In this document: in pieces, positions 1-64,000 of the stretch
Layout of the letters: every line of letters starts with the position of its first letter
Numbering within the stretch: the first letter of the stretch is position 1
Assembly: GCA_943354745.1 (NCBI GenBank)
Contig: CALRDB010000002.1
Location: 3,679-67,678 of the forward strand
Source of the DNA: Candidatus Nomurabacteria bacterium
Lineage (GTDB): Bacteria; Patescibacteriota; Minisyncoccia; Phycocordibacterales; UBA10002
Direction: 5' to 3'
DNA length: 64,000 nucleotides
Notes under the pieces: generated by a model
What the model saw: only the letters and a program-made list of their open reading frames with translations
Told to the model about the DNA's origin: nothing
The model's database searches: none
Program-made: the position numbers and the translations under genes

Positions 1-1
1 C

Positions 2-469
2 GACCTTCGAGGTAACCCGGGTGGGTACCTCGACGCCGCAGTCGAGATGGCAAGTTATTTTCTTCCCACAGGGAAAGTTATCGTCACTGAAAATTCAGGA
101 ACAGCCAGTAAGGGAAAAGTAGACCGAAGCCTTGGCTATAATCTATTTAATAAAAATCTCCGAATGGTCATCCTGGTCAATGGTGGCTCTGCTTCCGCAT
201 CGGAAATTCTTGCCGGAGCACTCCAGCAACATGGAGTTGCTCAGCTTGTCGGAACACAAACATTCGGTAAAGGATCGGTCCAACAACTGATTAAGGTAAC
301 TCCAGAAACATCACTCAAAGTAACCGTAGCGCGTTGGTTTACACCCAATGGCACCTCTATTTCTCTCAAAGGAATCACCCCTGATGTAGTGGTGAAGATG
401 ACACCAGAGGATATCGAGAAGAAACGCGACCCCCAACTAGAGAAAGCTATTGAACTACTCAACAAATAG
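2..469 (+). CDS. Carboxyl-terminal processing protease (S41 peptidase), 5'-truncated by window edge
   Basis: In-frame upstream extension DLRGNPGG (S41 motif) with no stop back to position 2; LVNGGSASASEILAGALQ signature. Confidence 0.8.
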   Translation, partial: DLRGNPGGYLDAAVEMASYFLPTGKVIVTENSGTASKGKVDRSLGYNLFNKNLRMVILVNGGSASASEILAGALQQHGVAQLVGTQTFGKGSVQQLIKVTPETSLKVTVARWFTPNGTSISLKGITPDVVVKMTPEDIEKKRDPQLEKAIELLNK

Positions 470-564
470 TCGACAACTAAACTACGAATGACAAAAAGAG
501 AAAGATGGGGTATCCTCTTAGGGTTATCAAGGTATCGGTTATTCAGCTATAAATTGTTGCTTCT

Positions 565-1008
565 ATGAAAATAGTGCTACTTAAAGATATTGCGGGTGTT
601 GGCCGAAGAAACGAAGTTAAGAACGTATCCGATGGATACGCGCTTAATATGCTTATCCCGAATAAACTTGCCGTCGTTGGAACACCATCAGCCATAGCCC
701 ATGCCGCACGACTAAAGGCAGAACAAGAAGGGGAGCGTAAATTGCAGGAAAATCTATTACTTAAGAATTTCTCCTCACTCGAAGGAGTGGAAATAGAGCT
801 CACCGAAAAAGCTAACGAGAAAGGACACTTGTTCGCCAGCGTTCATACCAGCACAATTGCCTCTGAGCTAAAAAAGCAAAAAGGCATCGATGTCCTTCCT
901 GATTTCTTGCACGTTGAAAAGCCTATTAAGGAAATCGGCGCTCATACGATTACCGTAAAGGCGCACGACAAGACAGGGACATTTTCTCTCGTGATAAAAG
1001 CGCTCTAA
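565..1008 (+). CDS. rplI: 50S ribosomal protein L9
   Basis: MKIVLLKDIAGVGRRNEVKNVSDGYALNMLIP, typical L9 N-terminal and overall length. Confidence 0.9.
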   Translation: MKIVLLKDIAGVGRRNEVKNVSDGYALNMLIPNKLAVVGTPSAIAHAARLKAEQEGERKLQENLLLKNFSSLEGVEIELTEKANEKGHLFASVHTSTIASELKKQKGIDVLPDFLHVEKPIKEIGAHTITVKAHDKTGTFSLVIKAL

Positions 1009-1063
1009 TAAGCCGAGTTACAGAAAAGCGCTTGACCCTGGGGCAAACCCCCAGCAGAACCGA

Positions 1064-1105
1064 AATTAAAAACTCCCCCTCAATAGAAACGAGGGGGAGT
1101 TTTTA
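1064..1105. terminator. Bidirectional rho-independent terminator between convergent rplI and rpmA
   Basis: aaaaactccccctcaatagaaacgagggggagtttttaatttt: GC stem flanked by A-run and T-run. Confidence 0.7.
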
Positions 1106-1115
1106 ATTTTATTTC

Positions 1116-1388
1116 TTATTGAACACTCACTTCTTTTCGCATCACCATACGCCCGTCATATTTGATCTTGCGTCGATTTTTGAAGGAGACAATACCGTCT
1201 TTATCGGCAAAGAGGGTGTGGTCCTTGCCCACTGAGACGTTCTTGCCGGGAAGAACCTTGGTGCCTCGCTGACGGATGATAATGTTTCCGGTCTTTGCTT
1301 TTTGACCAGCATGCAATTTAACCCCGAGGTAATGTGGGTTTGATCCTGTTAGGTTTTTTGCGGTCCCGCCGGCTTTTTTGTGTGCCAT
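1116..1388 (-). CDS. rpmA: 50S ribosomal protein L27
   Basis: [12 protein letters not shown]...GVKLHAGQ...IIRQRGTK, classic L27. Confidence 0.92.
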
Positions 1389-1496
1389 GGTAAGAAGAGG
1401 TAATTAGTAGACAGTATGTATATAAATAGAGGGAGAACGTGGCCTCGAATAAGCTTCGTCTACCTACTAAGTACCAGTTACTATATACTTAGTTGC

Positions 1497-1937
1497 ATGA
1501 ATATACCCGAAGTAAGGGAAAAAATCAAGTTGTTGCAGGACCGTCTTAACACTCGGGAACTATACACCGTTTTACTGATTTTAGTCGTTGGTTTTGGCTC
1601 TTTTGGACTTGGTAGACTTTCAACGATTCGGGAAGGGAAGCCGCCTGTCCTTGTTGAACAGGCAAATACTCCTATTCTTTCCACTCCGAATTCACCCGAA
1701 GGGAACACAGTGGTGGTAACACCCCCTTCTAAAAGTACAGGGCTAGCAGCAGTTCATTCTGCTACACCCGCCTCAGGTGGACAGCTTGTGGCCTCAAAGG
1801 GCGGAACAAAGTACTATTTCCCTTGGTGTGGTAGTGCTGCGCGCATTTCTGAAGCGAACAAAATCTGGTTCAATTCAGTGGAGGAAGCACGGAAGGCAGG
1901 GTATACACCAGCATCAAATTGCAAAGGACTGAAGTAG
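1497..1937 (+). CDS. Hypothetical membrane-anchored protein with Cys-containing C-terminal domain (YYFPWCG…CKG); start probably MNIPEV
   Basis: ORF 1416..1937; N-terminal TM segment after internal Met; no confident family assignment. Confidence 0.45.
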   Translation: MNIPEVREKIKLLQDRLNTRELYTVLLILVVGFGSFGLGRLSTIREGKPPVLVEQANTPILSTPNSPEGNTVVVTPPSKSTGLAAVHSATPASGGQLVASKGGTKYYFPWCGSAARISEANKIWFNSVEEARKAGYTPASNCKGLK

Positions 1938-1979
1938 TGGGTAGTTTGTAGTTGGTAGAAGAATCGGAGTTTTATTCGC

Positions 1980-2273
1980 ATGCGCAATTCGCTAAACATA
2001 TCTACAATGAAATATACAAGGGACATAGTGCTGACGGTATTGGGGTGGGCGTTTATCGTTATCGGAATCCTCGGCATCTTTTTGCCGTTCCTGCAGGGCA
2101 TTCTCTTTATTGTTATTGGTGTATATCTTCTTTCAATCGGTTCGCCGAAAGCCCATGCAAAATTACATGCGATGTATATCGCGTTCAAGATGCGCTTTCC
2201 CCGCGCCGCGTTTACACTGGTAAAAGTTGAAAAAAAGTGGGAGGATATGATTTCCCGTTGGCGTCGTCCATGA
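1980..2273 (+). CDS. PGPGW-domain small membrane protein
   Basis: GWAFIVIGILGIFLPFLQGILFIVIGVYLLS matches PGPGW (LPGPG-like) two-TM pattern. Confidence 0.5.
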   Translation: MRNSLNISTMKYTRDIVLTVLGWAFIVIGILGIFLPFLQGILFIVIGVYLLSIGSPKAHAKLHAMYIAFKMRFPRAAFTLVKVEKKWEDMISRWRRP

Positions 2274-2372
2274 AGGTTTGTTCTTCTTTCCCCTTTTCAA
2301 AGGGGAAGTACCGAGTCTGCGAGGGGTAGGGGTTTTGAAAAGGAATTCAGCACATATATCGTTAGGTAGCAT

Positions 2373-2446
2373 GTGCGTTTAGCTCAGTTGGTTAGAGCGT
2401 GCGATTCACATTCGCAAGGTCGCAGGTTCGATTCCTGCAACGCGCA
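2373..2446 (+). tRNA. tRNA-Val (anticodon CAC)
   Basis: Manual cloverleaf: acceptor GTGCGTT/AACGCGC, D-arm GCTCAGTTGGTTAGAGC, anticodon stem TGCGA/TCGCA with loop TTCACAT, T-arm GCAGGTTCGATTCCTGC, discriminator A; no encoded CCA. Confidence 0.85.
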
Positions 2447-2448
2447 TT

Positions 2449-3450
2449 ATGAGTTTCTGGGTTACACGTGTCTCTAAGTTTTTGGTACTCGCACTTGCGA
2501 TCCTTTTTGTTACTTGTACCGTGATGATTGCTTCTGAACATACCGTAACTATAGAGAAGGCGAGAACTCCAAAAGTGGTACAAAAATCAAATGAAATTAG
2601 AATGGTTTTCGTCGGAGATATCATGCTCTCCCGAAACATCGGGGAGACAATAGCGAAAAAGAAAGATCCGACGTTTTTCTTCGCCTCGACTACCGAGTTT
2701 CTAAAATCCGCCGACATTACCTTTGGAAATCTTGAAAACCCTGTCTCAACCAGAGGAATAAGATCGGGAAGTATCTATTCGTTCCGCGCAGACCCGCAAA
2801 CACTCCAAGGGCTCACATCAGCGGGTTTTAATGTCGTCTCTATCGCCAACAACCATATTTGGGACTATGGCAAACAAGCATTCAAGGATACTCTGTCGAA
2901 TCTATTGGAAAACGACATTGGTGCTGTTGGTGGGGGAGAGAACTACGCTGAAGCCCATACGCCTAAAATACTCGTGGTAGGGAAGACACGTATAGCATTT
3001 CTGGCCTATACCAACCTCATCTCTCCGAAGCTAGGGCTTGCAAGTTCCACTCCCGCAATTTCAAGATACGACGACACTATTCTTCAGACTGATATTACCG
3101 AAGCCAAAAAAGTGTCTGACTTTGTCGTGGTTTCCTTTCACTGGGGGGATGAATACCAAACCAAGCACAATCCCGAGCAGGAGAGGGTGGGGAAGTTCGT
3201 CATAGATGCGGGTGCGAATCTCGTCATCGGACACCATCCGCATGTCGTACAGGAGGTTGAGGAATATAACGGGGGATATATCGCCTACAGTCTCGGCAAT
3301 TTCATCTTCGACCAGAATTTTTCAAAGGACACGAAACACGGACTCGCGCTAGTCGTTACACTAAAGGACGACAAAATCATCTCCGTTGATAAAAAAGAAG
3401 TCTCTTTCGCTGATGGCTATCACCCTTATTTTGCCGAACATAATAAATAA
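2449..3450 (+). CDS. CapA/PgsA-family metallophosphatase (poly-gamma-glutamate capsule synthesis-like)
   Basis: VFVGDIMLSRNIG, GNLENPVS, SIANNHIWDYG, SFHWGDEYQ, GHHPHVVQ motifs; N-terminal TM anchor; ATG 2 nt after tRNA-Val. Confidence 0.8.
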   Translation: MSFWVTRVSKFLVLALAILFVTCTVMIASEHTVTIEKARTPKVVQKSNEIRMVFVGDIMLSRNIGETIAKKKDPTFFFASTTEFLKSADITFGNLENPVSTRGIRSGSIYSFRADPQTLQGLTSAGFNVVSIANNHIWDYGKQAFKDTLSNLLENDIGAVGGGENYAEAHTPKILVVGKTRIAFLAYTNLISPKLGLASSTPAISRYDDTILQTDITEAKKVSDFVVVSFHWGDEYQTKHNPEQERVGKFVIDAGANLVIGHHPHVVQEVEEYNGGYIAYSLGNFIFDQNFSKDTKHGLALVVTLKDDKIISVDKKEVSFADGYHPYFAEHNK

Positions 3451-3576
3451 GGATCTTCAAACCGCAGCCACTTATGGGATGCCACAGCAAGTCATTGACG
3501 AATTAATTCAAGAGAGTATTCTAATGTGTATAACTGCCAACCTCGTAAAGCCGTTAAGTAACGCAAACAAAAATAT

Positions 3577-3969
3577 ATGAAAAACGCTTTTGAAAGTTCG
3601 CCAGAAACAGTAGCGAGTGCTCAACCCGAAAATAGAGCCGAGGTTAGTGCCGCTGAATTAAAAGTAAAGTATCAACTGACGGACGAAACTTGTAATCTCC
3701 CCGAGGAATCGGAGGAAAGAGTTAGCAGAATCCTAGCGGAAAGAGAACGACTCGAACGTATCCATAGAGGTTTTACAAGAGAAATCCCGGAGATTCAAGT
3801 TGCTTTGAGGTTGCCGGAGGACGACCCTCATTTTAAAGGTATGAGAACCAGCCCGAATGCTTATAGGATGCGACTACAGGAGTGCCAAACCGCTCTTCCC
3901 CTCGTTTTTGATCGTATCAAGGAACTTGAATCAAGGAGTAAGAAAGTGCTTATTCCTTTCCAAGAATAG
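3577..3969 (+). CDS. Hypothetical protein (charged, coiled-coil-like)
   Basis: 130-aa ORF with no overlapping alternative; followed by terminator. Confidence 0.4.
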   Translation: MKNAFESSPETVASAQPENRAEVSAAELKVKYQLTDETCNLPEESEERVSRILAERERLERIHRGFTREIPEIQVALRLPEDDPHFKGMRTSPNAYRMRLQECQTALPLVFDRIKELESRSKKVLIPFQE

Positions 3970-3977
3970 GCCCTCCT

Positions 3978-4008
3978 ATAAAAGCCGCCATATGGCGGCT
4001 TTTACCTT
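3978..4008 (+). terminator. Rho-independent terminator
   Basis: aaagccgccatatggcggcttttacctttcttt: 10-bp stem plus T-rich tail. Confidence 0.7.
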
Positions 4009-4032
4009 TCTTTGCTAAAGTAGTTCACACTA

Positions 4033-4103
4033 CGGGATGTAGTATAACGGTAGTATCTACGATTCGGGTTCGTAGGGTCCGAGTTCAAATCTCGGCATCC
4101 CGA
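4033..4103 (+). tRNA. tRNA-Pro (anticodon CGG)
   Basis: Manual cloverleaf: acceptor CGGGATG/CATCCCG, anticodon stem TACGA/TCGTA with loop TTCGGGT (G37), T-arm CCGAGTTCAAATCTCGG, discriminator A. Confidence 0.8.
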
Positions 4104-4104
4104 C

Positions 4105-4704
4105 ATGATAATTGTCGACGTAGAATCAACCGGCGTAGATGCCAAACTAAACTCGCTCCTTTCGGTAGGGGCGCTGGATTTTGATAATCCCGAGAATCAG
4201 TTCTATATGGAATGCCGGGCGTTTGAGGGAGCGCACGTGGAAAAAGAAGCACTTGTGGTAGCAGGATTTAATGAAATCCAAATCCATGACCAAACAAAAA
4301 AAACGGACAGGGAAGTGGTGATCGCTTTTTTGGCATGGATGAAGACCTGCAAGGAATGGACCCTTGTGGGACAAAATCCATCATTTGACCGCGACTTCTT
4401 AGAAAAAACTGCCCACCGGTATCATATCGATTGGCCTCTCGCTCATAGGACGATTGATCTTCATTCGATTGCCTATTTTGAGCTTCTCAAAGCAGGGAAG
4501 GAGATTCCTCGCAAGAATAACCATACCGCCCTCAACCTCGATAGGATTCTAGAACAGGTAGGTCTACCCACTCGTACTAAAAGCCATAACGCACTCGATG
4601 ACTCAAAGCTCGAAGCAGAAGCATTTTCAAGATTACTTAATGGAAAGGGACTTTTGACCCAATATAGCCATTTCCCGATACCATCCAACGCAAAAAAGTC
4701 CTAG
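4105..4704 (+). CDS. DEDDh 3'-5' exonuclease (DnaQ/epsilon-like)
   Basis: MIIVDVESTG (Exo I), GQNPSFD (Exo II), HNALDDS (Exo III H-x4-D); ATG 1 nt after tRNA-Pro discriminator. Confidence 0.75.
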   Translation: MIIVDVESTGVDAKLNSLLSVGALDFDNPENQFYMECRAFEGAHVEKEALVVAGFNEIQIHDQTKKTDREVVIAFLAWMKTCKEWTLVGQNPSFDRDFLEKTAHRYHIDWPLAHRTIDLHSIAYFELLKAGKEIPRKNNHTALNLDRILEQVGLPTRTKSHNALDDSKLEAEAFSRLLNGKGLLTQYSHFPIPSNAKKS

Positions 4705-4732
4705 GACGGCTAAGAATATAGGTTTTAGAAAT

Positions 4733-4766
4733 ACAAAAATACGGCTCTATAGAGCCGTATTTTTGT
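4733..4766. terminator. Bidirectional terminator
   Basis: aaaaatacggctctatagagccgtatttttg. Confidence 0.7.
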
Positions 4767-4798
4767 ATTGACGTAGTCTTAAAAACGTGTGGAATTAT

Positions 4799-4827
4799 TG
4801 ACAGACTGGCTGAGGCGTGCTAGTATA
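4799..4827 (+). promoter_or_regulatory. Sigma70-like promoter (TTGACA-17bp-TAGTAT)
   Basis: ttgacagactggctgaggcgtgctagtat. Confidence 0.5.
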
Positions 4828-4979
4828 TAGAAGCAATCAGACGAGAGTCTGGTTGCTGTTTTTAATCACCGAGAACCTTGGAATTTTTCAAAGGTACTCA
4901 GATGAAATCTCCATTCGAACGGTCCAAGATTATCTTGGAGACGAGTGCGAGAAAAACGTAATACGAACTTTTAAAAAAT

Positions 4980-5444
4980 ATGATAGAACTTACTACTAGT
5001 TTTGTACTCCTACTTGGAAGCCTTTACGGCGGAGTATCGGCTACCGCCGAAACCCCTCCGAAAGGACCTGTACCCGTAGAGCAAGCTATGGCTAACCAGC
5101 CGGTTACGCTTGAATCGTACATCCGCGAGTATTTCAAGGATACGCCTATTATGGCGGAGATTGCAAAATGCGAGTCACGATTCAGACATCTCGGTAGGAA
5201 CGGCAAAGTGCTTCGCGGTGAACTAACCGTGGAAGATCTTGGTGTCATGCAGATCAACGAATTTTATCACGAGGATACTGCAAAGGTGCTTGGATTTGAC
5301 CTCCACACACTTGATGGGAACCTTGCGTATGCTAAATGGCTTTATGCAAAAGAAGGAACCGTTCCTTGGTACTCGTCTGCTAAGTGTTGGCAGAAATCAG
5401 ACACTATCGCCAAAACGGATATAAGGCTAGCAAAAATCAACTAA
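4980..5444 (+). CDS. Secreted lysozyme-like / lytic transglycosylase (SLT) domain protein
   Basis: Signal peptide; catalytic-like CES…GVMQIN…Y motifs of SLT family 1. Confidence 0.55.
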   Translation: MIELTTSFVLLLGSLYGGVSATAETPPKGPVPVEQAMANQPVTLESYIREYFKDTPIMAEIAKCESRFRHLGRNGKVLRGELTVEDLGVMQINEFYHEDTAKVLGFDLHTLDGNLAYAKWLYAKEGTVPWYSSAKCWQKSDTIAKTDIRLAKIN

Positions 5445-5445
5445 C

Positions 5446-5478
5446 TTCAAAAACTCCCCGAGTAATCGGGGAGTTTTT
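5446..5478. terminator. Bidirectional terminator
   Basis: aaaaactccccgagtaatcggggagtttttgtttg. Confidence 0.7.
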
Positions 5479-5484
5479 GTTTGC

Positions 5485-5718
5485 CTATGATTTGAGCTTT
5501 TTGAGCGGATGGAACTCTTTGTGAGTGCTTTCAGCATATTTATCTGAAGCATTCACGTACCGTGTTGTTGTTTGTAACGATTCATGCCCGAGGAGTATCT
5601 GGATAGCGGCAGGATTAGCGCCTTGTCCAGCAAGATAGGTAGCAAAGCCGTGGCGAAATGAATGCGCGGAGGTAGGAACAATGATACCAAGAAGCTCCTT
5701 ATACCGTTTAATTTTCAT
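5485..5718 (-). pseudogene. Tyrosine recombinase C-terminal fragment (catalytic HxxR…Y region only)
   Basis: AHSFRHGFATYL…LLGHESLQTTTRYV; lacks N-terminal core-binding domain; directly downstream of full-length xer gene. Confidence 0.6.
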
Positions 5719-5733
5719 CTGAAGGTAGTTGGT

Positions 5734-6681
5734 TTATAGTCCTTCTCCTCCATGGAATTTTTTATGAATGTCTCGTAAATGCTTTGACGTAACGTGCGTA
5801 TAGATTTGGGTGGTCGCGATATTGCGATGACCTAAAAACTCTTGCACAACACGCAGGTCAACCCCCTTGGTCATTAAATCAGTCGCGAATGAGTGTCTGA
5901 GTGTGTGTGGGGTCGCCAAAAAAGGGATTCCAGCCATCTTTGAGTACTTTTCGACGACAAGCTCTACACCACGGACCGAGAGACGGCGGGAGTCCTTTTT
6001 CGGACCTTTAAAATTGATAAAGAGGGCATTGTCACTGTCATCGCGACCTTTAATATATGCCTTGAGCCAATGTAAGGCTCGATCGGAGAAATAGACCGTT
6101 CGGGGATGTCCGCCTTTGCCTATGACGCCAAGTTCAAGGTCTTCCTTGTTTAACGAGCTTGCAAGCTGCTTTAGATCAAGCGCGACAAGCTCGGCAACGC
6201 GCAACCCCGTACTGAAAAGCACTTCAAGAATGGCACGGTCTCGCCGTCCCGCTGCTGTTTTGATGTCGGGTGCATCAAAAAACCTTCGAAGCTGCTCAAT
6301 ATCGAAAAACTTAATAAGGTGCTCCTTCCGGTTCTTTGGAAGCTTTATTTTCTCCGTGGGGACCGTCGGAATATTCTTCTCATGAAAAAACGCTACAAAC
6401 GACCGCAGGGCGATAAGGTACAGGCTCTGTGTCACCGGATGAAGGGTCGCGGAGGCCTTGCGGATCGCATTGGGGCGACGTGAAAGCCAAACGCGATATT
6501 TTGAAATATGCTCATCGTTAAGCTTATCGGGGGAAAGCTTTTCCAAATTATTTTCTTTGAGCCATGCGAAAAATTTTTGCACGAACCGCGAATAATTTTT
6601 CACCGTGTTTATCGAGAGTCCTTTCTCGACTTCTGAATACTCCAGAAAATCGTTCAAATATTGGGGGAGTGGTTTGTACAT
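5734..6681 (-). CDS. xerD: Site-specific tyrosine recombinase XerC/XerD family
   Basis: N-terminal SAM-like domain; HTLRHSFATDLMTKGVDLRVVQEFLGHRNIATTQIYTHV catalytic region; 315 aa. Confidence 0.8.
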   Translation of the reverse strand: MYKPLPQYLNDFLEYSEVEKGLSINTVKNYSRFVQKFFAWLKENNLEKLSPDKLNDEHISKYRVWLSRRPNAIRKASATLHPVTQSLYLIALRSFVAFFHEKNIPTVPTEKIKLPKNRKEHLIKFFDIEQLRRFFDAPDIKTAAGRRDRAILEVLFSTGLRVAELVALDLKQLASSLNKEDLELGVIGKGGHPRTVYFSDRALHWLKAYIKGRDDSDNALFINFKGPKKDSRRLSVRGVELVVEKYSKMAGIPFLATPHTLRHSFATDLMTKGVDLRVVQEFLGHRNIATTQIYTHVTSKHLRDIHKKFHGGEGL

Positions 6682-6809
6682 TTTGAGGTTCTTAAGAGTG
6701 TCTTATTTTGCCCTAGTAAATGTGGATTAACATATATTATACGAAGTACTGTCGCTTAGAGCAACGGGTGTTATCCACACCCGTTGCATCAGATCCCCTT
6801 CTGCTGTGT

Positions 6810-7112
6810 CTAGAGTAATCCGTTAATTTTATCCCAAATCCAAACTGCTGGCGCGACAATAAATGTATTCCAAAGTTCTACCGTCAAACCCCAGACGTAC
6901 ACTAAATTTTCGTGCACCGTCGGCGAGTCGATAATGTCTTTAAGGTTGTAACCGAAAAAACCGAGCACAATAAGTGCGATAACAATAAGCAGTATTAACT
7001 TGATAAACCCTCCCCTTCTATCGTGTGTGTTATTCATATCGTAATTATAAGTTAACCTCTTAATCATGCAAACTGTGTGGTCCGCGCCGTTGCCTCTCCC
7101 GCACTTTCGCAT
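6810..7112 (-). CDS. Small hypothetical membrane protein (true start possibly at 7037)
   Basis: One strong TM helix LILLIVIALIVLGFFGY; N-terminal part of ORF may be non-coding. Confidence 0.35.
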   Translation of the reverse strand: MRKCGRGNGADHTVCMIKRLTYNYDMNNTHDRRGGFIKLILLIVIALIVLGFFGYNLKDIIDSPTVHENLVYVWGLTVELWNTFIVAPAVWIWDKINGLL

Positions 7113-7115
7113 ATA

Positions 7116-8384
7116 TTATAAATATAAGAGGGGATTCAGATACGCTTTGAGGTCGGCAACGGGCATACGGTAATTTCCTTTACATACTGAACTTTTACGC
7201 TCCATGATCCGCATACCTTGTGTTGCATACACCGTTACATGTAAATGGGGTCCGGTTGAGTAGCCAGTATCACCACTGTAACCGATCACTTCACCGGTCG
7301 CCACACCTTGACCTTCGGTTACCTTAATCAAAGAGAAGTGGGCATAGAGAGTCGAGAGGCCGTTTTGGTGTTCTATGAGTACCCATTTGCCGTACGACGC
7401 TCCTGGACAGACCGTGTCAGTATCCCCTATCCCTTTTACTATCCCGCTCAGTGTAGCCTTAACCCTTGTTCCGACAGCAGCCTTAAAATCAACGCCGTTG
7501 TGACCTTTACCGTTATACGCTCCGCTTTTTGCAAAAGCAGTATCACCAAACTCCTGTGTAATCTTTATGACATCGAGTGGCCACAAAAGGACTCCTGAAC
7601 CGGATGGGGGAAGCCGGGAAGGGTCTATAGCGAAACGAAGCTCGGACTCAAAGGCAAGAAGTTCTTTTTCAAAAACATTTCGCTTTGCAACCTGTTGCGC
7701 TAATATCTTTCTATATTCGGTTTCCTTATTCTTCGTAGTCAAGAGGAGCTCACTTTTCGCCTTTTTGTTTTGAGCAAGCATCGCATTCTTATCACCCAAA
7801 TCAGCCCGAAGCGAAACCAATTTCTTCCGGTTCATCTCGGTTTCAGTTTGAACCTCCTCAAGGCCTGCCTTGAGTTCCTTGGTGCTGTTCATATCATCTC
7901 GAACATGCGCCTCAAAACGCTTCAAATCATCGACTTTTCCCCAGACCGTTGAAAGAGTTCCTCCCGAGAGCATAATTTCGATAAGCGTCCTTTTGTCCGC
8001 ATCAGCAAGATTTCGTATAGTTTGTGAAAGAGCATCTCGACTTATACCGATCTTCCCTTCCTTTTGGTGGATGTCTCGAGACAACTCTTCAAGACGCAGG
8101 TTAACGGCGGTGATTTTACTTGCTGTTAATTTAATTTCAGCAGAGAGCTTTTTTTGTTCAAGATCAATATACCGAATAGTACTTTGCAGTGTCTTTGTTT
8201 CTTTCCCTGTCGTTTCTATTTGTATCTGAAAATCTGCAATTTCTTTTTCGAGAATGGCAATGGCGGTATTTCTTTGAGTAATCTTAGTGCGAAGATCGGT
8301 AATGGTTTCACCATATACCGGGAAAAAAGGTACCAAAAAGAGGCACCCCACTATTCCAAGAATACTAAGCCTGCATCGGGACAT
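7116..8384 (-). CDS. M23 family peptidoglycan DD-metalloendopeptidase with N-terminal coiled coil (EnvC-like)
   Basis: GHNGVDF…HLHVTVY M23 motifs; long coiled-coil N-terminus; signal/TM. Confidence 0.8.
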   Translation of the reverse strand: MSRCRLSILGIVGCLFLVPFFPVYGETITDLRTKITQRNTAIAILEKEIADFQIQIETTGKETKTLQSTIRYIDLEQKKLSAEIKLTASKITAVNLRLEELSRDIHQKEGKIGISRDALSQTIRNLADADKRTLIEIMLSGGTLSTVWGKVDDLKRFEAHVRDDMNSTKELKAGLEEVQTETEMNRKKLVSLRADLGDKNAMLAQNKKAKSELLLTTKNKETEYRKILAQQVAKRNVFEKELLAFESELRFAIDPSRLPPSGSGVLLWPLDVIKITQEFGDTAFAKSGAYNGKGHNGVDFKAAVGTRVKATLSGIVKGIGDTDTVCPGASYGKWVLIEHQNGLSTLYAHFSLIKVTEGQGVATGEVIGYSGDTGYSTGPHLHVTVYATQGMRIMERKSSVCKGNYRMPVADLKAYLNPLLYL

Positions 8385-8388
8385 GCTT

Positions 8389-9750
8389 CTATTGTAGCAT
8401 GTCGATAGCGGCCAGAAGACGCCTTAAAGTCCGTTCTTTGCCCAGCATCGCTCCAAGGGTAAATGGATCGGGAGATTGCTCCTCCCCTGAAAGGGCTACA
8501 CGAGTCGGCCAAAGTACATCTCCCTTCCCTTTCGCCTCGGCGTAAGCAAATATTGCTTCCTTTACCCCGGGAATAGTGAACCTGTCAGATGGCAACTCTT
8601 CCAACACCGAAAGAACTTTTTCAAGATGCTCTTTGGGATCACTTTTCGCTTTTTTCCATTTCAGCATTTCGGTCGGATAGGTAGGGTCTTTGAGCAAATA
8701 GTCATACTCCCCAGCTTCAAGTTCGGTTTTAATATCACCGTACGTACTGATGCGATCCAACAACATCAGAGCAATTGCCTGGACCTGTGCCGCTGTCCGA
8801 TCCTTAGACAATATCTCAGGGAGGTGTGTAATAAGCCCTTCAACCCCGGCCTTTTTAAGGTATTCTTTATTTACTGAACGCATCTTCTCTTCGTTAAATA
8901 TCGCTCCTCCCTTTTGCACCTTGGTGAGGTCGAACACCTTGGTGAGTTCTTCCATGGAAAAAATCTCTTGATCCGTCCCGGAATTCCACCCTAAAAGGGT
9001 AAGATAATTGACTACCGCGGAAGCAATATAGCCACGCTCGCGATATTCCGAGACCGGAATAGCTCCGCGACGCTTGGACAGCTTAGTTCGATCAGGTGCG
9101 AGAATCAGCGGGAGATGCGCGTACAGAGGACGAGGAAAACCAAGTGCTTCCTGAATCAAAATTTGCCGTGGAGTATTCGAAATGCCGTCCTCACCGCGGA
9201 TAACGTGGGTGATCCCCATTTCGGCATCGTCTATGACGACGGCAAGATGATAGATGGGTTCGTCCATTGATTTGGCAATCACGAAATCGCCGAGCTCGGT
9301 CGTATCGAACGTAATGTCTCCGCGAATAAGATCCGTAAAGGTGAGCGACTTGTTGGGATTCTTAAAACGAATAACCTCAGCGCGTTTTACCCCCTCACTT
9401 TTTTTTGTTGATTGAAAATCTGCCGCAACCTCAACGGGAAGTTCACTCTCCTTTGAGACGTAGGCACGTCCTTGGTCTACCAGCTTTTTCAGGTAGTTTC
9501 TATAGATTTCACCACGCAGAGACTGTCTCCATACTTCCCCGTTATCGTAATCAAGACCAAGCCAGGTTAAACTTTCAATCACATCGGTCTCATACTCTTT
9601 CTTCGAGCGTTCCCTGTCAGTATCTTCAAGGCGGAAATAAAATGAACCGCCATTTTTCTTGGCAAACAAATAATTAAAGAGCGCAGTACGCGCATTACCG
9701 AGTTGTAGTTTGCCGGTCGGCGATGGCGGGAAACGAGTAATTATTTTCAT
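8389..9750 (-). CDS. gltX: Glutamyl-tRNA synthetase
   Basis: PSPTGKLQLGNARTALFNYLFAK (HIGH-class), KLSKRRG (KMSKS). Confidence 0.9.
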   Translation of the reverse strand: MKIITRFPPSPTGKLQLGNARTALFNYLFAKKNGGSFYFRLEDTDRERSKKEYETDVIESLTWLGLDYDNGEVWRQSLRGEIYRNYLKKLVDQGRAYVSKESELPVEVAADFQSTKKSEGVKRAEVIRFKNPNKSLTFTDLIRGDITFDTTELGDFVIAKSMDEPIYHLAVVIDDAEMGITHVIRGEDGISNTPRQILIQEALGFPRPLYAHLPLILAPDRTKLSKRRGAIPVSEYRERGYIASAVVNYLTLLGWNSGTDQEIFSMEELTKVFDLTKVQKGGAIFNEEKMRSVNKEYLKKAGVEGLITHLPEILSKDRTAAQVQAIALMLLDRISTYGDIKTELEAGEYDYLLKDPTYPTEMLKWKKAKSDPKEHLEKVLSVLEELPSDRFTIPGVKEAIFAYAEAKGKGDVLWPTRVALSGEEQSPDPFTLGAMLGKERTLRRLLAAIDMLQ

Positions 9751-9875
9751 ACTAAATCAGTATATAGGAATTAATTAAAAAGTCTTTCTTATTCGTAACC
9801 ATTCGTTGGACTCCAATTCGTCCCACTAGTGGAAAAATCAGAATTTCTCACTACGGGATAACTACTTTCGTATCG

Positions 9876-11000
9876 CTATTTTTCGTGCTTGAGTGCAATT
9901 TCCAAAATTTCGCGCGCGATTACCTCGGCAGCGTCGGTCTTTGCGAAATGAAGCGCATGCTCCGACATCTGCGTGACTCGCTCCTCGTTGCCGAGAACTC
10001 TCTGTATTTGGTCTTTAAGGATGTTGACCGTGAGGTTACTCTCTTCAAGGACGTCTGTCGCTCCAGTTTCCGCGTACGCATACGCGTTTTCGCGCTGATG
10101 GTTGCCGTTCGAATCGGTGATGGGAATAAGAATTGACGGCTTACCCCACATGGCTATCTCGAAGATAGTCGAGCCCGCCCTTGAAATAACCAGATTGGTC
10201 AGCTTCCCCGCCGAAGAAACTTGTGCAGTCGAAAGGTAGCCGAACGGATGATAACGATGCTTAAAAGTATTATCTTGCAAAAGAACCTTGGACCGTGCAA
10301 GCATATCGGCAAAATGCACTTCCCCTGTCTGGTGGATAACCTCGTACTTTTGCAGTAACTCCGGAAGCGCCTGCAGTATTGTTTCATTAAGCACAAGCGA
10401 GCCAAGCGACCCCCCAATAACAAATATAACCTTAGTGTCTGGTTCCAGTCCGAACCCTGCCCGATTCGCCAGTAACGGAGACAACAGTTCATGCCGGATA
10501 GGATTGCCCGTATATGCTACGCGCCCAGCAGGAAAGAAAGTTGCAGCCTGAGGAAAAGAAACCGCGATACGAGTAGCAAACTTCCCCGCCCAGAGATTGG
10601 TCCTCCCTGGTACCGTGTCAGACTCATGAATGATGACAGGGATTCTCCAAAACCGCGCAGCAAAAAGTGCAGGAAAACTTCCAAAACCTCCCTTACCCAC
10701 TACGACATCAGGAAACAAACGATACACAAGCACCAGAGCCTTGAGTACCCCAAAGATAGTTTTAACAACATCAAAAACATTCTTTATTGAAGCATAACGA
10801 CGAAGTTTACCTGCCAAGTTGGGAAGAAAAGTAATTTCGTTTTCAAACAATAAACTCGAGTTATACGCTTCGGGTGCCATGAAAAAAAGCTGCGGAGCAA
10901 TAAGCCGCTCCTTTTTTGCGATGAGTCGAACCTCTTCCGCGATTGCAATAATCGGATAGAAGTGTCCCCCTGATCCCCCGCCGGTGAATAATATTTTCAT
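9876..11000 (-). CDS. murG: UDP-N-acetylglucosamine--N-acetylmuramyl-(pentapeptide) pyrophosphoryl-undecaprenol N-acetylglucosamine transferase
   Basis: MKILFTGGGSGGHFYPIIAIAEE N-terminus and GT28 length. Confidence 0.88.
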   Translation of the reverse strand: MKILFTGGGSGGHFYPIIAIAEEVRLIAKKERLIAPQLFFMAPEAYNSSLLFENEITFLPNLAGKLRRYASIKNVFDVVKTIFGVLKALVLVYRLFPDVVVGKGGFGSFPALFAARFWRIPVIIHESDTVPGRTNLWAGKFATRIAVSFPQAATFFPAGRVAYTGNPIRHELLSPLLANRAGFGLEPDTKVIFVIGGSLGSLVLNETILQALPELLQKYEVIHQTGEVHFADMLARSKVLLQDNTFKHRYHPFGYLSTAQVSSAGKLTNLVISRAGSTIFEIAMWGKPSILIPITDSNGNHQRENAYAYAETGATDVLEESNLTVNILKDQIQRVLGNEERVTQMSEHALHFAKTDAAEVIAREILEIALKHEK

Positions 11001-11098
11001 ACTATACGAAAATACGAATTATACGAACATGCGAATTGCTGCGAATCCTATTCTCATTCGTAATCATTCGTAGGATTTCAATTCGTATTTTCGTATGT

Positions 11099-12190
11099 CT
11101 AGTTCTTCTGATAACGCGAGATATTAAGCAGTATGCCAGCCTCAAGAAGCGTAATCACCAAAGCTGTTCCGCCATGACTTACAAACGCCAGCGGAAGACC
11201 CGAAAGCGGAATGAGTGCTAACATTGACGCGATGTTCATAAACGCTGAAGCCCCTATGAGTATAACAATACCAATCGCAAGGAGTCCACTAAAAGTATCA
11301 GGGGAACGCGAAGCGATACGGAGCCCCCGAAGCAGAAGCGCGAGAAAAAGCATAATAAGAACGAAGCTTCCTATGAAACCGAATTCTTCCGCAGCTACGG
11401 CAAACACCGAATCCCCAATCGGTTCGGGAAGATATGAAAATTTTTGCACGCTTTGACCGAATCCTTTACCACTAAATCCACCAGAACCTATCGCGATAAG
11501 TGACTGCTGAACCTGATAGCCGGCTCCAAGCGGGTCTCCGGCAGGATTGAGAAAGGTTATAAATCGTTCTTTCAAATAAGGTCTGTACAAAACCAAACTT
11601 GAAAGACCAATGATTCCAATAAGCACAATTACACCGAAATGACGTAGACTGCCTCCAGCCACTAGAAATATCGCAAGGATTGCAAAGACCAGCACTGCGT
11701 AGGTATCAGTATCAGGTTGTAACAAGAGAAGGAATCCCGAAATACCAAAGAGAGCAAGCAGCGGAAGAAGACCGAAGGAAAACGTCTGAATTTTTTCCTT
11801 CGCTCCCGCGAAAAAGGCTGCCGCATACACAATAAACGAAATTTTCAAAAGCTCGGCAGGTTGGAATGAAAAGCCAAATACCCCAATCCAACGTCGGGCT
11901 CCACCATGCGACACGCCTATCCCTGGAATGAACACAAGAGCGGTAAAGACAATAGAGAAGAGAAGGAATGCAAGTGTATAACGTCGAAAATATTTATAGT
12001 GAAAGGTAGATACCAGATACGCGATCCCTCCTCCGAGAACCACCGCAATAAGTCGTGAGGTGGCAACATCCCCGAAGCGTGCCCCGTCCCGCGCCAAGAG
12101 GCCGATTGAGGCAGAGATGAATATCAAAAATCCTCCACCCACGAGCCCTGCTAAAATCCCTAGCAACCATTTGTCGACAGGCTTGTCCAT
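11099..12190 (-). CDS. ftsW: SEDS-family peptidoglycan glycosyltransferase FtsW/RodA
   Basis: Multi-TM; GFSGKGFGQS…YLPEPIGDSVFAVAAEEFGFIGS. Confidence 0.85.
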   Translation of the reverse strand: MDKPVDKWLLGILAGLVGGGFLIFISASIGLLARDGARFGDVATSRLIAVVLGGGIAYLVSTFHYKYFRRYTLAFLLFSIVFTALVFIPGIGVSHGGARRWIGVFGFSFQPAELLKISFIVYAAAFFAGAKEKIQTFSFGLLPLLALFGISGFLLLLQPDTDTYAVLVFAILAIFLVAGGSLRHFGVIVLIGIIGLSSLVLYRPYLKERFITFLNPAGDPLGAGYQVQQSLIAIGSGGFSGKGFGQSVQKFSYLPEPIGDSVFAVAAEEFGFIGSFVLIMLFLALLLRGLRIASRSPDTFSGLLAIGIVILIGASAFMNIASMLALIPLSGLPLAFVSHGGTALVITLLEAGILLNISRYQKN

Positions 12191-12193
12191 GAT

Positions 12194-13252
12194 TTAACTT
12201 ACGAGTGTAAGAATAACACCAAGAAGTGCCAACATGACGGAAAGGATCCAATAACGCATCGTAACTTTATACGACGGCCAACCAAGTGCTTCGAAGTGGT
12301 GATGGAGTGGAGAAATAATAAGCAATTTCCGTCCCAGAAATTTCTTATAAAATTTCTGTGCAATAACAGATGCACTTGTGACAAACAGAGGAAAGGCGAT
12401 AAGCAACAGAACAGAAATCCCCTCCCCTTCTCCCAGGGAATCTGTCATGAATGCGACGATTGAGATACAGAGCGTCAGTGCCATACTTCCGGTTTCCGAC
12501 ATATAGAACCGTGCAGGGGGGATGTTAAACCACAAGAAAGCCAAGATTCCTCCGAGCACTGCCGCACAAAATGCAGACAAATTTATTTGATTCTGAAAAA
12601 AAGCTATCGCTCCATATGCACCGAAGATGACTGCAAAAATACCACCAGCAAGACCGTCAATCCCATCAATAATTCCTCCAGAATACACGGCAAGCATCAC
12701 CAGAGTGAAAAGCGGAATAATGAGCCACCCAAGATAAAAGGGTCCCGTGAAGGGTAAGAAGACGGCTGAAACATCCAACTTGAAATGAAACCATATACCT
12801 GCAGAGATACCCACAATACATACAATCAAAAGCCGTTTGGTAAGTGATAATCCTCCAGCCCTATAACCTCCATTCCCGCGAATCTCAAGCAAATCATCAA
12901 TCCAGCCAATGCCGGCACCGATGAGAAGGGCGAGGAGCGGGATCCACGTTTGATCCCGACTAAGAAAATCAAGCTTGGAGAAAAGTGAGGTGGTAAAGAA
13001 AGCCCCCGCAGCATACACACCAAAGATGGCGAGAGCAGCTGAAAGCCAGATCACAATACCTCCCATACGAGGAGTACCGGTTTCTCTGGTTTGATGAAGC
13101 TGGTTGAAGAGTGGTGTCTCGCTACCCTTTCCCGGCCTCTTCTTCCACATCTTATGCGTATACAAATAGTGACTGAGCACAGGTGTTATGCCGATACCAA
13201 TCGTGAAGGCAAGAAGTGCAGGGATGAAGATTTTAATAAGATCGAGTAACAT
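12194..13252 (-). CDS. mraY: Phospho-N-acetylmuramoyl-pentapeptide transferase
   Basis: GIDGLAGG motif, polytopic membrane protein, adjacent to ftsW-murG. Confidence 0.88.
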   Translation of the reverse strand: MLLDLIKIFIPALLAFTIGIGITPVLSHYLYTHKMWKKRPGKGSETPLFNQLHQTRETGTPRMGGIVIWLSAALAIFGVYAAGAFFTTSLFSKLDFLSRDQTWIPLLALLIGAGIGWIDDLLEIRGNGGYRAGGLSLTKRLLIVCIVGISAGIWFHFKLDVSAVFLPFTGPFYLGWLIIPLFTLVMLAVYSGGIIDGIDGLAGGIFAVIFGAYGAIAFFQNQINLSAFCAAVLGGILAFLWFNIPPARFYMSETGSMALTLCISIVAFMTDSLGEGEGISVLLLIAFPLFVTSASVIAQKFYKKFLGRKLLIISPLHHHFEALGWPSYKVTMRYWILSVMLALLGVILTLVS

Positions 13253-13313
13253 GAAGTATCAAATTATGAATTTTGCATATCAGGCTTTTTGATTCTGCCG
13301 CACGTATTGCGCT

Positions 13314-13492
13314 GTCGTACCACAGGAGTACTAATTGTCTGCTAATTCGCTTCGCTCAAAGCATCCAATGTCGTACCACAGGAGTACTAATTGTCTGCTA
13401 ATTCGCTTCGCTCAAAGCATCCAATGTCGTACCACAGGAGTACTAATTGTCTGCTAATTCGCTTCGCTCAAAGCATCCAATGTCGCCCACAG
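13314..13492. repeat. Tandem repeat, 56-bp unit x 3.2 copies (unit gtcgtaccacaggagtactaattgtctgctaattcgcttcgctcaaagcatccaat)
   Basis: Perfect copies starting 13314, 13370, 13426 plus partial 13482; last copy encodes the final 9 codons and stop of the carboxypeptidase gene. Confidence 0.9.
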
Positions 13493-14422
13493 TAATTTCT
13501 CCACATCACTGTATCGTCCGTTCCGAGTGGAACCAAGTACTGAGATGATAACAGGATGATTGAAGCCGGCGTCAAACGCAATAACCAAATTCCCGCCAGA
13601 AAGGTCAGTGTAGCCTGTCTTCGAGGCAATAAGCAAGGGAAGAGTGTCAGTCTTTTTGTTGGTGTTCACCGCGGAGTATCTACCCCCATCTTCCGTACTT
13701 AAAACGAGCTCATTCAATCGTGTTTCTTCAAAAACTAAAGGGAACTGTTCGAGCGCATGAGCAAGCATCAACGTAGTTTCAGATGCGGAACTAAATGCTC
13801 CAGCGTGATCCTTATCAATATCCAAACCGTCCTCATTAAGAAAGTACGTAGAATGAAGTCCTAGCTCTTGCGCTTTCTCATTCATTTTCTGTATAAACAA
13901 CAAGCGATTTCCGTCGGCCGTTTGCGTGCTCGTCGCGATCACTCCTCCAATCGCTTCAGAAACAGCAACCGCTCCATCATTTGATGATTCGAGAAGGGTA
14001 AACTTAAGAAGGTCACGCAGCAGCCACCTATCCCCTACTTTAAATCCACTATCCCCTTCTTCTCTAATTGCTCGGGAACTAATGGGTATATATGTGGTAT
14101 CGGGAACAAGAGAGAGTGCGGTCACCGCAGTCATGAGTTTGGTAATTGAGGCAAGCGGTAACACCTCGAGCTCATTTTTACCAAAAAGAGTTTTCCTCGC
14201 CTTTACGTCGTACACCGATGCGGCCCGGCCCAAAAGTTCAAGCTCCACATAGGGATTTACCTTGGTAGGTTGCGTAGCCACCACAACCGAGGCTACCGAA
14301 GGTAACGCACTCTCCTGTGGATGCACAAAAAATAAAAGTGAACAAAGCGCCGCCGCCCAGAAAAAATATTCAGGTTTAACTTTTTCAAACAATTGTGTCG
14401 TTGGTTTATTCATTAGTTTCAT
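13454..14422 (-). CDS. D-alanyl-D-alanine carboxypeptidase (S11, PBP5/6-like)
   Basis: SITK (SxxK), SSND (SxN), KTGYT (KTG) motifs; likely start MKLMNK; upstream ORF extension overlaps scpB. Confidence 0.8.
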   Translation of the reverse strand: MKLMNKPTTQLFEKVKPEYFFWAAALCSLLFFVHPQESALPSVASVVVATQPTKVNPYVELELLGRAASVYDVKARKTLFGKNELEVLPLASITKLMTAVTALSLVPDTTYIPISSRAIREEGDSGFKVGDRWLLRDLLKFTLLESSNDGAVAVSEAIGGVIATSTQTADGNRLLFIQKMNEKAQELGLHSTYFLNEDGLDIDKDHAGAFSSASETTLMLAHALEQFPLVFEETRLNELVLSTEDGGRYSAVNTNKKTDTLPLLIASKTGYTDLSGGNLVIAFDAGFNHPVIISVLGSTRNGRYSDVEKLLWATLDALSEAN

Positions 14423-15002
14423 CAGATGAATCAAGGGTACTCTCTCCCATGTCGGTGACCGAAACCGTCTGTTTCTCCTGCTCGGTCTTAGCAACCTCAA
14501 GCTCTGCTCGAATGCTTTCGAGCAAAGGGAGATCTTCAACACTCGAAAGACCAAGAAGTGAAACGAGTTCAATGGTTGGGTGGTACAAAAATACTCGCTC
14601 ATCTGTTTCGCTCTGTTTGCGTTCCACAAGACCGCGAATAAGCAGACTTCGCAGTATTGCGGTTGAATTAACACCTCGAATGTACTCTATATCCCGTCGA
14701 CTAACCTTGCCTTTATACAGAACGATCGAAAGTGTTTCGAGTGCCGCTTTACCAAGTTCTGTGGAAAGTTCTTCCTTTCGAAGACGCTCAATAACTTCAT
14801 GCGTTGCAGAAGCTGTTGCAAGCGCTATTTCATCTTCGGTCTGTACCAGCGTAATACCTCTCCCTTCAAGCTTAAGCTTTAGCTCTTCCAAAGCTTTTTT
14901 TGCATCAACTGACGATACCTTGAGTGAGCGACAAAGCTCAGGAAGCGTCATCGGCTCCCCTTTCCAAAATAGTACCGCTTCAATTTGTTTGTCTAGTTCC
15001 AT
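14406..15002 (-). CDS. scpB: Segregation and condensation protein B
   Basis: MELDKQIEAVLFWKGEPMTLPEL… winged-helix ScpB pattern; adjacent to scpA. Confidence 0.8.
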   Translation of the reverse strand: MELDKQIEAVLFWKGEPMTLPELCRSLKVSSVDAKKALEELKLKLEGRGITLVQTEDEIALATASATHEVIERLRKEELSTELGKAALETLSIVLYKGKVSRRDIEYIRGVNSTAILRSLLIRGLVERKQSETDERVFLYHPTIELVSLLGLSSVEDLPLLESIRAELEVAKTEQEKQTVSVTDMGESTLDSSDETNE

Positions 15003-15091
15003 AACATTGGTAACGTATCCCTAATGACAAGATGACCGAGCTCCCAAAAATTGAATATAGTATACAGTCATTAGTTCTAGGTAAGTGCTAG

Positions 15092-15817
15092 CTAGTAGCG
15101 GGGGATCCCCACCTGCCCTGTCTCCATCACAATATCCCCAAGTGGCTTGTCCTGGTTAACGTAAATCAGTCCATCTTTGACGAGCTCTAGCAAAGCAAGA
15201 AAACCGACAATAACCGTAACTCGATCCCCTTTGTGTGCCCCCGAAAACTCATTGAAATTCATACGAAGCGCAGAGGTTATTCGACCTTTTAGGTTTTCAA
15301 TCATCTGTTCCAAACTAATTACTTTCTTGATAGCTACCTTTGAAAGAGCTTCTGTCTTTGGAATTGCCGACAACACAGAACGTATTGCACTTTGCATGAG
15401 CGAAAGAGATATTGACTTAGGGGGAGCGAATACGGGTACCACCTTCCGCTCGAGTGAACAAAAAAGAGGGTGCTCACCAAAGCGCTCTCTTACATGACGT
15501 GAAAGCTCACGGTATCGTTGCAAAAGTTTTAGCCGATTTTGTAAATCTTCAATATTTTCCTCCTCCTCACGAGAAAGGGAAAGTTGAGGCAGAAGGGCCT
15601 TTGACTTTATCAAAAGCAACGTGGAAGCAACGTAAGCAAATTGCGCACTTTCGGCAAGTGGAAAGTCGATAAAACTTTTCACATAATTAAGGAAGTCATC
15701 CGTTACTTTTGAAAGTGCTATGTCGCCAATATGAAGCTGTCTCCGTTCGATAAGTGTCAAAAGCAGATCCAAGGCTCCCTCAAATTTCTCCTGCTTTACA
15801 GTGAAGCTTTCCATCAC
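15092..15817 (-). CDS. scpA: Segregation and condensation protein A
   Basis: FEGALDLLLTLIERRQLHIGDIALSKVTDDFL typical ScpA N-terminus. Confidence 0.8.
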   Translation of the reverse strand: MMESFTVKQEKFEGALDLLLTLIERRQLHIGDIALSKVTDDFLNYVKSFIDFPLAESAQFAYVASTLLLIKSKALLPQLSLSREEEENIEDLQNRLKLLQRYRELSRHVRERFGEHPLFCSLERKVVPVFAPPKSISLSLMQSAIRSVLSAIPKTEALSKVAIKKVISLEQMIENLKGRITSALRMNFNEFSGAHKGDRVTVIVGFLALLELVKDGLIYVNQDKPLGDIVMETGQVGIPRY

Positions 15818-15850
15818 GTCACTATACCATTTTTATGGCTACACACCAAA

Positions 15851-16423
15851 CTATTCCTTCCATTCATAGTCAAGCTGACTGTAGACCCTACTGTTCTCAA
15901 AATGGTCATAGAGAAACGAGCCGTCGCGAAGGATACCGTCAAGTTTGAACCCGAGACGTTCGGGAATCGCCCCGCTCTTTGTATTGTTTGTACGACAATG
16001 GATCTCGATGCGGTGTAGCTTCAGTTCCTTAAAACCATACGAAACAAGCGCACGTACACAATCGGTCATGATTCCTCTACCTTCCTCAGCCTCAGAAAGC
16101 CAATAGCCGATTTCTGCCCGCCGAGACTTGCGATGTATCCCGTTAAATCCCATTGAGCCGATAAGTTTCTCACCTTCGTATACACCCAAATCGAGCGACT
16201 CTCCTTCCCTCGCCTTTTCCATGCGCTTCATGATATTTTCTCGTGATACCTCCGGTCCCGTTTGCGCATCCACCCAATCCAACCACTCGCGCAAATAGGC
16301 TCGGTTCTTGTCCACGAGCTTGTACAACGCTTCAGCCTCATCCGGCCGGATAAAGCGGAGCGTAATATTGTCCCGAACCCAAAGTGAAAAAGTATCGGTG
16401 TTCATATCGTCTTCCTCTGTCAT
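15851..16423 (-). CDS. GNAT family N-acetyltransferase (RimJ/RimL-like)
   Basis: GNAT core GYWLSEAEEGRGIMTDCVRALVSYGF…HRIEIHC. Confidence 0.7.
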   Translation of the reverse strand: MTEEDDMNTDTFSLWVRDNITLRFIRPDEAEALYKLVDKNRAYLREWLDWVDAQTGPEVSRENIMKRMEKAREGESLDLGVYEGEKLIGSMGFNGIHRKSRRAEIGYWLSEAEEGRGIMTDCVRALVSYGFKELKLHRIEIHCRTNNTKSGAIPERLGFKLDGILRDGSFLYDHFENSRVYSQLDYEWKE

Positions 16424-16463
16424 CCCCGTGACGTAGCAGTGGCGGAGTAGTCGTAGACTATAC

Positions 16464-16508
16464 GGGGATCCAGAATCAACTGGATTCCCGCCTCCGCGGG
16501 AATGACAA
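16464..16508 (-). repeat. Hairpin repeat family copy a (CTGTCATTCC-stem-loop-GGAATCCAG)
   Basis: rc: tgtcattcccgcggaggcgggaatccag, nested in a larger palindrome. Confidence 0.7.
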
Positions 16509-16513
16509 CAAAA

Positions 16514-17950
16514 CTATTTCTTATCCACTTTAATCCCAAGCTCCTTAAGCTGGTCCGGACGGGCATCTGACGGTGCGTCCATGACGGAGGTGTGGCCTCC
16601 TGCATCCATTGGGAACGCGATGACTTCACGGATGTTCGGCTCATTTGCGAGGAGCATTACAAGTCGGTCGAGGCCCGGAGCCATACCGGCATGCGGCGGC
16701 GCACCGTATTCGTACGCTTTGATGATGTGACCGAATCGTTCCTCGGTTTGCTCCGATGTAAGACCCATAAGCTCGAACACTTTTCGTTGTACTTTCGGGT
16801 CGGAAATACGTACACCACCCGACGCAAGTTCATAGCCGTTGCAGACAAGGTCGTACTGTTGGGCGCCGAGTCCATCGAGTTCGGGGCTACGCTTCCCCGC
16901 CGCTTCCTTGTTGATGTTCATGAGCTTCTCGACATGTTCCGGCCGCGGAGCGGAAAAAGGATTATGGGCGAATGTGTAGTGGCTATTGTTGTCATCCCAT
17001 TCCAAAAGTGGGAAATCAACGACCCATGCGAACGCCATGGTGTTCGGGTCTTTCTTTTCCTCTTCACTCCGCATGTCGAATTTATCAGCACCGAATTGCT
17101 TCATCGCTTCTTCATGTGTGAAGACAGGAAACGGCTTTCTAAGCACCGTCTTCCCCACCGATTCAGCCACGTGAATCATAAGTCCCTCAACAAGGTCGAG
17201 AACATCGCGTTGTTTTACAAACGCCATTTCAAGGTCTATCTGTGTGTGTTCGAACTGACGATCGCCGCGAAGGTCTTCGTCTCGCATCGCACGCGCGAGC
17301 TGGAAGTAACGCTCAAAGCCCGAAAGCATCAAAAGCTGTTTGTATTGCTGGGGAGCCTGTGGAAGCGCATAGAATTTTCCCGGCTGCATGCGTGAGGGCA
17401 CAAGAAAGTCGCGTGCGCCTTCGGGCGAGGTCTTGGTCAGCATCGGGGTCTCTATTTCGATGAAATCATTCTTGCCCATGTACTCGCGGATAAGGGAGGT
17501 CACCTTCGCACGCAGGCGAAGATTCTTTTGCAGGCGCGGTCGGCGAAGGTCGAGGTAGCGATACTTAAGTCGGGCCTCTTCCCCAATATCCATACCGTCA
17601 CTACGTACGTCAAAGTGCGGCGTTTCCGCCTGACTGATTACCTGTGCACTAAGCATCTCCAGCTCCACCTCCCCGTTCGGCTCGTTCTTGTTCACTAGTT
17701 TTTCGGGGCGCTTGTTCACTTTGCCGGAAACGGCAATAACCCACTCGGGACGAATGGTTCCCGCCAGCGCGTGCGCTTCGGCGTGGCTCGGGAGCGCTAT
17801 CATCTGGACTTTGCCACTCTCGTCACGAAGGTCAATGAAGATAAGTTTCCCGTGGTCGCGGCGAATGTCCACGAAACCCGCGACAGTTACTTCCTGTCCG
17901 ACCATTTCTTTGAGGCTTTTAATCATTGTCCTGTTTTCCGGTTGGCTCAT
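16514..17950 (-). CDS. aspS: Aspartyl-tRNA synthetase, short form lacking GAD insertion (likely non-discriminating)
   Basis: Class II motifs; QAPQQYKQLLMLSGFERYFQ, GAPPHAGMAPGLDRLVML; 478 aa. Confidence 0.85.
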   Translation of the reverse strand: MSQPENRTMIKSLKEMVGQEVTVAGFVDIRRDHGKLIFIDLRDESGKVQMIALPSHAEAHALAGTIRPEWVIAVSGKVNKRPEKLVNKNEPNGEVELEMLSAQVISQAETPHFDVRSDGMDIGEEARLKYRYLDLRRPRLQKNLRLRAKVTSLIREYMGKNDFIEIETPMLTKTSPEGARDFLVPSRMQPGKFYALPQAPQQYKQLLMLSGFERYFQLARAMRDEDLRGDRQFEHTQIDLEMAFVKQRDVLDLVEGLMIHVAESVGKTVLRKPFPVFTHEEAMKQFGADKFDMRSEEEKKDPNTMAFAWVVDFPLLEWDDNNSHYTFAHNPFSAPRPEHVEKLMNINKEAAGKRSPELDGLGAQQYDLVCNGYELASGGVRISDPKVQRKVFELMGLTSEQTEERFGHIIKAYEYGAPPHAGMAPGLDRLVMLLANEPNIREVIAFPMDAGGHTSVMDAPSDARPDQLKELGIKVDKK

Positions 17951-17952
17951 AC

Positions 17953-18300
17953 ACGCAAATTTATAAATAAAAAAGTCCTTACAAAATCACCCCAAAGGAT
18001 GGTTTTGTAAGGACGTTCTTACGAGCGTGGTGCCACCTTACTTTCCCTTCTGTCATTCCCATGAAAATGGGAATCCAGTCGGGCTTCTTCGTTAGCTATA
18101 GCGGGCTTTCCCGAAGGGTTCTACTGTGGGCGAGCAGCTGTCTTCAACTGCTTTAGCCCTTTTCTTCCCTTAGCCTGCCCCGACAAGTCTTCTTCGTCGG
18201 GACTCAGCCGTGTCATCGGCTTCAGTGCTTTCATATACTGTACCACGTGTGAGGAAAAAGAAAAGCCGGTCTTCCCCACCCAGGAGGAAGCCGGCCTTGG
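17953..18300 (-). promoter_or_regulatory. T-box riboswitch leader of aspS (antiterminator A1 GUAAGG/CCUUAC with 7-nt bulge UGGCACC; terminator 17968-18014); 5' boundary uncertain
   Basis: Minus-strand RNA: AAGGUGGCACCACG matches T-box AGGGUGGNACCGCG in 12 of 14 positions; UGGC complements tRNA-Asp GCCA end; 12-bp terminator GUCCUUACAAAA/UUUUGUAAGGAC + U6 immediately before AUG. Confidence 0.65.
18050..18080 (+). repeat. Hairpin repeat family copy b
   Basis: ctgtcattcccatgaaaatgggaatccagtc. Confidence 0.7.
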
Positions 18301-18568
18301 TTTAGGGTGCCAAACGGCAATCAGGTATGGACTACGCATAGAGCAAGGCCCTATAGGTTTTCCCATATCTTACAACCTATCAACCCTATGACGTCATGTC
18401 ATTTTTTCGCCGACTATGCCTCTCTTGCATGCGATGGCGAGGGAAGGTAGAGGTAGTACTTATCGCACCAGGCGAGTTCCCACTTTCCGTTCCCCAGATA
18501 GACGACAATCTATCATACTACCGACTTTAGGAATTTTTGCTAGTTGCCTTTCCGTCCACGCACCTTCT

Positions 18569-18871
18569 TTAATGACCTGTATTCAGTACCAGATGTGCAA
18601 ATGGCAGAAAATAATCCTGAAGCGATTTTTCATCCACTGAAAAATGATGTCTCTGTGACGGTAAATCTTCTACAACTTCCCGTAGCACATTAATTTCAGA
18701 GCGTTCTGCCGGCCGAAGCGGTAATTCAGAGAGAGCATCGAAGATTCCTCTTGCCCGTTTCATCGCCCCATCCGCGAGTGCCGTATCACCTTTTGCAAGG
18801 GCAGATTGGAGGCGAGAAACCTCGCTACCGAGGTTTGCTACATAAAAGGCACTTGTTCGCGCGGGTGTCAT
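18569..18871 (-). CDS. Hypothetical protein
   Basis: 100-aa ORF in operon-like arrangement with downstream ORF and trpS; overlaps next ORF by 4 nt. Confidence 0.45.
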   Translation of the reverse strand: MTPARTSAFYVANLGSEVSRLQSALAKGDTALADGAMKRARGIFDALSELPLRPAERSEINVLREVVEDLPSQRHHFSVDEKSLQDYFLPFAHLVLNTGH

Positions 18872-19212
18872 AGTATCCGTTTGTTAATAATCATTCTTAT
18901 TTTCTCCTGAAGCTCCGGACTTTCAACCAGCATACCCCTGTTGTTTTGGGCTGGACGGATATTGATGAGCGAAGTGAACTCAATCCACTCGGCACGAGGC
19001 CTGTTCAGATGAATGTTGAAACCCCAGACGGTATCCTGCTTTGAGCCATTCTCCGTTAGGCACATATTCGCGTCCATGTGATATTCGCCGCCGAGCGCCA
19101 GAATCTCTCGCTCAATATCAACTACGCCTTTTACCATATCACCGTACCACTCCCGAGCGAGTGTAGCCAGCTCCTCTCTCGAAATTGCCTCAGTTACGAT
19201 TTTAATCTCCAT
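18868..19212 (-). CDS. Hypothetical protein
   Basis: 114-aa ORF immediately downstream of trpS, 1-nt spacing. Confidence 0.45.
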   Translation of the reverse strand: MEIKIVTEAISREELATLAREWYGDMVKGVVDIEREILALGGEYHMDANMCLTENGSKQDTVWGFNIHLNRPRAEWIEFTSLINIRPAQNNRGMLVESPELQEKIRMIINKRIL

Positions 19213-20166
19213 CTAATATAGTTTAACTCCAACCTTCTCCCTCACCTCGTCCATTTTGGCCGAGGCTTTTTCCTTGGCGCGGATGCCGCCTTCCTTTAAG
19301 ACTTTGAGTACTGCGGCGGTATCGCCTGCGATAGTCTTTCGCTTCTCCCGAAGCGGGCGGATAAAGGTTTTGATGTCGTTAATAAGCGCCTCCTTGAGTG
19401 CTTTGTACTTCCCCTCGTGCTGTTTGTACAAGACGGTCAATTCTTCTTCGGAACGGAAAAGTTTGTGCATCTCGTACACATTCTTTGGAATGCCTCCGCT
19501 TGAATCGGTGACAATACTCATCACGCACTTTTCAATTTCGGCATCTTCGGCAAAGAGCGGAATAGTGTTGCCGTAGCTCTTGCTCATCTTGCGGCCGTCA
19601 ATACCGGGGACAACGGCAACGTTCGCCAAAATCTTCGGTTCAGGCAATTTAAAAGTTTCGCCGTAAATGCGATTGAATTTCTCGGCGGTGTCGCGGGTAA
19701 TCTCGACGTGCTGTTTTTGGTCAGCACCAACAGGCACTACATCAGTGTCATAGAGAAGGATATCCGCGACCATAAGCATCGGGTAGTTAAAGAGCCCAAC
19801 ACTTATCTCCTTGCTCAGATTCGCCTCCGCAGCTTTGTAGGCATGTGCTCTCTGGAGGTACGGCACTGTGGTTATTGTGTCGAATATCCATGCAAGCTCG
19901 GTGTGTTCAGAAACATCCGATTGTTTGAAGATAATGGATTTTTCTGGGTCTAGACCAATCGAAAGATAGTCAATGGCTAGGTCAATAATGTTTTGCTTCA
20001 TCACCTTCGCGTCCTGAATGGCGTTAAGTGCATGGTAATCCGCAAGCATGAAAAGGCAATCGTGAGTCTCCTGCATATCCACGAATTGTTTCATCGCGCC
20101 GAAAAAGTTGCCGATATGCGGCCTTCCCGACGGTTGTATTCCCGATAACAGTATCTTTTTTGACAT
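19213..20166 (-). CDS. trpS: Tryptophanyl-tRNA synthetase
   Basis: GIQPSGRPHIGNFFGA (HIGH), KMSKSYGN (KMSKS); 317 aa. Confidence 0.9.
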   Translation of the reverse strand: MSKKILLSGIQPSGRPHIGNFFGAMKQFVDMQETHDCLFMLADYHALNAIQDAKVMKQNIIDLAIDYLSIGLDPEKSIIFKQSDVSEHTELAWIFDTITTVPYLQRAHAYKAAEANLSKEISVGLFNYPMLMVADILLYDTDVVPVGADQKQHVEITRDTAEKFNRIYGETFKLPEPKILANVAVVPGIDGRKMSKSYGNTIPLFAEDAEIEKCVMSIVTDSSGGIPKNVYEMHKLFRSEEELTVLYKQHEGKYKALKEALINDIKTFIRPLREKRKTIAGDTAAVLKVLKEGGIRAKEKASAKMDEVREKVGVKLY

Positions 20167-20208
20167 GCTTGTAATACTACCAAAAACCGCACCTTTTTGG
20201 AACTGGCT

Positions 20209-20238
20209 CTGGATTCCTGCTTACACAGGAATGACAGG
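20209..20238 (-). repeat. Hairpin repeat family copy c
   Basis: rc: cctgtcattcctgtgtaagcaggaatccag; about 30 nt upstream of trpS start. Confidence 0.7.
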
Positions 20239-20381
20239 TATTAGAGATTAGGTGAATTAGAAATTAGACATTACTTTACAGTTTGACGGGAAGTTCAACA
20301 ATAAAGGTAGACTCTTTCCCTTCTCCTCCCGATTCGGCGAGGGAGGATACCTGTAGCCTCTACATAGTACCGTAGAGATCA

Positions 20382-20768
20382 CTAAGAAATGTTTTGTCTC
20401 GGGTAGCGCGTCCCTCGCAGCAAAAAGTTGTGTTCTATTTCTGAGAGCCCGAAAGCCTTTGTGAAATAGTTCAAAATAAAAGTCGTGTCCATCCCCACTT
20501 TGCAACTGTACACATCAGCAGTGAGAAAACGTCTCTCAGTAAACGTGTGAATACTGATATGACTTTCGGCAATCAGCACTACCCCACTCACTCCACCAGG
20601 ATCTTTGGCTCCATTTCCATCAAATACCACAAGTTGCGGTTCGGCAATTTTGTGCATACCGAGAAGCTCGGGAAGTTCATTGAGACATGAAAGAACAAGC
20701 TCCTTGTCACAGAGTCTCTTTTTATCACCGTTATATCCGTCAATTGTTAGATGTTCACCGAAATGCAT
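20382..20768 (-). CDS. speH: S-adenosylmethionine decarboxylase proenzyme (pyruvoyl-dependent, SpeH type)
   Basis: LIAESHISIHTFTE self-cleavage motif (ES|H). Confidence 0.8.
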   Translation of the reverse strand: MHFGEHLTIDGYNGDKKRLCDKELVLSCLNELPELLGMHKIAEPQLVVFDGNGAKDPGGVSGVVLIAESHISIHTFTERRFLTADVYSCKVGMDTTFILNYFTKAFGLSEIEHNFLLRGTRYPRQNIS

Positions 20769-20967
20769 ACGCTCTATAGCGACACCTATTAAAAACTATA
20801 CCGTAATGTAAAATCCCGCCTCCGGCACACCCTTCATCAAGGACGCACCGAAGGCGGGACTCCTCATAAATTAAAAAATCGGTTACCTAACGTAACCAAC
20901 TTATTTGGGAGGACTCGCCGCACTTGTGAACAATCTTTTGGAAGTATATGTGTAATCGTACACAGCG

Positions 20968-21594
20968 TCAACGCTTTTGTGTGGACAAACGTTCTCGTAA
21001 TTCAGGAAAGTGACGATACATCTTCTGATTAAAGTCGTCCATGTCAGTGAATAGCTCCGCGATAAAGCCTGTCTGCCTCGCAACCTTGATATTTTCATGC
21101 TCATCATCCCAAAAGAGTGTTTCTGGTGGATGTATACCTTTCGTCGTTTCTACGTAGTTCCAAAAGCTGGCATCTTCTTTTCGAGAGCCGACATGCGCCG
21201 ATGAAAACACGGCGTCAAAATACATACCGAGACCAAACTCATTGAGGATATAGTCGGTACGATATTTTTCATTATCCGTTGCCAGAAAGGTAGCAACACC
21301 ACTCGCCCGGAGTGTCTGTATGGTCGAAAGCATTTCCTCATTACGCAAACCTTCTTTACTAAACCAAAAATAAAGAAGCTCTTCGAGAGTGCCCTTCCAC
21401 CCCCAACTACGATAGTAGCGAGCGAGTTCAATCTTTAAATCTCGTTTGCCAATAGTACAATCTCGGAATACCTCATTGAAAAATGGCGCGGTAGTTTCCT
21501 TGGTAATACCGTAGTCGGCACACAATCGATCGGTGAACCGCTTATCGCGATTAATCACCACACCGTCTCCGTCAATAATAAGATTTTTAATCAT
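20968..21594 (-). CDS. HAD-superfamily hydrolase
   Basis: N-terminal IIDGDGVV (DxD motif I); overlaps MFS stop by 4 nt. Confidence 0.55.
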   Translation of the reverse strand: MIKNLIIDGDGVVINRDKRFTDRLCADYGITKETTAPFFNEVFRDCTIGKRDLKIELARYYRSWGWKGTLEELLYFWFSKEGLRNEEMLSTIQTLRASGVATFLATDNEKYRTDYILNEFGLGMYFDAVFSSAHVGSRKEDASFWNYVETTKGIHPPETLFWDDEHENIKVARQTGFIAELFTDMDDFNQKMYRHFPELRERLSTQKR

Positions 21595-22865
21595 GTTTTA
21601 TGTCGTGCGCGGTGCGGCTTCACTGGAATAAGAGAAAATGAGACGTGCTTCTTTCCATGCTTATGGACCACAAAACGGTAGAACATCCACACAAGCAAGA
21701 CAGGAATAGCACTTATGACAATGGTCCAGGTTGGCCCCACAAAGGTGTAAGCGAATCCTGCAAGTACCGGGCCGATGGCCCATCCAAGATCCTGAAAAAG
21801 CGTAATGACCCCCGCAATCGTACCATCGTTGTCGTGTTCACGATCGAGTGAGTGTAGCCAGGACCAAAGTGAAATGCTGGCCATTTCGTCTCCCGATGTT
21901 GCAAGAAACCCAAAAAGTAAAAAGAGCCAACCGAAGTCAAAGCCAAGGAGTATACCGGATACCGCGAATAAAAGCAGACCGAAAAAGACAAGAGCTCGCT
22001 TATCACTTCTATCGGCAAGATGTCCAAAAAGGAACCCGAGCAGTACAATCGAAAAGTCGAAGATACCCAAACCAAGACTGAGTAGTCCCGCATTCGCCTG
22101 ATGAGCGATCACGAGCGGTACGACAAACCAAATAGCACCGTAGAAAATACAACCGACGAAAGAGACGAGGAGTAACATACCACTCGCTGGGTTAAGGCGT
22201 TTAAGCGCTCTAAGTGTCGTGTGAAGAAAATGGCGACGAATAAAATAATGGTGCGAAGATACTTTCTTCTCCTTGTGAACTGAAACATAATCTTCCGGAC
22301 TAAAAAAAAGAAAAAACAACGAGACGAGGAGAAGTACGAAGATGACAGATCCCATAATTTCAGGTTTTTGTGTCAGTACCAAAGGAAGCGCAATGCTTGC
22401 AAGTACCACACCGATTGACCCCGCTACATCTCGAACTGAAATGAACTTACCCGCTATGTCCTTAGGAGCATGCGAAAGTACATACGCGTCAACGCCTGGT
22501 CCAAAGAAAAGCCAGCCAAAAATACTAAAGAGTAGACTAAGAAGATAGGTTATCCTCGTAAGCCCGAATGTAAGCGTAATCGCGGCAAACAAAAAGAGAA
22601 GAGTGGTTATCTTCAAAAATCTGCGATAACCAAAGCGGTCGAGAAGATGTCCCGCTGGAACATCGAGAAGAAGCTGCACAAAGGAGCAACTTCCCATCAG
22701 GAGACCGACGACCCACAAAGGAAAAAATTGCTCACCGAGAGGTGAGATAAGGGAGTAATGCAAACTCCCTCCGAATTTAAACAACAACAAGAAAAACCAA
22801 AATGGCAAAAAGCTTAGAAGAGCGTTTGCGAGTGAGCGAGTGTTTGCTGTTGAAGTGGAAGACAT
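21591..22865 (-). CDS. MFS transporter
   Basis: 12 predicted TM helices; start taken at MSSTSTANT since upstream ORF extension overlaps tRNA-Arg. Confidence 0.7.
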   Translation of the reverse strand: MSSTSTANTRSLANALLSFLPFWFFLLLFKFGGSLHYSLISPLGEQFFPLWVVGLLMGSCSFVQLLLDVPAGHLLDRFGYRRFLKITTLLFLFAAITLTFGLTRITYLLSLLFSIFGWLFFGPGVDAYVLSHAPKDIAGKFISVRDVAGSIGVVLASIALPLVLTQKPEIMGSVIFVLLLVSLFFLFFSPEDYVSVHKEKKVSSHHYFIRRHFLHTTLRALKRLNPASGMLLLVSFVGCIFYGAIWFVVPLVIAHQANAGLLSLGLGIFDFSIVLLGFLFGHLADRSDKRALVFFGLLLFAVSGILLGFDFGWLFLLFGFLATSGDEMASISLWSWLHSLDREHDNDGTIAGVITLFQDLGWAIGPVLAGFAYTFVGPTWTIVISAIPVLLVWMFYRFVVHKHGKKHVSFSLIPVKPHRARHKT

Positions 22866-22879
22866 GATGGGCTTATGAA

Positions 22880-22954
22880 TGGTGCTCCTAGCTGGAATCG
22901 AACCAGCATCATCTCCTTCGGAGGGAGATATCCTATCCATTGAACGACAGGAGC
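22880..22954 (-). tRNA. tRNA-Arg (anticodon CCG), CCA encoded
   Basis: rc gives GCTCCTG-TC-GTTCAATGGATAGGAT-A-TCTCC/CTCCGAA/GGAGA-TGAT-GCTGGTTCGATTCCAGC-TAGGAGC-A-CCA. Confidence 0.8.
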
Positions 22955-23097
22955 GTCAGGCACCTGCCCGACACGCTTCGCTGTCGATGCGGGCGGGAGT
23001 CGGGCAGGTATCCATTGAACGACAAGTGCGCACGACTATCTTATCTCCTCAGTCGGGAAATGGGAACCTCTTTTAGTTCCGTTGTCCGACTTGCCTT

Positions 23098-23388
23098 TTG
23101 ACTCATTTTCTTCTATCTTTTGCGTGGGCAGCAAATTTAGTAGAAATTATGAACGAAGATCAACTAATTATGCACGTGGAGGGAACCATCGTATTCTCTT
23201 CTGAGGGGTATACGAACCAGGCAAGGGCGGAACAACAAGGGAACCGAGAGGAGCCGGGAAAACCTTCACCTCTTCATAATACAAACAGCAATCAGGCTCT
23301 TTTTGCGGCGAACAAGCCTGCAAGGGAGTGGAGGCAGAGAAAACTCAATGAGGATAGACGCCGAGTACGGGGACTTGAAATTCGATAA
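23098..23388 (+). CDS. Hypothetical small protein (weak)
   Basis: Only ORF between tRNA-Arg and terminator; low complexity. Confidence 0.25.
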   Translation: MTHFLLSFAWAANLVEIMNEDQLIMHVEGTIVFSSEGYTNQARAEQQGNREEPGKPSPLHNTNSNQALFAANKPAREWRQRKLNEDRRRVRGLEIR

Positions 23389-23412
23389 CATATAAACATA
23401 TAAAAGAGACGA

Positions 23413-23452
23413 CAAATGCAAAAAGCGACCACCGGTGGTGGTCGCTCTTTTT
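23413..23452. terminator. Bidirectional rho-independent terminator
   Basis: aaaagcgaccaccggtggtggtcgctcttttttatctttt. Confidence 0.75.
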
Positions 23453-23494
23453 TATCTTTTCATCGTCTACATTCTACTTACTACTCGCTTCGCG

Positions 23495-24589
23495 CTATAT
23501 CCCCTGCTTCTTTAACTCTTCAACAAGCTTCTTTACGTCTTTCGAGAGCTTGCTTGGAAGGTCAATGACAATTTTAATAAGTAAGTCACCACGACGGTTC
23601 CTGTCGATGGGCACTCCTTTCCCTTTGAGGCGAAGCATCTCACCCGGTTTAATACCCTCGGGAATCTTAACCGTCACATTACCATCGAGAGTGGGAATAG
23701 TGTATTCATCACCGAGTAACGCGCTTGAAAGTTTAATCTGCAAATCCATAAGGAGATTACTTCCTTCTCTTTGGAAGAGAGCGTGCTTTTGTACATGTAC
23801 CTTCACATAGAGATCTCCTGCAACGCCTCCTTGTATTGCCTCACCTGCTCCCCCGAGACGGATAACTTCTCCATCTTCTATACCCACCGGCACCTTAACG
23901 ACAATCTCCTCCTGTTTTCGATTAACTCCAGCACCGTGACAGGTGCCACACTTCTCGGAAGGTACTTGGCCCCGTCCCAAACAATCATCGCAGGTCTTGG
24001 TGGTCTGGACAGCTCCGAAAATAGAACGACGACTTTCACGAATTTTGCCCTTACCATTGCAAGTTTTACAGGTCTCCAGCTTCGCGCCCGGCTTTGCTCC
24101 GCTTCCTTTACAGATATCACAGCTACTCGTCTTATTTAACAGCATGCGGCGTTCAACACCGAAGATAGACTCGGAGAATGAAAGCTCAATATCGACGGAA
24201 ATATCACGTCCGCGTCTCGCGCGCTCTCGTTGACCACCGAAGAAGTCACTGAAAATATCACCGAGGTCAAATTCAAATCCATTCGCGTTCCCGCTGAAAC
24301 CTTGCCCTGAAGCAAAGTTACTGAAATCGAATCCTTCAAAGCCTTCATGTCCGGCTCCAGCACCATTACTCGCGCCCCCGGAAAATACTCGGCCATAGGC
24401 ATCATACTCCGCGCGCTTTTTCTCGTCCGAAAGCACGCTGTACGCCTCGTTCACTTCTTTAAACTTCGCCTCATCACCACCTTTCTTATCGGGGTGGAAT
24501 TTATGCGCCATCGTACGAAACGCCTTTTTAATATCGTCTTGCGAGGCTGCTTTTTGGATACCGAGAAGGTCGTAGTAATTTTTTGACAT
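23495..24589 (-). CDS. dnaJ: Chaperone DnaJ (Hsp40)
   Basis: J-domain YYDLLGI…HPDK; four CxxCxGxG zinc-finger repeats. Confidence 0.9.
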   Translation of the reverse strand: MSKNYYDLLGIQKAASQDDIKKAFRTMAHKFHPDKKGGDEAKFKEVNEAYSVLSDEKKRAEYDAYGRVFSGGASNGAGAGHEGFEGFDFSNFASGQGFSGNANGFEFDLGDIFSDFFGGQRERARRGRDISVDIELSFSESIFGVERRMLLNKTSSCDICKGSGAKPGAKLETCKTCNGKGKIRESRRSIFGAVQTTKTCDDCLGRGQVPSEKCGTCHGAGVNRKQEEIVVKVPVGIEDGEVIRLGGAGEAIQGGVAGDLYVKVHVQKHALFQREGSNLLMDLQIKLSSALLGDEYTIPTLDGNVTVKIPEGIKPGEMLRLKGKGVPIDRNRRGDLLIKIVIDLPSKLSKDVKKLVEELKKQGI

Positions 24590-24813
24590 AGCTATACGAA
24601 AATACGAATTACACGAATCAACGAATGGCTACGAATAAGAATCGAAAATAAGTATATATCAAGAAGCTTCTACGCTAGATTGACAGAGTATACATTATGT
24701 TCTACTGTTTTGTCCAGCCGGTTTAGAAATCAACAAAAAAATGGCCGGGTAAGAGGATGGCACCAAATGAACAATTATAAATGTAACAAGGGGTGTCTTT
24801 TTTTATGCAAAAA

Positions 24814-25515
24814 TTACTGTATTATATACACCACATCCTTCCGTTCCACGATGACCTTCCAACCGCTACGCTTCGCGTGAGCGTAGAGCTTCGCGTTCGG
24901 ATTAAAGCACATCGGCTCGTCCACCAGTTCAAGGAACGGAATATCGCTCTCGGTATCCCCTACTCCGATTGAACCTTTAAGCGAAAGCTTCTCTTTCGCA
25001 ACCGCATGTTGAACCACAGCAGCTTTATTGAGCATAAAGGTCTCCTCGGTGATTTTGCCGGTGAATCGCTCTGTGGGTCCCGTCTCATACATAAGACCGT
25101 AGACCTTATCGAAACCAAGACGTTTGCAGAAATGATCCAGAACGCCTTTCGGTGAATGCGAAACCGCAAGCAAAAAATAATCCTTCTTTTTAAGATCCTT
25201 AATAAGGTCACGGGTGTAGCGATAGACACGGTCCTTCTGTTCAGCTACTACCTCTTCAGCAACGCGACTAAAATCGGCGTATGCGACACCCTTAATGTTC
25301 TGCATGAACACTTTGATAATCGCATGGATATATGCGTCATACTCACCTTTCCGGTCAAGCCATGCCAGTCTTTGCCGTGCAAAGTCCTGCGCCTTTTGCT
25401 TGCTAAAGATTCCCTCTTCAATGAGGCGGTCAACAATTTGGATAAGAAGACTTGAGCGGAAAATAGTTCCGTCGATATCGAAGATAGCTACCTTTTGCAT
25501 ATAAATAGTATACAC
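24814..25515 (-). CDS. HAD-IB family hydrolase (phosphoserine-phosphatase-like)
   Basis: VAIFDIDGTIF motif I; GVGDTESDIPFL motif III. Confidence 0.65.
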   Translation of the reverse strand: MYTIYMQKVAIFDIDGTIFRSSLLIQIVDRLIEEGIFSKQKAQDFARQRLAWLDRKGEYDAYIHAIIKVFMQNIKGVAYADFSRVAEEVVAEQKDRVYRYTRDLIKDLKKKDYFLLAVSHSPKGVLDHFCKRLGFDKVYGLMYETGPTERFTGKITEETFMLNKAAVVQHAVAKEKLSLKGSIGVGDTESDIPFLELVDEPMCFNPNAKLYAHAKRSGWKVIVERKDVVYIIQ

Positions 25516-25568
25516 CAGAGAGGACTAGCGTAACTTAAGTAAATGTGTTACCGTTTTACTAGAACCTT

Positions 25569-26054
25569 ATGAAAAAAATCTTCCCTGAGTACCCGAATCT
25601 ACTCCTCTACGCCAGTCAAAGCTGGAACCTCGGATTAGCAGCAGAAAGACTACAGGCACGTTGCAGAACGATCAGCACCTTTTCAGATACAGCGCTCGCT
25701 TCAAAGTTCATTACATCATATGGAAGTGAAATTGACTGTGTGATTCTCATTGTGCCGGCGAAAGAGATTATGAAGACTCCTTTTGGCATTTTGGCGATTA
25801 CATCGAAACCCATGGCGAAATTAGTCGCTGCCATTACCAAGAAATCGATCTTCTCAGCGATAATCAATCCCATTACATTCTGGGAGGTGTTTGATCATAC
25901 CCATCTCTCCGCAACTAAGATTGCGTTTAATCAAATGGATCGAGCCGTTGGTCCATGGCCGTCAAAAGAGAGACTGTACATGGACCTCGATTGGTCAGCC
26001 GTCTTTTCCATAGTGCAAGGTTTCATGCATGAGCGTGGCGATCACACACCGTGA
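25569..26054 (+). CDS. Hypothetical protein
   Basis: 161-aa ORF, no family recognised. Confidence 0.35.
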   Translation: MKKIFPEYPNLLLYASQSWNLGLAAERLQARCRTISTFSDTALASKFITSYGSEIDCVILIVPAKEIMKTPFGILAITSKPMAKLVAAITKKSIFSAIINPITFWEVFDHTHLSATKIAFNQMDRAVGPWPSKERLYMDLDWSAVFSIVQGFMHERGDHTP

Positions 26055-26115
26055 AAGTACCCTGAACGAATTCACAAAACGCCGATCCAATCTTGGAGCG
26101 GCATTTTTTATGCTA

Positions 26116-27171
26116 TTACATCTTAATAACTTTTTCCCAAGGAAGACCTTTTTTCCCAAAATGACCATAGGCGGCAGTCTGCAAATACCACGGTTTCCTG
26201 AGGTCAAGACGTTCGATAATCGCAAGTGGCCGAAAGTCAAAATGTTTCTTCACCAATGGCGCAAGACTCTTCCCTTTCTCGTCAATCGCGTGAACCATAA
26301 GCGGATCAATGTGGCCGATAGCATACGCGACAGAAACGAGACAATCTTTCGCGTATCCGTTTGCAACCAAATTTTTCGCCACAAACCGACACATGTAAGC
26401 AGCAGAGCGGTCGACTTTGGTGAGATCTTTTCCTGAGAATGCTCCTCCTCCATGACAGATAAGTCCGCCGTAGGTATCCACCATGATTTTGCGGCCAGTG
26501 AGTCCAGCATCTGCTTCGAATCCTCCCTGTACAAAACTCCCAGTTGGATTGACAAGGACCTCGATTCCTTGAAGCGACCCTATAATCGGAGCAATGATTT
26601 TCTTCGTAACGACATCGGTCACCTCGTCGTGCCCGACACTCTTGTCGTGCTGAGTAGAGACAAGCGCTGTGGCAATCTTGTTATCAAGAATGGTGATTTG
26701 GGTCTTACCATCGGGCTTGAGCCATTTTATTTCCTTTTTCTCTCGCGCCTCCTGAAGTCTTCGAGCCATCTTGTGTACTAACACAACACCCTTCGGTAAA
26801 AATTCGGGCGTTTCCGTCGTGGCAAAGCCGTACATAATACCTTGGTCGCCCGCACCTCCTGTGTTAACTCCTTGTGCGATATCAGGTGACTGCTCCACGA
26901 TAAAAACCTGGATATCTAACGGTTTGGTATAGCCAATACTTCTATACACCTGTGCAGCGATTTTCTTGTAATCCACCTTTGCTTTAGTAGTAACTTCTCC
27001 GCCGAGTACGAGATGTCCGTGGCTTCCAAACGTTTCTACGGCAACTCGACTCATAGGATCCTGCCTCATGCATTCGTCTAAAATCGCGTCTGAAATTTGG
27101 TCACAGACCTTATCTGGATGGCCATTGGTAACACTCTCTACGGTGTACGTCTTACGATCATGTATATGCAT
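26116..27171 (-). CDS. metK: S-adenosylmethionine synthetase
   Basis: GHPDKVCDQISDAILD, GGAGDQGIMYGFA motifs. Confidence 0.9.
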   Translation of the reverse strand: MHIHDRKTYTVESVTNGHPDKVCDQISDAILDECMRQDPMSRVAVETFGSHGHLVLGGEVTTKAKVDYKKIAAQVYRSIGYTKPLDIQVFIVEQSPDIAQGVNTGGAGDQGIMYGFATTETPEFLPKGVVLVHKMARRLQEAREKKEIKWLKPDGKTQITILDNKIATALVSTQHDKSVGHDEVTDVVTKKIIAPIIGSLQGIEVLVNPTGSFVQGGFEADAGLTGRKIMVDTYGGLICHGGGAFSGKDLTKVDRSAAYMCRFVAKNLVANGYAKDCLVSVAYAIGHIDPLMVHAIDEKGKSLAPLVKKHFDFRPLAIIERLDLRKPWYLQTAAYGHFGKKGLPWEKVIKM

Positions 27172-27256
27172 CGATTTGAAATTAATTTTTAATTTTCTAA
27201 TTTTTTAATTTCTAAATAATTTCCCGATGTCTTTTGTTTAAAAACTGGAAATTGGT

Positions 27257-27400
27257 TATTAAAAATTAAAATCCTTCCGTCCAGGAAGAATTTGACATTG
27301 TATCTTCCCTCGCGGGCTAGATGGAGCACCGCGTTCTCACAAAACCGGTTGCCGGAGGATCCTTGAGCTAGTACTCTCCCCTCTCTCTTGATATATATTC
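27257..27400 (-). promoter_or_regulatory. SAM-I (S-box) riboswitch with intrinsic terminator in metK leader
   Basis: Minus-strand RNA AUCAAGAGAGAGGGGAGAGUACUAGCUCAAGGAUCCUCCGGCAACC…GGUGCUCCAUCUAGCCCGCGAGGGAAGAUA matches SAM-I conserved blocks (AUCAAGAGAGG, GGCAACC, GGUGC..A); hairpin CUUCCUGGACGGAAG followed by U-rich tract. Confidence 0.6.
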
Positions 27401-27489
27401 AGTTGTGACTACATAGTATCTAACTTACGAAAAACATGCAAAGTTACACGACAACTATCTATAGTAGAACTTAGGCACTCGGTCTCTTT

Positions 27490-27519
27490 CTGTCATCCTC
27501 GCGGATGCGGGGATCCAGT
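27490..27519 (+). repeat. Hairpin repeat family copy d (variant CATCC arm)
   Basis: ctgtcatcctcgcggatgcggggatccagtg. Confidence 0.6.
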
Positions 27520-27537
27520 GTTGAGTTATTTTTTAAG

Positions 27538-27568
27538 GACTGGATTCCACTTTAGAGTGGAATGACAC
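27538..27568 (-). repeat. Hairpin repeat family copy e
   Basis: rc: gtgtcattccactctaaagtggaatccagtc. Confidence 0.7.
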
Positions 27569-27591
27569 CGATTGCGTAAATCCTACATATA

Positions 27592-28182
27592 TTACACCTC
27601 TATCGTTACGGCTCCTTCACGAAGTACCTGTGGCGCTCCACTAAGAAGCGACACCAGCGTGGAAGGTTTCCCCACATACGCTCGCTTTGCCCCGATATAC
27701 ATATCAACATGTGTCCCAAAATAAGACTTAGCTTCCTTAATGGTTCTTGCCGGCGTCTTTCCTTCGAAGTTCGCACTCGGCGCTACCAGTGGACCGGTCT
27801 CCTTGAGCAAAGCCTGGAGGCGGGAGGAGCGCGGAAGCCTGAACGCGAGTGAACCGGTATTACGATGCAAATACGAAAACTTTTTTGCTTTGCAAGGAAA
27901 GACAACACTTACTTTCCCTGGCCAAACCTTCTTCAGAAATTTCTCCTGTACCAGCGTGACTTTGCATCCAAATACACGGAGGTCCGTAATGTCACTGATC
28001 AGCACAATAAATGGTTTCTGTGCCGTCTCCCGCCGGAACGCGTATAGGCGCTCGACCGCTTTGCGGTTGAGCGCCTTAGCCACGATTCCATAGATAGTAT
28101 CGGTAGGAATAACCGCGAGACCTCCTCGACTGAGAAGTGAGCTAAGATGAGTTGAAAACATAGATGTCCTTATTATATACAA
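27592..28182 (-). CDS. tsaC: L-threonylcarbamoyladenylate synthase (YrdC/Sua5 family)
   Basis: VIPTDTIYGIVAKA…KPFIVLISD YrdC motifs. Confidence 0.75.
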   Translation of the reverse strand: MYIIRTSMFSTHLSSLLSRGGLAVIPTDTIYGIVAKALNRKAVERLYAFRRETAQKPFIVLISDITDLRVFGCKVTLVQEKFLKKVWPGKVSVVFPCKAKKFSYLHRNTGSLAFRLPRSSRLQALLKETGPLVAPSANFEGKTPARTIKEAKSYFGTHVDMYIGAKRAYVGKPSTLVSLLSGAPQVLREGAVTIEV

Positions 28183-28239
28183 AAATACGAACGCGGGGTT
28201 CGTACTTTCGTATCGGTTTTGGGAGTTCGTATTGTTTGA

Positions 28240-28815
28240 TTATTTTGCCGTAAACGCTCCCGCTACTCCTTCTACAACGATATCTTCACGGTAGTTAAAA
28301 GCCGGTGTGCCAATATCTTTATACAAGACTACTTTGTATGTCCCAGCAGTAACTGTAGGTCGGAGGAGTTCAATGGTTACCTTCTGACCATTACCGACGA
28401 ATACCTTTTGTGCCCCGAGGATATTACCAAGCTTGCCATCTTTCTCTTCACGAACGGCAGCCCACAAAATATCTGCAGCATCCAAATTTGCGATTTCCAC
28501 ACGATCACCCGCAACCTGATCCACTACATGAAGATTGGTTACCGAAACGGTGCTCGTAGCAGTAGTACCAGCAGAAGAAACATCTGAGACCCCCTTAACT
28601 TTATTTGCTACTTCCTTAACCTTAGGTGTCTCGGCTTTCTTATCACCGGTAGCCTCCTTCACGGTAGCGGCCAAAGTGTCGTTAGTAGGAAGAGCGTTTC
28701 CACCTCGGCGATCTTGCCAAAATACCCCCGCGGCAAAACCAACAAGAAGTCCGATAATTAAAGCGGTGATAACCTTCGCGGAAGCACTGTTTGTCGCCGG
28801 CTCGATAGTTTCCAT
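28240..28815 (-). CDS. Hypothetical membrane-anchored secreted protein
   Basis: N-terminal TM helix, Thr/Ser-rich linker, C-terminal beta-rich domain. Confidence 0.4.
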   Translation of the reverse strand: METIEPATNSASAKVITALIIGLLVGFAAGVFWQDRRGGNALPTNDTLAATVKEATGDKKAETPKVKEVANKVKGVSDVSSAGTTATSTVSVTNLHVVDQVAGDRVEIANLDAADILWAAVREEKDGKLGNILGAQKVFVGNGQKVTIELLRPTVTAGTYKVVLYKDIGTPAFNYREDIVVEGVAGAFTAK

Positions 28816-28921
28816 AGAGAAAATCAGTTATGAATAAATATTAAGAATTATGGCTGTATTGTATTCAGATTGTCTCTATTGGAAATCTTGATTTAATTGA
28901 TATATATGTTATAAGTAACTT

Positions 28922-29668
28922 ATGGTTTTGCGCACTCGTTTTAAAAAAGACATTGTCTGTGAGTTTATTCCTCCCCCTCGCCCCTCACAAAAGGTGATTA
29001 TTTTCTGTAAGGGAATGCCTGGGTTACCCAGATGCCCAGAAGTGTTGGACTTCTGGTCCAAAAAAGGATACTGGGTATTTTTCCCCCGTTATCGTGGCAC
29101 CTGGGAAAGCGACGGCGAGTTTTTGAGGGAATCTCCCGAAAAGGACATTCTTGATGTCATCGACGAACTTCCAAAAGGATTTACCGATCTCTGGTCCGGT
29201 AAACGCTACACACTACCGACTACAAACTCCAAACTGTATATCTTCGGCGGTAGTTTCGGCGGGCCGGCTGCGATTCTTTGTTCGCGCGATCCACGTGTGA
29301 CGAAAGCGGTAGCTTTTGCCCCTGTCATTGACTGGGAAGCGCCGTCAGAGGAAGAGCCCATGGATAAACTCGGCGCATTTATTCCGAAAGGTTTTGGAAA
29401 TGGATATCGATTCTCGAAAAAGAATTGGGACCGACTCAGCCACAACAAGTTTTACAGTCCACTCAAAGAGTCCGATACAATAGACGGCAAAAAACTTCTC
29501 ATCTTCCACGCAAAGGATGACGAATCGTGCCACTATCCCGCGACCAAAACATTCGCCGAGAAAACCGGCGCACAGCTCATCACCCTCCGTACCGGTCGTC
29601 ATTTCGGTTTCTCAAAATCCATTGAGCCGAGGTTCTATAAGGAAATCAAAAAATTCCTTAACCACTGA
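28922..29668 (+). CDS. Alpha/beta hydrolase
   Basis: GGSFGG nucleophile elbow, Asp/His downstream (FHAKDDESCHY). Confidence 0.6.
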   Translation: MVLRTRFKKDIVCEFIPPPRPSQKVIIFCKGMPGLPRCPEVLDFWSKKGYWVFFPRYRGTWESDGEFLRESPEKDILDVIDELPKGFTDLWSGKRYTLPTTNSKLYIFGGSFGGPAAILCSRDPRVTKAVAFAPVIDWEAPSEEEPMDKLGAFIPKGFGNGYRFSKKNWDRLSHNKFYSPLKESDTIDGKKLLIFHAKDDESCHYPATKTFAEKTGAQLITLRTGRHFGFSKSIEPRFYKEIKKFLNH

Positions 29669-29829
29669 ATTTAGCTTTTATTTACGGCCGTAAATAAAAG
29701 CTGAGTTAGTAAAATGAAGCCACCAGACCCTCATATGAGTCTGAAGGTTGAGCCTTGCTTGTTTTTACAGAGACATTGTTTCAAGAGCGAGTATTTCGTC
29801 CGCCAGTTTTTTAAACTCCATCTTTGCAA

Positions 29830-30126
29830 CTAGTTCGCGTCCTGTTGTGATTTTGTAATACTGTTCCTCGAAAATTGCCTAAGCTCCACTGCCTGTGCTC
29901 GAAGTTCAACTGCCTTAGCATCATCAATATCATCCAAAATCTTCGCGGCTTCGCGAAGGGAGTCAACAACTTTGTCGACCACTATACCGTGCGATTCATT
30001 TTGGACCGGCCGACCATCGTCAAAGATACGACTCAAAACATGCCTGATGTTTTCCTTACCATTTTCAAGTACTTCGTGTGCCTTTTGATACGGAGGTTTT
30101 GGCGTCTCCCATTTTGTTTCGTTCAT
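29830..30126 (-). CDS. Hypothetical protein
   Basis: 98-aa acidic ORF. Confidence 0.35.
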   Translation of the reverse strand: MNETKWETPKPPYQKAHEVLENGKENIRHVLSRIFDDGRPVQNESHGIVVDKVVDSLREAAKILDDIDDAKAVELRAQAVELRQFSRNSITKSQQDAN

Positions 30127-30172
30127 AAAAGTAGAAATAATCTTCTAGTAATCTGTAAATAAAACTATAGCG

Positions 30173-31033
30173 TTATTTGAGTCCCTCCGCATCTTCAACC
30201 TTATACTCCCCTATCCGTGTACGACGAAGTCCTGCGAGCGTGGCGGGAACGCCGAGTCGCCGACCGAATTCTTCGGCGAGAGAGCGGATGTAGGTGCCGC
30301 TTGTAACGTCGAAGCGGGCAGAAATAATGGGGAGGCTTATTCCTCCTTTGTTAAAGGAGGTGCCTCCGTCTTCGGAGGCGGAGGATTTTAACCACCCCTC
30401 AATCCCCTCCTTCAGAACTTCTCCGCCTCGCAGACTCGGCACCTCCTCTGGGAGAAGAGGAGGTGGGAGGGGAGGAAATCCCTCACCTTTCGGGTCCCCT
30501 CCCTTTTTCAAAGGGAGAATCTTAAGTCCAAGAAACTCCACAGAAGTTATCTCCATCGTCTTTATCGGTGTATCTACGACTTCCCCACGCCTCGCTTTTT
30601 TGTAGAGCGCTTCTCCACCCCGTTTGATAGCGGAATACGCCGGAACCGGAAGCTCAAGCTTTCCTATCATTGTCTGCAGTATCTTTTCCATTTCTTCGTT
30701 TGAGATTTTAGAAATTGAATCATTATTTGAAAATTGAGAATTGGAAATTGGTAATTCTTCAAGAATCTTCCCCGTTATATCTCCCGTATCCGTTTTTACT
30801 CCGAGTAGTATTTCCGCTTCGTATGCTTTATCCAGCTTCAAAAACTCGTGCAGTTTTTTGGTTCCGTCGCCAACTCCGATAATCATGAGTCCTGTCGCCA
30901 TCGGGTCCAGCGTTCCCGCGTGCCCCATTTTGCGTATATTCAGCTTCTTCCGCAGTATACGGATACAGTCAAAGGAAGTAATGCCTTTAGGTTTATCAAC
31001 AAGTAGTATATTTTGAGGTAGAATAGTAACCAT
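30173..31033 (-). CDS. truB: tRNA pseudouridine(55) synthase with Pro/Gly-rich internal insertion
   Basis: LLVDKPKGITSFD…GHAGTLDPMATGLMIIGVG catalytic motif. Confidence 0.85.
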   Translation of the reverse strand: MVTILPQNILLVDKPKGITSFDCIRILRKKLNIRKMGHAGTLDPMATGLMIIGVGDGTKKLHEFLKLDKAYEAEILLGVKTDTGDITGKILEELPISNSQFSNNDSISKISNEEMEKILQTMIGKLELPVPAYSAIKRGGEALYKKARRGEVVDTPIKTMEITSVEFLGLKILPLKKGGDPKGEGFPPLPPPLLPEEVPSLRGGEVLKEGIEGWLKSSASEDGGTSFNKGGISLPIISARFDVTSGTYIRSLAEEFGRRLGVPATLAGLRRTRIGEYKVEDAEGLK

Positions 31034-31144
31034 ATCAGCTATTTAAATATCGAATACTAAATCTCGAATATCGAAAAATACTCAATATTTTAATAGTGAA
31101 TATTTAAGATTTTTTAGAAATTAGATATTAGATATTTCATTACT

Positions 31145-31399
31145 ATGTCTCACATTAGTCGCGACGAGTTTCGGAAAGCGCTTTATAAACTGCGAACAAG
31201 CGGTTCGTTCTCCAATCAGGAAATAGACGAGGTTGAAAACGTCTTTTATGGCAGTCTACATGAGAGTGGATTTTCCGCAGGCATCAGCCCCGAGGAGCTC
31301 CAAAAAGGAATTCACTATCTGAAACACCACCCGGAAAATCACCATCTTTCTCCCGATGAAATTAAGAAACTAGAGGAAGTGCTGACACACTATCTGTAA
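31145..31399 (+). CDS. Hypothetical protein
   Basis: 84-aa ORF. Confidence 0.35.
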   Translation: MSHISRDEFRKALYKLRTSGSFSNQEIDEVENVFYGSLHESGFSAGISPEELQKGIHYLKHHPENHHLSPDEIKKLEEVLTHYL

Positions 31400-31438
31400 A
31401 ACACTGAAAAGGCACGGACGGAAAACATTGAACTGAAC

Positions 31439-31846
31439 CTAAATATCACGAGTTCCGACTCGTTCCGTGTTGGTTTCGCTCTGCTTCTGTTCCGTGCCTT
31501 TCCTAAGTGTCCGTACTGCTCGGACCGCCTTTTTGAGATGACGGACAGCGAAAAAGCCTACCACACCGAGGACCAGAAGTAAGAATTTAGTTTTTAATTT
31601 TGTACCGGTGATAGCGGCAACAGAAAACTGAAGCATATTCGAGCCCGTAGAGGCTGCACCGAAATTAGAAAGCACATCACGCACTGACACAAAGACCGTA
31701 ACAAAAAATACGGTAATCACAAAGATGACACAATCAAACGCCAACGGAGCAAGATTCCTCAGCATGTACAAAAGATACACACGGCGCATAATGCGCTGTC
31801 TCAGTGTACGTCGTGTTTCTGTTTGGGTAATAAAATCGTCTTGCAT
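31439..31846 (-). CDS. Putative membrane anti-sigma factor
   Basis: Single TM protein encoded immediately downstream of ECF sigma gene, 4-nt spacing. Confidence 0.45.
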   Translation of the reverse strand: MQDDFITQTETRRTLRQRIMRRVYLLYMLRNLAPLAFDCVIFVITVFFVTVFVSVRDVLSNFGAASTGSNMLQFSVAAITGTKLKTKFLLLVLGVVGFFAVRHLKKAVRAVRTLRKGTEQKQSETNTERVGTRDI

Positions 31847-31850
31847 GTAC

Positions 31851-32462
31851 TTAATGACTTAACGGGCTCCGCGCTTTCCGTTTCTCGATTAATTCTTTCA
31901 GTTCTTGCTTTGCCCGATGCACTCTCGCACGTACGGCTCCTTCTGAAATACCGAGAATCCGCGCAACATCAGCATGAGGCTTCCCTTCTATAAAGTGTAA
32001 GCGCATTGGTTCGGCAAGGCCTTCTGAAAGTTCCTTAAGAAGTGATTCAACTTCATCACGGTTAAGCTCCTGCTCGCGACGCTCACCAGCTCCACGATCG
32101 GCTACAAGCTCCTGAAACTCAGGATCGAGATCTGCGAGAAAATTCCCATCTCCCTTAGCTTTCTTATACGCGGTAAAGCAGGTGTTAACAAGAATGCGGT
32201 AACCCCATGACTTGAAACCAGCCCCGGGCTGAGGTTCAAATCTTCGCGCGTTTTTGTAAATTTTTACGAAGGCATCTTGAACAGCATCTTGTGCCGCTTC
32301 TTTGGTGCCTAGGATGTAATACGCCTTACGCAAAAAAGCTTCCTCGTACCGTTCGAGTAGTTTTTCAAACAGATATGGTTTATCGAATGAACGCTTAAGT
32401 AGCTCTTCATCGGACAAACCAGTTATGATGTCCTTCTTTGCGTTAGGTTCTTCCAAAAGCAT
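31851..32462 (-). CDS. ECF-type RNA polymerase sigma factor (sigma-70 regions 2 and 4)
   Basis: Region 2 FVKIYKNARRF…WGYRILVN; region 4 HTH ADVARILGISEGAVRARVHRAKQEL. Confidence 0.8.
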   Translation of the reverse strand: MLLEEPNAKKDIITGLSDEELLKRSFDKPYLFEKLLERYEEAFLRKAYYILGTKEAAQDAVQDAFVKIYKNARRFEPQPGAGFKSWGYRILVNTCFTAYKKAKGDGNFLADLDPEFQELVADRGAGERREQELNRDEVESLLKELSEGLAEPMRLHFIEGKPHADVARILGISEGAVRARVHRAKQELKELIEKRKARSPLSH

Positions 32463-32753
32463 ACAGGGGTTTGATTACCTTATCGCAAATAGTACTCACC
32501 TTTCCTCTCCTCTGCAACTGAGTGAAGGACTCTGATGTTACACTCGCGTCGTTGAATATAGATATTGAAATATATTTTGAAGAAACGAAACTGTCCGTAG
32601 TTTACGAAAACCGCTCTCTTAACGTACACCTAAAAGAATAGATGTCCACACCTTACTCTTTCTCTCGTACGTAGAGCGTGCGATAATTAGCAGAACTACC
32701 TGCGCTCTTTGCAGGAAAAGGTCGAAGATCATTTCATCTAAATATTTACATAC

Positions 32754-32930
32754 ATGCGAAACAATTCCTCCTCGAACGGATTTCGACATCTCACCCCCAT
32801 CCTCATTGTCCTGCTCGCACTCCTCTTTCTGCTTGAAGCTATGAATTTACTCACACACGCGGTCGTCGCGGTCGTGTGGCCGATACTGTTCGGACTCATT
32901 GGTCTCGTCAAGCTCGAAGAAGCTAAGTAA
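32754..32930 (+). CDS. Small hydrophobic protein, 58 aa (not in ORF track, <60 aa)
   Basis: ATG…TAA ORF encoding MRNNSSSNGFRHLTPILIVLLALLFLLEAMNLLTHAVVAVVWPILFGLIGLVKLEEAK, followed by strong terminator. Confidence 0.35.
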   Translation: MRNNSSSNGFRHLTPILIVLLALLFLLEAMNLLTHAVVAVVWPILFGLIGLVKLEEAK

Positions 32931-32946
32931 CGCTAAACGAACGCAA

Positions 32947-32982
32947 AGAAAAACCCCGCCATGGCGGGGTTTTTCTTTTTCG
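32947..32982 (+). terminator. Rho-independent terminator
   Basis: aaaaaccccgccatggcggggtttttcttttt. Confidence 0.8.
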
Positions 32983-33089
32983 ATACCTTCTACAAAAATC
33001 ATTTGTCCACAAAGACAGTAGCTTTGTTCTGTCAGTTGATAGACGTAAGGAGATTCGTATATTCGTACCCCATTCGTAATTCGTAGTGA

Positions 33090-33428
33090 CTAGAAACTTC
33101 GGCGATCTCCACCTCTCTCACTGCCTCCACTGCCTCGATCGTTGCCACCACCACGACTGTCGAATCGTCGGGGAGGGCGGTCTGCCATCGGGCGAGCCTC
33201 GTTAACACGAAGCTTCCTTCCGTCCAAGTCTTTGTCGTTCCACATCTCGATGGCCTTGGCCGAGTCGGCCTCTTCCATCTCAACGAAGCCGAAGCCGCGT
33301 GAGCGACCACTCATCCTATCGGTGAGTACGGTTGCAGAAACAACCGCTCCAGACTGGGCAAAAGCGTCACGCAAGCTGTCGTTCGTTGTGTTGTACGACA
33401 AGTTGCCGACGTAAAGTTTTGTTGCCAT
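33090..33428 (-). CDS. RRM-domain RNA-binding protein with Gly/Arg-rich tail
   Basis: RNP2 LYVGNL, RNP1 RGFGFVEM; start at MATKLYVGNLS. Confidence 0.8.
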   Translation of the reverse strand: MATKLYVGNLSYNTTNDSLRDAFAQSGAVVSATVLTDRMSGRSRGFGFVEMEEADSAKAIEMWNDKDLDGRKLRVNEARPMADRPPRRFDSRGGGNDRGSGGSERGGDRRSF

Positions 33429-33634
33429 GTATTGAGAAAAACTATCCTTATAACTGTCTCCGACCTCGATCACCGCATCCGCACCGAGCGGATGAAAGAC
33501 CCTTCCTCAATACGGCTGCTTACGCTTCCTATACTTGAGAAAAAAGACAAATTCAAGATAGCACGATTAAAAAGAGGACGCAACGTGTATACCCTCACAC
33601 TAACTTCTTGAAGAAGTTCGTGTAGGGGTATAGT

Positions 33635-34015
33635 ATGAAAGCTGAAAAGTTGAACCTCAGAAACAGAAAGATTCTTATGAAAAATCCCTCGGCGTCTCAG
33701 ACGGAAAACTGGCTGGGTGCAATCTTCTTCCCCGTTCTTTTCGGTATTTTCACCTTTGGCGCTACGTTCATTCCATTCATCGGCGCCGTTGTTGTGATGA
33801 TACTGGTCTTTGGAGCAGGTTTTTTTATCACATGGTGCGACGCACCTACCGCGTGCCGGATACTTATCGGGGTAGGTTCCGCGACCGGATTTTTCTTGCC
33901 ATTACTGTTCAGACACGCTTCATTTGAGGCATGTATGTGGAACCTTATCCTTTTCGGGACAGTGGTCATTCTTGGTCTTATCCTCGGACAGAGAACTTCC
34001 TCAAGGCGGACATAA
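33635..34015 (+). CDS. Hypothetical membrane protein
   Basis: 3-4 TM helices; followed by terminator 34043-34075. Confidence 0.4.
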   Translation: MKAEKLNLRNRKILMKNPSASQTENWLGAIFFPVLFGIFTFGATFIPFIGAVVVMILVFGAGFFITWCDAPTACRILIGVGSATGFFLPLLFRHASFEACMWNLILFGTVVILGLILGQRTSSRRT

Positions 34016-34119
34016 TCACACCCTGTGTGTTTTCCAAAGTTTTACGACTCTCGTTTCGGGAGTCGTTCTTTTTTTACAACGTGTCTTGTGGAAACATCTA
34101 GACTTGTTAGAATACCCGT

Positions 34120-35430
34120 ATGTCAGAAGTAAAGAAAAGACTCTCAACCGAACCGTATAAAGGCGTGCGGGATTTCTATCCCGACGACTTTGCGGTGGAG
34201 AAATATATTTTCAGTGTCTGGAGTGATACCTGTCGGAAATTCGGCTATGAAGAATACACCGCTTCTATCCTTGAACCGGCGGAGCTCTACCGCGGGAAGA
34301 CCAGCGACGAAATTGTAAACGACCAGACCTATACCTTTACCGACCGAGGAGAACGTGAAGTTACCCTCCGCCCCGAGATGACCCCCACCGTAGCCAGACT
34401 CATTGCGGCGAAACGCAAGACGCTCTACTTCCCTGTCCGCTGGTTTTCTCTTCCGAATCTGTTCCGTTATGAGCGTCCTCAGCGTGGGCGCCTGCGTGAG
34501 CACTATCAGTTGAACGCCGATATTTTCGGCGTCGCCGGCATAGACGCAGAGACGGAAATAGTTTCGCTCGCCTATGAAATAATGCGTTCATTCGGCGTCG
34601 CTGACGGGAACTTTGAAATCCGTATTAACAGCCGGAAGGTGATGAACTACATCATAGAGCACCTCCTTGGTCAGACGGGTGAGGAAGGCAAAAAAACGGC
34701 ACAGCTCATTGACCGACGCGCGAAGATGGAGAAAGAAGTGTTTGAAAAGGCGCTCAGTGAACATCTGAAGGAAAAAGATACACTTCTTCTGACGCTTCTC
34801 AATTCCAAAAACTTTGAAGAATTCGTATCGCATCTCCCGAAAGTGCCTTCGCTTGAAGAAGCGCTTAAGGAAATTGACTCACTCAAAGCGTCACTTGAAG
34901 CACTGGGTATCATGAATGTTGTTTTTGACCAGACGCTGATGCGCGGATTTGATTACTACAGTGGTATCGTGTTTGAAGTATTTGATAAGAATCCGGCAAA
35001 TCCCCGCTCGCTGTTCGGAGGTGGCCGCTACGATAACCTGCTGGACCTGTTCGGCGTGGAGAAAGTACCGACCGTCGGATTCGGTATGGGTGATGTGACA
35101 ATCCACGACGTTTTGGAAACCTACGACCTGCTTCCGAAAAAGTTCCCTCCACCCGCAGACATCTATCTCTCCGCGTTTGACGCGAATTTCAAGGGTTACG
35201 TAAACGATATCGCGCAGAATCTCCGCCGAGCGGGAGTCCGTGTTGTCGTAGACTACGGAGCCGGCAAGGCGGGCACGAAAGTTGCAAATGCCGACCGCGC
35301 CAGAGTTCCCTTCTTCGCTCTTATCGGTGAAGCAGAAAAAGCTTCGGGACACATCAAGGTGAAAAATTTGGAGACCGGCAAAGAAGCTTTGCTTACGGAG
35401 GACAAAATTGCCGAATATATAAAAAGTTGA
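34120..35430 (+). CDS. hisS: Histidyl-tRNA synthetase
   Basis: KGVRDFYPDD, class II motifs, GGGRYDNL. Confidence 0.9.
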   Translation: MSEVKKRLSTEPYKGVRDFYPDDFAVEKYIFSVWSDTCRKFGYEEYTASILEPAELYRGKTSDEIVNDQTYTFTDRGEREVTLRPEMTPTVARLIAAKRKTLYFPVRWFSLPNLFRYERPQRGRLREHYQLNADIFGVAGIDAETEIVSLAYEIMRSFGVADGNFEIRINSRKVMNYIIEHLLGQTGEEGKKTAQLIDRRAKMEKEVFEKALSEHLKEKDTLLLTLLNSKNFEEFVSHLPKVPSLEEALKEIDSLKASLEALGIMNVVFDQTLMRGFDYYSGIVFEVFDKNPANPRSLFGGGRYDNLLDLFGVEKVPTVGFGMGDVTIHDVLETYDLLPKKFPPPADIYLSAFDANFKGYVNDIAQNLRRAGVRVVVDYGAGKAGTKVANADRARVPFFALIGEAEKASGHIKVKNLETGKEALLTEDKIAEYIKS

Positions 35431-35540
35431 TACGAATGCAACGAATTATCATGCGAATGCTACTAATCCACGAATCCCGACTCTCTTCATTCGCATATTC
35501 GAAGCATTCGTGCATTAATTTGTAGCATTCGTATCATGCT

Positions 35541-36116
35541 ATGAGAAAAGTCACCTTCGACATCGAAACCACCAATTTCTTCACCGACACCGGTTCCAAC
35601 GACCCGGCGTCTTTGACTATCGCGTGTGTATGCACGCACGATTCGGAAACGGACAAATATACAAGCTACTTTGAAGAGGATCTCCCTAAACTCTGGCCCA
35701 TTCTGGAAAAGGCCGATGTCCTCATTGGCTATAATTCAGACCACTTTGATATCCCGCTTTTGAATAAATACTACCCCGGAGACCTCACCAAAATTAAAAG
35801 TCTTGACCTAATGAAAGAGATCCAGAAAGTACTTGGCCGGCGTATCAAATTAGATTCCATCGCATCCGCGACCATTGGAGACCATAAAATTGCGCACGGT
35901 TCGATGGCTAACATTTGGTGGCGCCAAGGAGAAAAACAGAAGGTTGTGGAATACTGCCTCGATGATGTGAGGATTACCAAAGCGATTCACGATTACGCAC
36001 TCAAACATGGAAAAGTAAAATACCCAGATGGAAAAGTGATTAAGGAATTAGTTCTCGAAACGTCAAATTGGGAAATCAAGAATGAAACTGTTTTAACGCA
36101 TACGTTACCGTTCTAG
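35541..36116 (+). CDS. DEDD-family 3'-5' exonuclease (second copy)
   Basis: MRKVTFDIETTN (Exo I), GYNSDHFDIPLL (Exo II), YCLDDVRITKAIHDY (Exo III). Confidence 0.65.
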   Translation: MRKVTFDIETTNFFTDTGSNDPASLTIACVCTHDSETDKYTSYFEEDLPKLWPILEKADVLIGYNSDHFDIPLLNKYYPGDLTKIKSLDLMKEIQKVLGRRIKLDSIASATIGDHKIAHGSMANIWWRQGEKQKVVEYCLDDVRITKAIHDYALKHGKVKYPDGKVIKELVLETSNWEIKNETVLTHTLPF

Positions 36117-36163
36117 CGTACTCTCTACACTTCTATTTACTAATAATTTGTTATACTTCGTCC

Positions 36164-36979
36164 ATGGAAACATCAAAAAACAATCCACTCACGCTCCCGA
36201 TGGCAATTGTCATCGCAGGTCTTCTTATCGCCGGTGCGATTTTTGTTCGCGGAAATGAGACTTCCCCTTCAAAAGCCGTTGAAAAAGGCCGAGTAGCAGT
36301 ACAATCTCCGCCAGTACTTGGAGCTCTTACCCTTAACCCTGTCGACGAGACGAGAGATCATATCAGAGGAAACCCTGGTGCTGATATCGTATTCGTAGAG
36401 TTCTCAGATACGGAATGTCCATTCTGTAAGCGTTTCCACGCGACGATGCAACAAGTGATTAACGAGTACGGCAAATCAGGCAAAGTTGCCTGGGTCTATC
36501 GACAATTCCCTATCGTCCAGCTTCACTCGAGAGCTCCAAAAGAATCGGAGGCTATGGAGTGCGCCGCGGAAGTTGGTGGAAATGCTAAATTCTGGGAATA
36601 TGCGGACAGACTCTTCGCAGTTACGAATTCAAACAATAGTTTGGATCCTGGGGTACTTCCGCAGATCGCAACCGAAGTGGGGCTAAACAAAACTTCGTTT
36701 ACAGACTGTCTCTCAAGCGGAAGAACGCAGGCAAGAATCAAAGTTGACCAGGAAGATGGCAGGAGAGCCGGTATTAATGGAACACCGCACAGTATTCTGG
36801 TTCTCAAGAACCCAATATCAGAAAAGGGCAGAAAGGCGATTCTGGACCTTATGGAACAATACCGAGATCCAGAGGGAAACCTTCCGGTTGAATTCTCGCT
36901 TGATGGGCTCCGCGTTAGCCTCAATGGAGCGCTTCCATTCCCCATCATCAAGACCACCATTGAAGCAATTCTCAAATAG
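36164..36979 (+). CDS. DsbA-like thiol:disulfide oxidoreductase, membrane-anchored
   Basis: Thioredoxin-fold CPFC active site (FSDTECPFCKRFH); N-terminal TM. Confidence 0.75.
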   Translation: METSKNNPLTLPMAIVIAGLLIAGAIFVRGNETSPSKAVEKGRVAVQSPPVLGALTLNPVDETRDHIRGNPGADIVFVEFSDTECPFCKRFHATMQQVINEYGKSGKVAWVYRQFPIVQLHSRAPKESEAMECAAEVGGNAKFWEYADRLFAVTNSNNSLDPGVLPQIATEVGLNKTSFTDCLSSGRTQARIKVDQEDGRRAGINGTPHSILVLKNPISEKGRKAILDLMEQYRDPEGNLPVEFSLDGLRVSLNGALPFPIIKTTIEAILK

Positions 36980-37079
36980 ATTTAGGAAATAAGATTTACG
37001 ACATATGAAAAAGCCCGTTCTCGTGTGAGTGCGGGCTTTTTAGCATGAAAAATCGCCGATGTTTTCTTCTTACTACTCC

Positions 37080-40016
37080 CTATGTACTACTTACTCTCTT
37101 GAGCTTGCACCACTCGCACTCAGCTTCATCGCAAAACTCGGTCATAATCCGGCCTGACCAGACTGAATCAATAAGCGACTGGATATCTTTCTTGAGCGTC
37201 TCAATATCAACATCGGTGATAGGAAGTGAGACGATACCGCACTTCCCTTTCTTATCGGGAATGACGAACACAAGAGATGGAACAATTTCCTTACCTTTAT
37301 ACTTCGGATCTCCGTGGAGAAGGTATTTGTAAAATGTGAGCTGTCTAAAATAACTACCATCGGAGGACTTAGTCTCTCCTTTAATCGCAGCAACCGTCAT
37401 TACCTCCTTAGTCTTATAGTCAAAGACGCGCACCGTATCTTCTATAACAAGAACCGCGTCGAGCTTGCCGTGAACGGGAATGGTCACAGCGTTCCCTTCA
37501 TACGTCCCCGAAAACTGTCCTTCACTCCAGCTTTCGGTGACCGCCTTCACTACTCCGAAATGGTTCTGCAGCTCGCGCGCGATTACGTTCGCCTCTTCAA
37601 ACAATTCCTTCTTCACCGCTTCTTTTTCGAAAATGGGAAGTAGTGAACGGCTAAGGTACGAAGAAACAGAATCTTTAAAAACATGTTCAATGTGTTCGAC
37701 GCTTCGGTCGGTATCCGCCCAGATATACGCAAACGCTTCGTGTACTGCAGTTCCTTTCTCCGCACTCGCTGCAGGAGCCTGAGGAATCTTGAGAATACTT
37801 TGATACACGAAAGAGCTTGGACACGTAAGAAAGTGGTTCAATGCGGTCACCGACAGTCCTTTTTCTAGCAAAATTGTTTTCGCAAGATCAACTATTTTTT
37901 CTCCTTTTCTATTTCGTACGTTCGTCTCTTGTTCGTAGTTCGTAGCAAGGGAAGGTGTCTCTACGATCGGCATGGGGGCAGAAATACGCTGTACACATTT
38001 TGGATCAAGCTCATCGATAAACCGTAATGGGGTTTCCACTTTCCCACCCGCTATTTCCTCTGGAACAAGGAGTACCGCATGTTTCTTTGCGCGAGTCAAG
38101 GCGACATAGAAGAGCCTCCGTGCGTCACGGGTTGCGTCTTCGTCATCTTTCGCTTTCTCTGGGAGTACGAAATACACGCCTCGTGCTCGGCCCATCCACG
38201 AACTTTCGGTCACAAAGGGGATAAAGACGTACTCAAACTCAAGTCCTTTGCTTCCATGAGCCGTCATTGCCCTCACCTGTAGCTCAGGAGAACCAACACT
38301 CACCTTCACGCTCCTCTCTTCCGCTGAGGCCTTATACGAGCGAAGCTTCCGAAGAAGTTCTTGGGTGTCCTGAATATCACCCTCTCGTATAAGATATTCA
38401 GCAAGTTCTGTAATACCGCGCCACACTTCCATAGCGGAAGGATCCCTGATGGCGAGTTTTACGAATCCCGATATTTCAGCTGCGAACATGATATAGGCAA
38501 GAGCTCCATCGCTCGACAGTTTATTTTGAAGATGACGAAGTGCGGGAATCTTTTCCACAACTCCTTGCCTACCGCTCCGCAATGCTCGAATACACTCTAC
38601 ACCTCCCTCAAACGGAAGATCCCAGAGTCCCACAGCGATAGTCTTCGCAAGCGCCTCAACGTTTGTCGTGTCCGATAGATATTCGATAAGGGTGAAAAAA
38701 AGATTTCCGATGGGGTGATTAAAGATGTTTACTTTCCGCTCAGAAGAAACAGGAACGTGCTTTGACTCTAAAAAACGAATCACTCGTTCAAGGTCGCGAT
38801 TTGTCTTGGTAATGATCGCCACCGTACTCCCGCTCTCTTGTGCAAGAATCTTCTGAATCTCTTGTGCAAGATATTCGAGCGTGGCGGATTCCTTCCCTCC
38901 AACAAGATCAATAGGCCGGACGGCTTCACTCCCCGACGCAGACAGCCGTATACGGAGATGTGTATTTTCTCCGTCTTCATAGTTATGTTCGATCATGGAA
39001 AATGCCCCATCGAGTAGATGTTGGTGTGATCGATAATTTTTCTCGAGTGCAATAATCTTCATATCCTTCCATGCATTTTTGAATGTACGGAAGTTTTCAA
39101 CCGATGCCCCCTGAAAGCGGTAGATCGCCTGTTTTTCATCTCCAACAACGAAGAGGTTTGGTGATGTAAAGAAATCAGCCAAAAGACGAATGAGCAGGTT
39201 CTGCGAATCGTTGGTGTCTTGATGTTCATCTACAAGCAGATAGAGAAACTTTTCCTGCAAAAGACGAAGGAGAAGCGTGTCTTTTTGAAGCGTGGTTAAT
39301 AGTTCTATAATGAGGTCGTCAAAGTCGATACGCCGTTCTTCCCTCTTTCGTTGTTCATATCCCGCATACACATCAGCAAACAACACTGTCCGTTCACACT
39401 TCTCGATCTGTTTTTCCGCATCTGCTTTTAGTTTCCCTTTCGTAGCGCCACGGGTTGACATAGATTCCGGATCAGCCTTGATGTGCTTGATCTGTTCTTT
39501 CGCAAACACGCGAATCATATCGGGTGAAAGTGCTTCGCGTTTGGCGTCGCTTATCGCACCAAGTATTTTCTGCACGTAAAAATCAGGATTACCAAAAGGA
39601 CGAAGTGATGAAAACGATTCATCCTTTAAAATTGAACGAATAAGACTTTCAGCATCGATATCGGTCATCTGTGTCGTTCTGTCCAATTGCGTGAAATGGT
39701 CTTTGTGCTCCGCGATAACAGACGCCGCAAATCCATGGAAAGTATGTAAATGCACTTCATCAGCACGCGACCCCATGAGTGCGCGAAGTTTCTGGCGCAT
39801 CGCCTTCACTCCCGCTTCGGTAAAGGTGATAGCCAAAATGCCCGATGGGGGCGTATCGGTCTTACGGAGAATCTGCGCGATACGAAGCGTCAGTACTGTC
39901 GTCTTCCCTGTCCCCGGCCCCGCTATGACCATGACAGGGCCGTCGATAGTATCGACAGCCTCCCTTTGTTTCGAGTTCAACTGCTTGTACTGAGCATTAA
40001 ATACATCTTCGGACAT
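37080..40016 (-). CDS. UvrD/PcrA/AddA-type ATP-dependent helicase fused to C-terminal PD-(D/E)xK nuclease with 4-Cys cluster
   Basis: Walker A AGPGTGKT; UvrD motifs; C-terminal HGKLDAVLVIEDTVRVFDYKT and CDEAECEWC; ORF-track start is GTG, ATG at MSEDVF. Confidence 0.8.
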   Translation of the reverse strand: MSEDVFNAQYKQLNSKQREAVDTIDGPVMVIAGPGTGKTTVLTLRIAQILRKTDTPPSGILAITFTEAGVKAMRQKLRALMGSRADEVHLHTFHGFAASVIAEHKDHFTQLDRTTQMTDIDAESLIRSILKDESFSSLRPFGNPDFYVQKILGAISDAKREALSPDMIRVFAKEQIKHIKADPESMSTRGATKGKLKADAEKQIEKCERTVLFADVYAGYEQRKREERRIDFDDLIIELLTTLQKDTLLLRLLQEKFLYLLVDEHQDTNDSQNLLIRLLADFFTSPNLFVVGDEKQAIYRFQGASVENFRTFKNAWKDMKIIALEKNYRSHQHLLDGAFSMIEHNYEDGENTHLRIRLSASGSEAVRPIDLVGGKESATLEYLAQEIQKILAQESGSTVAIITKTNRDLERVIRFLESKHVPVSSERKVNIFNHPIGNLFFTLIEYLSDTTNVEALAKTIAVGLWDLPFEGGVECIRALRSGRQGVVEKIPALRHLQNKLSSDGALAYIMFAAEISGFVKLAIRDPSAMEVWRGITELAEYLIREGDIQDTQELLRKLRSYKASAEERSVKVSVGSPELQVRAMTAHGSKGLEFEYVFIPFVTESSWMGRARGVYFVLPEKAKDDEDATRDARRLFYVALTRAKKHAVLLVPEEIAGGKVETPLRFIDELDPKCVQRISAPMPIVETPSLATNYEQETNVRNRKGEKIVDLAKTILLEKGLSVTALNHFLTCPSSFVYQSILKIPQAPAASAEKGTAVHEAFAYIWADTDRSVEHIEHVFKDSVSSYLSRSLLPIFEKEAVKKELFEEANVIARELQNHFGVVKAVTESWSEGQFSGTYEGNAVTIPVHGKLDAVLVIEDTVRVFDYKTKEVMTVAAIKGETKSSDGSYFRQLTFYKYLLHGDPKYKGKEIVPSLVFVIPDKKGKCGIVSLPITDVDIETLKKDIQSLIDSVWSGRIMTEFCDEAECEWCKLKRVSST

Positions 40017-40115
40017 GCACGTAGTATAGCAAATGCGAAAAAACCGGCTCTTCACCGGTTTTTTCTTATTCCGTGTCAGTTCCGCGTTGGCTTCGTTCTG
40101 TCTCGTTCCGTGATT

Positions 40116-41315
40116 TTAATAGCCCTGCAACTTTTTCGACTTCTTATGCTGGCGGATTTTTTCGTGAGCTTTCGCTTCGATTTGGCGGATACGTTCGCGA
40201 GTCACGCCGAATTTTTGTCCCACTTCTTCGAGTGTGTGCGTGACACCGTCGAGGAGGCCATGCCGAAGCTCTAGAATCTTTCGCTCTTTTTCTGAAAGGT
40301 CGCCGAGAATTTCCTTCACTTGGTCTCCGAGGATACGGCGGGACGATTCCTGGTCGGGAGAAAGTATCTTGTCATCATGTAAAAAGTCTCCGAGTGTTGA
40401 CTTGCCGTCGTCGCCCTCATCGCCGACTGGCGATTCCAGCGAAACGGTATCTTGGTCAATTTTTTCAATCTGGTACACCTTGTCCGTCTCAATACCCATC
40501 TCGATACCGATTTCTTCCGGAAGCGGGTCGCGGCCGAGATCTTGTGAAAGTCGTCTCACGACTTGCTTGTACTTAGCGATAGTCTCCACCATATGGACCG
40601 GCACGCGAATAGTGCGGGATTGATCGGCGAGTGCGCGAGTAATCGCTTGGCGGATCCACCACGTAGCATACGTTGAAAATTTATACCCCTTGGTCCAGTC
40701 GAATTTGTCGACAGCCTTAAAGAGACCTAAGTTCCCTTCTTGAATGAGATCGAGGAGTGTGAGGTCAGGCGAGCGTCCCACGTATTTTTTAGCAATCGAA
40801 ACAACCAAACGGAGGTTCGCTCGAGCAAGAAGATTTTTGGCTTCCATGTCTCCCGCCTGAATGCGCTTCGCGAGCTCTTTTTCGTCTTTGGCGTTGATGA
40901 GGGGGTATTGTCCGATTTCCTTGAGGTACATCTGAATCGAATCATAGGATCCTTCACTACTCTTGCCGAGGTAGACATTTTTCTTTCCATGCGGTTCCGC
41001 GACTTCTTTCTCAAGCATTCCACCACCTTCGAGTACGTCAATACCCGCTGTTTGGAATTTGGAGTAAAGTTCATCGAGGAACATGATGTCCTCTTCGATG
41101 GTAGGAAATTCTTTCAAAATGTCGTTATAGGTGATGAACCCGCGATTCTTACCCTTTGCGACAAGACGATCAGCACGTATATCACGCTCCTTACCTTTAG
41201 CCATTTTCTCGACAGGTTTTGATGCAACCTTACTCTTTATAGGCTTCTTTTTTGGAGCAACCTTTGCTTTAATGGCTTTTTTCTTCTTTTTGAGGTCTTT
41301 TTTCGCTTTTGACAT
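40116..41315 (-). CDS. rpoD: RNA polymerase sigma factor RpoD (sigma-70)
   Basis: Region 2 [17 protein letters not shown]…[10 protein letters not shown]; region 4; ORF-track start is TTG at 41387, ATG at 41315. Confidence 0.88.
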
Positions 41316-41387
41316 AGTGGCGATAGTATATCTTAAATAGCGGTAACTGCAACCGTCCGAACATACGAAGAAAAGAGTGGGTTCCAA

Positions 41388-42010
41388 AGAACCTGGGGCT
41401 GCTTAAAAAATGTAAGAAAAAAGCGACTTGAGATGCTACCCAAGTCGCTCGACACAATGCGGTACACTACTCGACCCGACCCAACTCCGCAAAACCATGA
41501 GTGACTAAACCGCAATCGCCAAACGCTCGCGAACGAGCGTTTGGCCCCAAGCAAAGGACGTGATACCGCACCGGACACCACTCAACACGACCGCGGATTG
41601 ACATAATTGCCATGCCTCCGTAAACGAAAGCACGGCCCCGTACCGTAGAACTCAGTGCAGAACAACTGGACACGAAGCCCGAGCCCACCATGCTGTGCCA
41701 TACCTAAATGTGTCAGCCGATTCGAAAATCGACTGACACCCGAACGCTACAAATGAACAGAGGACAAAACAAGACCCTGCAAAACAATACGGCAATCGCA
41801 CTCCAACCGAAGTCGGAGTGCTCCAAGCTGTAACGCTCCGGACCCTGCAACACTTGACGATACCGGACATGACCGCAGAATACACCACCGAAATAAACGG
41901 GAGGTGAAATCCACCTCCCGTTCCCAGACAGGACACAAACGTACAATGCATAACCCTACTGAACCTTACCGAACTGGACCGAAATATTCCGCACCTGCTT
42001 CCAAGTTTGG
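41388..42010. other. CA-skewed hairpin-dense noncoding block A
   Basis: + strand about 63% A+C; perfect hairpins e.g. ccaaacgctcgcgaacgagcgtttgg, cgggaggtgaaatccacctcccg, gtgtcagccgattcgaaaatcgactgacac; ORF track shows only short overlapping two-strand ORFs. Confidence 0.7.
41415..41450 (-). terminator. Rho-independent terminator (minus-strand sense) immediately upstream of rpoD
   Basis: + strand gaaaaaagcgacttgagatgctacccaagtcgc; minus strand gives 8-bp stem followed by U6. Confidence 0.6.
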
Positions 42011-42017
42011 ACCCGGA

Positions 42018-42659
42018 CTATTCACCTGCATATCCTTTCGGTTGCTCCGTCCACTGCCAGCTCACTGCCTCGAACTTCCCGTACGCGCCCCGTTGCTCGG
42101 CCGAGAAGAGACCTATCCCGATATCGCGCCCCGCACTGCCGACGAGCCTCTGGATAATCTTCTCATTAAGCGGCGCCGAGAATGAGATGAGCGCCTCACA
42201 TGACCAGTCGTCAAACTGGGGGCAACGAACGATGCCCATCTCGCGTGAGTTCGGCCTCGCGTGACGATTGCGGGAGTACACACTCCAACCGGAAGTGCTC
42301 GAGAGTATGAGATATCCTCCGATGATGCAGTATTGACTCACCTGATCCACGAAGTGGCCACTATGCCTATCCTGATACGGCCATGCCGCCATGCGAACCG
42401 CGTGCTTCAGCCACCTGCCTGGCACCGCGATACACCCACTGCGAGTGTCGCGGACAAGCAAGTCAGCTAAAGGTTGCTTTGAGATCTTGATGATCTGTTC
42501 ACGCCTGGTATGGTCCGTTATCGGATGCATAAGAAGCGGTGTGACTCCCCGTAGGTGAACGAGGAGGTATTTCTTTGATATCGGTGCCGGTAGCTTCATA
42601 ACGGAGCTCCGAACCGCGTTGGGAACTGGCATTTCTGCCATAACTGTTTTTGTGTTCAT
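42018..42659 (-). CDS. Hypothetical protein (orphan ORF embedded in noncoding island)
   Basis: 213-aa ORF with normal base composition flanked by CA-skewed DNA; no recognised domain. Confidence 0.45.
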   Translation of the reverse strand: MNTKTVMAEMPVPNAVRSSVMKLPAPISKKYLLVHLRGVTPLLMHPITDHTRREQIIKISKQPLADLLVRDTRSGCIAVPGRWLKHAVRMAAWPYQDRHSGHFVDQVSQYCIIGGYLILSSTSGWSVYSRNRHARPNSREMGIVRCPQFDDWSCEALISFSAPLNEKIIQRLVGSAGRDIGIGLFSAEQRGAYGKFEAVSWQWTEQPKGYAGE

Positions 42660-43639
42660 AAATCAATGATCTGTCCAAAACCAACATGCAGAATAACACG
42701 TTTATATAAATACGTCAACTTTCGTATAAAAAGGCGCCATCCGAAGCCGGACAGCGCCATATGATCCAAACACCGGCGAGCATTGCAACGCGATACTATT
42801 CAGAACGCTAACTAACACAAGAGCAATTTCCCGCTCCGATGTAGCATCGGAGCGGGACCCGCAACAGAAGTAACCGCACTCCGGAATACCTTGCGATACA
42901 GAGCCTAGCCCCGCCGGACCGAAATTGCCACCCGTCTTCGAAAAAACGGGTGGCCACGGACCGTACCCGGTTCTACCCGACAGGACATTAGAGTACACAA
43001 CAAGAACCAACACCACCAGAATTTCCTGCCAGCCGTAACCGGCTGACAGGACCCGGACGCTACTCGAGAGTTCAGGACAGGACCTGACTGGACAGAAACG
43101 CGCGTAACCGTAATTCCAGGCCTCTGCGTGCAGAGACCTGGTCCGTGCAAAACAGCGGAATGCACTGGCGGACAGAACAGTATCGAACCGAACCGTACTA
43201 TAGGCTAACAGGAACTTAATTCCCCAAACTCCCTCATCGAGAGTTTGGGTCCGAGCTTCACGGGACATTGCGACACGATGCGACTGCTAGACGCATCTTT
43301 CCAGAAATTCCTATCCTCCCGAGAGAGGTAGGATCCGAACAAAAAAATCTTCTGACGCACAAGACCAGACCTGACTGTAACTGAGACGGCACAAACGCAA
43401 CTGTCGAGTCCTTGTAGTAAGGACTCGACCCTGACCATGCACAACTCCACAACGCCAGACCGAACGGGACAGGGACTAAGCATACTTTTGCGCAATTTCC
43501 TGTCCGTTCTAACGAATGAACAGGACCCACACTCAACCTCACCCAACAGAACATTTGAGAGCGACGACGCAGAATACCTTACCATAGTGAACAGTTACGC
43601 CGAAGCGTACCTGCTGTTTTTCAATGCTCAAATGCTAAC

Positions 43640-43702
43640 TGCAAAGTAACACGAAAATCTATTTTAGGCAAGAAAAAGGCGTCCCGAACGAATCGAGACG
43701 CC
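43640..43702 (-). promoter_or_regulatory. Terminator (43672-43702) plus conserved 20-nt motif TGCAAAGTAACACGAAAAT (43640-43658), module copy 1
   Basis: Minus strand: GGCGUCUCGAUUCGUUCGGGACGCC-UUUUUCUU followed by UAGAUUUUCGUGUUACUUUGCA. Confidence 0.55.
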
Positions 43703-45276
43703 AGCCATAAAGAAGACAAGCCCTGGGCACGGTGCGGAACAATACCTCACCGAGCATAACCTTAATTTGAGTGCTCCGACACATCGAAGCACTCACCCTA
43801 CCGCGGACTTGCATACGAGAAGAAACCCAACCTTGCTAGTGAGTACCGAACCCAAAAGAACCACTGTGTGCGACACCGTATCTACCGATGCCTGGCAAGG
43901 CAGGCATCGGTCCTACACCCTACCGCTCTCTACCCCATGGTACCTAACACCACTGAACACTACATCATCGAAACGAAGTCTGAACGCCGATTGAGAATCG
44001 GCGTTCACCCGTACCGAACCATACCTTGCAACAATCCACAGAACTGAAACGCGCAGCAGATGACAGGACCGAAATTTGTCGTCCCGATTTGTTCATCGGG
44101 ACGACATCCGTACTCTGCGACACCGGTCATTACCTGACAGGTGCACACGCTACGTTACAGGACCATAATGTGCTATCTCGATGAAGCATCGAGATAGCAT
44201 CCGCACCACTATTGGCCGGACAATAAGATACTCTGCAACACCCGAGAATTGAGATCCATAATTTCACCGTCCCAATAGTACATCGGGACGGTGACCCAAC
44301 AAAACCATACCTGACAGGACACCGCGATACTGCAGAACACAGGAGAGGACACTGACTTACCGTAACTTCCCAGACCCTCGCAAGCGAAGGTCTGGGACCC
44401 AACCATACCGGATAACGCCGGACAACGCGCCACTCTACTACACCTGAACGCAATCGCCCATCCCGATCTTAATCGGAATGGGCTCCGAGAAAAACCGTAC
44501 CGTAGAATACACTGCCTTAACACACGAAACGGTGACATACGGAACCGCATTATTCTGCTTCAACCGAAGTCAAAGCAGAACCCACACCGGACATGAATTC
44601 ACCGTACAACACCCTACCCCACTTAAGATGACAAGAGAGCGATAGGTCGCCCTGACCGAAACCAGAGCAACCCCCTACAGAACAGCGCATCGCCACAGGA
44701 TTGCACGCGCTACATAACCAAGCCGGAGCGCAAAGGCTGTCCCGATCGAAATCGGGACGGTCCCGAAGCAAACGGCACGTTTGCGCACACTTGATTACAG
44801 AACTTGAATGCAACATGCTGAACTGAGGCACTGCGTATATACCGCTCCGACCGAAGTCGAAGCGGCTTCGCACGCTACGCTACCGTGCGGGACACAAACA
44901 GACGTTACACCACTCTACGTAACCGCGATACATCACGCGCTCACTGAGCGCGTGATGCCCCCCGCCGCACCAAGCGACACTAAACCCCGACGGACAGAGG
45001 CTATCCTGAACGTGCCACAACTGTCATGCACCGTGAGATGCATGACATCAGCGACAAGCATTACCAGGCCTGACAGAGACACGCCTTGCAGTACGTTTCC
45101 TAGCCTGACCTAATCCTGCGAAACCAGAATTTACCACCCCGACCAGAGTCGGGGTGGTACCCGAGGAAAGCATTAGCTGACCTGACATAAAGACGGAAAG
45201 CCCCACCTATGCTTACTGGGCCGAACGCTACCAAATTTAACTCATTTTCAGTTGACAATGAGCTACTAACGAATTT

Positions 45277-45356
45277 CAAAGTAACACGAAAATAGAGATA
45301 ACGCAAGATTCGCAATCCTGCAAGAAAAAAGGCGTTTTGAGAAAACTCAAGACGCC
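45277..45356 (-). promoter_or_regulatory. Terminator (45325-45356) plus conserved motif CAAAGTAACACGAAAAT (45277-45293), module copy 2; terminates helicase gene
   Basis: Minus strand: GGCGUCUUGAGUUUUCUCAAAACGCC-UUUUUUCUU then …CUAUUUUCGUGUUACUUUG. Confidence 0.55.
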
Positions 45357-45378
45357 GTCGATTGACCTGCAATGGAGA

Positions 45379-47214
45379 TTACTTTCCAAACATCCGCTTC
45401 ACCTCCGCTACCGCCTCGGCGAAGCTTTTGCCACCGTCGTAGTATTGGCGAAGCCCTTCAGAGAGCCGTGGCCAAACGATCTTCCGAAACTGCTGTGAGA
45501 TAAATATGATAGCCCCTTTATCCTTCGGACTCCGAATGTTCCGCCCCATGTGCTGAAGTGACTTGATCCCCACGCGCCATTGTTCAAGTTTGAAATGAGT
45601 GCTTTCACCCCACTTCCTCACCTCGAACACACTTGCTGGATCATCCGGCCTGCTGTATCCAGGACGAAGATCGAAGATGACCGGCGCGAGGCCGTCAGGA
45701 AGATCGAGCCCTTGCCCGAAGTTCGTTTCCGTACCGACCAGAGTCATACCGAGACCATCTTTGAACTCCTGCGCGGCAGTCCGAGCCATTCGTTCACCGC
45801 CATAGCTCACAGTGTCGAGACCCAGATTCGTCGAGTGAACCAAGAATTGATCACGCTCATCGTTTGAGACGACAATGACCAGACTCCGAATCCCCATGTC
45901 CGCCCACTCCTTGCACGCCTTGACCATGCTCTTGAGCGCTTTCTTCAGATCATCGGGCTTCCGGTTCTTCGTTGAGAGGTCCGGCGTATCGGACGGCATG
46001 AAGATCTTGGCGTTCTGTGGAGGAAAGCTTGACGGAAGCGAGAGAAACTCTCCTTCTTCCATTCCGGTTTCCCAACCGAACGTGTCTTTATCCCCGACAG
46101 TAGCCGAGAAGGCCGCGTACTCTTCGCCCAGTATTGAGCGGATGATAGGCGCCACTGTGTGTGCCTTAATCACCAGCTTATGCTGAACGCGCTTACCCTC
46201 CGCGAGTTCCTGCTGATGAAAGGCGTAGCTGTAGTTCATCCTTTTCCGTTTCAACGTGTCGAGCGAATACTCGAACGAGTGAATGTACCGGCGGATATCC
46301 CGCACCAGCACCTCCACTTGGCGAAGTGTTAGGGCCTCTTCCACTTCATCGACGGCCCCTTCACCTATTGCTTTGATGAGCTTATCTCCCAGCCTCGCCG
46401 GATTAATCGCTTCAAGCAGACCCATGAGCTCGAGGATTTCTCCATCCTCAATGATGGTCGGCTTCCACGCAGCCTTCTTCTTAACGATGTCAATCATGCG
46501 TTTCTGAAACTTCGCGAGAAGATCCGTCTCATCGACCTCAAGTCTCTCGAGTAGTTTGACGGCTCGACCGAGGTGATAGTCACTAATCTCGTAAGAGAGC
46601 GTGCGACGAACCACGTCGCCCATTAGGTGCGCTTCGTCAATGACGAGCACCTTCGGCTTCTCCCACCGCTTCGTGAAAAGCTGAGAGAAGAGATAATACG
46701 CAAAGGTGCAGAGCACGATTGGCGCGTTCATAGCCTTGTGGGTGAAGTGATAGTACTGACAGCGCTCCGCGTCCTTCTCGTGCGTCTCCCCCGTTTTGAG
46801 GTTGACGCGATGCGGACAGTTCCGCAGGAAAGAGCAGGCGATTTCATCCGCGCGATATTGAACATCTTCCGGCTTGGTCTCAAGCGAGAATCGTTCATCC
46901 GCGTTGTCCTCGTAGTAGTAGCACGGGAAATCATGTTTACCCACCACGATGGCGAGGTCGAGATATTCCCGATAAATCTGCTGGAGGATGGTCTTGTTCG
47001 GCGTGATGAGAAACAGCGGTTTCTTGCCCGCGTTTGCCGCGGCCTTCAGAATGGCATACTCGACGGCAGTCTTGCCGTGGCCGGTCGGCATCTCAATGAT
47101 GGACTTCGGATGCTGTGCCCAGAATTCGAGAACCTGCCGCTGTTGCGGGCGCATAACGCTGTGCTTCTCTGACGGAAATGCCGAACAGAGTTCGGCAAAG
47201 GTTTGTCTGCTCAT
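45379..47214 (-). CDS. DinG/XPD (Rad3)-family ATP-dependent DNA helicase with Fe-S domain
   Basis: Walker A EMPTGHGKT, DEAH box VIDEAHLM, four Cys between motifs I and II; ORF-track start TTG at 47256, ATG at 47214. Confidence 0.75.
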   Translation of the reverse strand: MSRQTFAELCSAFPSEKHSVMRPQQRQVLEFWAQHPKSIIEMPTGHGKTAVEYAILKAAANAGKKPLFLITPNKTILQQIYREYLDLAIVVGKHDFPCYYYEDNADERFSLETKPEDVQYRADEIACSFLRNCPHRVNLKTGETHEKDAERCQYYHFTHKAMNAPIVLCTFAYYLFSQLFTKRWEKPKVLVIDEAHLMGDVVRRTLSYEISDYHLGRAVKLLERLEVDETDLLAKFQKRMIDIVKKKAAWKPTIIEDGEILELMGLLEAINPARLGDKLIKAIGEGAVDEVEEALTLRQVEVLVRDIRRYIHSFEYSLDTLKRKRMNYSYAFHQQELAEGKRVQHKLVIKAHTVAPIIRSILGEEYAAFSATVGDKDTFGWETGMEEGEFLSLPSSFPPQNAKIFMPSDTPDLSTKNRKPDDLKKALKSMVKACKEWADMGIRSLVIVVSNDERDQFLVHSTNLGLDTVSYGGERMARTAAQEFKDGLGMTLVGTETNFGQGLDLPDGLAPVIFDLRPGYSRPDDPASVFEVRKWGESTHFKLEQWRVGIKSLQHMGRNIRSPKDKGAIIFISQQFRKIVWPRLSEGLRQYYDGGKSFAEAVAEVKRMFGK

Positions 47215-47356
47215 AATCAGTCTTCGGATGTTTGATGTTTGGTGTTCCCTTGTCAAAATCCACTCCCGAAGGAGTGAACTGGAGTCTTAGCCCCGTGCTA
47301 ATCCTCGACGCACACTAACAGGATTTCTCGTCTACGTCAAGGTTTGGTTACGGGTC

Positions 47357-47385
47357 TGTCATTCCCTTGGAAAAGGGAATTCAGT
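47357..47385 (+). repeat. Hairpin repeat family copy f
   Basis: ctgtcattcccttggaaaagggaattcagtg. Confidence 0.65.
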
Positions 47386-48380
47386 GCTGTAGTCCAAATA
47401 TAAAAAGCGCCTCGACGAATCGAGACGCTTATTCCTGACCCAACAAAAGAGCACCTCACATTGGATGAGAATACCCGAACTGACAATACCCGACCGAGAA
47501 GGACCAAAATTGAAGCGTTCCCGAAAACGAGAACGCTTCCCCGCACAGGACACTACCTGACTGCACTGAAACCAACCACTCCGAAATTGAAGCGTCCCGA
47601 CGAATCGAGACGCCTCATCCGGACTCGAGCATTCACAAACGAACAGGACGGAACCTGACTGAACGACGCCGCATGCCACCTCAATCGGCATTCCGCTTTA
47701 GAAACGGAATACCCCCGTACCTTACCTTTGAAATGAGAGGCAAAATTCGAGCATCCCGACTAATTCTCGGGATGCTCGCCTGACAAAGGTGTACCATGAT
47801 TGAGCGAGCCGGCGAAAACCGACTCGCTCCCGAACAGAACTCTACGTCACGCCTCCGAAACAAACGACTGCCTACGGGGCGATACAAAACAGGTGCATAC
47901 GAAGACTTGCCGTAATTGCCGAACACCTTCGAAAAGGCGCTCGGCTCCACACCGAACCTGTTCTCGCAGGACACTACAACAGAAATGTTGGCTTGAGCTA
48001 ACTCATGCAAGCCACACGGCACATCTGATGACCTCAACTGAGCGAGCCGGCCGAAACCGACTCACCCCCGAACGTAAACAGACAGCTCTGCACGGGACAA
48101 TAGCGCACCCAACCTAAACCGACACCACCTGACCATAATTACCAAGCTCCTACGAACAAGAGCTTGGTTCCCGAGCGTACCAAGAAGCGCGAAACAGAAC
48201 AGTTGACTGCGAAACATGACTTTAGAGAACCACAATTGTCGAATCCGTGCTCGCACGGATTCGACCCGAGGAATGACTCAAACAAACATACTGGACTGAA
48301 CGGAACTTTACACTTGTGTGCCCCAAAATAGGTGACCGCAATCACTGCGACAACGAATTGTCGAAGTACGAAATACCGAG

Positions 48381-48432
48381 TGCAAAGTAACACAGAAATA
48401 TAAAAACGGCAAGTCTCGTGAAAGACCTGCCG
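48381..48432 (-). promoter_or_regulatory. Terminator (48403-48432) plus conserved motif TGCAAAGTAACACAGAAAT (48381-48399), module copy 3
   Basis: Minus strand: GGCAGGUCUUUCACGAGACUUGCC-GUUUUUAUAUUUCUGUGUUACUUUGCA. Confidence 0.55.
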
Positions 48433-49135
48433 TATGACTACATTACCTGACCTTACCCTACCCAACCGTACCTTGCCTCAAAGAACAAGACCTAACCGTG
48501 CCACATTCTCCCGCCCCTCTTGCGAATGGCGGGACCCGTGCCATAATCGACCTTACTGAACCTTACCTAAGAGGAACCGGCGGAAGAATCCTCTGCCGAA
48601 ACTTGACGAGCACTTTCGGAAAAGTGCTCGTCCCATGCTGCAGTTCAGATTACTACGCGTCACCTGACCGCGCGAGACGCTACGTTACCGCACTGTAGCG
48701 AGCCGATTGTTATCGGCCCGCTCCCGAACAAAACCCGACACCACGTTAGCCCGCAGAACTGAACCAAGCTTGAGCGTATTAGTGGACAGCTCCGCTAGGA
48801 GCTGTCCAACCGATACCTTTTCATAACGCACTGAACAGTGGATTACAAAACGGGACACTGCACCACCGGACCGTAATCAGTATCCCGACTTTCAGCGGGA
48901 TACTCCGGTACCGAACAGGACAGGGCCATACTTAGGAACACTCAAAATGAGCACACCTGACTTGACCGTACCGCAATTGCCAAACTTCTGCGAACAGAGG
49001 TTTGGCTCCACACAGCGCCTGTGTTCACAGGACTACAGGGTACAAAACCTGACGATTGAGTACGACAGGATACGAGACCGAAATGGTCGGCGGAAATGCT
49101 TTTCCGCCGACACCGACAACAGACTGAACTCTGTC

Positions 49136-49167
49136 AAAAAAAAGCGGAGGTACCGAAGCACCTCCAC
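49136..49167 (-). terminator. Strong rho-independent terminator (minus sense) after hypothetical gene
   Basis: Minus strand GCGGAGGUGCUUCGGUACCUCCGC followed by U8. Confidence 0.7.
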
Positions 49168-49188
49168 ATGACTGTCACTTCTTCGTCG

Positions 49189-50010
49189 TTACTCGGTAGC
49201 TACCGGAGCCGGACTGAGTCCCGCCACGCGTTTTTCGAGAACCTTACTCGACATTCGGCCGTTGTCCTCCGTCTTCGGAGCATGCTTCTCAGCCTGGCCG
49301 ACGTACTTGATTTCAATGTCGTCATTGATCGGTTCGATCTTGATTACTTCGAACTTCGAAACACGAAACTGTCCGTAGGAACCGGGCTTGTTTGGGGCCG
49401 AACCGCGCCAGTCGCCGAGACCGGATTTTTCGCCGGCCTTCTGCCAGAGCTGGAGCACGGTGTCGTCAGAGAAGTCAGGGTCCTTGAAGGTGAACTCAAT
49501 CTCGCACGCCCACTTCGGAATTAAAGGGCGGACCGTACGATTGGACCCCTTGGTCTGTTGGTTGACGGTACGACCCGCGTGAACTTCCCACGGAGTGTTC
49601 GCTTTCGCCTCCTCCTCCCCCATCGGCAACGCCTCGGTCGCAACTTCCCCGTTCGCATCGAGCCCCTTGAAGGCATAGAAGCGTTTGGTGAAGGTCACGA
49701 TGCTGGGGATTTCGGTTCCGCCACCTGACTTGGTGATGGCCGACGTGCGCTTCCCTTTCTTGACGGAGATGTGCTTCCCGCCGTTACAGAGGGTGGCCAT
49801 GAGGTTGTCCATTGGCCAGCCCATTTCACCGTTCGGTCCGCGATAGAGCTTGGCCTGAGCAACCACAACATCTTGGATGTCGCCGCGCTTGGGCGTTGCC
49901 GCTTTTTTGCCGCCGATCTCTTCAAGTGTACCGAGAAGCATGGGGTTTTGGATTGCTGCGGTTACTGAATCCAGTAACATCCGCACTGTCTTCTGCTGTC
50001 TTTCTGCCAT
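49189..50010 (-). CDS. Hypothetical protein (273 aa)
   Basis: Long ORF with balanced composition directly downstream of dnaG; no recognised family. Confidence 0.5.
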   Translation of the reverse strand: MAERQQKTVRMLLDSVTAAIQNPMLLGTLEEIGGKKAATPKRGDIQDVVVAQAKLYRGPNGEMGWPMDNLMATLCNGGKHISVKKGKRTSAITKSGGGTEIPSIVTFTKRFYAFKGLDANGEVATEALPMGEEEAKANTPWEVHAGRTVNQQTKGSNRTVRPLIPKWACEIEFTFKDPDFSDDTVLQLWQKAGEKSGLGDWRGSAPNKPGSYGQFRVSKFEVIKIEPINDDIEIKYVGQAEKHAPKTEDNGRMSSKVLEKRVAGLSPAPVATE

Positions 50011-50116
50011 AATTACCCTTACTTAATGCACCGAATCGCCGAAGCGAGCCGGTTTTGTTATGTAGTTGTCGAAGAGCTATAGATTCGGGCCGAAAAGCCT
50101 TGTCTGTAAGCCCTTG

Positions 50117-50137
50117 TTCACAGTGTGTGAACAGTGC
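50117..50137. promoter_or_regulatory. Palindromic candidate operator TGTTCACA-gtg-TGTGAACA upstream of the 273-aa hypothetical gene
   Basis: Perfect 8-bp inverted repeat with 3-nt spacer about 110 nt upstream of start codon. Confidence 0.3.
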
Positions 50138-50227
50138 CAAAAGCACACGCGATTAGCTCGACCAAACTAACAGAGATACGAAATTTTGTCAATAGTACGT
50201 AGTAAAGCAGGGTACCGTGTAAACGAG

Positions 50228-51982
50228 TTAAGAAGTCGTAGTAAACCGGTGGGATTTGAGGGCTCCCAATTTTTGGGTGAGTTCTTTACACTTTGCCAGC
50301 AGGGCTTGCGTCTCTTCTTTATTCCCGTCGTGCTCTGATTTGGCCAGTGTGTCCATTGTCTCAGAAAGAAGCATCGTAATATGCTCTTGTTCCAAATGAC
50401 GAAGAAGCTCCTCTTCCTCACTTACACCGGGCGAGGTATCCCCGTAGAGCGCTTCGGCTTCAAGCAAGAGAACATCAGCAAGTGCTTTATAGTGCTCTAC
50501 TTTTTTATCGAATACCTCCTTTTCAAAGATGCGGAGAAGTGCAGTCTGTAACCGCTCGAACAACAACGTATTCTTCTGCGACTCCGAAAGAAGATAAATA
50601 CTAAACACCCTCCGTTCAAGTGTATTCGAACGAACCGGTGCGGTAGCTTTACGTAATTCAGGTATTTCTTTTTCTCCAGCGACAGCCGGTACTTTTTTAA
50701 ACGCCTCCCAGAGCGCATCTTCCCGAAGACCGCTTTTCTCGGCGATTACTTTTATAAAATGGGATTGCTCAACAGGAGAAGTGAGAAGGCGGAGAAGCGG
50801 AAGTAGCGTCTTCTCAATCGCGAGCGCACGTTCCCTTCCCTCCTTGGAAGCATTGATAAGGTTAAGAAGAAGAAAATCAATAACGTGCTTTGATTCTGTT
50901 ACCGCCCTGTCCCATTCCTTTGGCTCCTTCAAAATAAGTTCAGCGGGATCTTTGCCTCCCCCGATCGCAATAACCTTCACATTCATACCAAGGGCGAGCG
51001 CCAGTTTTATCGCACGCTCGCTTGCTCGCACACCCGCACTATCCGCATCAAACGAAAGCAAGAGATTTTCGGACAGTCTTTTCAGACGCACAAGTTGTTG
51101 TTCGGTGAGTGCTGTCCCCGAAGATGCGACAGCATTCTCATGACCAGCTTGATGCACCATAAGAAGGTCCACTTGTCCTTCAACCAGTATCGCCGCGTCC
51201 TTTTGTCGTATCACGAGTTTCGCGCGGTCAAATCCATACAGGACTTCGGACTTATTGAAGAGCACGGTCTCGGGGCTGTTGATATATTTGCCTGTCTTTC
51301 CATCATCAAGTCTGGGGAGAATACGTCCTGAAAATGCGATAACTCGTCCCGCACTATCCCGAATCGGAAACATAATCCTCCCCCGGAAAGTATCATAGTA
51401 TTTCTTAGGACCTGACCCTGTGTGCCCTACAGAATCGGTTTGGTTGGCAATTTTAATCAAGCCGACCTTTCCCATTTCTTCCGGTGTAAATTTTTCCCGA
51501 GTGAGATAGTCGAATAGTTGCCTCCACTCCGCGGGGGCAAATCCTACTCGCCAGTCTTGTAGCGTTTTTTGGGTGAGACCTCTTCCGTCTATGTACACCT
51601 TCGCTTCAGCTGTAGCCCGCAATGTTTCTTCATAAAATCTCGTCGCTTTTTCGAGACAGAGATACAACCGTGCGTATTCGCTCTGTACCTTTGGATCAAG
51701 CTTAGTCAGGGTGACTCCCGCACGTTGCGCGAGCACCCGTAAAGCACCAATAAAGTCGAGTCCTTCAAACTCCTGCACGAACGTGAAAATATCCCCCTTT
51801 GCCTGACACCCGAAACAGTAATAGGAGTTGCGAGCAGGCGAGACAAAGAACGACGGCGACTTCTCATTGTGGAATGGGCATTTAGCCTTATAGGAAGTTC
51901 CTGCACGCTCAAGCTTTAGGTACGATCCAACCACATCGGCGATACCTAATCTTTCTTTAATTTGTTCAACCGGAGTGGACAT
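50228..51982 (-). CDS. dnaG: DNA primase
   Basis: Zinc-ribbon CPFHNEKSPSF…CFGC; TOPRIM domain; 584 aa. Confidence 0.9.
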   Translation of the reverse strand: MSTPVEQIKERLGIADVVGSYLKLERAGTSYKAKCPFHNEKSPSFFVSPARNSYYCFGCQAKGDIFTFVQEFEGLDFIGALRVLAQRAGVTLTKLDPKVQSEYARLYLCLEKATRFYEETLRATAEAKVYIDGRGLTQKTLQDWRVGFAPAEWRQLFDYLTREKFTPEEMGKVGLIKIANQTDSVGHTGSGPKKYYDTFRGRIMFPIRDSAGRVIAFSGRILPRLDDGKTGKYINSPETVLFNKSEVLYGFDRAKLVIRQKDAAILVEGQVDLLMVHQAGHENAVASSGTALTEQQLVRLKRLSENLLLSFDADSAGVRASERAIKLALALGMNVKVIAIGGGKDPAELILKEPKEWDRAVTESKHVIDFLLLNLINASKEGRERALAIEKTLLPLLRLLTSPVEQSHFIKVIAEKSGLREDALWEAFKKVPAVAGEKEIPELRKATAPVRSNTLERRVFSIYLLSESQKNTLLFERLQTALLRIFEKEVFDKKVEHYKALADVLLLEAEALYGDTSPGVSEEEELLRHLEQEHITMLLSETMDTLAKSEHDGNKEETQALLAKCKELTQKLGALKSHRFTTTS

Positions 51983-52072
51983 ATAGTGAGATTAACGACC
52001 TGTGGATAGCCTTGATTTTTTCTCAATTTTGGGTGTATAATGCACTTGATCGTAAGATCGCAGATTTTAGAG

Positions 52073-52867
52073 CTAAGGGGCCCCAGAAATGGGGTCCTTT
52101 GTGCTTTTTAGGGCCTCTTTTGAGCTTTCTTCGCCGTTCCAGCAGATAAAATCCCGCAGTTCAAAGATGTCGAAAATAAACAGACCTTCCTTCACCAAGG
52201 CGTTCAGCTCGCGGGAAACTCTGCCGGCTGTAGCGAATAATACAACCTTTTTACCGTTTACAAGTAGGCTTTTTATCGGGTCGGCAAAGTCGCTATCCCC
52301 GCTCCACAAAACAAACGTGTCGACATTATCCCGCAGGTCATCTATCCGCATATCCGTGCCTATCTCAACGTCAAAATTGCATTTCCTGTCCTCTATGGAG
52401 TAAATACCTTGTGCATTCATCTCCTTGAACTTATTGTTGAGAAACTCAACTGTTTCGATACTGTACTTCCTGAGCAGAGATTTCCTCATGAATTTCTTCA
52501 ACAAATCCGGCGACTGCAAAGAAATACTTGAGACGTCGATTGGCAACTTCATTATCTTTACCGACTTAGTTCGTATTTCGTATTTGCATCGCTCTAACTT
52601 TTTTATTTCTTCTCGGGAGTGGGGGTCGCCGACTAGCTCTCCTTGATACCATTTTATGGAACCCACACTCTCAAAAGATTTGAGAAACTGCTTCAAACGA
52701 TTTGGACTGACATGCCATTTTAATTTTTCCGACCAAGGACGGACATTGGCAAAATCAATATAGGTGTTCGTTTTGCCAACGAAAAGGCCATCCACCTTCT
52801 GCACCGTAGGCATACGGTCCTCTCTCTTTGCCAGCTCTTCAATTCTTTGGGTCTTGGGCGTGAACAT
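52073..52867 (-). CDS. NYN/LabA-like domain protein (predicted RNase)
   Basis: C-terminal LWSGDSDF signature of NYN domain. Confidence 0.6.
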   Translation of the reverse strand: MFTPKTQRIEELAKREDRMPTVQKVDGLFVGKTNTYIDFANVRPWSEKLKWHVSPNRLKQFLKSFESVGSIKWYQGELVGDPHSREEIKKLERCKYEIRTKSVKIMKLPIDVSSISLQSPDLLKKFMRKSLLRKYSIETVEFLNNKFKEMNAQGIYSIEDRKCNFDVEIGTDMRIDDLRDNVDTFVLWSGDSDFADPIKSLLVNGKKVVLFATAGRVSRELNALVKEGLFIFDIFELRDFICWNGEESSKEALKSTKDPISGAP

Positions 52868-52871
52868 GCTT

Positions 52872-53084
52872 TTAGCTTACTTTTTGGTAGCGGTAGTTAT
52901 ATCGAATAGAGTCATTGAGGAATTGCCCATGCGAGGATGAGCCGAGAAATTGCTGATACAGATGGACAGGAACATCAAAATACTGGTACACATCACCTGA
53001 CGTGAACTCCACCTCTAAAATTGCCGACGATGCGTCGTAGCCGATTGAACTGATATTTGAGGATGATACGGGTGTGCGGTACAT
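52872..53084 (-). CDS. KTSC domain protein
   Basis: ISSIGYDASSAILEVEFTSGDVYQYFDVPVHLYQQFLGSSSHGQFLNDSIRYNYRY matches KTSC pattern; start at MYRTPV. Confidence 0.6.
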   Translation of the reverse strand: MYRTPVSSSNISSIGYDASSAILEVEFTSGDVYQYFDVPVHLYQQFLGSSSHGQFLNDSIRYNYRYQKVS

Positions 53085-53085
53085 A

Positions 53086-53301
53086 TTACTTTTCTGTGAA
53101 GAGAACCATCTCGTTGGTATCAACGAAATGGCTGTGGATAACTTCGCCACTATTCTCACAGGCTGTTTTAGCCTTATTTAAGGCCGTCAAAAAGTTACGA
53201 TAGTCAGTATATTCCAGAACCTTGGCAAGCTCCCGCGATGACCAGTATTCCTTGCCATCGTTATCTACCTTTTTGATTGTCTCAAATATATTTTCTTTCA
53301 T
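53086..53301 (-). pseudogene. Bro-N/DinD-like N-terminal domain only (truncated, 71 aa)
   Basis: GKEYWSSRELAKVLEYTDYRNFLTALNKAKTACENSG resembles N-terminus of DinD/Bro-N antirepressor-like proteins; ends abruptly; overlaps KTSC ORF in another frame. Confidence 0.45.
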
Positions 53302-53315
53302 GCTTTTGTGAATAC

Positions 53316-54122
53316 CTACGATTTCATTGCAACCAATACCTGCACCTGCACCTTTTCACGGAATATACCACTTGGTTCACAGTTCAAGAGCTTCTGCTTC
53401 AGTTCTTCCTCAAACGCTTCTATCCTATCACCAAACATTTCTCGACGCGCGAAAGAGGTAGAATAGAGATACCCGATAGCCTGCTCAAGCGACCACACTA
53501 TCTCATAGTCATGTATCCATTCATCATATCCTCCGAATGGTGACTCTTCGAGGAGTTCCTCCCAATCTTTCCACTTCTCGAGAAAAGAGCCGTTTCTTCG
53601 CTCTTCTCCTAGATACTTTTGAATGACCTCTTTGCGCACTTTCTTCCACTCTTCTTTGTTGTTTGTCCAACCGGAGGTTGGATTCTGAATAAGTGCCACA
53701 CCTCCTTGAGCCTCAGATACCCCATAGATTTCTTTCAGTACCTCTGCCCCATCCCTCCAATGAAGCGACGCTCCCGCTGTCGCCAATCGAAATGTCCCCA
53801 TCTGTTCGCTGATATCCTCTGCCTTTCCCGTAATCCAGCGTACATTTTTTACGTTGCGCTTCTGTGCTTCTTTTTTTGCCTCCATGATCATATCCGGCTC
53901 GATATCGAGACCTACAATTTCCTCAAAATCTTTCGCGAGCGGAAGCAGAATCTGTCCGGTTCCGCAACCAAGGTCAAGAAGTTTCCCTTTTCCATTCAAT
54001 TGGAAATACTTCCGAAGATAGGCGAACATCTCCTCTGGATACCATGGTCGGTACCTGGCGTAATACGAAGATGCTCCATGGAACAGCTTACGTTGGTCAC
54101 CTCCTTTTGGAAAAATACTCAC
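53316..54122 (-). CDS. Class I SAM-dependent methyltransferase
   Basis: LLDLGCGTGQ (motif I), GLDIEPDMI (motif II). Confidence 0.75.
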   Translation of the reverse strand: MSIFPKGGDQRKLFHGASSYYARYRPWYPEEMFAYLRKYFQLNGKGKLLDLGCGTGQILLPLAKDFEEIVGLDIEPDMIMEAKKEAQKRNVKNVRWITGKAEDISEQMGTFRLATAGASLHWRDGAEVLKEIYGVSEAQGGVALIQNPTSGWTNNKEEWKKVRKEVIQKYLGEERRNGSFLEKWKDWEELLEESPFGGYDEWIHDYEIVWSLEQAIGYLYSTSFARREMFGDRIEAFEEELKQKLLNCEPSGIFREKVQVQVLVAMKS

Positions 54123-54214
54123 AACCTATAACATATCACCAAATGACCCATAACAGAATAACCCAAAACCAGTAAGGTTTTGGGTTATTCAGTCATTCGG
54201 TTATAAGTGATGAG

Positions 54215-57200
54215 TTATTCAGTTGATTCTTCGAACGCAGGCTCGGGGTAGAGTTCTTTCTGTAACTTCTCGATCATAGCTGCTTTCGGGCCTCCCTTGA
54301 ATCCGGTTCCTGCAGGGATAAGGCGACCGATAATGACGTTCTCCATAAGACCTCGGAGTGTGTCTTTGCTACCTCGGACCGCCGAGTTGATGAGTACTCG
54401 TGTGGTGTGTTGGAAGGATGCGGCGGAAAGGAAGCTGCGACGAGAAAGAGAGACTTCCGAAATACCCATAACGAGTGAGTCTGCCTTTGCTTCTTCCCCT
54501 CCTTGCTCCTTGGCAAGATCATTTTCACGAGAGAGCGTGAGTGGGTCAACAACATCTCCGACAGAAAGCGTCGTACCTCCTTGATCCTTCACCTTTCGGC
54601 GGAAGAACATCTGACGAACAATAGTTTCAATGTGTTTTCGTGCCACAGTTTCTCCTTGCAAGTCGTAAGGCTTGGTGACTTCAGTGATGATGTATTCCTG
54701 CGCTCGTTCACGTCCGCCGTATTTGAAGAGCTCGTCGATATCAGCCGCACCGTCGGTAAGCAAGTCGCCTTTCTTCACTCGGTCTCCAACCTTTACGAAT
54801 GGGATACGGTTGTAGCTGGTGACATACTCTGATTCGCTCTTCTTCTTGGTGGTCTTAGACTTATCGGCGATGTCAGGAAGTACCGAGATAACTTTTTCTT
54901 TTCCAAGATCTTTGATGTCGATAACCGTACCGTCAACTCGGGCAACTACAGCCGGACTTTTCGGAGCACGCTTCTCAAAGAGTTCCTCAACTCGAGGAAG
55001 ACCCTGTGTGATATCGCCACCGAGAGATGAGACACCTCCCGTATGGAAGGTACGCATTGTAAGCTGAGTTCCTGGTTCACCGATGGCCTGTGCGGCAACC
55101 GTTCCGACAGCCTCACCTAATCCAACCACTTCGTGTTTACCAAGATCAAGTCCGTAGCATTTCTGACAAATACCCGAAATGCTCTTACAGGTAAGCGGTG
55201 ATCGCACCAGTACTTCCTTCACTCCCGACTCCTGTACTTGGAGTCCATCGAGTTTCGAGAGCAGGTCCCCTTTCTTGAAGAGTACCTTGTCGTCATCGAT
55301 AATGTCAGCTGCCATGAATCGTCCACGAATATTCTTACCAAGCTGCGTATCTGCACCAGAACCAGTACTCCGGGCAATCTTGATGCCATCTTTAGTGCCA
55401 CAGTCCTCTTCGGTCACCATCACATCTTGGGCGACAACGAAAAGCTTTCTCGTAAGATACCCTGCTTTCGCGGTGTTAAGCGCGGTGTCAGTAAGACCTT
55501 TGCGCGAACCGTGCGTCGTGATGAAGTACTCAATCGGAGTAAGACCTTCCTTCATACAGGACAAGATTGGAAATTCGATTGTCTCACCAGCGGTATTTTG
55601 GATGAGACCCTTCATACCGGCCATTTGCGTAATTTGAGAGAACGAACCTCGAGCACCGGAATACACCATGTCGTACAGTGAACCATTCTTGTCGAGTGAA
55701 TCGGGAATCAGTTTTTCCACCTCACTTTTAGCGGCATGCCAGATTTCAATATTCTTTCGAAGGCGTTCATCTTCCGAGAGAAGACCATTACGCCATTGTT
55801 CAAATGCCAATTCAGACTTTACCTTGGCTCGATCAATAACTTCTGACTTGCCTGGAGGAACCTTCACATCATCAATACCCCACGTAATACCGGAGTAGGT
55901 AGCATATTTGAACCCGAACGCCTTAATGCGGTCCATAATGGTAGGAATCTCAGCGATACCGTAGCGGTTGATGAGGTCGTCAATCAGAGCCGACATACTT
56001 TTTCGCTCCATTTCTTTGTTGATGTACGCGTAATCGTTTGGAAGTACGCTGTTGAACAAGAGTCGTCCTACCGTTGTCTCAAACACTTTACCGTCAAATG
56101 CTTTATATTTTTCCTGTTCGGTGGCGAGCACTTTGATCTTCGCCCGGAAGTCGACAACATCGAAATCCCACGCCGTAATCGCGTTGTTCGGTCTCGCAAA
56201 CATTTTGCCTTCACCTTTTGCTCCGGGGAATACTTTGGTCATCCACCAGCAACCGAGCACGATATCGAGCATTTTTCCGGACACAATAGGATCACCTGAA
56301 CCTGGCTTCAAAATGTTCTTGTGAGCAGCCATGATTTCACTGGCCTCCATCTGTGCTTCCTCTGAGAGCGGTACGTGTACGGCCATCTGGTCTCCGTCGA
56401 AGTCCGCATTAAAGGCGGTACACACGAGCGGGTGGACGTGGATAGCGTTTCCTTCAATAAGTACGGGCTGGAAGGCCTGAATACCTAGACGGTGAAGGGT
56501 GGGTGCGCGGTTAAGCAGTACATATTTATTTTTGATGACATCTTCAAGAATCGCCCAGACTTCGGGAACTCCTTCTTCGATAAGACGTCCCGCGCCACGA
56601 ATATTAAAGGCGAGCTCTTTCTGAAGAAGTTTACAAATTACGAACGGCCGGAACAATTCAAGCGCCATGTGTTTCGGAAGACCACACTGGTGGAGCTTTA
56701 GTTCAGGACCAACCACAATAACAGAACGACCTGAGTAGTCGACTCGTTTACCGAGAAGGTTTTGGCGGAAGAGTCCTCGCTTGCCCTTCAAGTTGTCAGA
56801 AAGAGATTTAAGCGGACGTCGTTGTGACGCCGTAAGCGCGCCTGCGGCACCGGCACCATGGCGGATAGAATTGTCGATGAGTGAGTCGACAGCCTCTTGA
56901 AGAATACGTTTCTCGTTGCGCAAAATAACATCAGGAGCACTGATCTCCTTCAATTTGCGAAGACGGTTATTCCGATTAATCACGCGTCGATACAGGTCAT
57001 TGACGTCTGAGGTCGCATAGCGCCCACCATCGAGCGGAACCATCGGTCGTAGCGCGGGAGGAATAACGGGGATACTCGTAAGGAACATCCACTCAGGGCG
57101 GATCTTCGCGGAAATCATAGAACGAACAAGAGAAAGTCGTTTGTTCATGCGATCGCGTTCGACAGAACTTACCTTGTCGATTTGTTCCTCAAGTGATTTT

Positions 57201-57901
57201 CGGAGGACATCCAGATCAAGTACAAGGAGGAGGTTATAGATTGCTTCTGCACCAACACCGGCTTCGAAAAGTGTACCGTATTTAAGTGAGAATGAATGAT
57301 ACTGCACTTCATCAAGCACCGCACCTTTAACGATACCCTCGATTTCGCGCTTAGTGGAAAGATACCGCTCCTTGAGAGCTTCACGATCCTTTTCAGTCGA
57401 AAGTGCTTTAACTTTCGAACGGTACTCACCTTCGAGTTCACGGAGCAAGCGGGCACATTCAGTCGGCTCTACCTTCGTGATAAGGTATCCGGCAAAATAA
57501 ATAACCTTTTCAAGTTCTCCACTCGACATACCAAGGAGGAGTCCGAGGCGTGATGGCATACTCCTAAGGAACCAGATATGGGACACGGGCGAAGAGAGGT
57601 CGATATGACCCATGCGCTCACGGCGAACAATGGAGCGAGTGAGTTCTACACCACATTTTTCGCATACAATTCCCTTATAACGAACACCACGATATTTTCC
57701 GCAATAACATTCGTAGTCACGATCGGGACCGAAGATACGTTCATCAAAGAGACCGTTCTTCTCACTTCGCTGTGTACGGTAGTTAATTGTCTCGGACTTC
57801 GTAATTTCGCCGAAAGACCACTCCTTAATATCATTTGGAGACGCGAGCTTAAGGAATACTGAATCGAAGTCGTTTATATTTGAGATGGTTTTTGATTTCA
57901 T
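54215..57901 (-). CDS. rpoC: DNA-directed RNA polymerase subunit beta'
   Basis: Zinc-binding [22 protein letters not shown]; NADFDGD catalytic motif; 1228 aa. Confidence 0.95.
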
Positions 57902-57938
57902 AGCAATACGAATTACAAATCTTTACGAATATACGAAG

Positions 57939-60900
57939 TTAACGGCTTCGTTCTCGTTTGCGCTCGTAAGTGCTCGACCGCTTTGCGGGAATTTCTTCCC
58001 CCGTCTCCCCTTCCTTCTTAAGTTCAACGTCAAGTGCCAATCCGCGAAGTGTGTTAAGCAACACACTAAATGATGCGGGTGCATTCATCTGAGAAATACG
58101 TTCACCCTTCACGATAGCGTCGAAAGCGGCAGAACGACCTAAGATGTCGTCTGATTTAATGGTGAGCATTTCGCGAAGTGTGTACGCGGCACCATGACCG
58201 AGAAGTGCCCAGACCTCCATTTCACCGAAGCGTTGTCCTCCACCTTGTGCCTTTCCTCCGAGCGGCTGCTGCGTGATGAGTGAGTACGGTCCGATCGAAC
58301 GCATGTGAATCTTGTCTTCAACCATGTGATGGAGCTTCATGATATACATGTAGCCCACGGCGATATCCTGACTGAATTTATCACCACTTCGTCCATCAAA
58401 GAGTTTCATCTTTCCGTTTGAGTTGATGCCCGCTTTGACCAGCTCTTCTTTAATTTCTGTGTCGGTAGCTCCGGCGAAAGGTGGAACGATAGCCTGATAC
58501 CCAAGTGTACTGGCGGCAAGTCCGAGGTGAAGCTCCAGAATTTGTCCGAGGTTCATACGAGAAGGAACACCAAGGGGCGTAAGGATCATGTCCACAGGAC
58601 GTCCATCGGCCATATAGGGCATATCTTCCTCGGGAAGAACTTTCGAAACAACACCTTTATTACCGTGTCGTCCGGCAAATTTATCACCCACTGAGGCGGC
58701 ACGAAGTTCTGCCACTTCTATATGGATGCGTTTGATGATGCCCGATTCAAGCTTATCGCCCTTCTCGCGAGAAAATACTTTCACACCAATGATGCGTCCG
58801 CGCTTTCCGTTCTCCATGCGCTTTGAGGTATCTTTCACGTCACGCGCTTTCTCACCGAAAAGTGAACGGAGGAGTCGCTCTTCTGGGGTAAGTTGGGTCT
58901 CTCCTTTCGGGGTAATTTTACCAACAAGGATATCGCCGGGACGCACTTCAGCGCCGATGCGGACCACACCGTCTTCATCGAGATTTTTTAATTTGCTTTC
59001 ACCGACGTTCGGGATGTCATGTGTCGTGATCTCCGGTCCGAGCTTTGTGTCTCGCACATTTACAACGAATTCTTCGATATGAATACTGGTGAACCGGCTA
59101 TCTTTTACGAGACGCTCGGAAATAATGATAGCGTCTTCATAGTTAGAACCAGACCATGACATGAATGCGATGAGGATGTTTTGACCAAGTGCCATCTGAC
59201 CTCGGTCACTTGAGGAGGTATCAGAAAGTACATCACCACGTTTCACTTCCTGTCCGAGTGAGGCCGTTGGTCGTTGATGGAACGAGGTGAAGCCATTGGT
59301 TCGTGAGAAGTTGACGAGTGGATACTCCTTCTCCTTTCCTTTCGTGCTCTTGAGTACGATGCGTCGTGCGTCAATGTGACTAATGACACCGTCTTCTTCC
59401 GCGATAATAAGCCGTCCTGTATCACGAGCCGCGGTCTCTTCGATACCTGTCGCGACAAGAGGAGCTTCAGGAGTAAGACAGGGAGTTGCTTGTTTTTGCA
59501 TATTCGAACCCATGAGCGCTCGGTTTGCGTCGTCATGGTTAAGAAACGGGATCATAGAGGTGGCAACCGAAAACGCTTGGTTGGTGGCGACATCGATATA
59601 GTCGACTTCCTCACGAGCAATGAGTTCAGGCTTACCATTGAGACGCACTTCAACTTCCTCGACAAGAATAGTTCCGTCGGTGTCATATTTCGTCGCAGCG
59701 TGCGCAATCTTGAAATTTTCTTCCTCAAGTGCGTTGAGGTACTGCACTTCTTTGGTGATCTTGCCATTCTTTACTTTCGCATACGGCGTTTCGATCATAC
59801 CGAAGCTGTTGAGCCGTGCGTAGGTGGACAAGCGTAAAATAAGACCGATGTTCGGACCTTCTGGTGTGTGGATAGGACAGAGTCGGCCGTAGTGAGACGG
59901 GTGAACGTCACGCACTTCGAAACCAGCACGTTCACGCGTAAGACCACCCGGACCAAGAGCCGAAAGGGTCCGAAGATGTTCAAGTTCGGAGAGAATGTTC
60001 TCCTGTTGCATGAACTGAGAGAGTTGGTTCGTAGTGAAGAATTCTTTAATACGAGCTTGCAGAGGCTTTGGTGAAATGAAGTTCACAGGAAGTGTGACAT
60101 CCGATTCCACGGTAGACATGCGGTCCTGCACGTTACGCTTGATTTGTGCCATACCGACACGAATCTTTTGCTGGAAGAGCTCACCGACAAAACGAACACG
60201 ACGAGAACCGAGGTGATCGATATCATCTTCTGCTGCGTCTGACGTATTGTTGAGCAAAATAACTTTGGAAACAATCGCCACGAGGTCCTCGAGCGAAATC
60301 GTGCGACGGTCCATCTCTTTTTCATCCATCGCCTTTCCGAAACGCTTGTTGAAACGGAATCGGCCTACCTTTGAAAGGTCATAGCGTTCAGGATCAAAGA
60401 TAGAATTGATGAACTCTTTGGCATTTTCAACACTACCGATCTCCCCGTCTCGAAGACGTTTGTGAATTTCAATGTAGGCCTCATCGGTGGTCTTGGCGTG
60501 GTCTTTGGCGATCGTTGCTTTGATATGAGGTTCAGCTTGGGGAAGCGTGGAAAACAGACTAAGCATATGTTTCTCATCTTTGGCTCCACGAATACGAAGG
60601 AGTGACGTGACCGCAAACTTTCGCTTTCGGTCGATACGCACATACAGAGCGCCGTCAACGTCAGTTTCAATTTCTATCCAGGCGCCTCGAGCTGGGATAA
60701 TCTTTGCTCCAAAATATTTCCTTCCCTTCACTTCTTCAGCAGTGAAGAATACACCGAACGAACGCGCGAGCTGCGGCACGATAACACGCTCAATACCCGA
60801 AATCACAAACGTACCGTGACTGGTCATAAGTGGAAAGTCCGCCATAAAGAGTTCTTGCTCCTTCACGGACCCCACAATTTTGTTTTTGAGTCGGACGGTT

Positions 60901-61187
60901 ACTTTTAGCGGCGCTTCATAGGAGAGCTTATTTTGCTTCGCGTAAAATTCATCAAACTTGGGTTCAGAAAGCTTGAAACCAGTAAAATCAAGTTCGAACT
61001 TTTTGCCAGAGTAGTCCTTAATAGAAGAGAACTCGGAAAAGACCTCTCGGAGCCCGTTTTCGAGCAACCACTTAAACGAATCAACCTGAGGCTCCACGAG
61101 ATTAGGGAGTGTCGTGAGCGGAGTCTTATATGCACCGAAGTACTTTTTCGGCCATGCCTGCAAATTAGACTCTTTCTGTGTGCTCAT
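57939..61187 (-). CDS. rpoB: DNA-directed RNA polymerase subunit beta
   Basis: Full-length conserved beta subunit (1082 aa, lacks lineage insertions). Confidence 0.95.
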   Translation of the reverse strand: MSTQKESNLQAWPKKYFGAYKTPLTTLPNLVEPQVDSFKWLLENGLREVFSEFSSIKDYSGKKFELDFTGFKLSEPKFDEFYAKQNKLSYEAPLKVTVRLKNKIVGSVKEQELFMADFPLMTSHGTFVISGIERVIVPQLARSFGVFFTAEEVKGRKYFGAKIIPARGAWIEIETDVDGALYVRIDRKRKFAVTSLLRIRGAKDEKHMLSLFSTLPQAEPHIKATIAKDHAKTTDEAYIEIHKRLRDGEIGSVENAKEFINSIFDPERYDLSKVGRFRFNKRFGKAMDEKEMDRRTISLEDLVAIVSKVILLNNTSDAAEDDIDHLGSRRVRFVGELFQQKIRVGMAQIKRNVQDRMSTVESDVTLPVNFISPKPLQARIKEFFTTNQLSQFMQQENILSELEHLRTLSALGPGGLTRERAGFEVRDVHPSHYGRLCPIHTPEGPNIGLILRLSTYARLNSFGMIETPYAKVKNGKITKEVQYLNALEEENFKIAHAATKYDTDGTILVEEVEVRLNGKPELIAREEVDYIDVATNQAFSVATSMIPFLNHDDANRALMGSNMQKQATPCLTPEAPLVATGIEETAARDTGRLIIAEEDGVISHIDARRIVLKSTKGKEKEYPLVNFSRTNGFTSFHQRPTASLGQEVKRGDVLSDTSSSDRGQMALGQNILIAFMSWSGSNYEDAIIISERLVKDSRFTSIHIEEFVVNVRDTKLGPEITTHDIPNVGESKLKNLDEDGVVRIGAEVRPGDILVGKITPKGETQLTPEERLLRSLFGEKARDVKDTSKRMENGKRGRIIGVKVFSREKGDKLESGIIKRIHIEVAELRAASVGDKFAGRHGNKGVVSKVLPEEDMPYMADGRPVDMILTPLGVPSRMNLGQILELHLGLAASTLGYQAIVPPFAGATDTEIKEELVKAGINSNGKMKLFDGRSGDKFSQDIAVGYMYIMKLHHMVEDKIHMRSIGPYSLITQQPLGGKAQGGGQRFGEMEVWALLGHGAAYTLREMLTIKSDDILGRSAAFDAIVKGERISQMNAPASFSVLLNTLRGLALDVELKKEGETGEEIPAKRSSTYERKRERSR

Positions 61188-61236
61188 AGTTAGTTAGCGT
61201 ATTAAAAACTAGTAATTCAGACTCCTCTTCACATAT

Positions 61237-61266
61237 GCAAACGAAAAAGGCCCCTTATCTTGTTGG
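61237..61266. terminator. Bidirectional terminator upstream of rpoB
   Basis: aaaaaggccccttatcttgttgggtctttttt. Confidence 0.5.
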
Positions 61267-61648
61267 GTCTTTTTTGGTTGCAAAATAGTATGATTATGTG
61301 GTGCTTAGCAAGATATATAGGACAGGCCTTATATAAAGCTCCCCGCTTTATACAAGATCCTTGGCTCGGAAATGAAAACACAAAGCCATTTTCACTTCTC
61401 TCACCCCACGTCGCTTATAATGCTTGCCCGCAGGGACGGAACTCACTCTTTCCGCAGGTGCCAAGGAGTCTAGCTTAACCCTCCTTTTTTGTCAATAGCT
61501 TCGTTATACACAGGTGGCGGTTTTTGCTTTCGCTCTCACCATACTCGCTGAAATACGCGGAGTACGAACATCCAGACACCTTAAGTGTGCCTCGTGTTAC
61601 AATGTCGTTGTCTTTCATTCTCATATTCGTACTAATTCGTAAGTTCGT

Positions 61649-62821
61649 ATGATAAAAAAACTCTTTGGCGTTGAGAAAAACATTTTCTTCATGGGGTTGG
61701 TCTCCTTCTTCAACGACTTCTCCAATGAAATGATTGTTTCCGTCTTCCCTGCTTTCTTCAGCTCGGTACTAAAATCAGGAGCCGCTAGCCTAGGGCTTAT
61801 CGAGGGTATTGCCGATGGCTTTGCAAACGTTACGAAAATCTTTTCGGGACACCTGGCCGACAAATTACAAAAGAGAAAACTACTTGCTCTCATCGGCTAC
61901 ATGCTCTCAGTAGCGACAAGACCATTCTATTTGGCTTCTTCGGTTGCTGGACATGTCCTTGGCATTAGAGTTGTCGACCGTATCGGAAAAGGTATACGTG
62001 AAGCACCTCGTGATGCCCTACTCTCTCTTTCTACTACGACCGAAACCATGGGGCGTTCGTTTGGTTTCCACCGAGCCATGGATTCTCTCGGTGCCATACT
62101 CGGCCCTTTGGCCGCCTTTTTTATTCTTGAGGCGTTTCCTGGCGCGTTTAATCGAGTCTTTCTCACTGCCTTTTTTGTCGGTCTACTTGCTCTCTTTACA
62201 TTCATCTTCATTCGGGAAATACACGTCATACACAAACACGGAGGAAACGTCCACCTGCGACTCAACGCGCACACGAAAGAGTTTAAGCGTCTTCTTGGAA
62301 TCATCTTTATCCTTTCCCTCGCCAACCTTCCCATCGCTCTGCTCTTACTGAGGACTCAAGACTTAGGACTAAAGCCTAATTTTATTCCCCTCTTCTACCT
62401 CTTCTTTAGTGTTTCTTATACCACCTTTTCGGTTAAAGCCGGACAACTCTCCGATAGAGTTGGTGACAAACCGGTCATTCTCGGTGGATATCTCCTTATC
62501 GCGCTCGGATACGTTTTCATGATTTACGACCACACTCTCGTCGCCCTAGCGGTTGGCTTTATGACCTTTGGAATGGGAAGTGCTTTCACTGACGGTACAC
62601 AGCGATCGTTTGCCGCGAGACTTACGGCCCCTGAAGAACGCGGAAGTGCTTATGGCCTCCTTAACGCCGCAATTGGGCTTGGACTTCTCTGTTCAGGTAT
62701 CGGCGGAGGTCTCCTGTGGGAGATGTTTGGAGCCACCACGGCACTGACGGTTTCGCTTTCTCTCATTCTCGTCTCACTCATTGCGTTTGGCCTCATTGAC
62801 GGCAAACACACCGACCACTAA
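61649..62821 (+). CDS. MFS transporter
   Basis: 12 TM helices; GxxxDRxGxR-like loop DRIGKGIREAPRDAL. Confidence 0.75.
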   Translation: MIKKLFGVEKNIFFMGLVSFFNDFSNEMIVSVFPAFFSSVLKSGAASLGLIEGIADGFANVTKIFSGHLADKLQKRKLLALIGYMLSVATRPFYLASSVAGHVLGIRVVDRIGKGIREAPRDALLSLSTTTETMGRSFGFHRAMDSLGAILGPLAAFFILEAFPGAFNRVFLTAFFVGLLALFTFIFIREIHVIHKHGGNVHLRLNAHTKEFKRLLGIIFILSLANLPIALLLLRTQDLGLKPNFIPLFYLFFSVSYTTFSVKAGQLSDRVGDKPVILGGYLLIALGYVFMIYDHTLVALAVGFMTFGMGSAFTDGTQRSFAARLTAPEERGSAYGLLNAAIGLGLLCSGIGGGLLWEMFGATTALTVSLSLILVSLIAFGLIDGKHTDH

Positions 62822-62826
62822 GACTA

Positions 62827-63510
62827 CTACTTCTGACGTAGTTTCCACTCGTTTATTTTCGCCTGATGGCCGGAGAGAAGAATTTTGGGGACGCGGAGTT
62901 TTTTGCCTTTGTATTCAAAAGTTTCAGGACGGGTGTAGACATCGGGGCTAGCAATACGGCTTTCCTCGAGAGAATTAAAATCTCCGAGCACACCCTTCAC
63001 CTGTCGTGCGATAACGTCAATCATAAGCATCGCTGGGAGTTCCCCACCGGTTAGTACGAACGGACCGACCGATATTTCTTCCACTTTGAATGCTTTCTTC
63101 ACGCGCGCATCTATTCCCTCATACCGCCCGCAAATGATGACGATGTCTTTATGTTTCGCGTACTTCACCCCACTCTCGTTGGTGAACTGTTTCCCGCTCG
63201 GACTGAGCCAGACAAGAGGAACTTTTAGATTAAAACTTTTAGCTTTTAGCTTTTTCGACATTCCAACATTCTTGAGAATGTTGGAATATGCTTTTTCGAT
63301 GGCGCGGATAACGGGTTCGGCTTGAATGACCATGCCAGGGCCACCACCATACGGTGCGCGGTCAATGCGTTTGTGCTTATCCTCGGTGAAATCCCGTGGA
63401 TTATAAAACTTCACCTGTATCTTTTTATCCTCAATGGCACGCTTCAAAATAGACTCCCCGAGGTAGGAGTCGAACGCGTGTGGAAACAGAGTTATGATGT
63501 GAAAAGTCAT
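62827..63510 (-). CDS. trmD: tRNA (guanine37-N1)-methyltransferase
   Basis: MTFHIITLFPHAFDSYL…DRAPYGGGPGMV SPOUT/TrmD motifs; start at MTFHII. Confidence 0.88.
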   Translation of the reverse strand: MTFHIITLFPHAFDSYLGESILKRAIEDKKIQVKFYNPRDFTEDKHKRIDRAPYGGGPGMVIQAEPVIRAIEKAYSNILKNVGMSKKLKAKSFNLKVPLVWLSPSGKQFTNESGVKYAKHKDIVIICGRYEGIDARVKKAFKVEEISVGPFVLTGGELPAMLMIDVIARQVKGVLGDFNSLEESRIASPDVYTRPETFEYKGKKLRVPKILLSGHQAKINEWKLRQK

Positions 63511-63609
63511 TTTAATAGTTAGCAGCAAGTAGATAGTAGTTAGTAGAAAGAAAAAGCGCAAGAAAAAATTTGAGCCACCTGGGAAGATGGCTCACAGCAG
63601 ACAGTGGAG

Positions 63610-63915
63610 TTACTTGAGTTGTTTCTGGTAGCGGTTCCCTTTGACGAGTTTGTACCCTAACCTTTCGTAGAACCCTCTGGCTTCTCGACTACTGTTGAGG
63701 CAAACCTGCGAGTATAGTAACTTGATGGCGAGTGCTTCAACTTCATTCATTAGAGCTCGCCCTATACCCTGTGACTTAAGACAGTCTTTGACGCGGACAA
63801 ACCCGACTTCTCCATTCCATGGCCATGTCGGTTTGATTCCGGGAGAGAGACTGACTGTGCCAATTATGGCGTCGCGTTTATCCCGCGCTACCAACATCCT
63901 TCCTCCACACTTCAC
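63610..63915 (-). CDS. GNAT family acetyltransferase (possibly longer at N-terminus)
   Basis: GNAT motif A QGIGRALMNEV and motif B GFYERLGY. Confidence 0.55.
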   Translation of the reverse strand: MKCGGRMLVARDKRDAIIGTVSLSPGIKPTWPWNGEVGFVRVKDCLKSQGIGRALMNEVEALAIKLLYSQVCLNSSREARGFYERLGYKLVKGNRYQKQLK

Positions 63916-64000
63916 AAAAAGCGGGAATGTTCGGGATTCGAAGCACCCGAACCGCTCCCACCCTTTGAATAACTCTTGGATGCTCGTTTCGTCAGATTTG

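Follow-up and report, generated by a model that had tools for sequence, protein, structure and literature searches.

The 64-kb window analyzed here (the whole stretch of DNA under study) comes from a Shine-Dalgarno-free member of the Patescibacteria (Paceibacteria, Taylorbacteria-like). Its genes include gltX, murG, ftsW, dnaJ, tsaC (Sua5/YrdC) and those encoding an RRM protein, an exonuclease with an RNase_H_2 fold and an MFS protein, all of which had been named correctly in the initial annotation. The same annotation drew attention to eight sites with TACGAA or TTCGTA units, and we located the units at each of the eight, at the coordinates given. Arrays of this type, with 3 to 9 units each, are dispersed over many loci in the window (Table 1); Tandem Repeats Finder reported one of them and missed the others. 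Beyond the eight sites, we found an array within the ORF of a UvrD/PD-(D/E)XK helicase, as well as arrays of the same build composed of other units (ATTAG, TCGAAT and ATAAC).

Table 1. Unit arrays and palindromes in the 64-kb window
Feature	Position	Strand	Description
Single-arm remnant, murG-gltX spacer	9786..9872	-	Four ACGAA units 3' of the murG stop codon, on the coding (-) strand
Full copy, ftsW-murG spacer	11001..11098	.	98-nt imperfect palindrome; folding z = -3.8
Four ATTAG units	20240..20267	.	Third unit family; ATTAG family also in relatives L180, L198 and L027
Single arm upstream of dnaJ	24590..24641	-	Five units, TTCGT on the coding strand; ends 5 nt before the ATG
Four units, DUF7282-like gene-tsaC spacer	28183..28239	-	Three TACGAA, then one TTCGTA, on the - strand
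Divergent truB/84-aa ORF spacer	31044..31135	.	Three TCGAAT units (31044-31075); ATTAGA units (~31116-31135)
Four-unit array, 3'UTR of the RRM gene	33054..33085	-	TACGAA on the coding strand; starts 4 nt past the stop codon
Full copy, hisS-exonuclease spacer	35428..35540	.	~110-nt imperfect palindrome (range for full copies, 98-113); z = -6.5
Four-unit array within the UvrD/PD-(D/E)XK helicase ORF	37913..37944	-	In a hypervariable linker, peptide ATNYEQETNVRN
ATAAC/GTTAT palindrome (TGAATAAC)	54128..54218	.	Occupies the entire interval between the rpoC stop codon and the following start codon
rpoB-rpoC spacer, all 37 nt	57902..57938	-	Three TTCGTA and one TTTGTA on the coding strand; ends 5 nt before the rpoC ATG
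Three TTCGTA units, MFS gene	61626..61649	+	On the coding strand; last unit overlaps the ATG

The window contains 77 occurrences of TACGAA/TTCGTA, compared with 37.6 ± 5.6 expected from 100 dinucleotide shuffles, none of which reached 77. The density is about sixfold higher in intergenic DNA (4.4 per kb) than in coding DNA (0.74 per kb), and intergenic DNA alone holds 35 copies versus 6.4 ± 2.4 when its segments were shuffled 300 times, the highest count being 14. Seven clusters, defined as at least three copies within 45 bp, were observed, while 200 shuffles produced a mean of 0.03 and a maximum of 1. The clusters are real and far from chance, and the earlier view of the motif as non-random and concentrated in intergenic DNA withstood comparison with both coding DNA and shuffled controls. 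The consensus derived from 44 units is a-T-A-C-G-A-A-t. Units follow one another head to tail at a same-orientation spacing of mostly 7-11 nt (mode, 8), with a strongly kept core of 6-8 nt and variable linkers of 1-5 nt; the two orientations are about equally frequent in mRNAs. On the basis of this period, the short linkers, the number of units per array and the dispersal over many loci, we rejected a CRISPR or TIGR array; TIGR units are 36 nt long with two 8- to 12-nt spacers (PMC12045711).

The motif had also been proposed to be lineage-specific, and a strict scan of 71 related loci (956 kb) agreed, detecting ACGAA arrays in L013 and L019 only. A looser scan and direct reading added ACGAA units in the closer relatives L153, L180, L198 and L199, and the unit is present in genomes down to 48-51% MurG identity. 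TACGAA is one of several unit families with the same build in the same clade: ATTAG and ATAAC also occur in the window, and AAAGT occurs in relatives. The TCGAAT units near truB are a variant of the TACGAA unit, and the last ATTAGA unit in that spacer ends 10 nt before the ATG at 31145. The ATAAC palindrome downstream of rpoC has homologous sequences between rpoC and dnaG in L198 and between ftsW and murG in L151.

The full copies in the ftsW-murG and hisS-exonuclease spacers are palindromes that fill what were formerly very short gaps, from stop codon to next start codon, and these spacers carry no canonical terminators. On the + strand, the ftsW-murG copy reads as five CGAA units followed by four TTCG units; it lies 2 nt from the ftsW stop codon and 3 nt from the murG ATG. 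It had been called near-perfect, but it comprises approximately 35 pairs overall, and perfection is confined to the 17-bp outer arms (ATACGAAAATACGAATT), which constitute terminal inverted repeats. The hisS-exonuclease copy consists of four CGAAT units and then four to five ATTCG units. The hisS stop codon TGA belongs to the paired region, and 6 nt separate the end of the element from the exonuclease ATG. Target-site duplications were absent from the flanks of the murG, hisS-exonuclease and L180 copies, where the flanks extend the palindrome instead.

The remaining TACGAA arrays are single arms, several of which are related to one another. The inner three units of the murG-gltX remnant have homologous counterparts in one arm of the ftsW-murG copy and in the distal portion of the dnaJ array (23 nt at 24619-24641, 96% identity). 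The dnaJ array in turn matches the murG copy in its spacing (8, 9, 8, 10) and in the 26 nt adjoining the start codon; the stretch common to murG and dnaJ, previously noted as a 19-mer, is 26 nt long with one mismatch (11002-11027 versus 24592-24617). Similarly, the spacing of the helicase array (8, 11, 7) equals that of the RRM array, which is situated in a convergent spacer between the stop codon and a bidirectional terminator at 32945-32978. Several single arms stop within 0-7 nt of a start codon. This holds for long spacers too, such as that of dnaJ (224 nt) and the 460-nt divergent spacer of the MFS gene, in which the array occupies the end next to that gene. The arrays had been described as lying in upstream regions. 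This description fits only part of the set, because three of them (then delimited as 9781-9870, 28185-28245 and 33040-33085) directly follow the stop codons of murG, the DUF7282-like gene and the RRM gene.

Hairpins form in the ftsW-murG, hisS-exonuclease and rpoC-downstream spacers, and folding z-scores range from -3.8 to -6.5 at the ftsW-murG, hisS-exonuclease and tsaC sites, whereas single arms alone give no folding signal (z about 0). The tsaC site forms a 16-pair hairpin followed by a U run (-21.4 kcal/mol, z = -5.4) and resembles an intrinsic terminator. All 40 pairs remain intact between two hisS-exonuclease-type copies, and one compensatory change is seen, at the stop codon (TGA/TCA versus TAA/TTA); in the ATAAC family, 4 of 31 predicted pairs show compensatory changes. 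These alignments indicate that diverged copies retain the base pairs of the hairpin. Folding is about as good for the antisense as for the sense strand, which gives no pointer to RNA over DNA as the selected form. Rfam returned no match at the gathering score over the arrays; the sub-threshold matches there were exclusively to long-hairpin miRNA precursor models.

Sequence similarity between unrelated spacers indicates that whole elements and multi-unit blocks have been copied, both within a genome and across genomes. The hisS-exonuclease element (35433-35534) shares 91% identity over 102 nt with the L180 ftsW-murG spacer (9894-9995), even though the MurG proteins of the two genomes are only 69% identical. 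The L151 ftsW-murG palindrome likewise matches the L198 rpoC-dnaG palindrome (~77% over 77 nt), and the L198 rpoB-rpoC palindrome matches the L199 exonuclease-dsbA spacer (~72% over 88 nt). Within the window, 26-nt and 23-nt blocks, including their linkers, are common to the murG, dnaJ and gltX arrays, and a 19-mer of two units plus the linker TGGCT is identical in L019, whose MurG is 48% identical. The occurrence of the same linkers and whole elements at unrelated loci and in different genomes points to copying rather than to independently selected binding sites. Arrays are identical in three near-identical strains, so ongoing mobility was not seen. No transposase, RAYT or other mobilizing enzyme was detected by Pfam scanning of the ~60 ORFs in the window, and no such enzyme appears in the precomputed Pfam lists of the relatives L148, L195, L198, L199 and L200.

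Comparison of orthologous sites further indicates that the arrays turn over quickly. In close relatives, orthologous spacers carry different units (ATAAC, ATTAG or AAAGT), a different arrangement or no array. In the window, L180, L151 and L153, the ftsW-murG spacer contains a different palindrome each time; it is 66 nt long and free of an array in L001, and measures 0-16 nt in distant relatives. Between rpoB and rpoC, the TTCGTA units of the window are replaced by a 103-nt AAAGT-type palindrome in L198 and by no array in L200. The 3'UTR array of the RRM gene is found in the window only, the orthologous 3'UTRs of L198 and L199 having a single ACGAA each. The four ACGAA units of the helicase ORF are kept in the L198 orthologue and absent from P0002/L199. 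Swapped, rearranged or missing arrays at orthologous spacers are unlike the behavior of a gene-specific operator.

Taken together, our preferred explanation, which we hold with about even confidence, treats the clusters as copies and fragments belonging to one family of small, non-coding intergenic repeats that are dispersed, form hairpins and resemble STRR and REPINs. The full element consists of two inverted arms, each with four to five head-to-tail aTACGAAt units, such that one strand reads TACGAA...TTCGTA; the single arms at dnaJ, rpoC, the MFS gene, the RRM 3'UTR, murG-gltX and the helicase ORF would be decayed or partial copies. If the element acts at all, it would do so as an mRNA hairpin. 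When the flanking genes are co-transcribed, a full copy would form a long imperfect hairpin a few nucleotides before the next AUG and might serve, like REP and STRR hairpins, as an exonuclease barrier or a site for a double-strand RNase, thereby uncoupling the stability and expression of neighboring cistrons. Several observations sit uneasily with the repeat reading, for which about 64 kb of the genome was covered: the failure to detect a mobilizing enzyme, target-site duplications or ongoing mobility, and the similar folding of both strands. The arms are arrays of short direct units, not short palindromes of the REP type, and a pure hairpin function does not account for the unit periodicity. 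In addition, the positioning of several non-folding single arms 0-7 nt from start codons, even in long spacers, points to either an independent role or a preferred target.

In an alternative that we judge unlikely, an abundant protein that binds DNA sequence-specifically, for example one of the ribbon-helix-helix type or a nucleoid-associated protein, would recognize the units as its boxes, and the arrays would be operators or landing pads whose duplication is secondary. Known short boxes in direct or inverted arrangement include MetJ metboxes (8 bp), omega heptads (7 bp) and ParG ACTC boxes (8-bp period); the arrays described here combine a modal period of 8 bp with both arrangements. A strongly kept core between variable linkers, the persistence of the ACGAA unit in genomes as distant as 48-51% MurG identity and the proximity of several arrays to start codons are all consistent with protein binding; roughly equal use of the two orientations in mRNAs fits recognition of double-stranded DNA better than that of single-stranded RNA. 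Substitutions between the two homologous hisS-exonuclease-type copies also avoid all 40 CGAAT-core positions (p = 0.0033), but this test is confounded and cannot separate protein binding from a hairpin, because the cores are also paired parts of the hairpin stems. Moreover, a spacing of 7-11 nt and more is poorly suited to cooperative binding on the double helix, and an operator would be unusual in a 3'UTR, in an ORF or in a 37-nt gap between cistrons. Swaps of unit family at orthologous spacers would imply regulator swaps for murG or rpoC, conservation of linkers and whole 100-nt elements across loci exceeds what binding-site selection alone would produce, and the Pfam-scanned ORFs of the window include no candidate protein. 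The initial annotation had suggested either a promoter element or the operator of a global regulator. An operator controlling the downstream genes as a regulon is not supported, given sites outside promoters and the exchange or loss of arrays at orthologous spacers. We rejected as highly improbable the promoter version, which would make the arrays core promoter or UP-like elements specific to the lineage. The motif is enriched in intergenic DNA and there is overlap between some units and -10-like hexamers (for example, GTTCGTATAAT of the murG copy), but the unit itself is unlike -35 or -10 hexamers, and scans for sigma-70-like consensus sites around the arrays yielded 13 versus 15.8 expected and 6 versus 7.5, not above shuffles. 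Arrays also lie downstream of genes, in a 3'UTR before a terminator, within an ORF and in the rpoBC operon gap, in both orientations relative to genes.

The lack of a Shine-Dalgarno signal upstream of starts (13.6% versus 16.5% background) lends some weight to another alternative, which we nevertheless consider rather improbable: that the arrays are cis-acting mRNA elements for gene expression in such a genome. U-rich UUCGUA arrays just before the AUG would be unstructured leaders that load ribosomes or enhance translation, and the palindromes would be processing sites at which cleavage gives the downstream cistron a new 5' end near its AUG. A -10-like TAnnnT peak at -14 to -12 upstream of starts hints at leaderless mRNAs. 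At murG, dnaJ, rpoC, the exonuclease gene and the MFS gene, the coding strand carries TTCGTA and the ATG follows the end of the last unit by 0-7 nt, with further instances in L180 and L199; full copies end a few nucleotides 5' of the AUG; and translational coupling or transcript stability has been proposed for STRR (PMC2670836). However, gltX is preceded by units in the opposite orientation (ACGAA), in the window as well as in L013 and L019, and arrays also occur in a 3'UTR and within an ORF. A clade-wide test with all unit families found no general preference for start codons, arrays adjoining either gene boundary. Nearly equal folding of sense and antisense strands and the unconserved presence of arrays at orthologous genes argue in the same direction.

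We compared the arrays with four kinds of known system. Ribbon-helix-helix arrays (MetJ, omega, ParG) are tandem boxes in variable number, with a 7- to 8-bp period and strict spacing, and are confined to a small number of promoters or partition sites that belong to defined operons or plasmids. The present arrays share short tandem boxes, variable number and direct or inverted arrangement, but are dispersed and variably spaced, occupy 3'UTR and ORF sites and have no cognate protein found in the window. Correia, ERIC, RUP and Rickettsia palindromic elements are dispersed intergenic palindromes of 100-150 bp that are co-transcribed and fold into hairpins; Rickettsia palindromic elements also occur in-frame inside ORFs. 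The elements described here are likewise palindromic and dispersed, the array in the helicase linker recalls the in-ORF Rickettsia elements, and the murG copy has terminal inverted repeats like those of MITEs, which derive from DDE transposons. Unlike MITEs, they show no target-site duplication and no related insertion sequence, and their arms are internally periodic.

REPINs are hairpin doublets of ~89 bp with several families per genome, whose singlets are taken as decaying remnants (PMC3337134). The full copies resemble them in having two inverted modules and an extragenic hairpin of ~90-110 nt, and the likeness extends to multiple families, singlets beside doublets, retention of the hairpin while other sequence drifts and location at 3' or intercistronic sites. 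Each REP is a short imperfect palindrome with a GTAG or CGTC tag (PMC3733652). REP modules are 20-40 nt long, whereas the arms here are arrays of direct units without an internal palindrome and, when single, do not fold. REPINs are mobilized by RAYT, which was not found in the window or in the relatives' Pfam lists. STRR consist of 7-bp units in tandem and fold into hairpins, as in the hupS-hupL gap; no function has been established for them, transcript stability or translational coupling having been proposed (PMC2670836). STRR are described as strict 7-bp tandems in heterocyst-forming cyanobacteria, whereas our arrays, in a Patescibacteria/Paceibacterota host, have a 6- to 8-nt core with variable linkers and a 7- to 11-nt period, are typically paired as inverted arms of a ~100-nt palindrome and include whole elements common to several genomes. 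Both nevertheless combine several families, hairpins and locations in non-coding DNA, including gaps within operons; their short units in tandem, of ~7 bp, may be a further likeness; and both include an array inside a functional gene: the RNase P RNA gene for STRR, as the title of Vioque (1997) indicates, and the helicase ORF here.

TACGAA and its complement TTCGTA are over-represented in the window, where 77 copies were found compared with 37.6 ± 5.6 expected from dinucleotide shuffles. The motif is enriched in intergenic DNA. Its density there was about sixfold that in coding DNA (4.4 versus 0.74 copies per kb), and intergenic segments alone held 35 copies, compared with 6.4 ± 2.4 after those segments were shuffled. 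Copies clustered in groups of three or more at seven places, versus 0.03 in shuffles. This clustering is real and statistically strong, and all eight sites initially listed contain TACGAA units where they had been placed, beside correctly named genes. Analysis of 44 units yielded the consensus a-T-A-C-G-A-A-t, and neighbors in the same orientation are mostly spaced 7–11 nt apart, with 8 nt being the commonest spacing.

In full copies of the element, a short center separates four to five like-oriented units from four to five inverted ones, with the strand reading TACGAA...TTCGTA, and these copies span from 0–3 nt off the upstream stop codon to 3–6 nt before the downstream ATG. The full copy between ftsW and murG, originally described as a near-perfect palindrome, is a palindrome but an imperfect one, since only its outer 17 bp are perfect, with approximately 35 pairs overall. 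The remaining TACGAA sites are single arms. In front of dnaJ, rpoC, and the MFS gene, coding-strand TTCGTA units end 0–7 nt before the ATG, and single arms, including those in long spacers, often end a few nucleotides from the start codon. Following murG, the RRM gene, and the DUF7282-like gene, coding-strand TACGAA units come after the stop codons. The array behind the DUF7282-like gene combines three TACGAA units with one TTCGTA unit in a terminator-like hairpin that precedes a U run. Hence, the description of these sites as upstream regions is accurate for some, but not for the four that lie directly after stop codons (post-stop entries in the table). Two TTCGTA units 7 nt apart within the ORF of an NYN-domain protein (52570–52582) may be there by chance.

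Short-unit arrays and hairpin repeats in the window and in related loci (L numbers)
Feature	Position in window	Context	Folding z	Also in
TACGAA full copy	11001–11098	fills ftsW–murG gap	−3.8	
TACGAA full copy	35428–35540	fills hisS–exonuclease gap	−6.5	
Post-stop array	9786–9872	after murG		
Post-stop array	28183–28239	after DUF7282-like gene		
Post-stop array	33054–33085	after RRM gene, in 3′UTR ahead of terminator		
Post-stop element (start)	35428	after hisS		
In-ORF four-unit array	37913–37944	variable linker of UvrD/PD-(D/E)XK helicase		
ATTAG units	20240–20267, ~31116–31135			L180, L198, L027
ATAAC/TGAATAAC palindrome	54128–54218	after rpoC		L198, L151
AAAGT units				L003, L015, L027, L198
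TGTCATYCC hairpin repeat	16482–16508 (−), 18052–18078 (+), 20211–20237 (−), 27542–27568 (−)	intergenic		L003, L004 (8 copies), L013, L018, L151, L153, L177

The arrays resemble one another through copying rather than through convergence. Those preceding murG and dnaJ share the unit spacing 8, 9, 8, 10, and the 26 nt adjacent to their start codons are alike save for one base, linkers included. The distal units of the dnaJ array match the units upstream of gltX (23 nt, 96%), and these in turn correspond to the inner portion of one murG palindrome arm. The palindrome between hisS and the exonuclease gene (RNase_H_2 fold) shares 91% identity across 102 nt with the ftsW–murG spacer of the related locus L180, whose MurG is only 69% identical; we are therefore dealing with one element at different loci in different species. 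An identical 19-mer comprising two units and their linker is present in L019, whose MurG is 48% identical, and further non-orthologous matches between genomes were found for sister unit families.

Those sister families came from a de novo scan of the window and its relatives for any 5-mer repeated at a 6–16-nt period, which detected arrays and palindromes that are built the same way from different units (ATTAG, ATAAC, and AAAGT). The phenomenon is therefore clade-wide, with TACGAA being one of several "alphabets." Distant relatives have an ftsW–murG spacer of 0–16 nt, and that of L001 is 66 nt long and array-free; elsewhere the spacer contains four different palindromes, namely TACGAA in the window, the hisS–exonuclease type in L180, ATAAC in L151 and L152, and CGAAT plus CTAAT in L153. 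In L198, AAAGT-type units form a 103-nt palindrome that occupies the rpoB–rpoC gap, which in L200 is a plain AT-rich stretch of 39 nt. The hisS–exonuclease spacer of the syntenic loci L198 and L199 carries ATTCG, TTCGT, and ACGAA units whose arrangements are not alignable, and the RRM 3′UTR of both has one ACGAA, versus four units and ~95 extra nt in the window. The array inside the helicase ORF is common to the window and L198 and missing from P0002/L199 (P0002 is a relative with a helicase orthologue). At two related loci, L027 (~7240) and L002 (~5010), short-unit arrays adjoin perfect DnaA-box 9-mers (TTATCCACA).

Comparison of the two copies of the hisS–exonuclease type (window versus L180) revealed that all 40 predicted pairs are intact. 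There are two changes of the wobble type and a single compensatory one, the latter at the local stop codon, where a TGA/TCA pair in the window is TAA/TTA in L180. In the ATAAC family, compensatory changes affect 4 of 31 pairs. The hisS–exonuclease element has undergone 11 substitutions, none of which falls on the 40 CGAAT/ATTCG core positions (p = 0.0033), an avoidance that is equally consistent with selection acting on the hairpin and with selection acting on a recognized core, since it is the cores that are paired. This is the only unbiased core test, and its cores coincide with stems; core-versus-linker p-values for the RRM, helicase, murG, and dnaJ arrays are biased, given that these arrays were found by their cores. 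In a G·U-asymmetry strand test, the sense and antisense strands folded about equally, and the data are therefore compatible with either RNA or DNA as the relevant form.

We consider an STRR/REPIN-like dispersed hairpin repeat family to be the most likely identity of the arrays, a judgment that is evenly poised between right and wrong. A copy-and-paste hairpin repeat of this kind would colonize very short intergenic gaps and would be tolerated, or used, in polycistronic mRNAs. No target-site duplications were seen at the elements, and the 64-kb window encodes no transposase or obvious DNA-binding candidate. Neither Rfam nor phage and plasmid collections (the latter two searched by BLAST) contained a match to the elements, and a 20-mer of the hisS–exonuclease element had no viral match. 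A viral scan for three spaced TACGAA motifs returned more than 120 matches, mostly perfect microsatellites in unrelated viruses, and added no information. Perfect TTACGAA heptamer microsatellites, some of them as inverted arrays, are common in unrelated viral contigs (L030, L036, L046, L049, L075, and others).

The initial annotation had proposed a lineage-specific promoter element or a global regulator's operator. Lineage specificity and non-randomness are borne out, but the TACGAA motif is not a promoter and is probably not a regulon operator. The promoter reading is contradicted by arrays that precede a terminator in a 3′UTR, lie within an ORF, or occupy the 37-nt gap of the rpoBC operon, and the lack of a sigma-70-like signal at the arrays argues against it as well. 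A leaderless promoter within the array was rejected, given that the unit, at −11 to −5, is unlike a −10 hexamer and that the −10-like hexamers in arrays are too near the ATG. An ECF-sigma promoter with CGTA as its −10 element was also rejected, as there is no consistent −35 and too short a spacing to the ATG. Family swaps at orthologous essential genes are hard to square with a gene-specific operator, which is also at odds with linkers and entire elements being conserved from locus to locus. Pairing with the 16S rRNA tail as an alternative ribosome-binding site was rejected, given that unrelated unit families share the position and both orientations occur; the window itself contains no rRNA. 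Trans pairing of UACGAA in 3′UTRs with 5′ UUCGUA arrays was dismissed on account of their different spacing patterns and the absence of the 3′UTR array from relatives. Phase-variable contingency repeats are contradicted by three same-strain assemblies, including GCA_964851075.1, which are 99.94–100% identical with arrays identical to those in the window; the few differences (6751–6760, 4831, 13273, and 13486) are all outside arrays. Unit size ruled out TIGR or CRISPR arrays.

Two other explanations, both less likely, are also in contention. By analogy with box arrays bound by ribbon-helix-helix proteins, which have a 7–8-bp period, a protein may read the units. Alternatively, in a genome that lacks Shine-Dalgarno sequences, the arrays may function as leaders or processing signals; Shine-Dalgarno-like words precede 13.6% of starts versus a background of 16.5%, which is no signal. 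A modest TAnnnT peak at −14 to −12 of gene starts hints at leaderless transcripts for some genes, and 53% of window starts have T at position −1. Across the clade and all families, start-codon adjacency of arrays was not significant with crude, ORF-based gene calls. Both explanations persist because the periodicity of the arms, the proximity of single arms to start codons, and the copying enzyme are left unexplained. It is conceivable but rather improbable that each unit family is the box of its own small DNA-binding protein, with boundary arrays acting as clade-wide "punctuation" in these Shine-Dalgarno-free, terminator-poor Paceibacteria. Proteins bound at stop–start junctions would then insulate or uncouple neighboring genes, and boxes would spread by copying and co-evolve with their proteins, as proposed for REPINs and RAYTs.

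A second dispersed repeat, a 26–27-nt hairpin, consists of TGTCATYCC, a variable stem that covaries and has a 4-nt loop, and GGRATCCAG. Its flanks are kept across genomes at only ~50% MurG identity, in contrast to the covarying inner stem, and it has no Rfam family; the copies at 16482 and 20211, the two whose flanks were read, are upstream of genes. A 22-nt-arm palindrome (TATACCCTCACAC...GTGTAGGGGTATA; 33588–33632) ends 2 nt before the ATG of a 126-aa ORF at 33635. Between mraY and its upstream gene, a 56-bp unit is repeated 3.2 times at 98% identity (13313–13492), part of which resembles a stretch of L024. Nearly all strain-assembly differences fall within 10 nt (6751–6760) upstream of a XerC/D-like integrase gene (5734–6681); either a small inversion or a variable hairpin loop could account for this. 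A SAM riboswitch (27297–27397, minus strand) lies upstream of metK (26116–27171). The region at ~41400–50100, between rpoD (40116–41387) and dnaG (50228–51982), has a G+C content of 0.53 versus 0.45–0.48 and contains many small ORFs without a Pfam match as well as a DEAD/ResIII helicase (45379–47256). It looks like an inserted island because dnaG adjoins rpoD in the syntenic L198 and L200.

Patescibacteria (CPR), the group to which the window belongs, have tiny, streamlined genomes that are almost devoid of spare non-coding DNA, and little is known of the signals for gene expression in them. Here, 100-nt hairpin repeats of several families sit exactly between the stop and start codons of essential genes (ftsW–murG, rpoB–rpoC, and rpoC–dnaG). 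Given that the families persist in such gaps, pass between species, and keep their pairing, they are either an active selfish element in a minimal genome or generic operon punctuation. Under both readings, they provide a way into mRNA processing in uncultured bacteria and a strain-typing marker, a use to which STRR sequences have been put in cyanobacteria, and they call for caution in motif-based regulon prediction from metagenome-assembled genomes. No account of comparable repeats from this phylum was found in the searchable literature, a result that amounts to absence of evidence and no more. Cyanobacterial STRRs comprise several families of 7-bp tandem units, which fold into hairpins in the hupS–hupL gap; they have no known function, and roles in transcript stability or translational coupling have been proposed (PMC2670836). 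The title of one report also places them inside the RNase P RNA gene (Vioque, 1997). REPINs are hairpin doublets of ~89 bp, with several families per genome and singlets that are interpreted as remnants (PMC3337134). Although they fit the full definition of neither, the TACGAA elements come close to both STRRs and REPINs.

Follow-up and report, generated by a model that had tools for sequence, protein, structure and literature searches.

CGTC-1 type tagged REPs were described by Di Nocera, De Gregorio & Rocco (2013, BMC Genomics 14:522; PMC3733652). They are defined by an unpaired CGTC tag at one end of a palindrome (TGTC and CCTC variants are allowed), an 8-bp stem with complementary A-T residues at positions one and two, a 4-nt loop, and a short unpaired tail with the consensus CCA. 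Copies are dispersed and extragenic, mostly as HH (tag-outward) dimers and singletons, and the class includes the dRS3/NTS repeats of Neisseria and RPE-6 of Rickettsia (PMC3733652).

The nuclease dedicated to this class is Ssn, a small GIY-YIG endonuclease that acts on single-stranded (ss) DNA, binding in a strand-specific manner the hairpins of the class known as Ssn-related motifs (SRM) and cleaving just upstream of them (Chenal et al. 2025, Nat Commun 16:2388; PMC11893778). Cleavage of the NTS needs a GTC before the palindrome and binding needs a C after it; altering the palindrome while keeping its structure abolishes the activity of Neisseria SsnA, which does not interact with the RNA form (PMC11893778). 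Neisseria is the only case in which Ssn has been shown to take part in transformation, and Ssn-driven transposition of the hairpins is a hypothesis of those authors, never demonstrated (PMC11893778).

Here we describe hairpins of this kind in a 64-kb stretch of a Parcubacteria chromosome (candidate phyla radiation, CPR), the window. The dispersed hairpins are real, and their class has already been described; we consider it probable (roughly 70%) that they are CGTC-1 type tagged REPs that act as DNA together with an Ssn-type nuclease. The reported hosts of CGTC-1 elements are Proteobacteria, Chlorobi, Bacteroidetes, Spirochaetes, and Thermotogae (PMC3733652), whereas the host here belongs to the Parcubacteria/CPR, for which the literature consulted contains no report. 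A class long known and only recently explained (dRS3/NTS/RPE-6/CGTC-1) is thereby placed in the CPR, and the current understanding of it is unchanged by these results.

Seven copies of a tagged palindrome

The window contains seven copies of a 28-nt element, TGTC-ATTCCxyz-loop4-z'y'x'GGAAT-CCAG, one of them with a 32-nt loop insert that is unique within the window (Table 1). A sequence-only reading had listed six copies; all of the hairpins it described exist, with small corrections to their coordinates, but the count is seven. The long element at 16418-16473 had not been recognized as a copy, and the position given as 16464 is its 3' arm. Two HH dimers and three singletons make up the set, with no TT or HT dimers.

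Table 1. Putative CGTC-1 type REPs in the window, with covariance model scores
Coordinates	Strand	Type and features	Score (bits)	Arrangement and site
16418..16473	+	Long variant; TGTC tag, stem base ATCCCCGT/ACGGGGAT, 32-nt loop insert, CCAG tail	12.7 (partial match)	Left unit of HH dimer; between aspS stop and acetyltransferase start
16480..16507	-	Canonical NTS-like apex (TGTCATTCCCGCGGAGGCGGGAATCCAG)	47.4	Right unit of HH dimer; 6 nt from its partner, 6 nt downstream of aspS stop
18051..18078	+	Apex CAT/ATG, loop GAAA	48.3	Singleton; antisense to aspS, 100 nt upstream of its start
20209..20236	-	Apex TGT/GCA (one G-T pair)	46.0	Singleton; sense orientation, 42 nt upstream of trpS start
27491..27518	+	ATCCTCGC/GCGGGGAT variant with T-G pair	48.9	Left unit of HH dimer; between tsaC stop and metK SAM riboswitch
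27540..27567	-	Apex ACT/AGT	44.2	Right unit of HH dimer; 21-nt spacer, 24 nt downstream of tsaC stop
47357..47384	+	Apex CTT/AAG, TCAG tail replacing CCAG	47.4	Singleton in VIPR island; last guide-RNA terminator on one side, helicase start on the other

We assign the elements to CGTC-1 because the seven copies share the tag, the 8-bp stem (A-T, then T-A), the 4-nt loop, and the CCA tail. The TGTC tag is present in 7/7 copies and the CCA tail in 6/7 (TCA in the 47357 copy), while the ATTCCxyz/z'y'x'GGAAT stem with a 4-nt loop is intact in 6/7, the seventh keeping the stem around its insert. Each CGTC-1 feature, from tag, stem/loop, and tail to the dispersed arrangement of HH dimers and singletons, is found here. 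The proposal that the hairpins are REP-like elements is borne out, as they fit the published family point by point (PMC3733652); by the same token they match known REPs of a characterized lineage, and the family is not a novel one. As in this window, the CGTC-1 family combines several stem/loop sequence types, is dominated by HH dimers, and lies mostly between co-directional genes; now and then a copy is found in frame within a gene (PMC3733652).

All seven copies are intergenic and all flanking genes lie co-directionally on the minus strand. Counting four independent loci, intergenic placement throughout has p ~2e-4, given a coding fraction of 0.885 outside the island. Both orientations occur, as previously noted: four copies are on the plus strand and three on the minus strand, that is, four antisense and three sense with respect to transcription, with no orientation bias. 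The elements also account for spurious peptide motifs and for starts and stops called wrongly in annotation, such as a false ATG at 16423 and an ORF ending in the 47357 copy. A metagenome contig (L305) of the same organism has the latter copy as well.

Pairing of the arms and variation of the apex

The six short copies, all 28 nt long, follow the common formula TGTCAT(T/C)C-N-GGRAT(C/T)CAG, and each, folded as ssDNA, gives a 4-nt loop on a stem of 8 bp (z-scores -2.8 to -5.3); the long copy folds with the same closing stem at -11.2 kcal/mol. Four copies (16480, 18051, 20209, and 27540) contain exactly TGTCATTCC-N10-GGAATCCAG, a pattern that chance would produce ~2e-6 times over the two strands of 64 kb. 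Neither the 10-mer nor the 9-mer half is enriched in the window when tested singly; the signal is the pairing of the two halves at constant spacing. When the six short copies are used to build a covariance model, they score 44-49 bits against it and the next best match in the window scores 14 bits, and this gap means that there are no degenerate copies in the window. Rfam searches of the whole window at the gathering threshold returned three tRNAs and a SAM riboswitch and nothing at the hairpins. Intrinsic terminators were also rejected, with no T-run after any copy and none picked up by a terminator scan.

In a covariation test, 98.5% of cells are paired and four pairs change on both sides; 0/500 shuffles reach the observed score, and slid controls are 27-53% paired. 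It is the three apical pairs that vary; the outer TG/CA pairs are invariant and so speak neither for nor against the outer CUG/CAG helix that had been proposed. The compensatory apical pattern that had been taken to imply selection on structure is therefore real as covariation, yet it reflects inherited sequence types of a propagating element and not independent compensation in place, because identical apical variants turn up in other genomes at loci unrelated to these. The apical pairs are unusually diverse in the window, whereas 183 copies from 120 viral-collection loci almost always have xGCG...CGx'.

The elements resemble NTS/SRM hairpins in their 28-nt length and in the frame GTCATTCC...GGAATCCAG, including the positions required for binding and cleavage, and their non-apical positions equal those of the Neisseria NTS, CGTCATTCCCGCGMAVGCGGGAATCYRG. 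The critical GTC is present in 7/7 copies and the following C in 6/7 (T in the 47357 copy). Owing to the variable apex, however, 0/7 copies fit a strict NTS query with one mismatch allowed. The published SRM search expression, HGTCWYN(0-2)YYVSBRHN(0-5)WNVSBRGN(0-2)RNCYNB, retrieves 1/7 copies (27491-27518) and one unrelated match, and we rejected its strict form as a detector for this lineage. Because most copies escape the expression if their apical stem is not GC-rich, censuses of these motifs have probably arrived at numbers that are too low.

Relatives, public loci, and the nuclease

Two syntenic relatives (L121 and L133) contain no hairpin copies in 21 kb each. A further relative, L248 (metK 84% identical), lacks the dimer between tsaC and metK and instead carries an HH dimer in frame inside truB, where its 60 nt add 20 codons. 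The right unit of that dimer is identical at 28/28 positions to the 18051-18078 copy, and the 27491-27518 variant, including its T-G pair, also occurs in L248 at 1309-1336. The elements thus come and go like mobile DNA, because syntenic relatives lack copies at the same sites and L248 carries the truB dimer. Rickettsia RPE-6 and RPE-4, equated with CGTC-1 and CGTC-4 (PMC3733652), are likewise small palindromic units or dimers able to sit in frame in genes; such an insertion is seen in truB of L248, whereas the seven copies in the window are all intergenic. The window's own truB contains an insert of roughly 190 nt that is a different palindromic element. Comparison of the window with L121 defined no exact insertion boundaries or target duplications, the intergenic sequences being too diverged.

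Among 240 public loci, fetched by the hairpin pattern only, Ssn-family genes adjoin hairpins or lie between them in L066, L024, L063, and L106 and likewise in L185, L205, L256, L217, L294, L213, L276, and L241. This second set includes hairpins with non-canonical apices such as CATGTAAATG. Among the top clusters of neighboring ORFs, no nuclease-like family other than Ssn appears. Neighboring copies at most 120 nt apart are tag-outward in 86 cases, tag-inward in 14, and tandem in 16. The public loci that carry ssn show the hairpin-gene-hairpin geometry of the NTS/SRM-Ssn system. Within the CPR, a Patescibacteria Ssn homolog (P0192) is flanked by related GTCATTCTGAG...GAAGAATC hairpins; this gene neighborhood shows that the pairing of nuclease and hairpin exists in the CPR. 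P0192 is the only CPR-named Ssn homolog among those found, with a hairpin that is related but different, and three protein searches covering thousands of homologs returned no Parcubacteria-labeled Ssn with exactly the present hairpin type.

The NTS/SRM-Ssn system includes a cd10448-type single-domain GIY-YIG (ssn) gene in the same genome, typically flanked by hairpins, whereas no ssn was found in the 64-kb window by a crude GIY-YIG regular expression, by tblastn with the L066 Ssn, and by HMMs (built from 124 and 244 Ssn sequences) run over six-frame ORFs. A further 9 kb of the same organism, left of the window, yielded neither an Ssn gene nor additional hairpin copies; this flank was reached through exact matches on record for the L9 and Vipr proteins, whereas trpS, trmD, metK, and aspS had none. 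In the ORFs adjoining the copies, scans with Pfam, NCBIfam, and PHROGs detected neither a nuclease nor a transposase. The co-occurring nuclease that had been suggested as a check is seen in public loci, where Ssn genes lie between such hairpins, but not within the window. For this genome, dependence of the elements on Ssn is therefore inferred. Because Neisseria SsnA is sensitive to the palindrome sequence while the apical stem varies freely here, a nuclease of different or looser specificity would be needed. Ssn enzymes are being developed as ssDNA tools, and the natural apical variants, together with the copy lacking the binding-critical C, offer a ready-made specificity panel for them.

Alternative roles and a proposed mechanism

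It is possible, though unlikely, that the hairpins function mainly as RNA, whether as mRNA 3'-end stabilizers, processing sites, or attenuators (of aspS, trpS, metK, or the helicase) or as sites for RNA-binding proteins. The stems are stable, all copies lie between co-directional genes and are hence probably transcribed, and many REPs have been argued to act as RNA elements (PMC3733652). However, the 4:3 division of an asymmetric element (TGTC tag versus CCAG tail) between antisense and sense, among genes uniformly on the minus strand, disfavors the earlier suggestion of 5' leader or RNA-binding hairpins, as do the missing T-runs after the stems, the same genes without copies in syntenic relatives, the dimer within a coding sequence of a relative, and the indifference of Neisseria SsnA to RNA (PMC11893778).

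Two further possibilities concern other DNA-acting enzymes. Neisseria dRS3 is reported as a phage recombinase target, at which filamentous prophages integrate by means of an IS110/Piv-type enzyme (PMC11893778), and the strict dRS3 core ATTCCC-N8-GGGAAT occurs in 3/7 copies (18051, 16480, and 47357). It is nevertheless improbable that a site-specific recombinase uses the hairpins for attachment or as its targets, since no IS110/Piv or other transposase adjoins any copy, the only integrase-type genes (5485-6681) are XerC/D-like and 10 kb away, and nothing is inserted at or between copies except the one 32-nt loop insert. Classical GTAG-type REPs/REPINs share the architecture of short tagged palindromes in intergenic, tag-outward doublets, which are thought to be the mobile unit. 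They too have an enzyme of their own, which recognizes them in ssDNA form and cuts at the tag or close to it. This enzyme is an HUH Y1 transposase (RAYT) where the CGTC class has a GIY-YIG nuclease, and the tag here is TGTC, not GTAG. The REP-associated Y1 transposase once suggested as a partner serves the GTAG superfamily; CGTC-type repeats have never been found flanking RAYT genes (PMC3733652), no Y1 transposase is among the window ORFs scanned, and neither a RAYT nor an IS110 gene was found in the window or in the 9 kb further left. Mobilization by RAYT is thus very improbable.

Each unit combines a TGTC tag that stays unpaired with an 8-bp stem, its 4-nt loop, and a CCA(G) tail; the first five stem pairs (ATTCC/GGAAT) are conserved and the three apical pairs are free provided that pairing holds. 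Under the favored assignment to CGTC-1 with an Ssn-type nuclease, the element would act as DNA, not RNA: when the tag strand becomes single-stranded in replication, repair, or DNA uptake, it could fold into the hairpin, and a small single-domain GIY-YIG nuclease of the Ssn family (cd10448) would bind the stem base and the following C and nick the strand 5' of the tag, at a distance of a few nucleotides. The two cut sites of an HH dimer would point outward. Because this geometry matches that of hairpin-ssn-hairpin gene cassettes, the simplest reading of the dimers is as REPIN/MITE-like derivatives without a gene, spreading and disappearing in the course of evolution. Effects on the host would be local, through cutting or recombination of site-bearing ssDNA and incidental RNA hairpins in operon transcripts.

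A more speculative extension, which we regard as doubtful, is that the elements of this CPR lineage form a distinct sub-class in which an Ssn-like enzyme reads the tag, the basal five pairs, and the tail and nothing else, the apex needing only to pair. The HH dimers would then be currently mobile REPIN-like units able to insert in frame even into an essential gene like truB. Because bacteria of the CPR rely on taking up DNA in single-stranded form, a layer of nuclease and hairpins, as in Neisseria transformation, might also serve self-marking or restriction of incoming ssDNA.

A TIGR-Tas array at 47.4-49.2 kb was rejected (no 36-nt dual-repeat unit, loops of only 4-7 nt, and no Nop-domain match), and VIPR fits this region where TIGR-Tas does not. 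The island at 41.4-50.2 kb, between rpoD and dnaG, is a VIPR locus with Vipr homologs, a helicase, and GGYNN guide-RNA tracts.

Sequence, structure and class of the hairpin units

Pattern searches combined with direct reading of the window identified seven units (see the table, where sequences are written from tag to tail). The sequence-only reading had described six dispersed covarying hairpins; all six exist, but the one placed at 16464 is the 3' arm of a long copy (16418–16473) that had been missed, and the total is therefore seven. All six short units are 28 nt in length, and each of these six, folded as single-stranded DNA, has a stem of 8 bp closed by a 4-nt loop. A covariance model (R1) trained on the six short units and run over the 64 kb scores them at 44–49 bits, while the next best match in the 64 kb scores 14 bits; given this gap, the family has clear limits and no decayed copies occur in the window. 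In a covariation test, 98.5% of the cells are paired, four pairs carry double changes, and none of 500 shuffles attains the observed covariation score; slid controls show 27–53% pairing. Variation is confined to the three apical pairs of the stem, and the TG/CA pairs of the proposed tag–tail "outer helix" are invariant in the same test.

Coordinates of the hairpin units and other features of the window
Feature	Position	Strand	Sequence or remarks
Unit, long variant	16418-16473	+	TGTCATCCCCGT-[32 nt]-ACGGGGATCCAG
Unit	16480-16507	-	TGTCATTCCCGCGGAGGCGGGAATCCAG
Unit	18051-18078	+	TGTCATTCCCATGAAAATGGGAATCCAG
Unit	20209-20236	-	TGTCATTCCTGTGTAAGCAGGAATCCAG
Unit	27491-27518	+	TGTCATCCTCGCGGATGCGGGGATCCAG
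Unit	27540-27567	-	TGTCATTCCACTCTAAAGTGGAATCCAG
Unit	47357-47384	+	TGTCATTCCCTTGGAAAAGGGAATTCAG
SAM-I riboswitch	27297-27397	-	Upstream of metK; Rfam 45.0 bits (gathering 44.4)
Phage_integrase fragment, 77 aa	5485-5718	-	Domain annotation via same organism's contig L308
XerC/D-like tyrosine recombinase, full, 315 aa	5734-6681	-	Directly adjoins the 77-aa fragment; annotation via L308
rpoD	40116-41387		Left border of island
VIPR island	41400-50200	-	
Vipr homologue ORF	42018-42659	-	Paralogue of 49189-50010
DinG-like/phage-type helicase	45379-47256	-	Between two arrays; candidate accessory gene
Vipr homologue ORF	49189-50010	-	426 homologues
dnaG	50228-51982		Right border of island

The Neisseria dRS3 repeat has the form ATTCCC-N8-GGGAAT. 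Repeats of this kind were earlier placed among the tagged REPs, as the CGTC superfamily. Its family CGTC-1, equated with dRS3 in Neisseria and with RPE-6 in Rickettsia conorii, combines a tag of CGTC or TGTC, a stem of 8 bp whose first two pairs are A-T and T-A, a loop of 4 nt, and a tail of CCA; dimers with the tags outward (HH) are the prevailing form, some copies lie in frame within genes, and there was "no dedicated transposase" for CGTC REPs as of 2013 (Di Nocera et al. 2013, PMC3733652). The units in the window have every one of the structural features of CGTC-1, so that the REP-like element, one of several interpretations offered from the sequence, is the one that holds. The 28-nt Neisseria NTS (CGTCATTCCCGCGMAVGCGGGAATCYRG) and a broader class, the Ssn-related motifs (SRM), were defined by Chenal et al. 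2025 (PMC11893778), and six of the seven window units fall outside the published SRM expression. The repeat class is already known and its mechanism has been characterized since 2025; what is new is the phylum of the host, how widely the apex varies, and an in-frame dimer within truB of a relative.

Intergenic placement, dimer geometry, and relatives

The window is part of a CPR chromosome (Parcubacteria/Paceibacterota) and holds housekeeping genes; its AspS shares 83% identity with the AspS of MAG GW2011_GWC2_48_17, and the CPR assignment agrees with the presence of DUF5674, the shortness of AspS, and small genes. The same organism also occurs in several metagenome assemblies and as NCBI GCA_964851075.1, and related reads exist under ERR5863107, ERZ27280223, ERZ27280297, and ERR3719144. 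AspS (16514–17950, minus strand) has only 478 aa; two separate stretches of it match the bacterial AspS model, and the inserted domain that is usually present is apparently missing.

Each of the seven units lies between genes. Because coding density is 0.885 outside the 41–50 kb island, four independent loci would all be intergenic with p ~2e-4, which amounts to an intergenic bias. Both orientations occur, as had been claimed, with four units on the plus and three on the minus strand, and every flanking gene is on the minus strand. The pair at 16418/16480 fills the aspS–acetyltransferase spacer, and the pair at 27491/27540 lies between tsaC and the metK SAM-I riboswitch, ~94 nt upstream of the latter. 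Of the singletons, one precedes aspS by 100 nt, another precedes trpS by 42 nt, and the third lies 100 nt upstream of the DinG-like helicase. None of the seven units has a T-run after the stem, and a terminator scan called none of them.

The hairpins distort ORF calls at 16403–16423 and 47359–47691. Comparison with L121, a syntenic relative, places the acetyltransferase start at the ATG at 16405, the ATG at 16421–16423 inside the tag being a false longer start; a junk ORF (47359–47691) ends at a TGA supplied by the 47357 tag. The 8 nt upstream of the tag form an all-pyrimidine octamer in three of the seven units, 16418, 18051, and 27491 (TCTTCCTC, TTCCCTTC, and TCTCTTTC), which could represent a target-site preference or simply an RBS-like sequence of the other strand nearby. 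From the hairpin upstream of aspS to the next convincing gene there are ~490 nt (18079–18568) whose sole content is an unconvincing 81-aa ORF. The trpS–aspS interval of L121 instead contains a nucleotidyltransferase/HEPN-like pair, and this difference in content indicates that the interval is variable.

Among the matches listed from public loci, neighbors at most 120 nt apart comprise 86 tag-outward, 14 tag-inward, and 16 tandem arrangements, and both pairs in the window are tag-outward. With this geometry the two presumed cut sites face outward, just as they do in the Ssn cassettes that carry the gene.

Presence of the units is lineage specific. There are none in the 21 kb compared for each of the syntenic relatives L121 and L133, and in the relative L248, whose metK and HAD genes are each 84% identical to those of the window, the tsaC–metK spacer differs and the pair is absent. 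The truB gene of L248 (835–1557) contains an in-frame 60-nt HH dimer at 1309–1366, adding ...CHPRESGDPVLDSHFHGNDK..., at a variable site that holds another insert in the window truB; this placement in a coding sequence mirrors that of the Rickettsia RPEs. The right unit of the dimer is identical at 28/28 positions to the window copy upstream of aspS, while the left belongs to the ATCCTCGC/GCGGGGAT type and shares its T-G pair. Since these units match window types, the apical covariation is attributable to distinct inherited sequence types moving between loci. Of the compensatory pattern noted earlier, pairing is indeed retained, but compensatory change at each site is not upheld, as the same types recur in L248 truB; that the apical types stay paired reflects long-term constraint. 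Among more distant CPR relatives, L146 has three units and L141 a diverged pair.

The window truB (30173–31033, minus strand) has its own in-frame insert of ~190 nt at 30330–30520, with nested palindromes (CTCCCTTTGAAAAAGGGAG, GGAGGTGCCGAGTC...GGCACCTCC, and CCTCCTTTAACAAAGGAGG) and ~53 residues more than L248 truB. A related element is intergenic in L248 (4385–4545), and the insert is a second, MITE-like palindromic composite family.

Association of the repeat class with Ssn nucleases

SsnA is a 94-aa single-domain GIY-YIG protein that binds the hairpin solely as ssDNA and cuts a few nucleotides upstream of it; cutting needs the three bases before the palindrome, binding needs the C after it, and the palindrome's own sequence also matters to the Neisseria enzyme (PMC11893778). 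The window copy at 47357 has T in place of that C. In public data the repeat class is linked to ssn genes. The exact frame TGTCATTCC-N10-GGAATCCAG is abundant, occurring in at least 120 viral-contig loci, where nearly all apices have the form xGCG-NNNG-CGx' (183 copies, viral loci among the matches listed); the pattern without G/C at the two apical pairs is found in one viral locus only, versus at least 120 metagenome loci. Among the matches listed, Ssn-family genes adjoin the hairpins in at least four viral and at least eight metagenome loci. The usual cassette order is hairpin(+)-gene-hairpin(-), as in L066 (3005–3377). The upstream unit of the Ssn locus in L256 (ATGTCATTCCCATGTAAATGGGAATCCAG) nearly equals the window copy at 18051, and hairpins of a sister type (GTCATTCTGAG...GAAGAATC) flank P0192, an Ssn homologue labelled as Patescibacteria. 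In unsupervised clustering of ORFs at most 300 nt from hairpins among the matches listed, the Ssn cluster ranks second and is the sole nuclease-like one, the others being phage structural proteins of related contigs.

Thus a co-occurring nuclease, suggested by the sequence-only reading alongside a transposase, is found beside such hairpins in public loci, but the window and the 9 kb to its left contain no Ssn-type gene, REP-associated Y1 transposase (RAYT), or IS110-type recombinase. In this genome the units probably function as ssDNA hairpins for a nuclease of the Ssn type whose gene lies elsewhere, with HH dimers as the probable propagating form. A cognate enzyme here would have to tolerate any paired apex. 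Mobilization of the units by Ssn is hypothesized, in the literature and here alike, and RNA hairpins in operon transcripts are a possible by-effect. Less likely alternatives for the units are an RNA element, a recombinase target, a RAYT-type REP, and a terminator.

The island between rpoD and dnaG

The rpoD–dnaG interval forms an 8.8 kb island in the window; the two genes are adjacent in the relative L127. The island has a GC content of 0.53, and most of its "ORFs" are Cys-rich nonsense translations without family matches; its minus strand has ~15 strong hairpins, which share ~5.5 kb of non-coding sequence with GGYNN tracts. Tracts of at least six GGYNN pentamers number 16 in the island and 0 elsewhere in the window on either strand, and shuffling the island yields 0.3 on average and at most 3. 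A TIGR-Tas array, our first reading of the island, was rejected, and VIPR fits instead. VIPR systems comprise RAMP-like Vipr proteins and vrRNAs of alternating GGY/NN, with helicase accessory genes in some types (2026 preprints), and the island agrees with them in its Vipr proteins, GGYNN tracts, and helicase. Based on these features, we identify the island as a VIPR locus. A profile of 51 sequences, built from homologues of the 49189–50010 ORF and the second ORF of the island, gives a full-length match to the solved "SUSP1 Vipr protein" (PDB 36pp_D) with E = 4.4e-16.

Follow-up and report, generated by a model that had tools for sequence, protein, structure and literature searches.

A putative tRNA(Asp)-sensing T-box riboswitch with an ultrashort Stem I and an intrinsic terminator upstream of aspS in a bacterium of the Candidate Phyla Radiation

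Transcriptional T-boxes generally need a long Stem I with interdigitated T-loops, whereas short or ultrashort Stems I have been described for translational ileS T-boxes, mostly of Actinobacteria, and this difference between classes has been explained by the speed at which a transcriptional switch must capture its tRNA (PMC7583486 section 6.2; PMC7778990; PMC11297988). The short Stem I of the actinobacterial ileS T-boxes cannot reach the tRNA elbow; their K-turn is essential, and a Stem II purine string and a pseudoknot clamp the codon-anticodon helix (PMC7583486). The class-II model of TBDB was searched only in Actinobacteria, and class-I hits with truncated Stem I were added (TBDB paper).

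Here, we analysed the aspS leader in a 64-kb stretch of bacterial DNA (hereafter the window). This leader is very probably a T-box riboswitch that senses tRNA(Asp) through a short-Stem-I decoding module and controls aspS by attenuating its transcription. It spans approximately 263 nt on the minus strand (from about 18232 to 17969; Table 1). A preliminary description of the region had mentioned several hundred nt of structured leader, which is right as to structure (folding z = -7.0 versus shuffled sequences) but not as to length. The aspartyl-tRNA synthetase (AspRS) encoded downstream has 478 aa, compared with 590 aa in the model, and the GAD insertion domain is missing. We favour the ATG at 17950 as its start because conserved Arg-Thr residues of AspRS are located upstream of position 17926, the second ATG, where public gene calls begin instead (470 aa). 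The best relatives of this AspRS come from metagenome-assembled Parcubacteria, Sungbacteria and Paceibacterota, with identity up to 83%, and the window is assigned to the Candidate Phyla Radiation (CPR) on this basis. The earlier remark that T-box regulation would be unexpected outside Firmicutes, Actinobacteria and Chloroflexi was right in spirit: the genome belongs to the CPR/Patescibacteria, and our literature search, whose coverage was incomplete so that an earlier mention may exist, returned no paper joining T-boxes with CPR, Patescibacteria or Parcubacteria. A look-up with the 470-aa form of AspRS led to four independent assemblies of this organism (the 478-aa form gave no match), and all of them carry the leader with 100% identity. 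This rules out an assembly artefact, and no extra covariation was gained from these copies.

Table 1. Positions in the window of aspS and of the elements recognised or predicted in its leader
Feature	Position	Strand	Sequence or description	Basis
aspS, probable regulated gene	16514..17950	(-)	478-aa bacterial-type aspartyl-tRNA synthetase without GAD insertion	NCBIfam NF001750, 2.6e-184, two stretches
Intrinsic terminator and U6	17969..18016	(-)	ACGUCCUUACAAAACCAUCC-UUUG-GGGUGAUUUUGUAAGGAC then UUUUUU (17969-17974)	RNAfold
T-box sequence and antiterminator	18007..18044	(-)	AAA-GUAAGG-[UGGCACC]-ACG-loop-CGU-CCUUAC	
Stem III	18045..18083	(-)	CCCGA-CUG-G-AUUCCCAU-UUUC-AUGGGAAU-GA-CAG-AAGGG, flanked by purine runs	RNAfold
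Stem IIA and putative IIB	18094..18113	(-)	IIA CGGG-AAAG-CCCG (18102-18113), F-box-like CCCGCUA after it	
Stem II with S-turn	18116..18169	(-)	GGG-AAGAAAA ... ACAGUAGAA-CCC; S-turn strands 18166-18160 and 18125-18119	RNAfold
Extra hairpin between Stems I and II	18179..18201	(-)	CCCGAC-GAAGAAGACUU-GUCGGG; lineage-specific	RNAfold
Ultrashort Stem I	18202..18228	(-)	K-turn GC-ACU-GA ... GA-GU; 5-bp AGCCG/CGGCU; 6-nt apical loop AUGACA	R1 alignment
Specifier codon GAC (Asp)	18214..18212	(-)	followed by conserved purine A at 18211; apical loop NN-GAC-A	
Extended -10 promoter element (predicted)	18237..18245	(-)	TGGTACAGT	sequence

Two described systems come closest. With the actinobacterial ileS class II (M. 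smegmatis, M. tuberculosis, N. farcinica), the window leader shares the 5' K-turn, the specifier in the apical loop, the lack of an elbow-binding distal Stem I, the Stem II S-turn, Stem IIA/B with an F-box-like CCG(U/C)NA, Stem III and the T-box bulge. Its numbering also matches that of the solved N. farcinica ileS T-box (PMC7583486), with the specifier at nt 16-18, the purine at nt 19 and the S-turn adenines at about nt 38-39; the S-turn purine string of the actinobacterial class lies at about nt 36-40. It differs from that class in having an intrinsic terminator with a U run instead of a Shine-Dalgarno sequestrator, and in its CPR/Patescibacteria host, its Asp specificity (Asn in relatives), its gene (aspS) and its extra hairpin between Stems I and II. 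With the transcriptional T-boxes of Firmicutes (RF00230; B. subtilis tyrS and glyQS), the leader has in common the T-box sequence, the UGGN antiterminator bulge and the terminator with its U run, in addition to the K-turn, the specifier with its purine, the S-turn, Stem IIA/B and Stem III; the logic by which uncharged tRNA causes read-through into an aminoacyl-tRNA synthetase gene would presumably be shared as well. Unlike them, it has no long Stem I with interdigitated T-loops, and thus no contact with the tRNA elbow would be made, and it scores far below the RF00230 threshold (see below).

The 3' part of the leader agrees with the preliminary description in every element that had been named. 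The 12-bp terminator and U6 ahead of aspS are present: 12 contiguous pairs, one C/A mismatch and 5 further pairs form a 17-bp stem with the loop UUUG, which ends approximately 20 nt ahead of the start codon. Its strand CCUUAC (18012-18007) can pair alternatively with GUAAGG (18041-18036) as helix A1, and the 7-nt antiterminator bulge UGGCACC (18035-18029, with UGGC at 18035-18032) is located between A1 and helix A2 (ACG/CGU). The T-box string AAGGUGGCACCACG at 18039-18026 is identical to the T-box consensus AGGGUGGNACCGCG at 12 of 14 positions. The sharing of CCUUAC makes terminator and antiterminator mutually exclusive, and their folding energies are -22.9 and -8.7 kcal/mol, respectively; this asymmetry is as expected if the switch terminates unless a ligand is bound. 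Pairs of A1 and A2 are 97% paired in the family alignment described below, with covariation at 4 pairs.

All short-Stem-I T-boxes described so far are considered translational (PMC7583486, PMC7778990, PMC11297988), and the end of the window hairpin is close to the ATG. Both points would suit a translational or dual-action T-box resembling actinobacterial ileS, in which the 3' hairpin would mainly hide the ribosome-binding region. However, neither a Shine-Dalgarno-like sequence nor a start codon is contained in the hairpin of the window, and U6 follows it. Among the short- and intermediate-Stem-I leaders of the family, a terminator hairpin with a U run was found in 35 of 39, the remaining four having interrupted U runs, and it also occurred in both canonical controls (37/41 rows, counted by script). 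The distance from terminator to start codon in the family varies from 30 to more than 200 nt, and a small first ORF sometimes follows. The U6, the lack of a ribosome-binding site or start codon within the hairpin and the recurrence of the terminator design in the family point to transcription attenuation, and we regard translational or dual action of this leader as very unlikely.

The 5' part departs from what had been presupposed. Instead of a canonical long Stem I, we found a 27-nt K-turn hairpin that lacks the internal specifier loop, the AG bulge and the distal loop. The family covariance model R1 (see below) aligns AGCACUGAAGCCGAUGACACGGCUGAG to Stem I exactly, and the specifier, which had been expected to be GAC or GAU, is GAC in the apical loop of this hairpin. 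Among the window and the first relatives, the sequence of the stem varies while its pairing is kept (GCCG/CGGC, CCUG/CAGG, CCCG/CGGG and CUCG/CGAG), and the loop of the first relatives is NN-GAC-A, or AAAACA in locus L012. All three specifiers of the family (GAC, AAC and AUC) have C as their last base and A as the next nucleotide, in agreement with the 'C-rule' of known T-boxes (PMC7778990) and with the purine after their specifiers (PMC7778990, PMC7583486).

Further leader hairpins also carry GAC in their loops, namely the linker hairpin at 18179-18201 and the tip of Stem II (AAGACAG). Together with the long Stem I that the preliminary description assumed, they might suggest a T-box of the canonical class I, with a long Stem I left unrecognised in the upstream leader. 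We rejected both triplets as specifiers because the elements bearing them are absent from relatives (the extra hairpin is missing in most family members), whereas the NN-GAC-A hairpin is positionally invariant in the family. The promoter prediction argues in the same direction. Of 33 family leaders, 21 have the motif TGnTAnnnT ending 6-9 nt ahead of the K-turn, compared with 4.65 expected from shuffles, and the predicted -10 element of the window lies 7 nt upstream of the K-turn. An extended -10 element next to the K-turn implies that transcripts would begin at Stem I (in the window at approximately 18230-18232, a few nt before it), so that a long Stem I would have no space to form; the hairpin with a U run at 18255-18298 terminates the preceding transcription unit and lies outside the aspS leader. 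Considering also that RF00230 skips the Stem I block, and that its threshold is reached by canonical controls but by none of the 17 family members tested, the probability of a hidden long Stem I is next to negligible.

Several observations concern the surroundings of the leader. Between a 100-aa ORF (18569-18871) and the terminator at 18255-18298, approximately 270 nt on the minus strand (18299-18568) contain no called gene; only weak, noise-level Rfam matches were obtained there, and the region could be a long 3' UTR or a small RNA. An 81-aa ORF at 18121-18366, which overlaps the leader, is absent from public gene calls and is probably spurious. The trpS gene (19213-20166, minus strand) is located just upstream of the aspS unit, with two small ORFs between them; it has no T-box-like leader, and neither R1 nor Rfam gave any other T-box within the 64-kb window. 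At 27297-27397 (minus strand), a SAM-I riboswitch match of 45.0 bits slightly exceeds the Rfam threshold of 44.4; with it, this CPR genome would have riboswitches of two classes.

The middle of the leader holds the elements that follow Stem I in known T-boxes as well as the extra hairpin. Insertions of hairpins at the junction of Stems I and II have occurred independently in the window and in L070, L095, L098 and L101, which suggests that this site is permissive. GAAGAA and GUAGAAC of the Stem II S-turn are conserved in the family, all five pairs of the lower helix of Stem II covary, and both closing pairs of IIA show changes on both sides. The IIB pseudoknot of the window, AGC (18107-18105) with GCU (18096-18094), is inferred from complementarity and would have just 3 bp; many relatives have such complementarity at an equal offset with compensating changes (AAACUC/GAGUUU, UGAGC/GCUCA and AACCC/GGGUU). 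The hairpin at 18050-18078, which had been noted as copy b of a hairpin family positioned like Stem III, indeed lies between IIA/B and the T-box sequence. A look-alike of the Stem III hairpin is present at 47360-47382 on the minus strand (CUG-A-AUUCCC...GGGAAU-GA-CAG; 0 matches expected by chance). It directly follows a terminator, in a region of approximately 130 nt upstream of a 625-aa helicase-like ORF (45379-47256; context 47257-47400), and an E-value-based Rfam scan gave no meaningful match around it.

Rfam at its gathering threshold reports no T-box in the window. The preliminary description had proposed a search with RF00230 as its check. With an E-value threshold, this model gives a local match at 18006-18234 on the minus strand (E = 1e-4 for the 751 nt searched), to which the AGUA/IIA part and the T-box sequence contribute the score while the whole Stem I block is skipped; at 29.9 bits versus a gathering threshold of 93, the check taken by its threshold would wrongly reject the element. 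The low score results from the ultrashort Stem I, and the threshold result is thus a false negative. Likewise, none of the 17 related leaders tested passed the RF00230 threshold, whereas the canonical controls L063 and L073 scored 122.7 and 130.7 bits.

R1 is a covariance model of 17 related leaders from which the window was left out. It matches the window at 18006-18229 on the minus strand with 55.6 bits (E ~2e-12 over 64 kb). This is lower than for the relatives (about 120 bits), and the window copy has three insertions. The sole other R1 match in the window (12917-13010 on the plus strand, 17.8 bits) was dismissed as chance: it lies inside a 352-aa ORF of the opposite strand and has no terminator. 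Over 87 sources, R1 recovered 41 leaders. In the alignment of these 41 sequences, which was fitted to R1 and therefore somewhat favours the structure (Stem I is anchored by invariant flanks), 96.1% of cells were paired, compared with 77.3% after shuffling and 41-47% with slid partners; 19 of 26 pairs change on both sides, and the covariation score of 0.478, versus 0.179 for shuffled data, was reached in 0 of 500 shuffles. In Stem I, the 4-bp hairpin core is paired in 100% of the family and three of its four pairs covary, as does the C-stem pair (CG and GC). A hand-checked seed was paired in 17 of 17 sequences at all six Stem I pairs. As MAFFT misaligned Stem I in the first four leaders, anchor-based parsing and the covariance model were used instead. 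The core motifs, the R1 match and the covarying family bear out the original proposal of a T-box leader controlling aspS.

The family comprises approximately 38 related leaders in CPR genomes and metagenomes; the architecture is shared by five genome loci and approximately 35 metagenome loci. Among 30 CPR aspS loci, most have no leader. Three of the genome loci with a leader (L017, L018 and L027) contain GGUGGCACC approximately 95 nt before aspS, and L012 contains GGUGGUACC before a small ORF and aspS. Metagenome contigs were scanned with the pattern GTAGAACN{34,64}AAAGTNRGGTGGNACCNCG, i.e. GUAGAAC and AAAGU separated by a gap of 34-64 nt, which returned 43 loci; the family sampled in this way is biased, window-like forms with a long Stem III are excluded, and other specificities may exist. 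About 35 of the 43 loci share one build: a K-turn GC-NNU-GA-N ... N-GA-GC/GG whose stem of 4-5 bp is closed by a 6-nt loop, Stem II, in which GAAGAA faces GUAGAAC, a small hairpin IIA, sometimes Stem III, and finally AAAGUNRGGUGGNACCNCG and a terminator. Four of the scan matches (L063, L065, L073 and L097) are T-boxes with the ordinary long Stem I, and we used them as controls.

The specifier triplet can be compared with the gene downstream. GAC was found in 28 leaders (window included), of which 26 have UGGC in the bulge and two have UGGU. AAC was found in seven or eight leaders, among them L012 (2342-2545), L069, L078, L081, L088, L095 and L098; in some it is located in the apical loop, in L088 and L095, whose Stem I is of intermediate length, an internal loop carries it on the 3' side, and the bulge is UGGC in some of them and UGGU in others. 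AUC occurs in two leaders, L076 (2450-2601) and L090 (2084-2219), both with a short Stem I, UGGU and a terminator. Every GAC or AAC leader on a long enough contig precedes an AspRS gene, in some loci with a small HD- or NUDIX-like ORF in front of it, and the AspRS is either of the bacterial type without GAD or a non-orthologous archaeal-type aspartate--tRNA(Asn) ligase (NF003483, E down to 1e-150). The AUC leader of L076 precedes ileS (TIGR00392, 1.5e-163), whereas that of L090 ends at the contig edge; these two leaders resemble the actinobacterial ileS T-boxes, from which the terminator sets them apart. We take GAC at 18214-18212 as the specifier above all because triplet and enzyme agree for two amino-acid families and two unrelated types of AspRS.

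tRNA(Asp) generally has the anticodon GUC and the discriminator base G73. The UGGC of the window could pair with the G73-CCA of such a tRNA; no gene for tRNA(Asp), tRNA(Asn) or tRNA(Ile) was found in the window or in the 75 fetched loci. The earlier suggestion that UGGC suits an Asp-type tRNA is in line with the family, in which UGGC goes with most GAC leaders and UGGU with both Ile leaders (2/2); UGGU in the two exceptional GAC leaders could form a wobble pair with G73.

The AAC (Asn) specifier before aspS operons suggests that a non-discriminating AspRS is controlled by tRNA(Asn) in CPR bacteria. In Clostridium acetobutylicum, a T-box with an Asn specifier reportedly controls the tRNA-dependent asparagine pathway. 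The AAC relatives resemble that case in preceding aspS operons, which is sensible if the AspRS is non-discriminating; they differ from it in the short Stem I of the CPR leaders, and the window leader itself carries GAC.

The closest aspS relatives of the window, L001 (83% aa identity) and L013 (80%), have no leader at all, and the element is thus dispensable in this lineage. With the lower R1 score and the three insertions of the window copy, this might indicate a decaying or non-functional T-box that is being lost. Such a remnant is highly improbable in our view: the K-turn, the specifier with its A, the S-turn, IIA, AAAGU with the T-box sequence, A1 and A2, the terminator and U6 are all intact, all helices can form, and four other members of the family have insertions at the same tolerant site.

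A functional tRNA(Asp)-sensing attenuator could work as follows; from the leader and its relatives, we infer the promoter, the start of the transcript, the binding of tRNA, the docking in three dimensions and the effect on aspS. Transcription would start just upstream of the K-turn, and GAC-A in the apical loop of the first hairpin would meet the anticodon GUC of tRNA(Asp). Stem II with its S-turn and IIA/B may dock alongside and clamp the codon-anticodon helix, as a substitute for an elbow-binding distal Stem I. With uncharged tRNA, the 3' GCCA would pair with UGGC and stabilise the weak antiterminator, so that RNA polymerase would read into aspS. With charged tRNA, the stronger terminator with U6 would form, and transcription would stop approximately 20 nt before the start codon.

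By every structural criterion, the Rfam score excepted, the element is a member of the T-box superfamily. It fits neither of the described classes, as it combines a class-II decoding module with a class-I platform in a new host phylum and with Asp/Asn specificity. We somewhat favour the view that CPR/Patescibacteria harbour an undescribed class of T-boxes, in which an elbow-free ultrashort Stem I is joined to a kinetically controlled terminator and which senses tRNA(Asp), tRNA(Asn) and tRNA(Ile). If true, such a class would contradict the rule that transcriptional T-boxes require a long Stem I with interdigitated T-loops, and a family with a short decoding module and a terminator is a direct test case for the kinetic argument on tRNA capture. 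Annotation based on Rfam misses these short-Stem-I terminator T-boxes. In some members, the stretch that begins with the K-turn and closes with the antiterminator is only approximately 120 nt long, and such a compact scaffold may suit engineering. For the hosts, the AAC leaders before aspS hint at a non-discriminating AspRS and an indirect pathway to Asn-tRNA, and the family as a whole would bring tRNA-sensing regulation to the ultra-small genomes of the CPR, in which regulatory RNAs are barely charted.

Follow-up and report, generated by a model that had tools for sequence, protein, structure and literature searches.

The 8.8-kb cassette that splits dnaG from rpoD in the 64-kb stretch of DNA analysed here (the window) is best explained as a VIPR (Viral Interference Programmable Repeat) system inserted in the chromosome, a reading to which we assign a probability of about 0.88. 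The host is a Patescibacteria (Parcubacteria-group) bacterium. VIPR, which resembles CRISPR in being RNA-guided, was first reported in 2026 (bioRxiv 10.64898/2026.04.26.720920, 10.64898/2026.04.26.720927). Its type II is known from Escherichia phage SUSP1 and a Pseudomonas fulva prophage (bioRxiv 10.64898/2026.04.26.720920), and the SUSP1 system was solved by cryo-EM (bioRxiv 10.64898/2026.04.26.720927; PDB 36pp). According to the text of these two preprints, the guide RNAs (vrRNAs) are ~100 nt long with 9-16 repeats, the 1-nt skip rule is demonstrated for type II only, and some types have helicase or nuclease accessory genes. The layout of the cassette and its flanking genes was as follows.

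40116-41387/41315, minus strand: rpoD, confirmed by Pfam
41421..42017, minus strand: predicted vrRNA array 5, ~6 units right after the vipr-B stop codon; terminator hairpin 41450-41421
42018..42659, minus strand: vipr-B, Vipr/RAMP protein, 213-aa ORF (204 aa from the Met at 42632)
42689..42718, minus strand: vipr-B promoter-like site, TTGACG, 17 nt, TATTCT with an upstream TG
42733..43615, minus strand: predicted vrRNA array 4, ~9 units; terminator hairpin 42758-42733
43642..43651, minus strand: array 4 extended -10-like motif TGTTACTTTG, repeat family D5
43678..45265, minus strand: predicted vrRNA array 3, ~16 units; 5' hairpin 45265-45238; terminator hairpin 43702-43678
45277..45286, minus strand: array 3 extended -10-like motif TGTTACTTTG, repeat family D5
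45331..45356, minus strand: terminator-like hairpin and T-run after the helicase gene, from sequence
45379..47256, minus strand: DinG/XPD-family SF2 helicase, candidate VIPR accessory (vap), probable start Met at 47214
47311..47320, minus strand: extended -10-like motif TGTTAGTGTG upstream of the helicase gene, a motif match
47402..48368, minus strand: predicted vrRNA array 2, ~10 units, two of them short; terminator hairpin 47433-47402
48383..48392, minus strand: array 2 extended -10-like motif TGTTACTTTG, member of a 43-nt promoter-like repeat family (D5)
48406..49111, minus strand: predicted vrRNA array 1, ~7 units of GGY/NN tract plus hairpin; terminator hairpin 48433-48406
49144..49167, minus strand: terminator-like hairpin and T8 after vipr-A, from sequence
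49189..50010, minus strand: vipr-A, divergent Vipr/RAMP paralog, 273-aa ORF (263 aa in databases)
50163..50192, minus strand: vipr-A promoter-like site, TTGACA (50192-50187), 17-nt spacer, extended -10 TGTTAGTTTG (50172-50163)
50228-51982, minus strand: dnaG, confirmed by Pfam

The initial annotation had proposed an insertion between two normally adjacent genes, and synteny in a relative bears this out. In GCA_964358365.1, a relative grouped with the window's genome in one RpoB cluster at 90% identity, rpoD comes directly after dnaG, and neither the cassette nor any GGY tract is present. The interval in the window contains three credible CDSs (42018-42659, 45379-47256 and 49189-50010), the same three that had been listed; the remaining DNA indeed encodes no protein, differs in composition between its strands and is dense in hairpins, and it does not correspond to a CRISPR array, an integron, rRNA or an IS. 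The further claim that the interval resembles no known element class was abandoned: judged by sequence homology, both orphan products are Vipr-family RAMP proteins, and the CA-skewed DNA encodes predicted arrays of GGY/NN guide RNAs on the gene strand.

The five noncoding blocks had a minus-strand G+T content of 59-65% (length-weighted ~61.5%), which is close to the 63% given previously, and the skew is real. It arises because the DNA carries a 5-nt periodicity with a conserved G-G-Y at three of the five positions, which had been missed. The signal greatly exceeded chance. In every noncoding block, the autocorrelation of G was +0.14-0.15 at lags 5, 10, and 15, and the CDSs showed a 3-nt periodicity. 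A detector of GGY-pentamer tracts called 35 of them on the minus strand within the region. It called none on the rest of that strand and a single marginal one on the plus strand. On the gene strand, the G+U-rich stretches are made of N-G-G-Y-N pentamers in register, which are the GGY/NN code of VIPR guide RNAs. When 33 modules anchored at hairpin ends were pooled, the pentamer read N, G (46%), G (55%), Y (75%), N. The motif is more degenerate than that of SUSP1, particularly at the first G, and many internal units deviate from it. The NN positions were flat in composition (A.24, C.27, G.22, T.27).

Altogether ~46 vrRNAs are predicted in the five minus-strand arrays, with a median unit length of 96 nt (range 73-122). 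Each predicted unit begins with A-AUU right after one hairpin and ends with GG at the next, and is read as 5'-A-AUU-NN-(GGY-NN)x10-16-GG followed by an 11-13-bp hairpin. A unit in array 3 is given as an example.

44171..44263, minus strand: example unit, guide tract 44263-44200 = A-ATT-AT-GGA-TC-...-GGTGC-GGA
44199-44171, minus strand: 13-bp hairpin of this unit, with CATTATGG of the next unit right after

Perfect stems of at least 7 bp numbered 5-10 per 2 kb in the cassette compared to mostly 1-4 elsewhere in the window, the exception being the segment at 28-32 kb (6-7 per 2 kb). With a cut-off of dG <= -11 kcal/mol, 51 strong hairpins were counted, of which 43 were internal, no two alike. 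The interval is dense in non-identical hairpins, as first described, but two details differ: the module stems were 10-15 bp long (mostly 11-13), not 7-12 bp, and recurred every ~95 nt with gaps of 58-94 nt between them. The spacing of 40-60 nt reported before arises only when the count takes in weak G-U hairpins within the G+U-rich tracts. The 43 internal hairpins covary: approximately 98% of their stem positions pair canonically with 4-6 pair types per position, and the identity of the arms was 0.29, near random. The loops are often UUCG.

The arrays are bracketed by TGTTANTNTG motifs and T-run terminators. The motif TGTTANTNTG occurs 8 times in the window, where 1.8 occurrences would be expected, and 6 of the 8 are in the cassette, all on the minus strand. 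From their sequence, the extended -10-like sites may function as promoters, and the six promoter-like sites would then drive transcription of vipr-A, the helicase gene, vipr-B, and the five arrays from the minus strand. The array 5 terminator hairpin is just upstream of the rpoD promoter region.

The vipr-B product contains PLLMH and a G-loop, GIGLFS...YGKF. Its profile matched the 'SUSP1 Vipr protein' of PDB 36pp_D with E=2.1e-16, the alignment covering residues 2-188 of 202. The AF2 model (pLDDT 82, pTM 0.79) gave Cas7-type RAMPs, i.e. Csm3, type VII Cas7 and IV-A3, as the best Foldseek matches. Uncharacterised viral proteins of ~200 aa were also matched by vipr-B. The vipr-A product (G-loop GLGDWR...YGQF) had no match in Pfam, PADLOC or NCBIfam. 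It aligned with the vipr-B family at an hhalign probability of 97.8% (E=1.2e-12, 174 columns), and its expanded profile matched SUSP1 Vipr (PDB 36pp) at E=1.8e-13 over nearly the full length of the latter. A search with the vipr-A profile retrieved 1210 representatives at E<=1e-3. Its AF2 model was poor (pLDDT 54), with Csm3/Cas7 as weak top fold matches. Of the residues by which SUSP1 Vipr contacts GGY, neither paralog has all, and each keeps a different subset: vipr-A has the D-W-R of the G-loop and lacks the equivalent of H17, whereas vipr-B keeps the His and has L-F-S in place of D-W-R.

The helicase has a Walker A motif (GHGKT), DEAH and, between them, four invariant Cys. It matched ResIII, DEAD, DEAD_2, and Helicase_C_2 in Pfam; its NCBIfam matches were far under the cut-offs. 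The best PADLOC model was typeIV_DinG PDLC01439 'CAS-IV-A associated' (E=1.1e-41, full length), and a helicase is in keeping with the accessory genes of some VIPR types. Orthologs in three related loci (L001, L006 and L007) were 54-58% identical, and C98, C127, C133, and C152 were invariant among them.

The layout is conserved in relatives. In L001, L002/L012, L006, and L007, the order is vipr-A, array, (DinG), array, vipr-B, array; the genomic contexts of these loci are unrelated, and the GGY tracts are on the gene strand only. This architecture is kept where the proteins are just 33-58% identical, and two diverged Vipr paralogs are present at all five related loci. More distant B-like proteins (L029/L030) adjoin textbook GGC-NN vrRNAs.

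The guides were compared with several sets of sequences. The guides of the window matched neither each other nor the arrays of relatives above a shuffled null. Seven guide cores, six of 20 bases and one of 16, had no match above chance in IMG/VR, and one guide core searched in the JGI metagenomes had no above-chance match. The NN dinucleotide spectrum correlated best with the antisense of codon positions 1-2, with r=0.68 for guides and 0.49 for tracts in the window and r=0.70 (permutation p=0.0015) in the pooled relatives, which fits coding-sequence targets with the wobble base skipped.

If the VIPR system was domesticated, it would regulate genes of the bacterium itself or of the cell on which the bacterium lives and would not defend against phages or mobile elements. 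We regard this as unlikely, though it is the strongest of the alternatives. The cassette has a stable seat in a housekeeping locus, being 100% identical in three samples and 99.97% identical in a fourth, and encodes neither an integrase nor adaptation genes; moreover, no viral target and no viral contig with this VIPR subtype was found in our searches, and the characterised VIPR systems act as transcriptional repressors in the preprint text. Nevertheless, the guides match the 64-kb window no better than shuffled guides do, and, according to the preprint text, the VIPR types that are chromosomal and have enzymatic accessories are directed at viruses. Varied contexts in relatives and absence from a close relative fit a horizontally moving accessory element, and the loci have no guides in common, as an arms race would lead one to expect.

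A degenerate or atypical type IV-like CRISPR-Cas system, with a Csf4/DinG helicase, the two small proteins as Cas7/Cas5-type subunits, hairpins as diverged repeats and G+U-rich stretches as spacers, is very improbable. In its favour are the best PADLOC model of the helicase, a type IV-A-associated DinG, and the vipr-B model, which can be superposed on Cas7 proteins, type IV-A3 Csf2 among them; in addition, a hairpin with the conserved ~8-nt AAUUNNGG behind it looks like a Cas6-type repeat and 5' handle. The cassette shares with type IV-A (Csf1-3, Csf5/Cas6, DinG/Csf4) a Cas7-type RAMP fold, a DinG-family helicase, the lack of a nuclease, and unit boundaries marked by a hairpin and ~8 nt of conserved sequence. 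However, no repeat family was found in it above about 60-85% identity, all 43 internal hairpins differ, and the would-be spacers have a strict 5-nt GGY/NN periodicity that CRISPR spacers do not have. The sequence match of vipr-B was to Vipr, and the next CRISPR RAMP was Csm5 at E=0.09; models of Cas1, Cas2, Cas6, Csf1, and Csf3 in Pfam, PADLOC, and NCBIfam had no match. Unlike type IV-A, the cassette has neither identical repeats nor contiguous spacers, its guides are written in a gapped pentamer code, and its helicase has four invariant Cys at the position of the XPD/DinG Fe-S cluster domain, which is merely vestigial in CasDinG.

There is similarly little chance that the arrays are one or several large structured or 'sponge' RNAs, such as a decoy titrating a G+U- or hairpin-binding protein or the Viprs of a competitor. 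They are long polycistronic runs of repeated protein-binding motifs for which our searches found no targets, and some VIPRs are aimed at other VIPR systems according to the preprint text. Nevertheless, Rfam gave no family at gathering or E<=1 thresholds besides two chance-level sRNA matches, the NN positions are information-rich, unique, and codon-like, which a sponge would not need, and every relative carries cognate Vipr genes next to its arrays. Decayed or recoded protein-coding DNA, or a REP/MITE-like hairpin cluster, can practically be dismissed: short overlapping ORFs are many on both strands and a variant genetic code is used in some Patescibacteria lineages, but the 5-nt rather than 3-nt periodicity effectively refutes coding DNA, the architecture outlasts protein divergence, code 11 gives normal reading frames for the genes inside and beside the cassette (Pfam), and the hairpins differ from copies of a REP or MITE in being strand-specific and non-identical.

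As a VIPR system, the cassette resembles those of SUSP1 and P. fulva, as described in the preprint text, in its small RAMP protein homologous to SUSP1 Vipr, in predicted ~100-nt guides of 9-16+ GGY/NN pentamers with a structured 3' element, in arrays in intergenic DNA beside vipr with no CRISPR repeats or adaptation genes, and in an accessory gene that would act on DNA. Compared with these, it has two diverged Vipr paralogs instead of one, a simple hairpin of unit-specific sequence instead of an invariable tail with a pseudoknot, ~46 predicted vrRNAs in five promoter/terminator-bounded arrays instead of the four vrRNAs of SUSP1, a DinG-type helicase instead of a small DNA-binding protein, and a location on a Patescibacteria chromosome instead of in a phage. 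Types III-V (enzymatic vaps) are likewise chromosomal, with an accessory helicase and a presumed host-defence role; since the preprint text gives nucleases only to types III and V, the helicase type is presumably type IV. Variable-hairpin arrays are not among the architectures named in that text (type II arrays, staggered arrays, hammerhead-interspersed arrays, and single vrRNAs), and Rfam found no hammerhead in the cassette. The two paralogs, the sequence-variable hairpin caps, and the large guide set, which the preprint text does not describe, are possibly variant features.

As in the solved SUSP1 system, to which they are homologous, the Vipr protomers would polymerise at one per pentamer and sequester every GGY, leaving the NN dinucleotides presented. 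The variable hairpins may serve as 3' caps or processing punctuation, with units cut at the conserved A/AUU at the 3' base of each hairpin. The NNs would then pair with double-stranded DNA, every third target base being skipped, to form a ~30-45-bp gapped R-loop. Type IV-A CRISPR recruits DinG to the bound target. By analogy, the DinG-type helicase of the cassette may be recruited in the same way and interfere with the transcription or replication of an invading element, and the system, like type IV-A, probably works by binding and blocking, not by cutting.

Only three credible coding sequences, the same three that had been regarded as plausible in the initial annotation, were found between dnaG and rpoD. 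The features of this region are listed below.

Features of the dnaG-rpoD region
50228-51982, minus strand, dnaG
49189-50010, minus strand, Vipr-A (273 aa)
45379-47256, minus strand, helicase gene (dinG)
42018-42659, minus strand, Vipr-B (213 aa)
40116-41387, or 41315 from ATG, minus strand, rpoD

In a relative whose RpoB belongs to the same 90%-identity cluster, rpoD directly follows dnaG. The cassette between the two genes is therefore a true insertion, as had been proposed, and the named members of this RpoB cluster place the host as a Patescibacteria/Parcubacteria-group bacterium. The other contigs carrying the cassette were 99.97-100% identical and are thus uninformative on guide evolution. 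An NYN-domain protein (52073-52867, minus strand) lies directly upstream of dnaG in the window, and a Bro-N-domain protein (17653-18471) occupies that place in L024, a cassette-free relative (GCA_964358365.1), so the dnaG neighbourhood is variable on both sides. Directly downstream of rpoD is a gene for a 991-aa UvrD-helicase/PD-(D/E)XK nuclease fusion (AddA-like; 37080-40055, minus strand), and an Mrr_N-domain gene is found there in L024. Elsewhere in the window, a SAM riboswitch (RF00162, 45 bits, barely over the gathering score) was found at 27297-27397 on the minus strand, upstream of a 351-aa ORF (26116-27171).

Vipr-A and Vipr-B had no match in Pfam, PADLOC or NCBIfam, and both are very rare (A in 4 and B in 9 protein clusters found among 5.8 billion). 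The profile of the B family matched PDB 36pp, the "SUSP1 Vipr protein" of an Escherichia phage, over residues 2-188 of 202, and its best match to a CRISPR RAMP had an E-value of just 0.09. With the AlphaFold model of B (pLDDT 82), Foldseek returned Csm3, type VII Cas7 and type IV-A3 proteins at a probability of 1.0 and TM scores of 0.5-0.6; uncharacterised viral proteins of ~200 aa superposed on the model as well. The A and B families were related to each other (hhalign probability 97.8%, E=1.2e-12), and the A profile, once broadened, also reached SUSP1 Vipr. An exhaustive search with the A profile gave 1210 representatives at E<=1e-3, mostly of 180-330 aa among the matches listed, which appear to be the wider Vipr superfamily. 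The model of A was too poor to use (pLDDT 54, built from four sequences). Conserved G-loop motifs were seen in both families, GIGLFS..YGKF in B and GLGDWR..YGQF in A. The third protein is a DinG/XPD-like helicase with a Walker A motif, a DEAH motif and four invariant cysteines at the position of the Fe-S cluster domain, and its best model was PADLOC typeIV_DinG, "CAS-IV-A associated" (E=1.1e-41, full length).

VIPR is an RNA-guided system with seven types (I-VII), reported only in 2026 and characterised mainly in phages, that is described as a small ancestral RAMP (Vipr) with guide RNAs (vrRNAs) of ~100 nt, each having 9-16 YNNGG repeats and then a structured 3' tail (bioRxiv 10.64898/2026.04.26.720920, 10.64898/2026.04.26.720927). 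According to these two preprints, one Vipr protomer binds per repeat in the SUSP1 complex, the GGY is sequestered, the NN pairs with DNA with every third target base skipped, and the outcome is a gapped R-loop triplex and silenced transcription; some chromosomal VIPR types are also said there to have helicase or nuclease accessory genes. When the SUSP1 residues that contact GGY were compared with the two paralogs, A was found to have the D-W-R of the G-loop and the R-P thumb motif and to lack the His, whereas B had the His and an aromatic residue, with L-F-S in the G-loop. This split of contact residues hints at a division of labour between A and B. However, no 10-nt super-period, as is conceivable from a strict A/B alternation along the RNA, was detected, the signals at lags 5, 10 and 15 being equal.

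Plus-strand skews in the noncoding rest of the interval (~5.5 kb) were +0.2 to +0.39 for AT and -0.1 to -0.23 for GC, and G+T made up 59-65% of the gene strand across its five blocks, in agreement with the strand asymmetry noted in the initial annotation. To define the code, pentamers were cut from the 3' end of the hairpin through the inter-hairpin sequence. The pooled pentamer was N, G (46%), G (55%), Y (75%), N, and the register was kept across the whole inter-hairpin stretch. The G+T skew thus results from the constraint of three of the five positions to G, G and a pyrimidine. The autocorrelation of G was positive at lags 5, 10, 15 and 20 in all five blocks, and the coding sequences gave the usual 3-nt signal. 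A detector of tracts, that is, runs of GGY/NN pentamers, found 35 of them on the minus strand of the region and none elsewhere on the minus strand of the 64-kb window. The only pentamer tract outside the cassette, at 1336-1375 on the plus strand, had 8 units and a score of 4.6, barely over the threshold, and is probably due to chance. The variable NN positions were compositionally flat (A.24, C.27, G.22, T.27) with all 16 dinucleotides in use. The clean guides (n=36) had 8-18 pentamers each, and the median length of a unit, a tract with its following hairpin, was 96 nt. No guide of the window matched another, or the arrays of relatives, above a shuffled null, and no guide was duplicated within the window or shared between loci. 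The GGY in the window is more degenerate than the SUSP1 or the published consensus; NNNGG, YNNNG and NNNNG repeat variants are also allowed in VIPR (bioRxiv 10.64898/2026.04.26.720920).

Perfect hairpins numbered 5-10 per 2 kb in the cassette vs mostly 1-4 elsewhere in the window, so that the hairpin density reported earlier stood out against this background. The only other raised density (6-7 per 2 kb) was found at 28001-32000, where there were no GGY/NN tracts, and these hairpins are thus unrelated to the VIPR arrays. After a stability filter, 51 strong hairpins were retained, comprising 7 T-run terminators, 1 hairpin in the helicase leader and 43 array-internal ones. The internal hairpins were non-identical as claimed (43/43 differ), but the stem length of 7-12 bp had been slightly underestimated, since stems of 11-13 bp were typical. 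Likewise, the start-to-start spacing was ~95 nt, and the 40-60 nt given previously is obtained only when the weak G-U hairpins lying within the G+U-rich tracts are included. On the gene strand, GG preceded and a conserved (A/G)ATT-NN-GG followed every strong hairpin. The 43 internal hairpins had a mean arm identity of 0.29, ~98% canonically paired stem positions and 4-6 pair types per position, and UUCG was the commonest loop (13/43). Each of the tracts borders on a hairpin of 11-13 bp, which keeps its structure by wholesale covariation while its sequence is variable, with no pseudoknot evident. Selection is on hairpin structure and not on sequence.

All the testable defining features of VIPR were thus present. 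By profile search, the Vipr proteins are small RAMPs homologous to a characterised Vipr (36pp at E=2.1e-16 for B and 1.8e-13 for A) and placed outside the Cas5, Cas6 and Cas7 families; the B model showed the RAMP fold with its RRM core, and the glycine-rich loop was recognised in both A and B; YNNGG (GGY/NN) pentamers occurred in tandem, at least 4 and typically 9-16 being the published range; GGY was conserved while NN was hypervariable; and an accessory gene was present with no CRISPR array or adaptation genes, the minimal locus having three CDSs, one of them for the DinG-type helicase. The locus therefore belongs to a kind that has been known since April 2026, and the initial view that it matched no known element class does not hold, as its parts are Vipr proteins and GGY/NN guide arrays. 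Three features, namely two paralogs, punctuation by variable hairpins and ~46 guides, were not found described in the available part of the VIPR preprint text. Of the 670 Viprs in 667 systems counted there (bioRxiv 10.64898/2026.04.26.720920), the small excess leaves room for a few two-Vipr loci.

Of the components of a type IV-A CRISPR system, only the helicase was matched, by the type IV DinG model; Csf1, Csf2, Csf3 and Csf5/Cas6 effectors were absent, the small proteins being without PADLOC, NCBIfam or Pfam matches. No type IV-A CRISPR array was present either, since the repeat families were just 60-89% identical, reflecting the pentamer code, promoters or a few related hairpins, and TRF gave nothing relevant; TRF and a repeat finder returned no CRISPR-like repeats, consistent with the earlier exclusion of CRISPR. 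An Rfam structured RNA, including the hammerhead ribozymes of ribozyme-interspersed VIPR arrays, can be dismissed, as no covariance model matched: the Rfam search proposed earlier, run on the whole window at gathering thresholds, gave nothing in the region, and at E<=1 there were just two sub-threshold sRNA matches, on a terminator.

A gene or an array followed each of the six copies of the extended -10-like motif TGTTANTNTG in the cassette, and all six were on the minus strand; motifs of this type numbered 8 in the window vs 1.8 expected, and four of the six in the cassette lay within the 43-nt repeat family D5. T-run terminator-like sites were found at the end of each predicted transcription unit. 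From these signals the order, where P is a putative promoter, would be P-viprA-terminator-array 1 (~7 units), P-array 2 (~10), P-dinG, P-array 3 (~16), P-array 4 (~9) and P-viprB-array 5 (~6). Some hairpin-plus-flank segments were 62-75% alike (families D6 and D2; 47803-47851, 48041-48089 and 48697-48745, and also 42919-42981, 47910-47972, 48133-48195 and 48971-49033), and the internal hairpin 47620-47585 was similar to the terminator hairpins that end arrays 2 and 3. These similarities suggest that arrays expand through duplication of units that then diverge. Acquisition genes are absent. In array 2 (47802-47714), three hairpins lie close together with two intervals of just 23 and 34 nt, which may be truncated or decayed guide units.

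The order viprA-array-(dinG)-array-viprB-array was shared by four other lineages, each with a different genomic neighbourhood.

Lineages with the same order
JGI contig L001
Candidatus Taylorbacteria L002-L005 and L012, without dinG
L006
MAG L007

These lineages also have variable hairpins, tracts confined to the gene strand and, after the hairpin, a related motif (ATTCAYGG or ATGTGTGG). Two Vipr paralogs and arrays are thus the core of the clade, with DinG as a frequent accessory. The Candidatus Taylorbacteria cassette, which has both paralogs and arrays and lacks the helicase, adjoins serine recombinase and DUF3800 genes and lies upstream of prfB. A search for more relatives gave only 2 loci from GTDB species representatives and 5 from JGI metagenomes, indicating that the clade is rare. 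By conserved peptide patterns the subtype was not found in IMG/VR, and tblastn of Vipr-B against GenBank phages gave no match. More distant B homologs, in L029 and L030, stand beside textbook GGC-NN vrRNAs, which ties the clade to canonical VIPR. Near-perfect N-GGC-N arrays of 11-13 units (L029 8529-8757, L030 7688-7831) directly follow a distant 175-aa Vipr homolog. Since GGC is mirrored by GCC, their tracts are scored on both strands.

The NN spectrum had its highest correlation with codon positions 1-2 read in antisense (r=0.68 and 0.49 in the window). This was also the best fit in each of four relatives, with a permutation p of 0.0015 for their pooled value (r=0.70). The spectrum would fit coding-sequence targets with the wobble base skipped, for which these values are suggestive, not conclusive. 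Within the 64-kb window, the guides matched no better than shuffled ones under skip rules 0, 1 and 2, and the perfect skip-3 matches were the guides themselves. Searches of IMG/VR and JGI metagenomes were for exact matches only and so miss targets with mismatches. In IMG/VR, six 20-base xNN cores gave 0 matches, and the 9 matches to one 16-base core extended no further than expected by chance, agreeing at 1-4 of the remaining 12 bases. A single 20-base core searched in JGI metagenomes had 0 matches. In the fetched loci the best guide match was 18/22 bases, by calculation about the chance level for the sequence searched. For guides of types III and V, a criterion of at least 80% NN match has been used in IMG/VR (bioRxiv 10.64898/2026.04.26.720920, methods). 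By a binomial estimate, such a match for a 12-unit guide leads to hundreds of chance matches in a ~10^11-base library. The published type III and V target assignments may need a shuffled-guide null.

Beyond the homologies, pentamer code, hairpin covariation, layout and insertion observed here, a mechanism can be sketched from the SUSP1 work, in which Vipr would polymerise on the GGY/NN tract and present the NNs, giving a gapped DNA recognition site of 30-45 bp. In type IV-A CRISPR, DinG is recruited to the bound target, and by analogy the helicase may be recruited likewise. From their anatomy, the units could be cut apart where the conserved A/AUU lies at a hairpin's 3' base. The hairpin would then remain as a 3' cap comparable to the SUSP1 tail, and long transcripts may be less prone to recombination or misfolding when their stems differ.

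We speculated that a distinct subtype of VIPR is represented by this clade, one that looks intermediate between VIPR with a single protein and the multi-subunit effectors of class 1 (type IV-like) CRISPR, a tentative reading to which we give a probability of about 0.3. An ancestral Vipr would have duplicated and its copies specialised, one paralog forming the GGY-reading filament and the other capping the conserved A-AUU start, or binding or processing the hairpin, in a Cas5- or Cas6-like manner. The guides would lie in long arrays punctuated by structure-only hairpins and an 8-nt handle-like motif, and the effector would be a DinG helicase of the type IV-A CRISPR kind. Class 1 CRISPR effectors have been proposed to descend from an ancestral RAMP that was duplicated and diversified (bioRxiv 10.64898/2026.04.26.720920, 10.64898/2026.04.26.720927). 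The presence in one clade of a type IV-A-like DinG and two diverged paralogs of Vipr would make this proposed step directly testable, if the pairing lies outside the published types.

The observation is now largely explained, and the second paralog and the link to DinG make a worthwhile question. For annotation, vrRNA arrays, which are missed by repeat finders, Rfam and CRISPR detectors, can be recognised by a G+T skew in combination with a 5-nt periodicity of G and hairpins that are evenly spaced and all different. The locus is a large, cleanly delimited chromosomal example of VIPR in Patescibacteria (candidate phyla radiation), which are often without CRISPR-Cas, and its ~46 hard-wired guides suggest a possibly major role in defence or control in its host.
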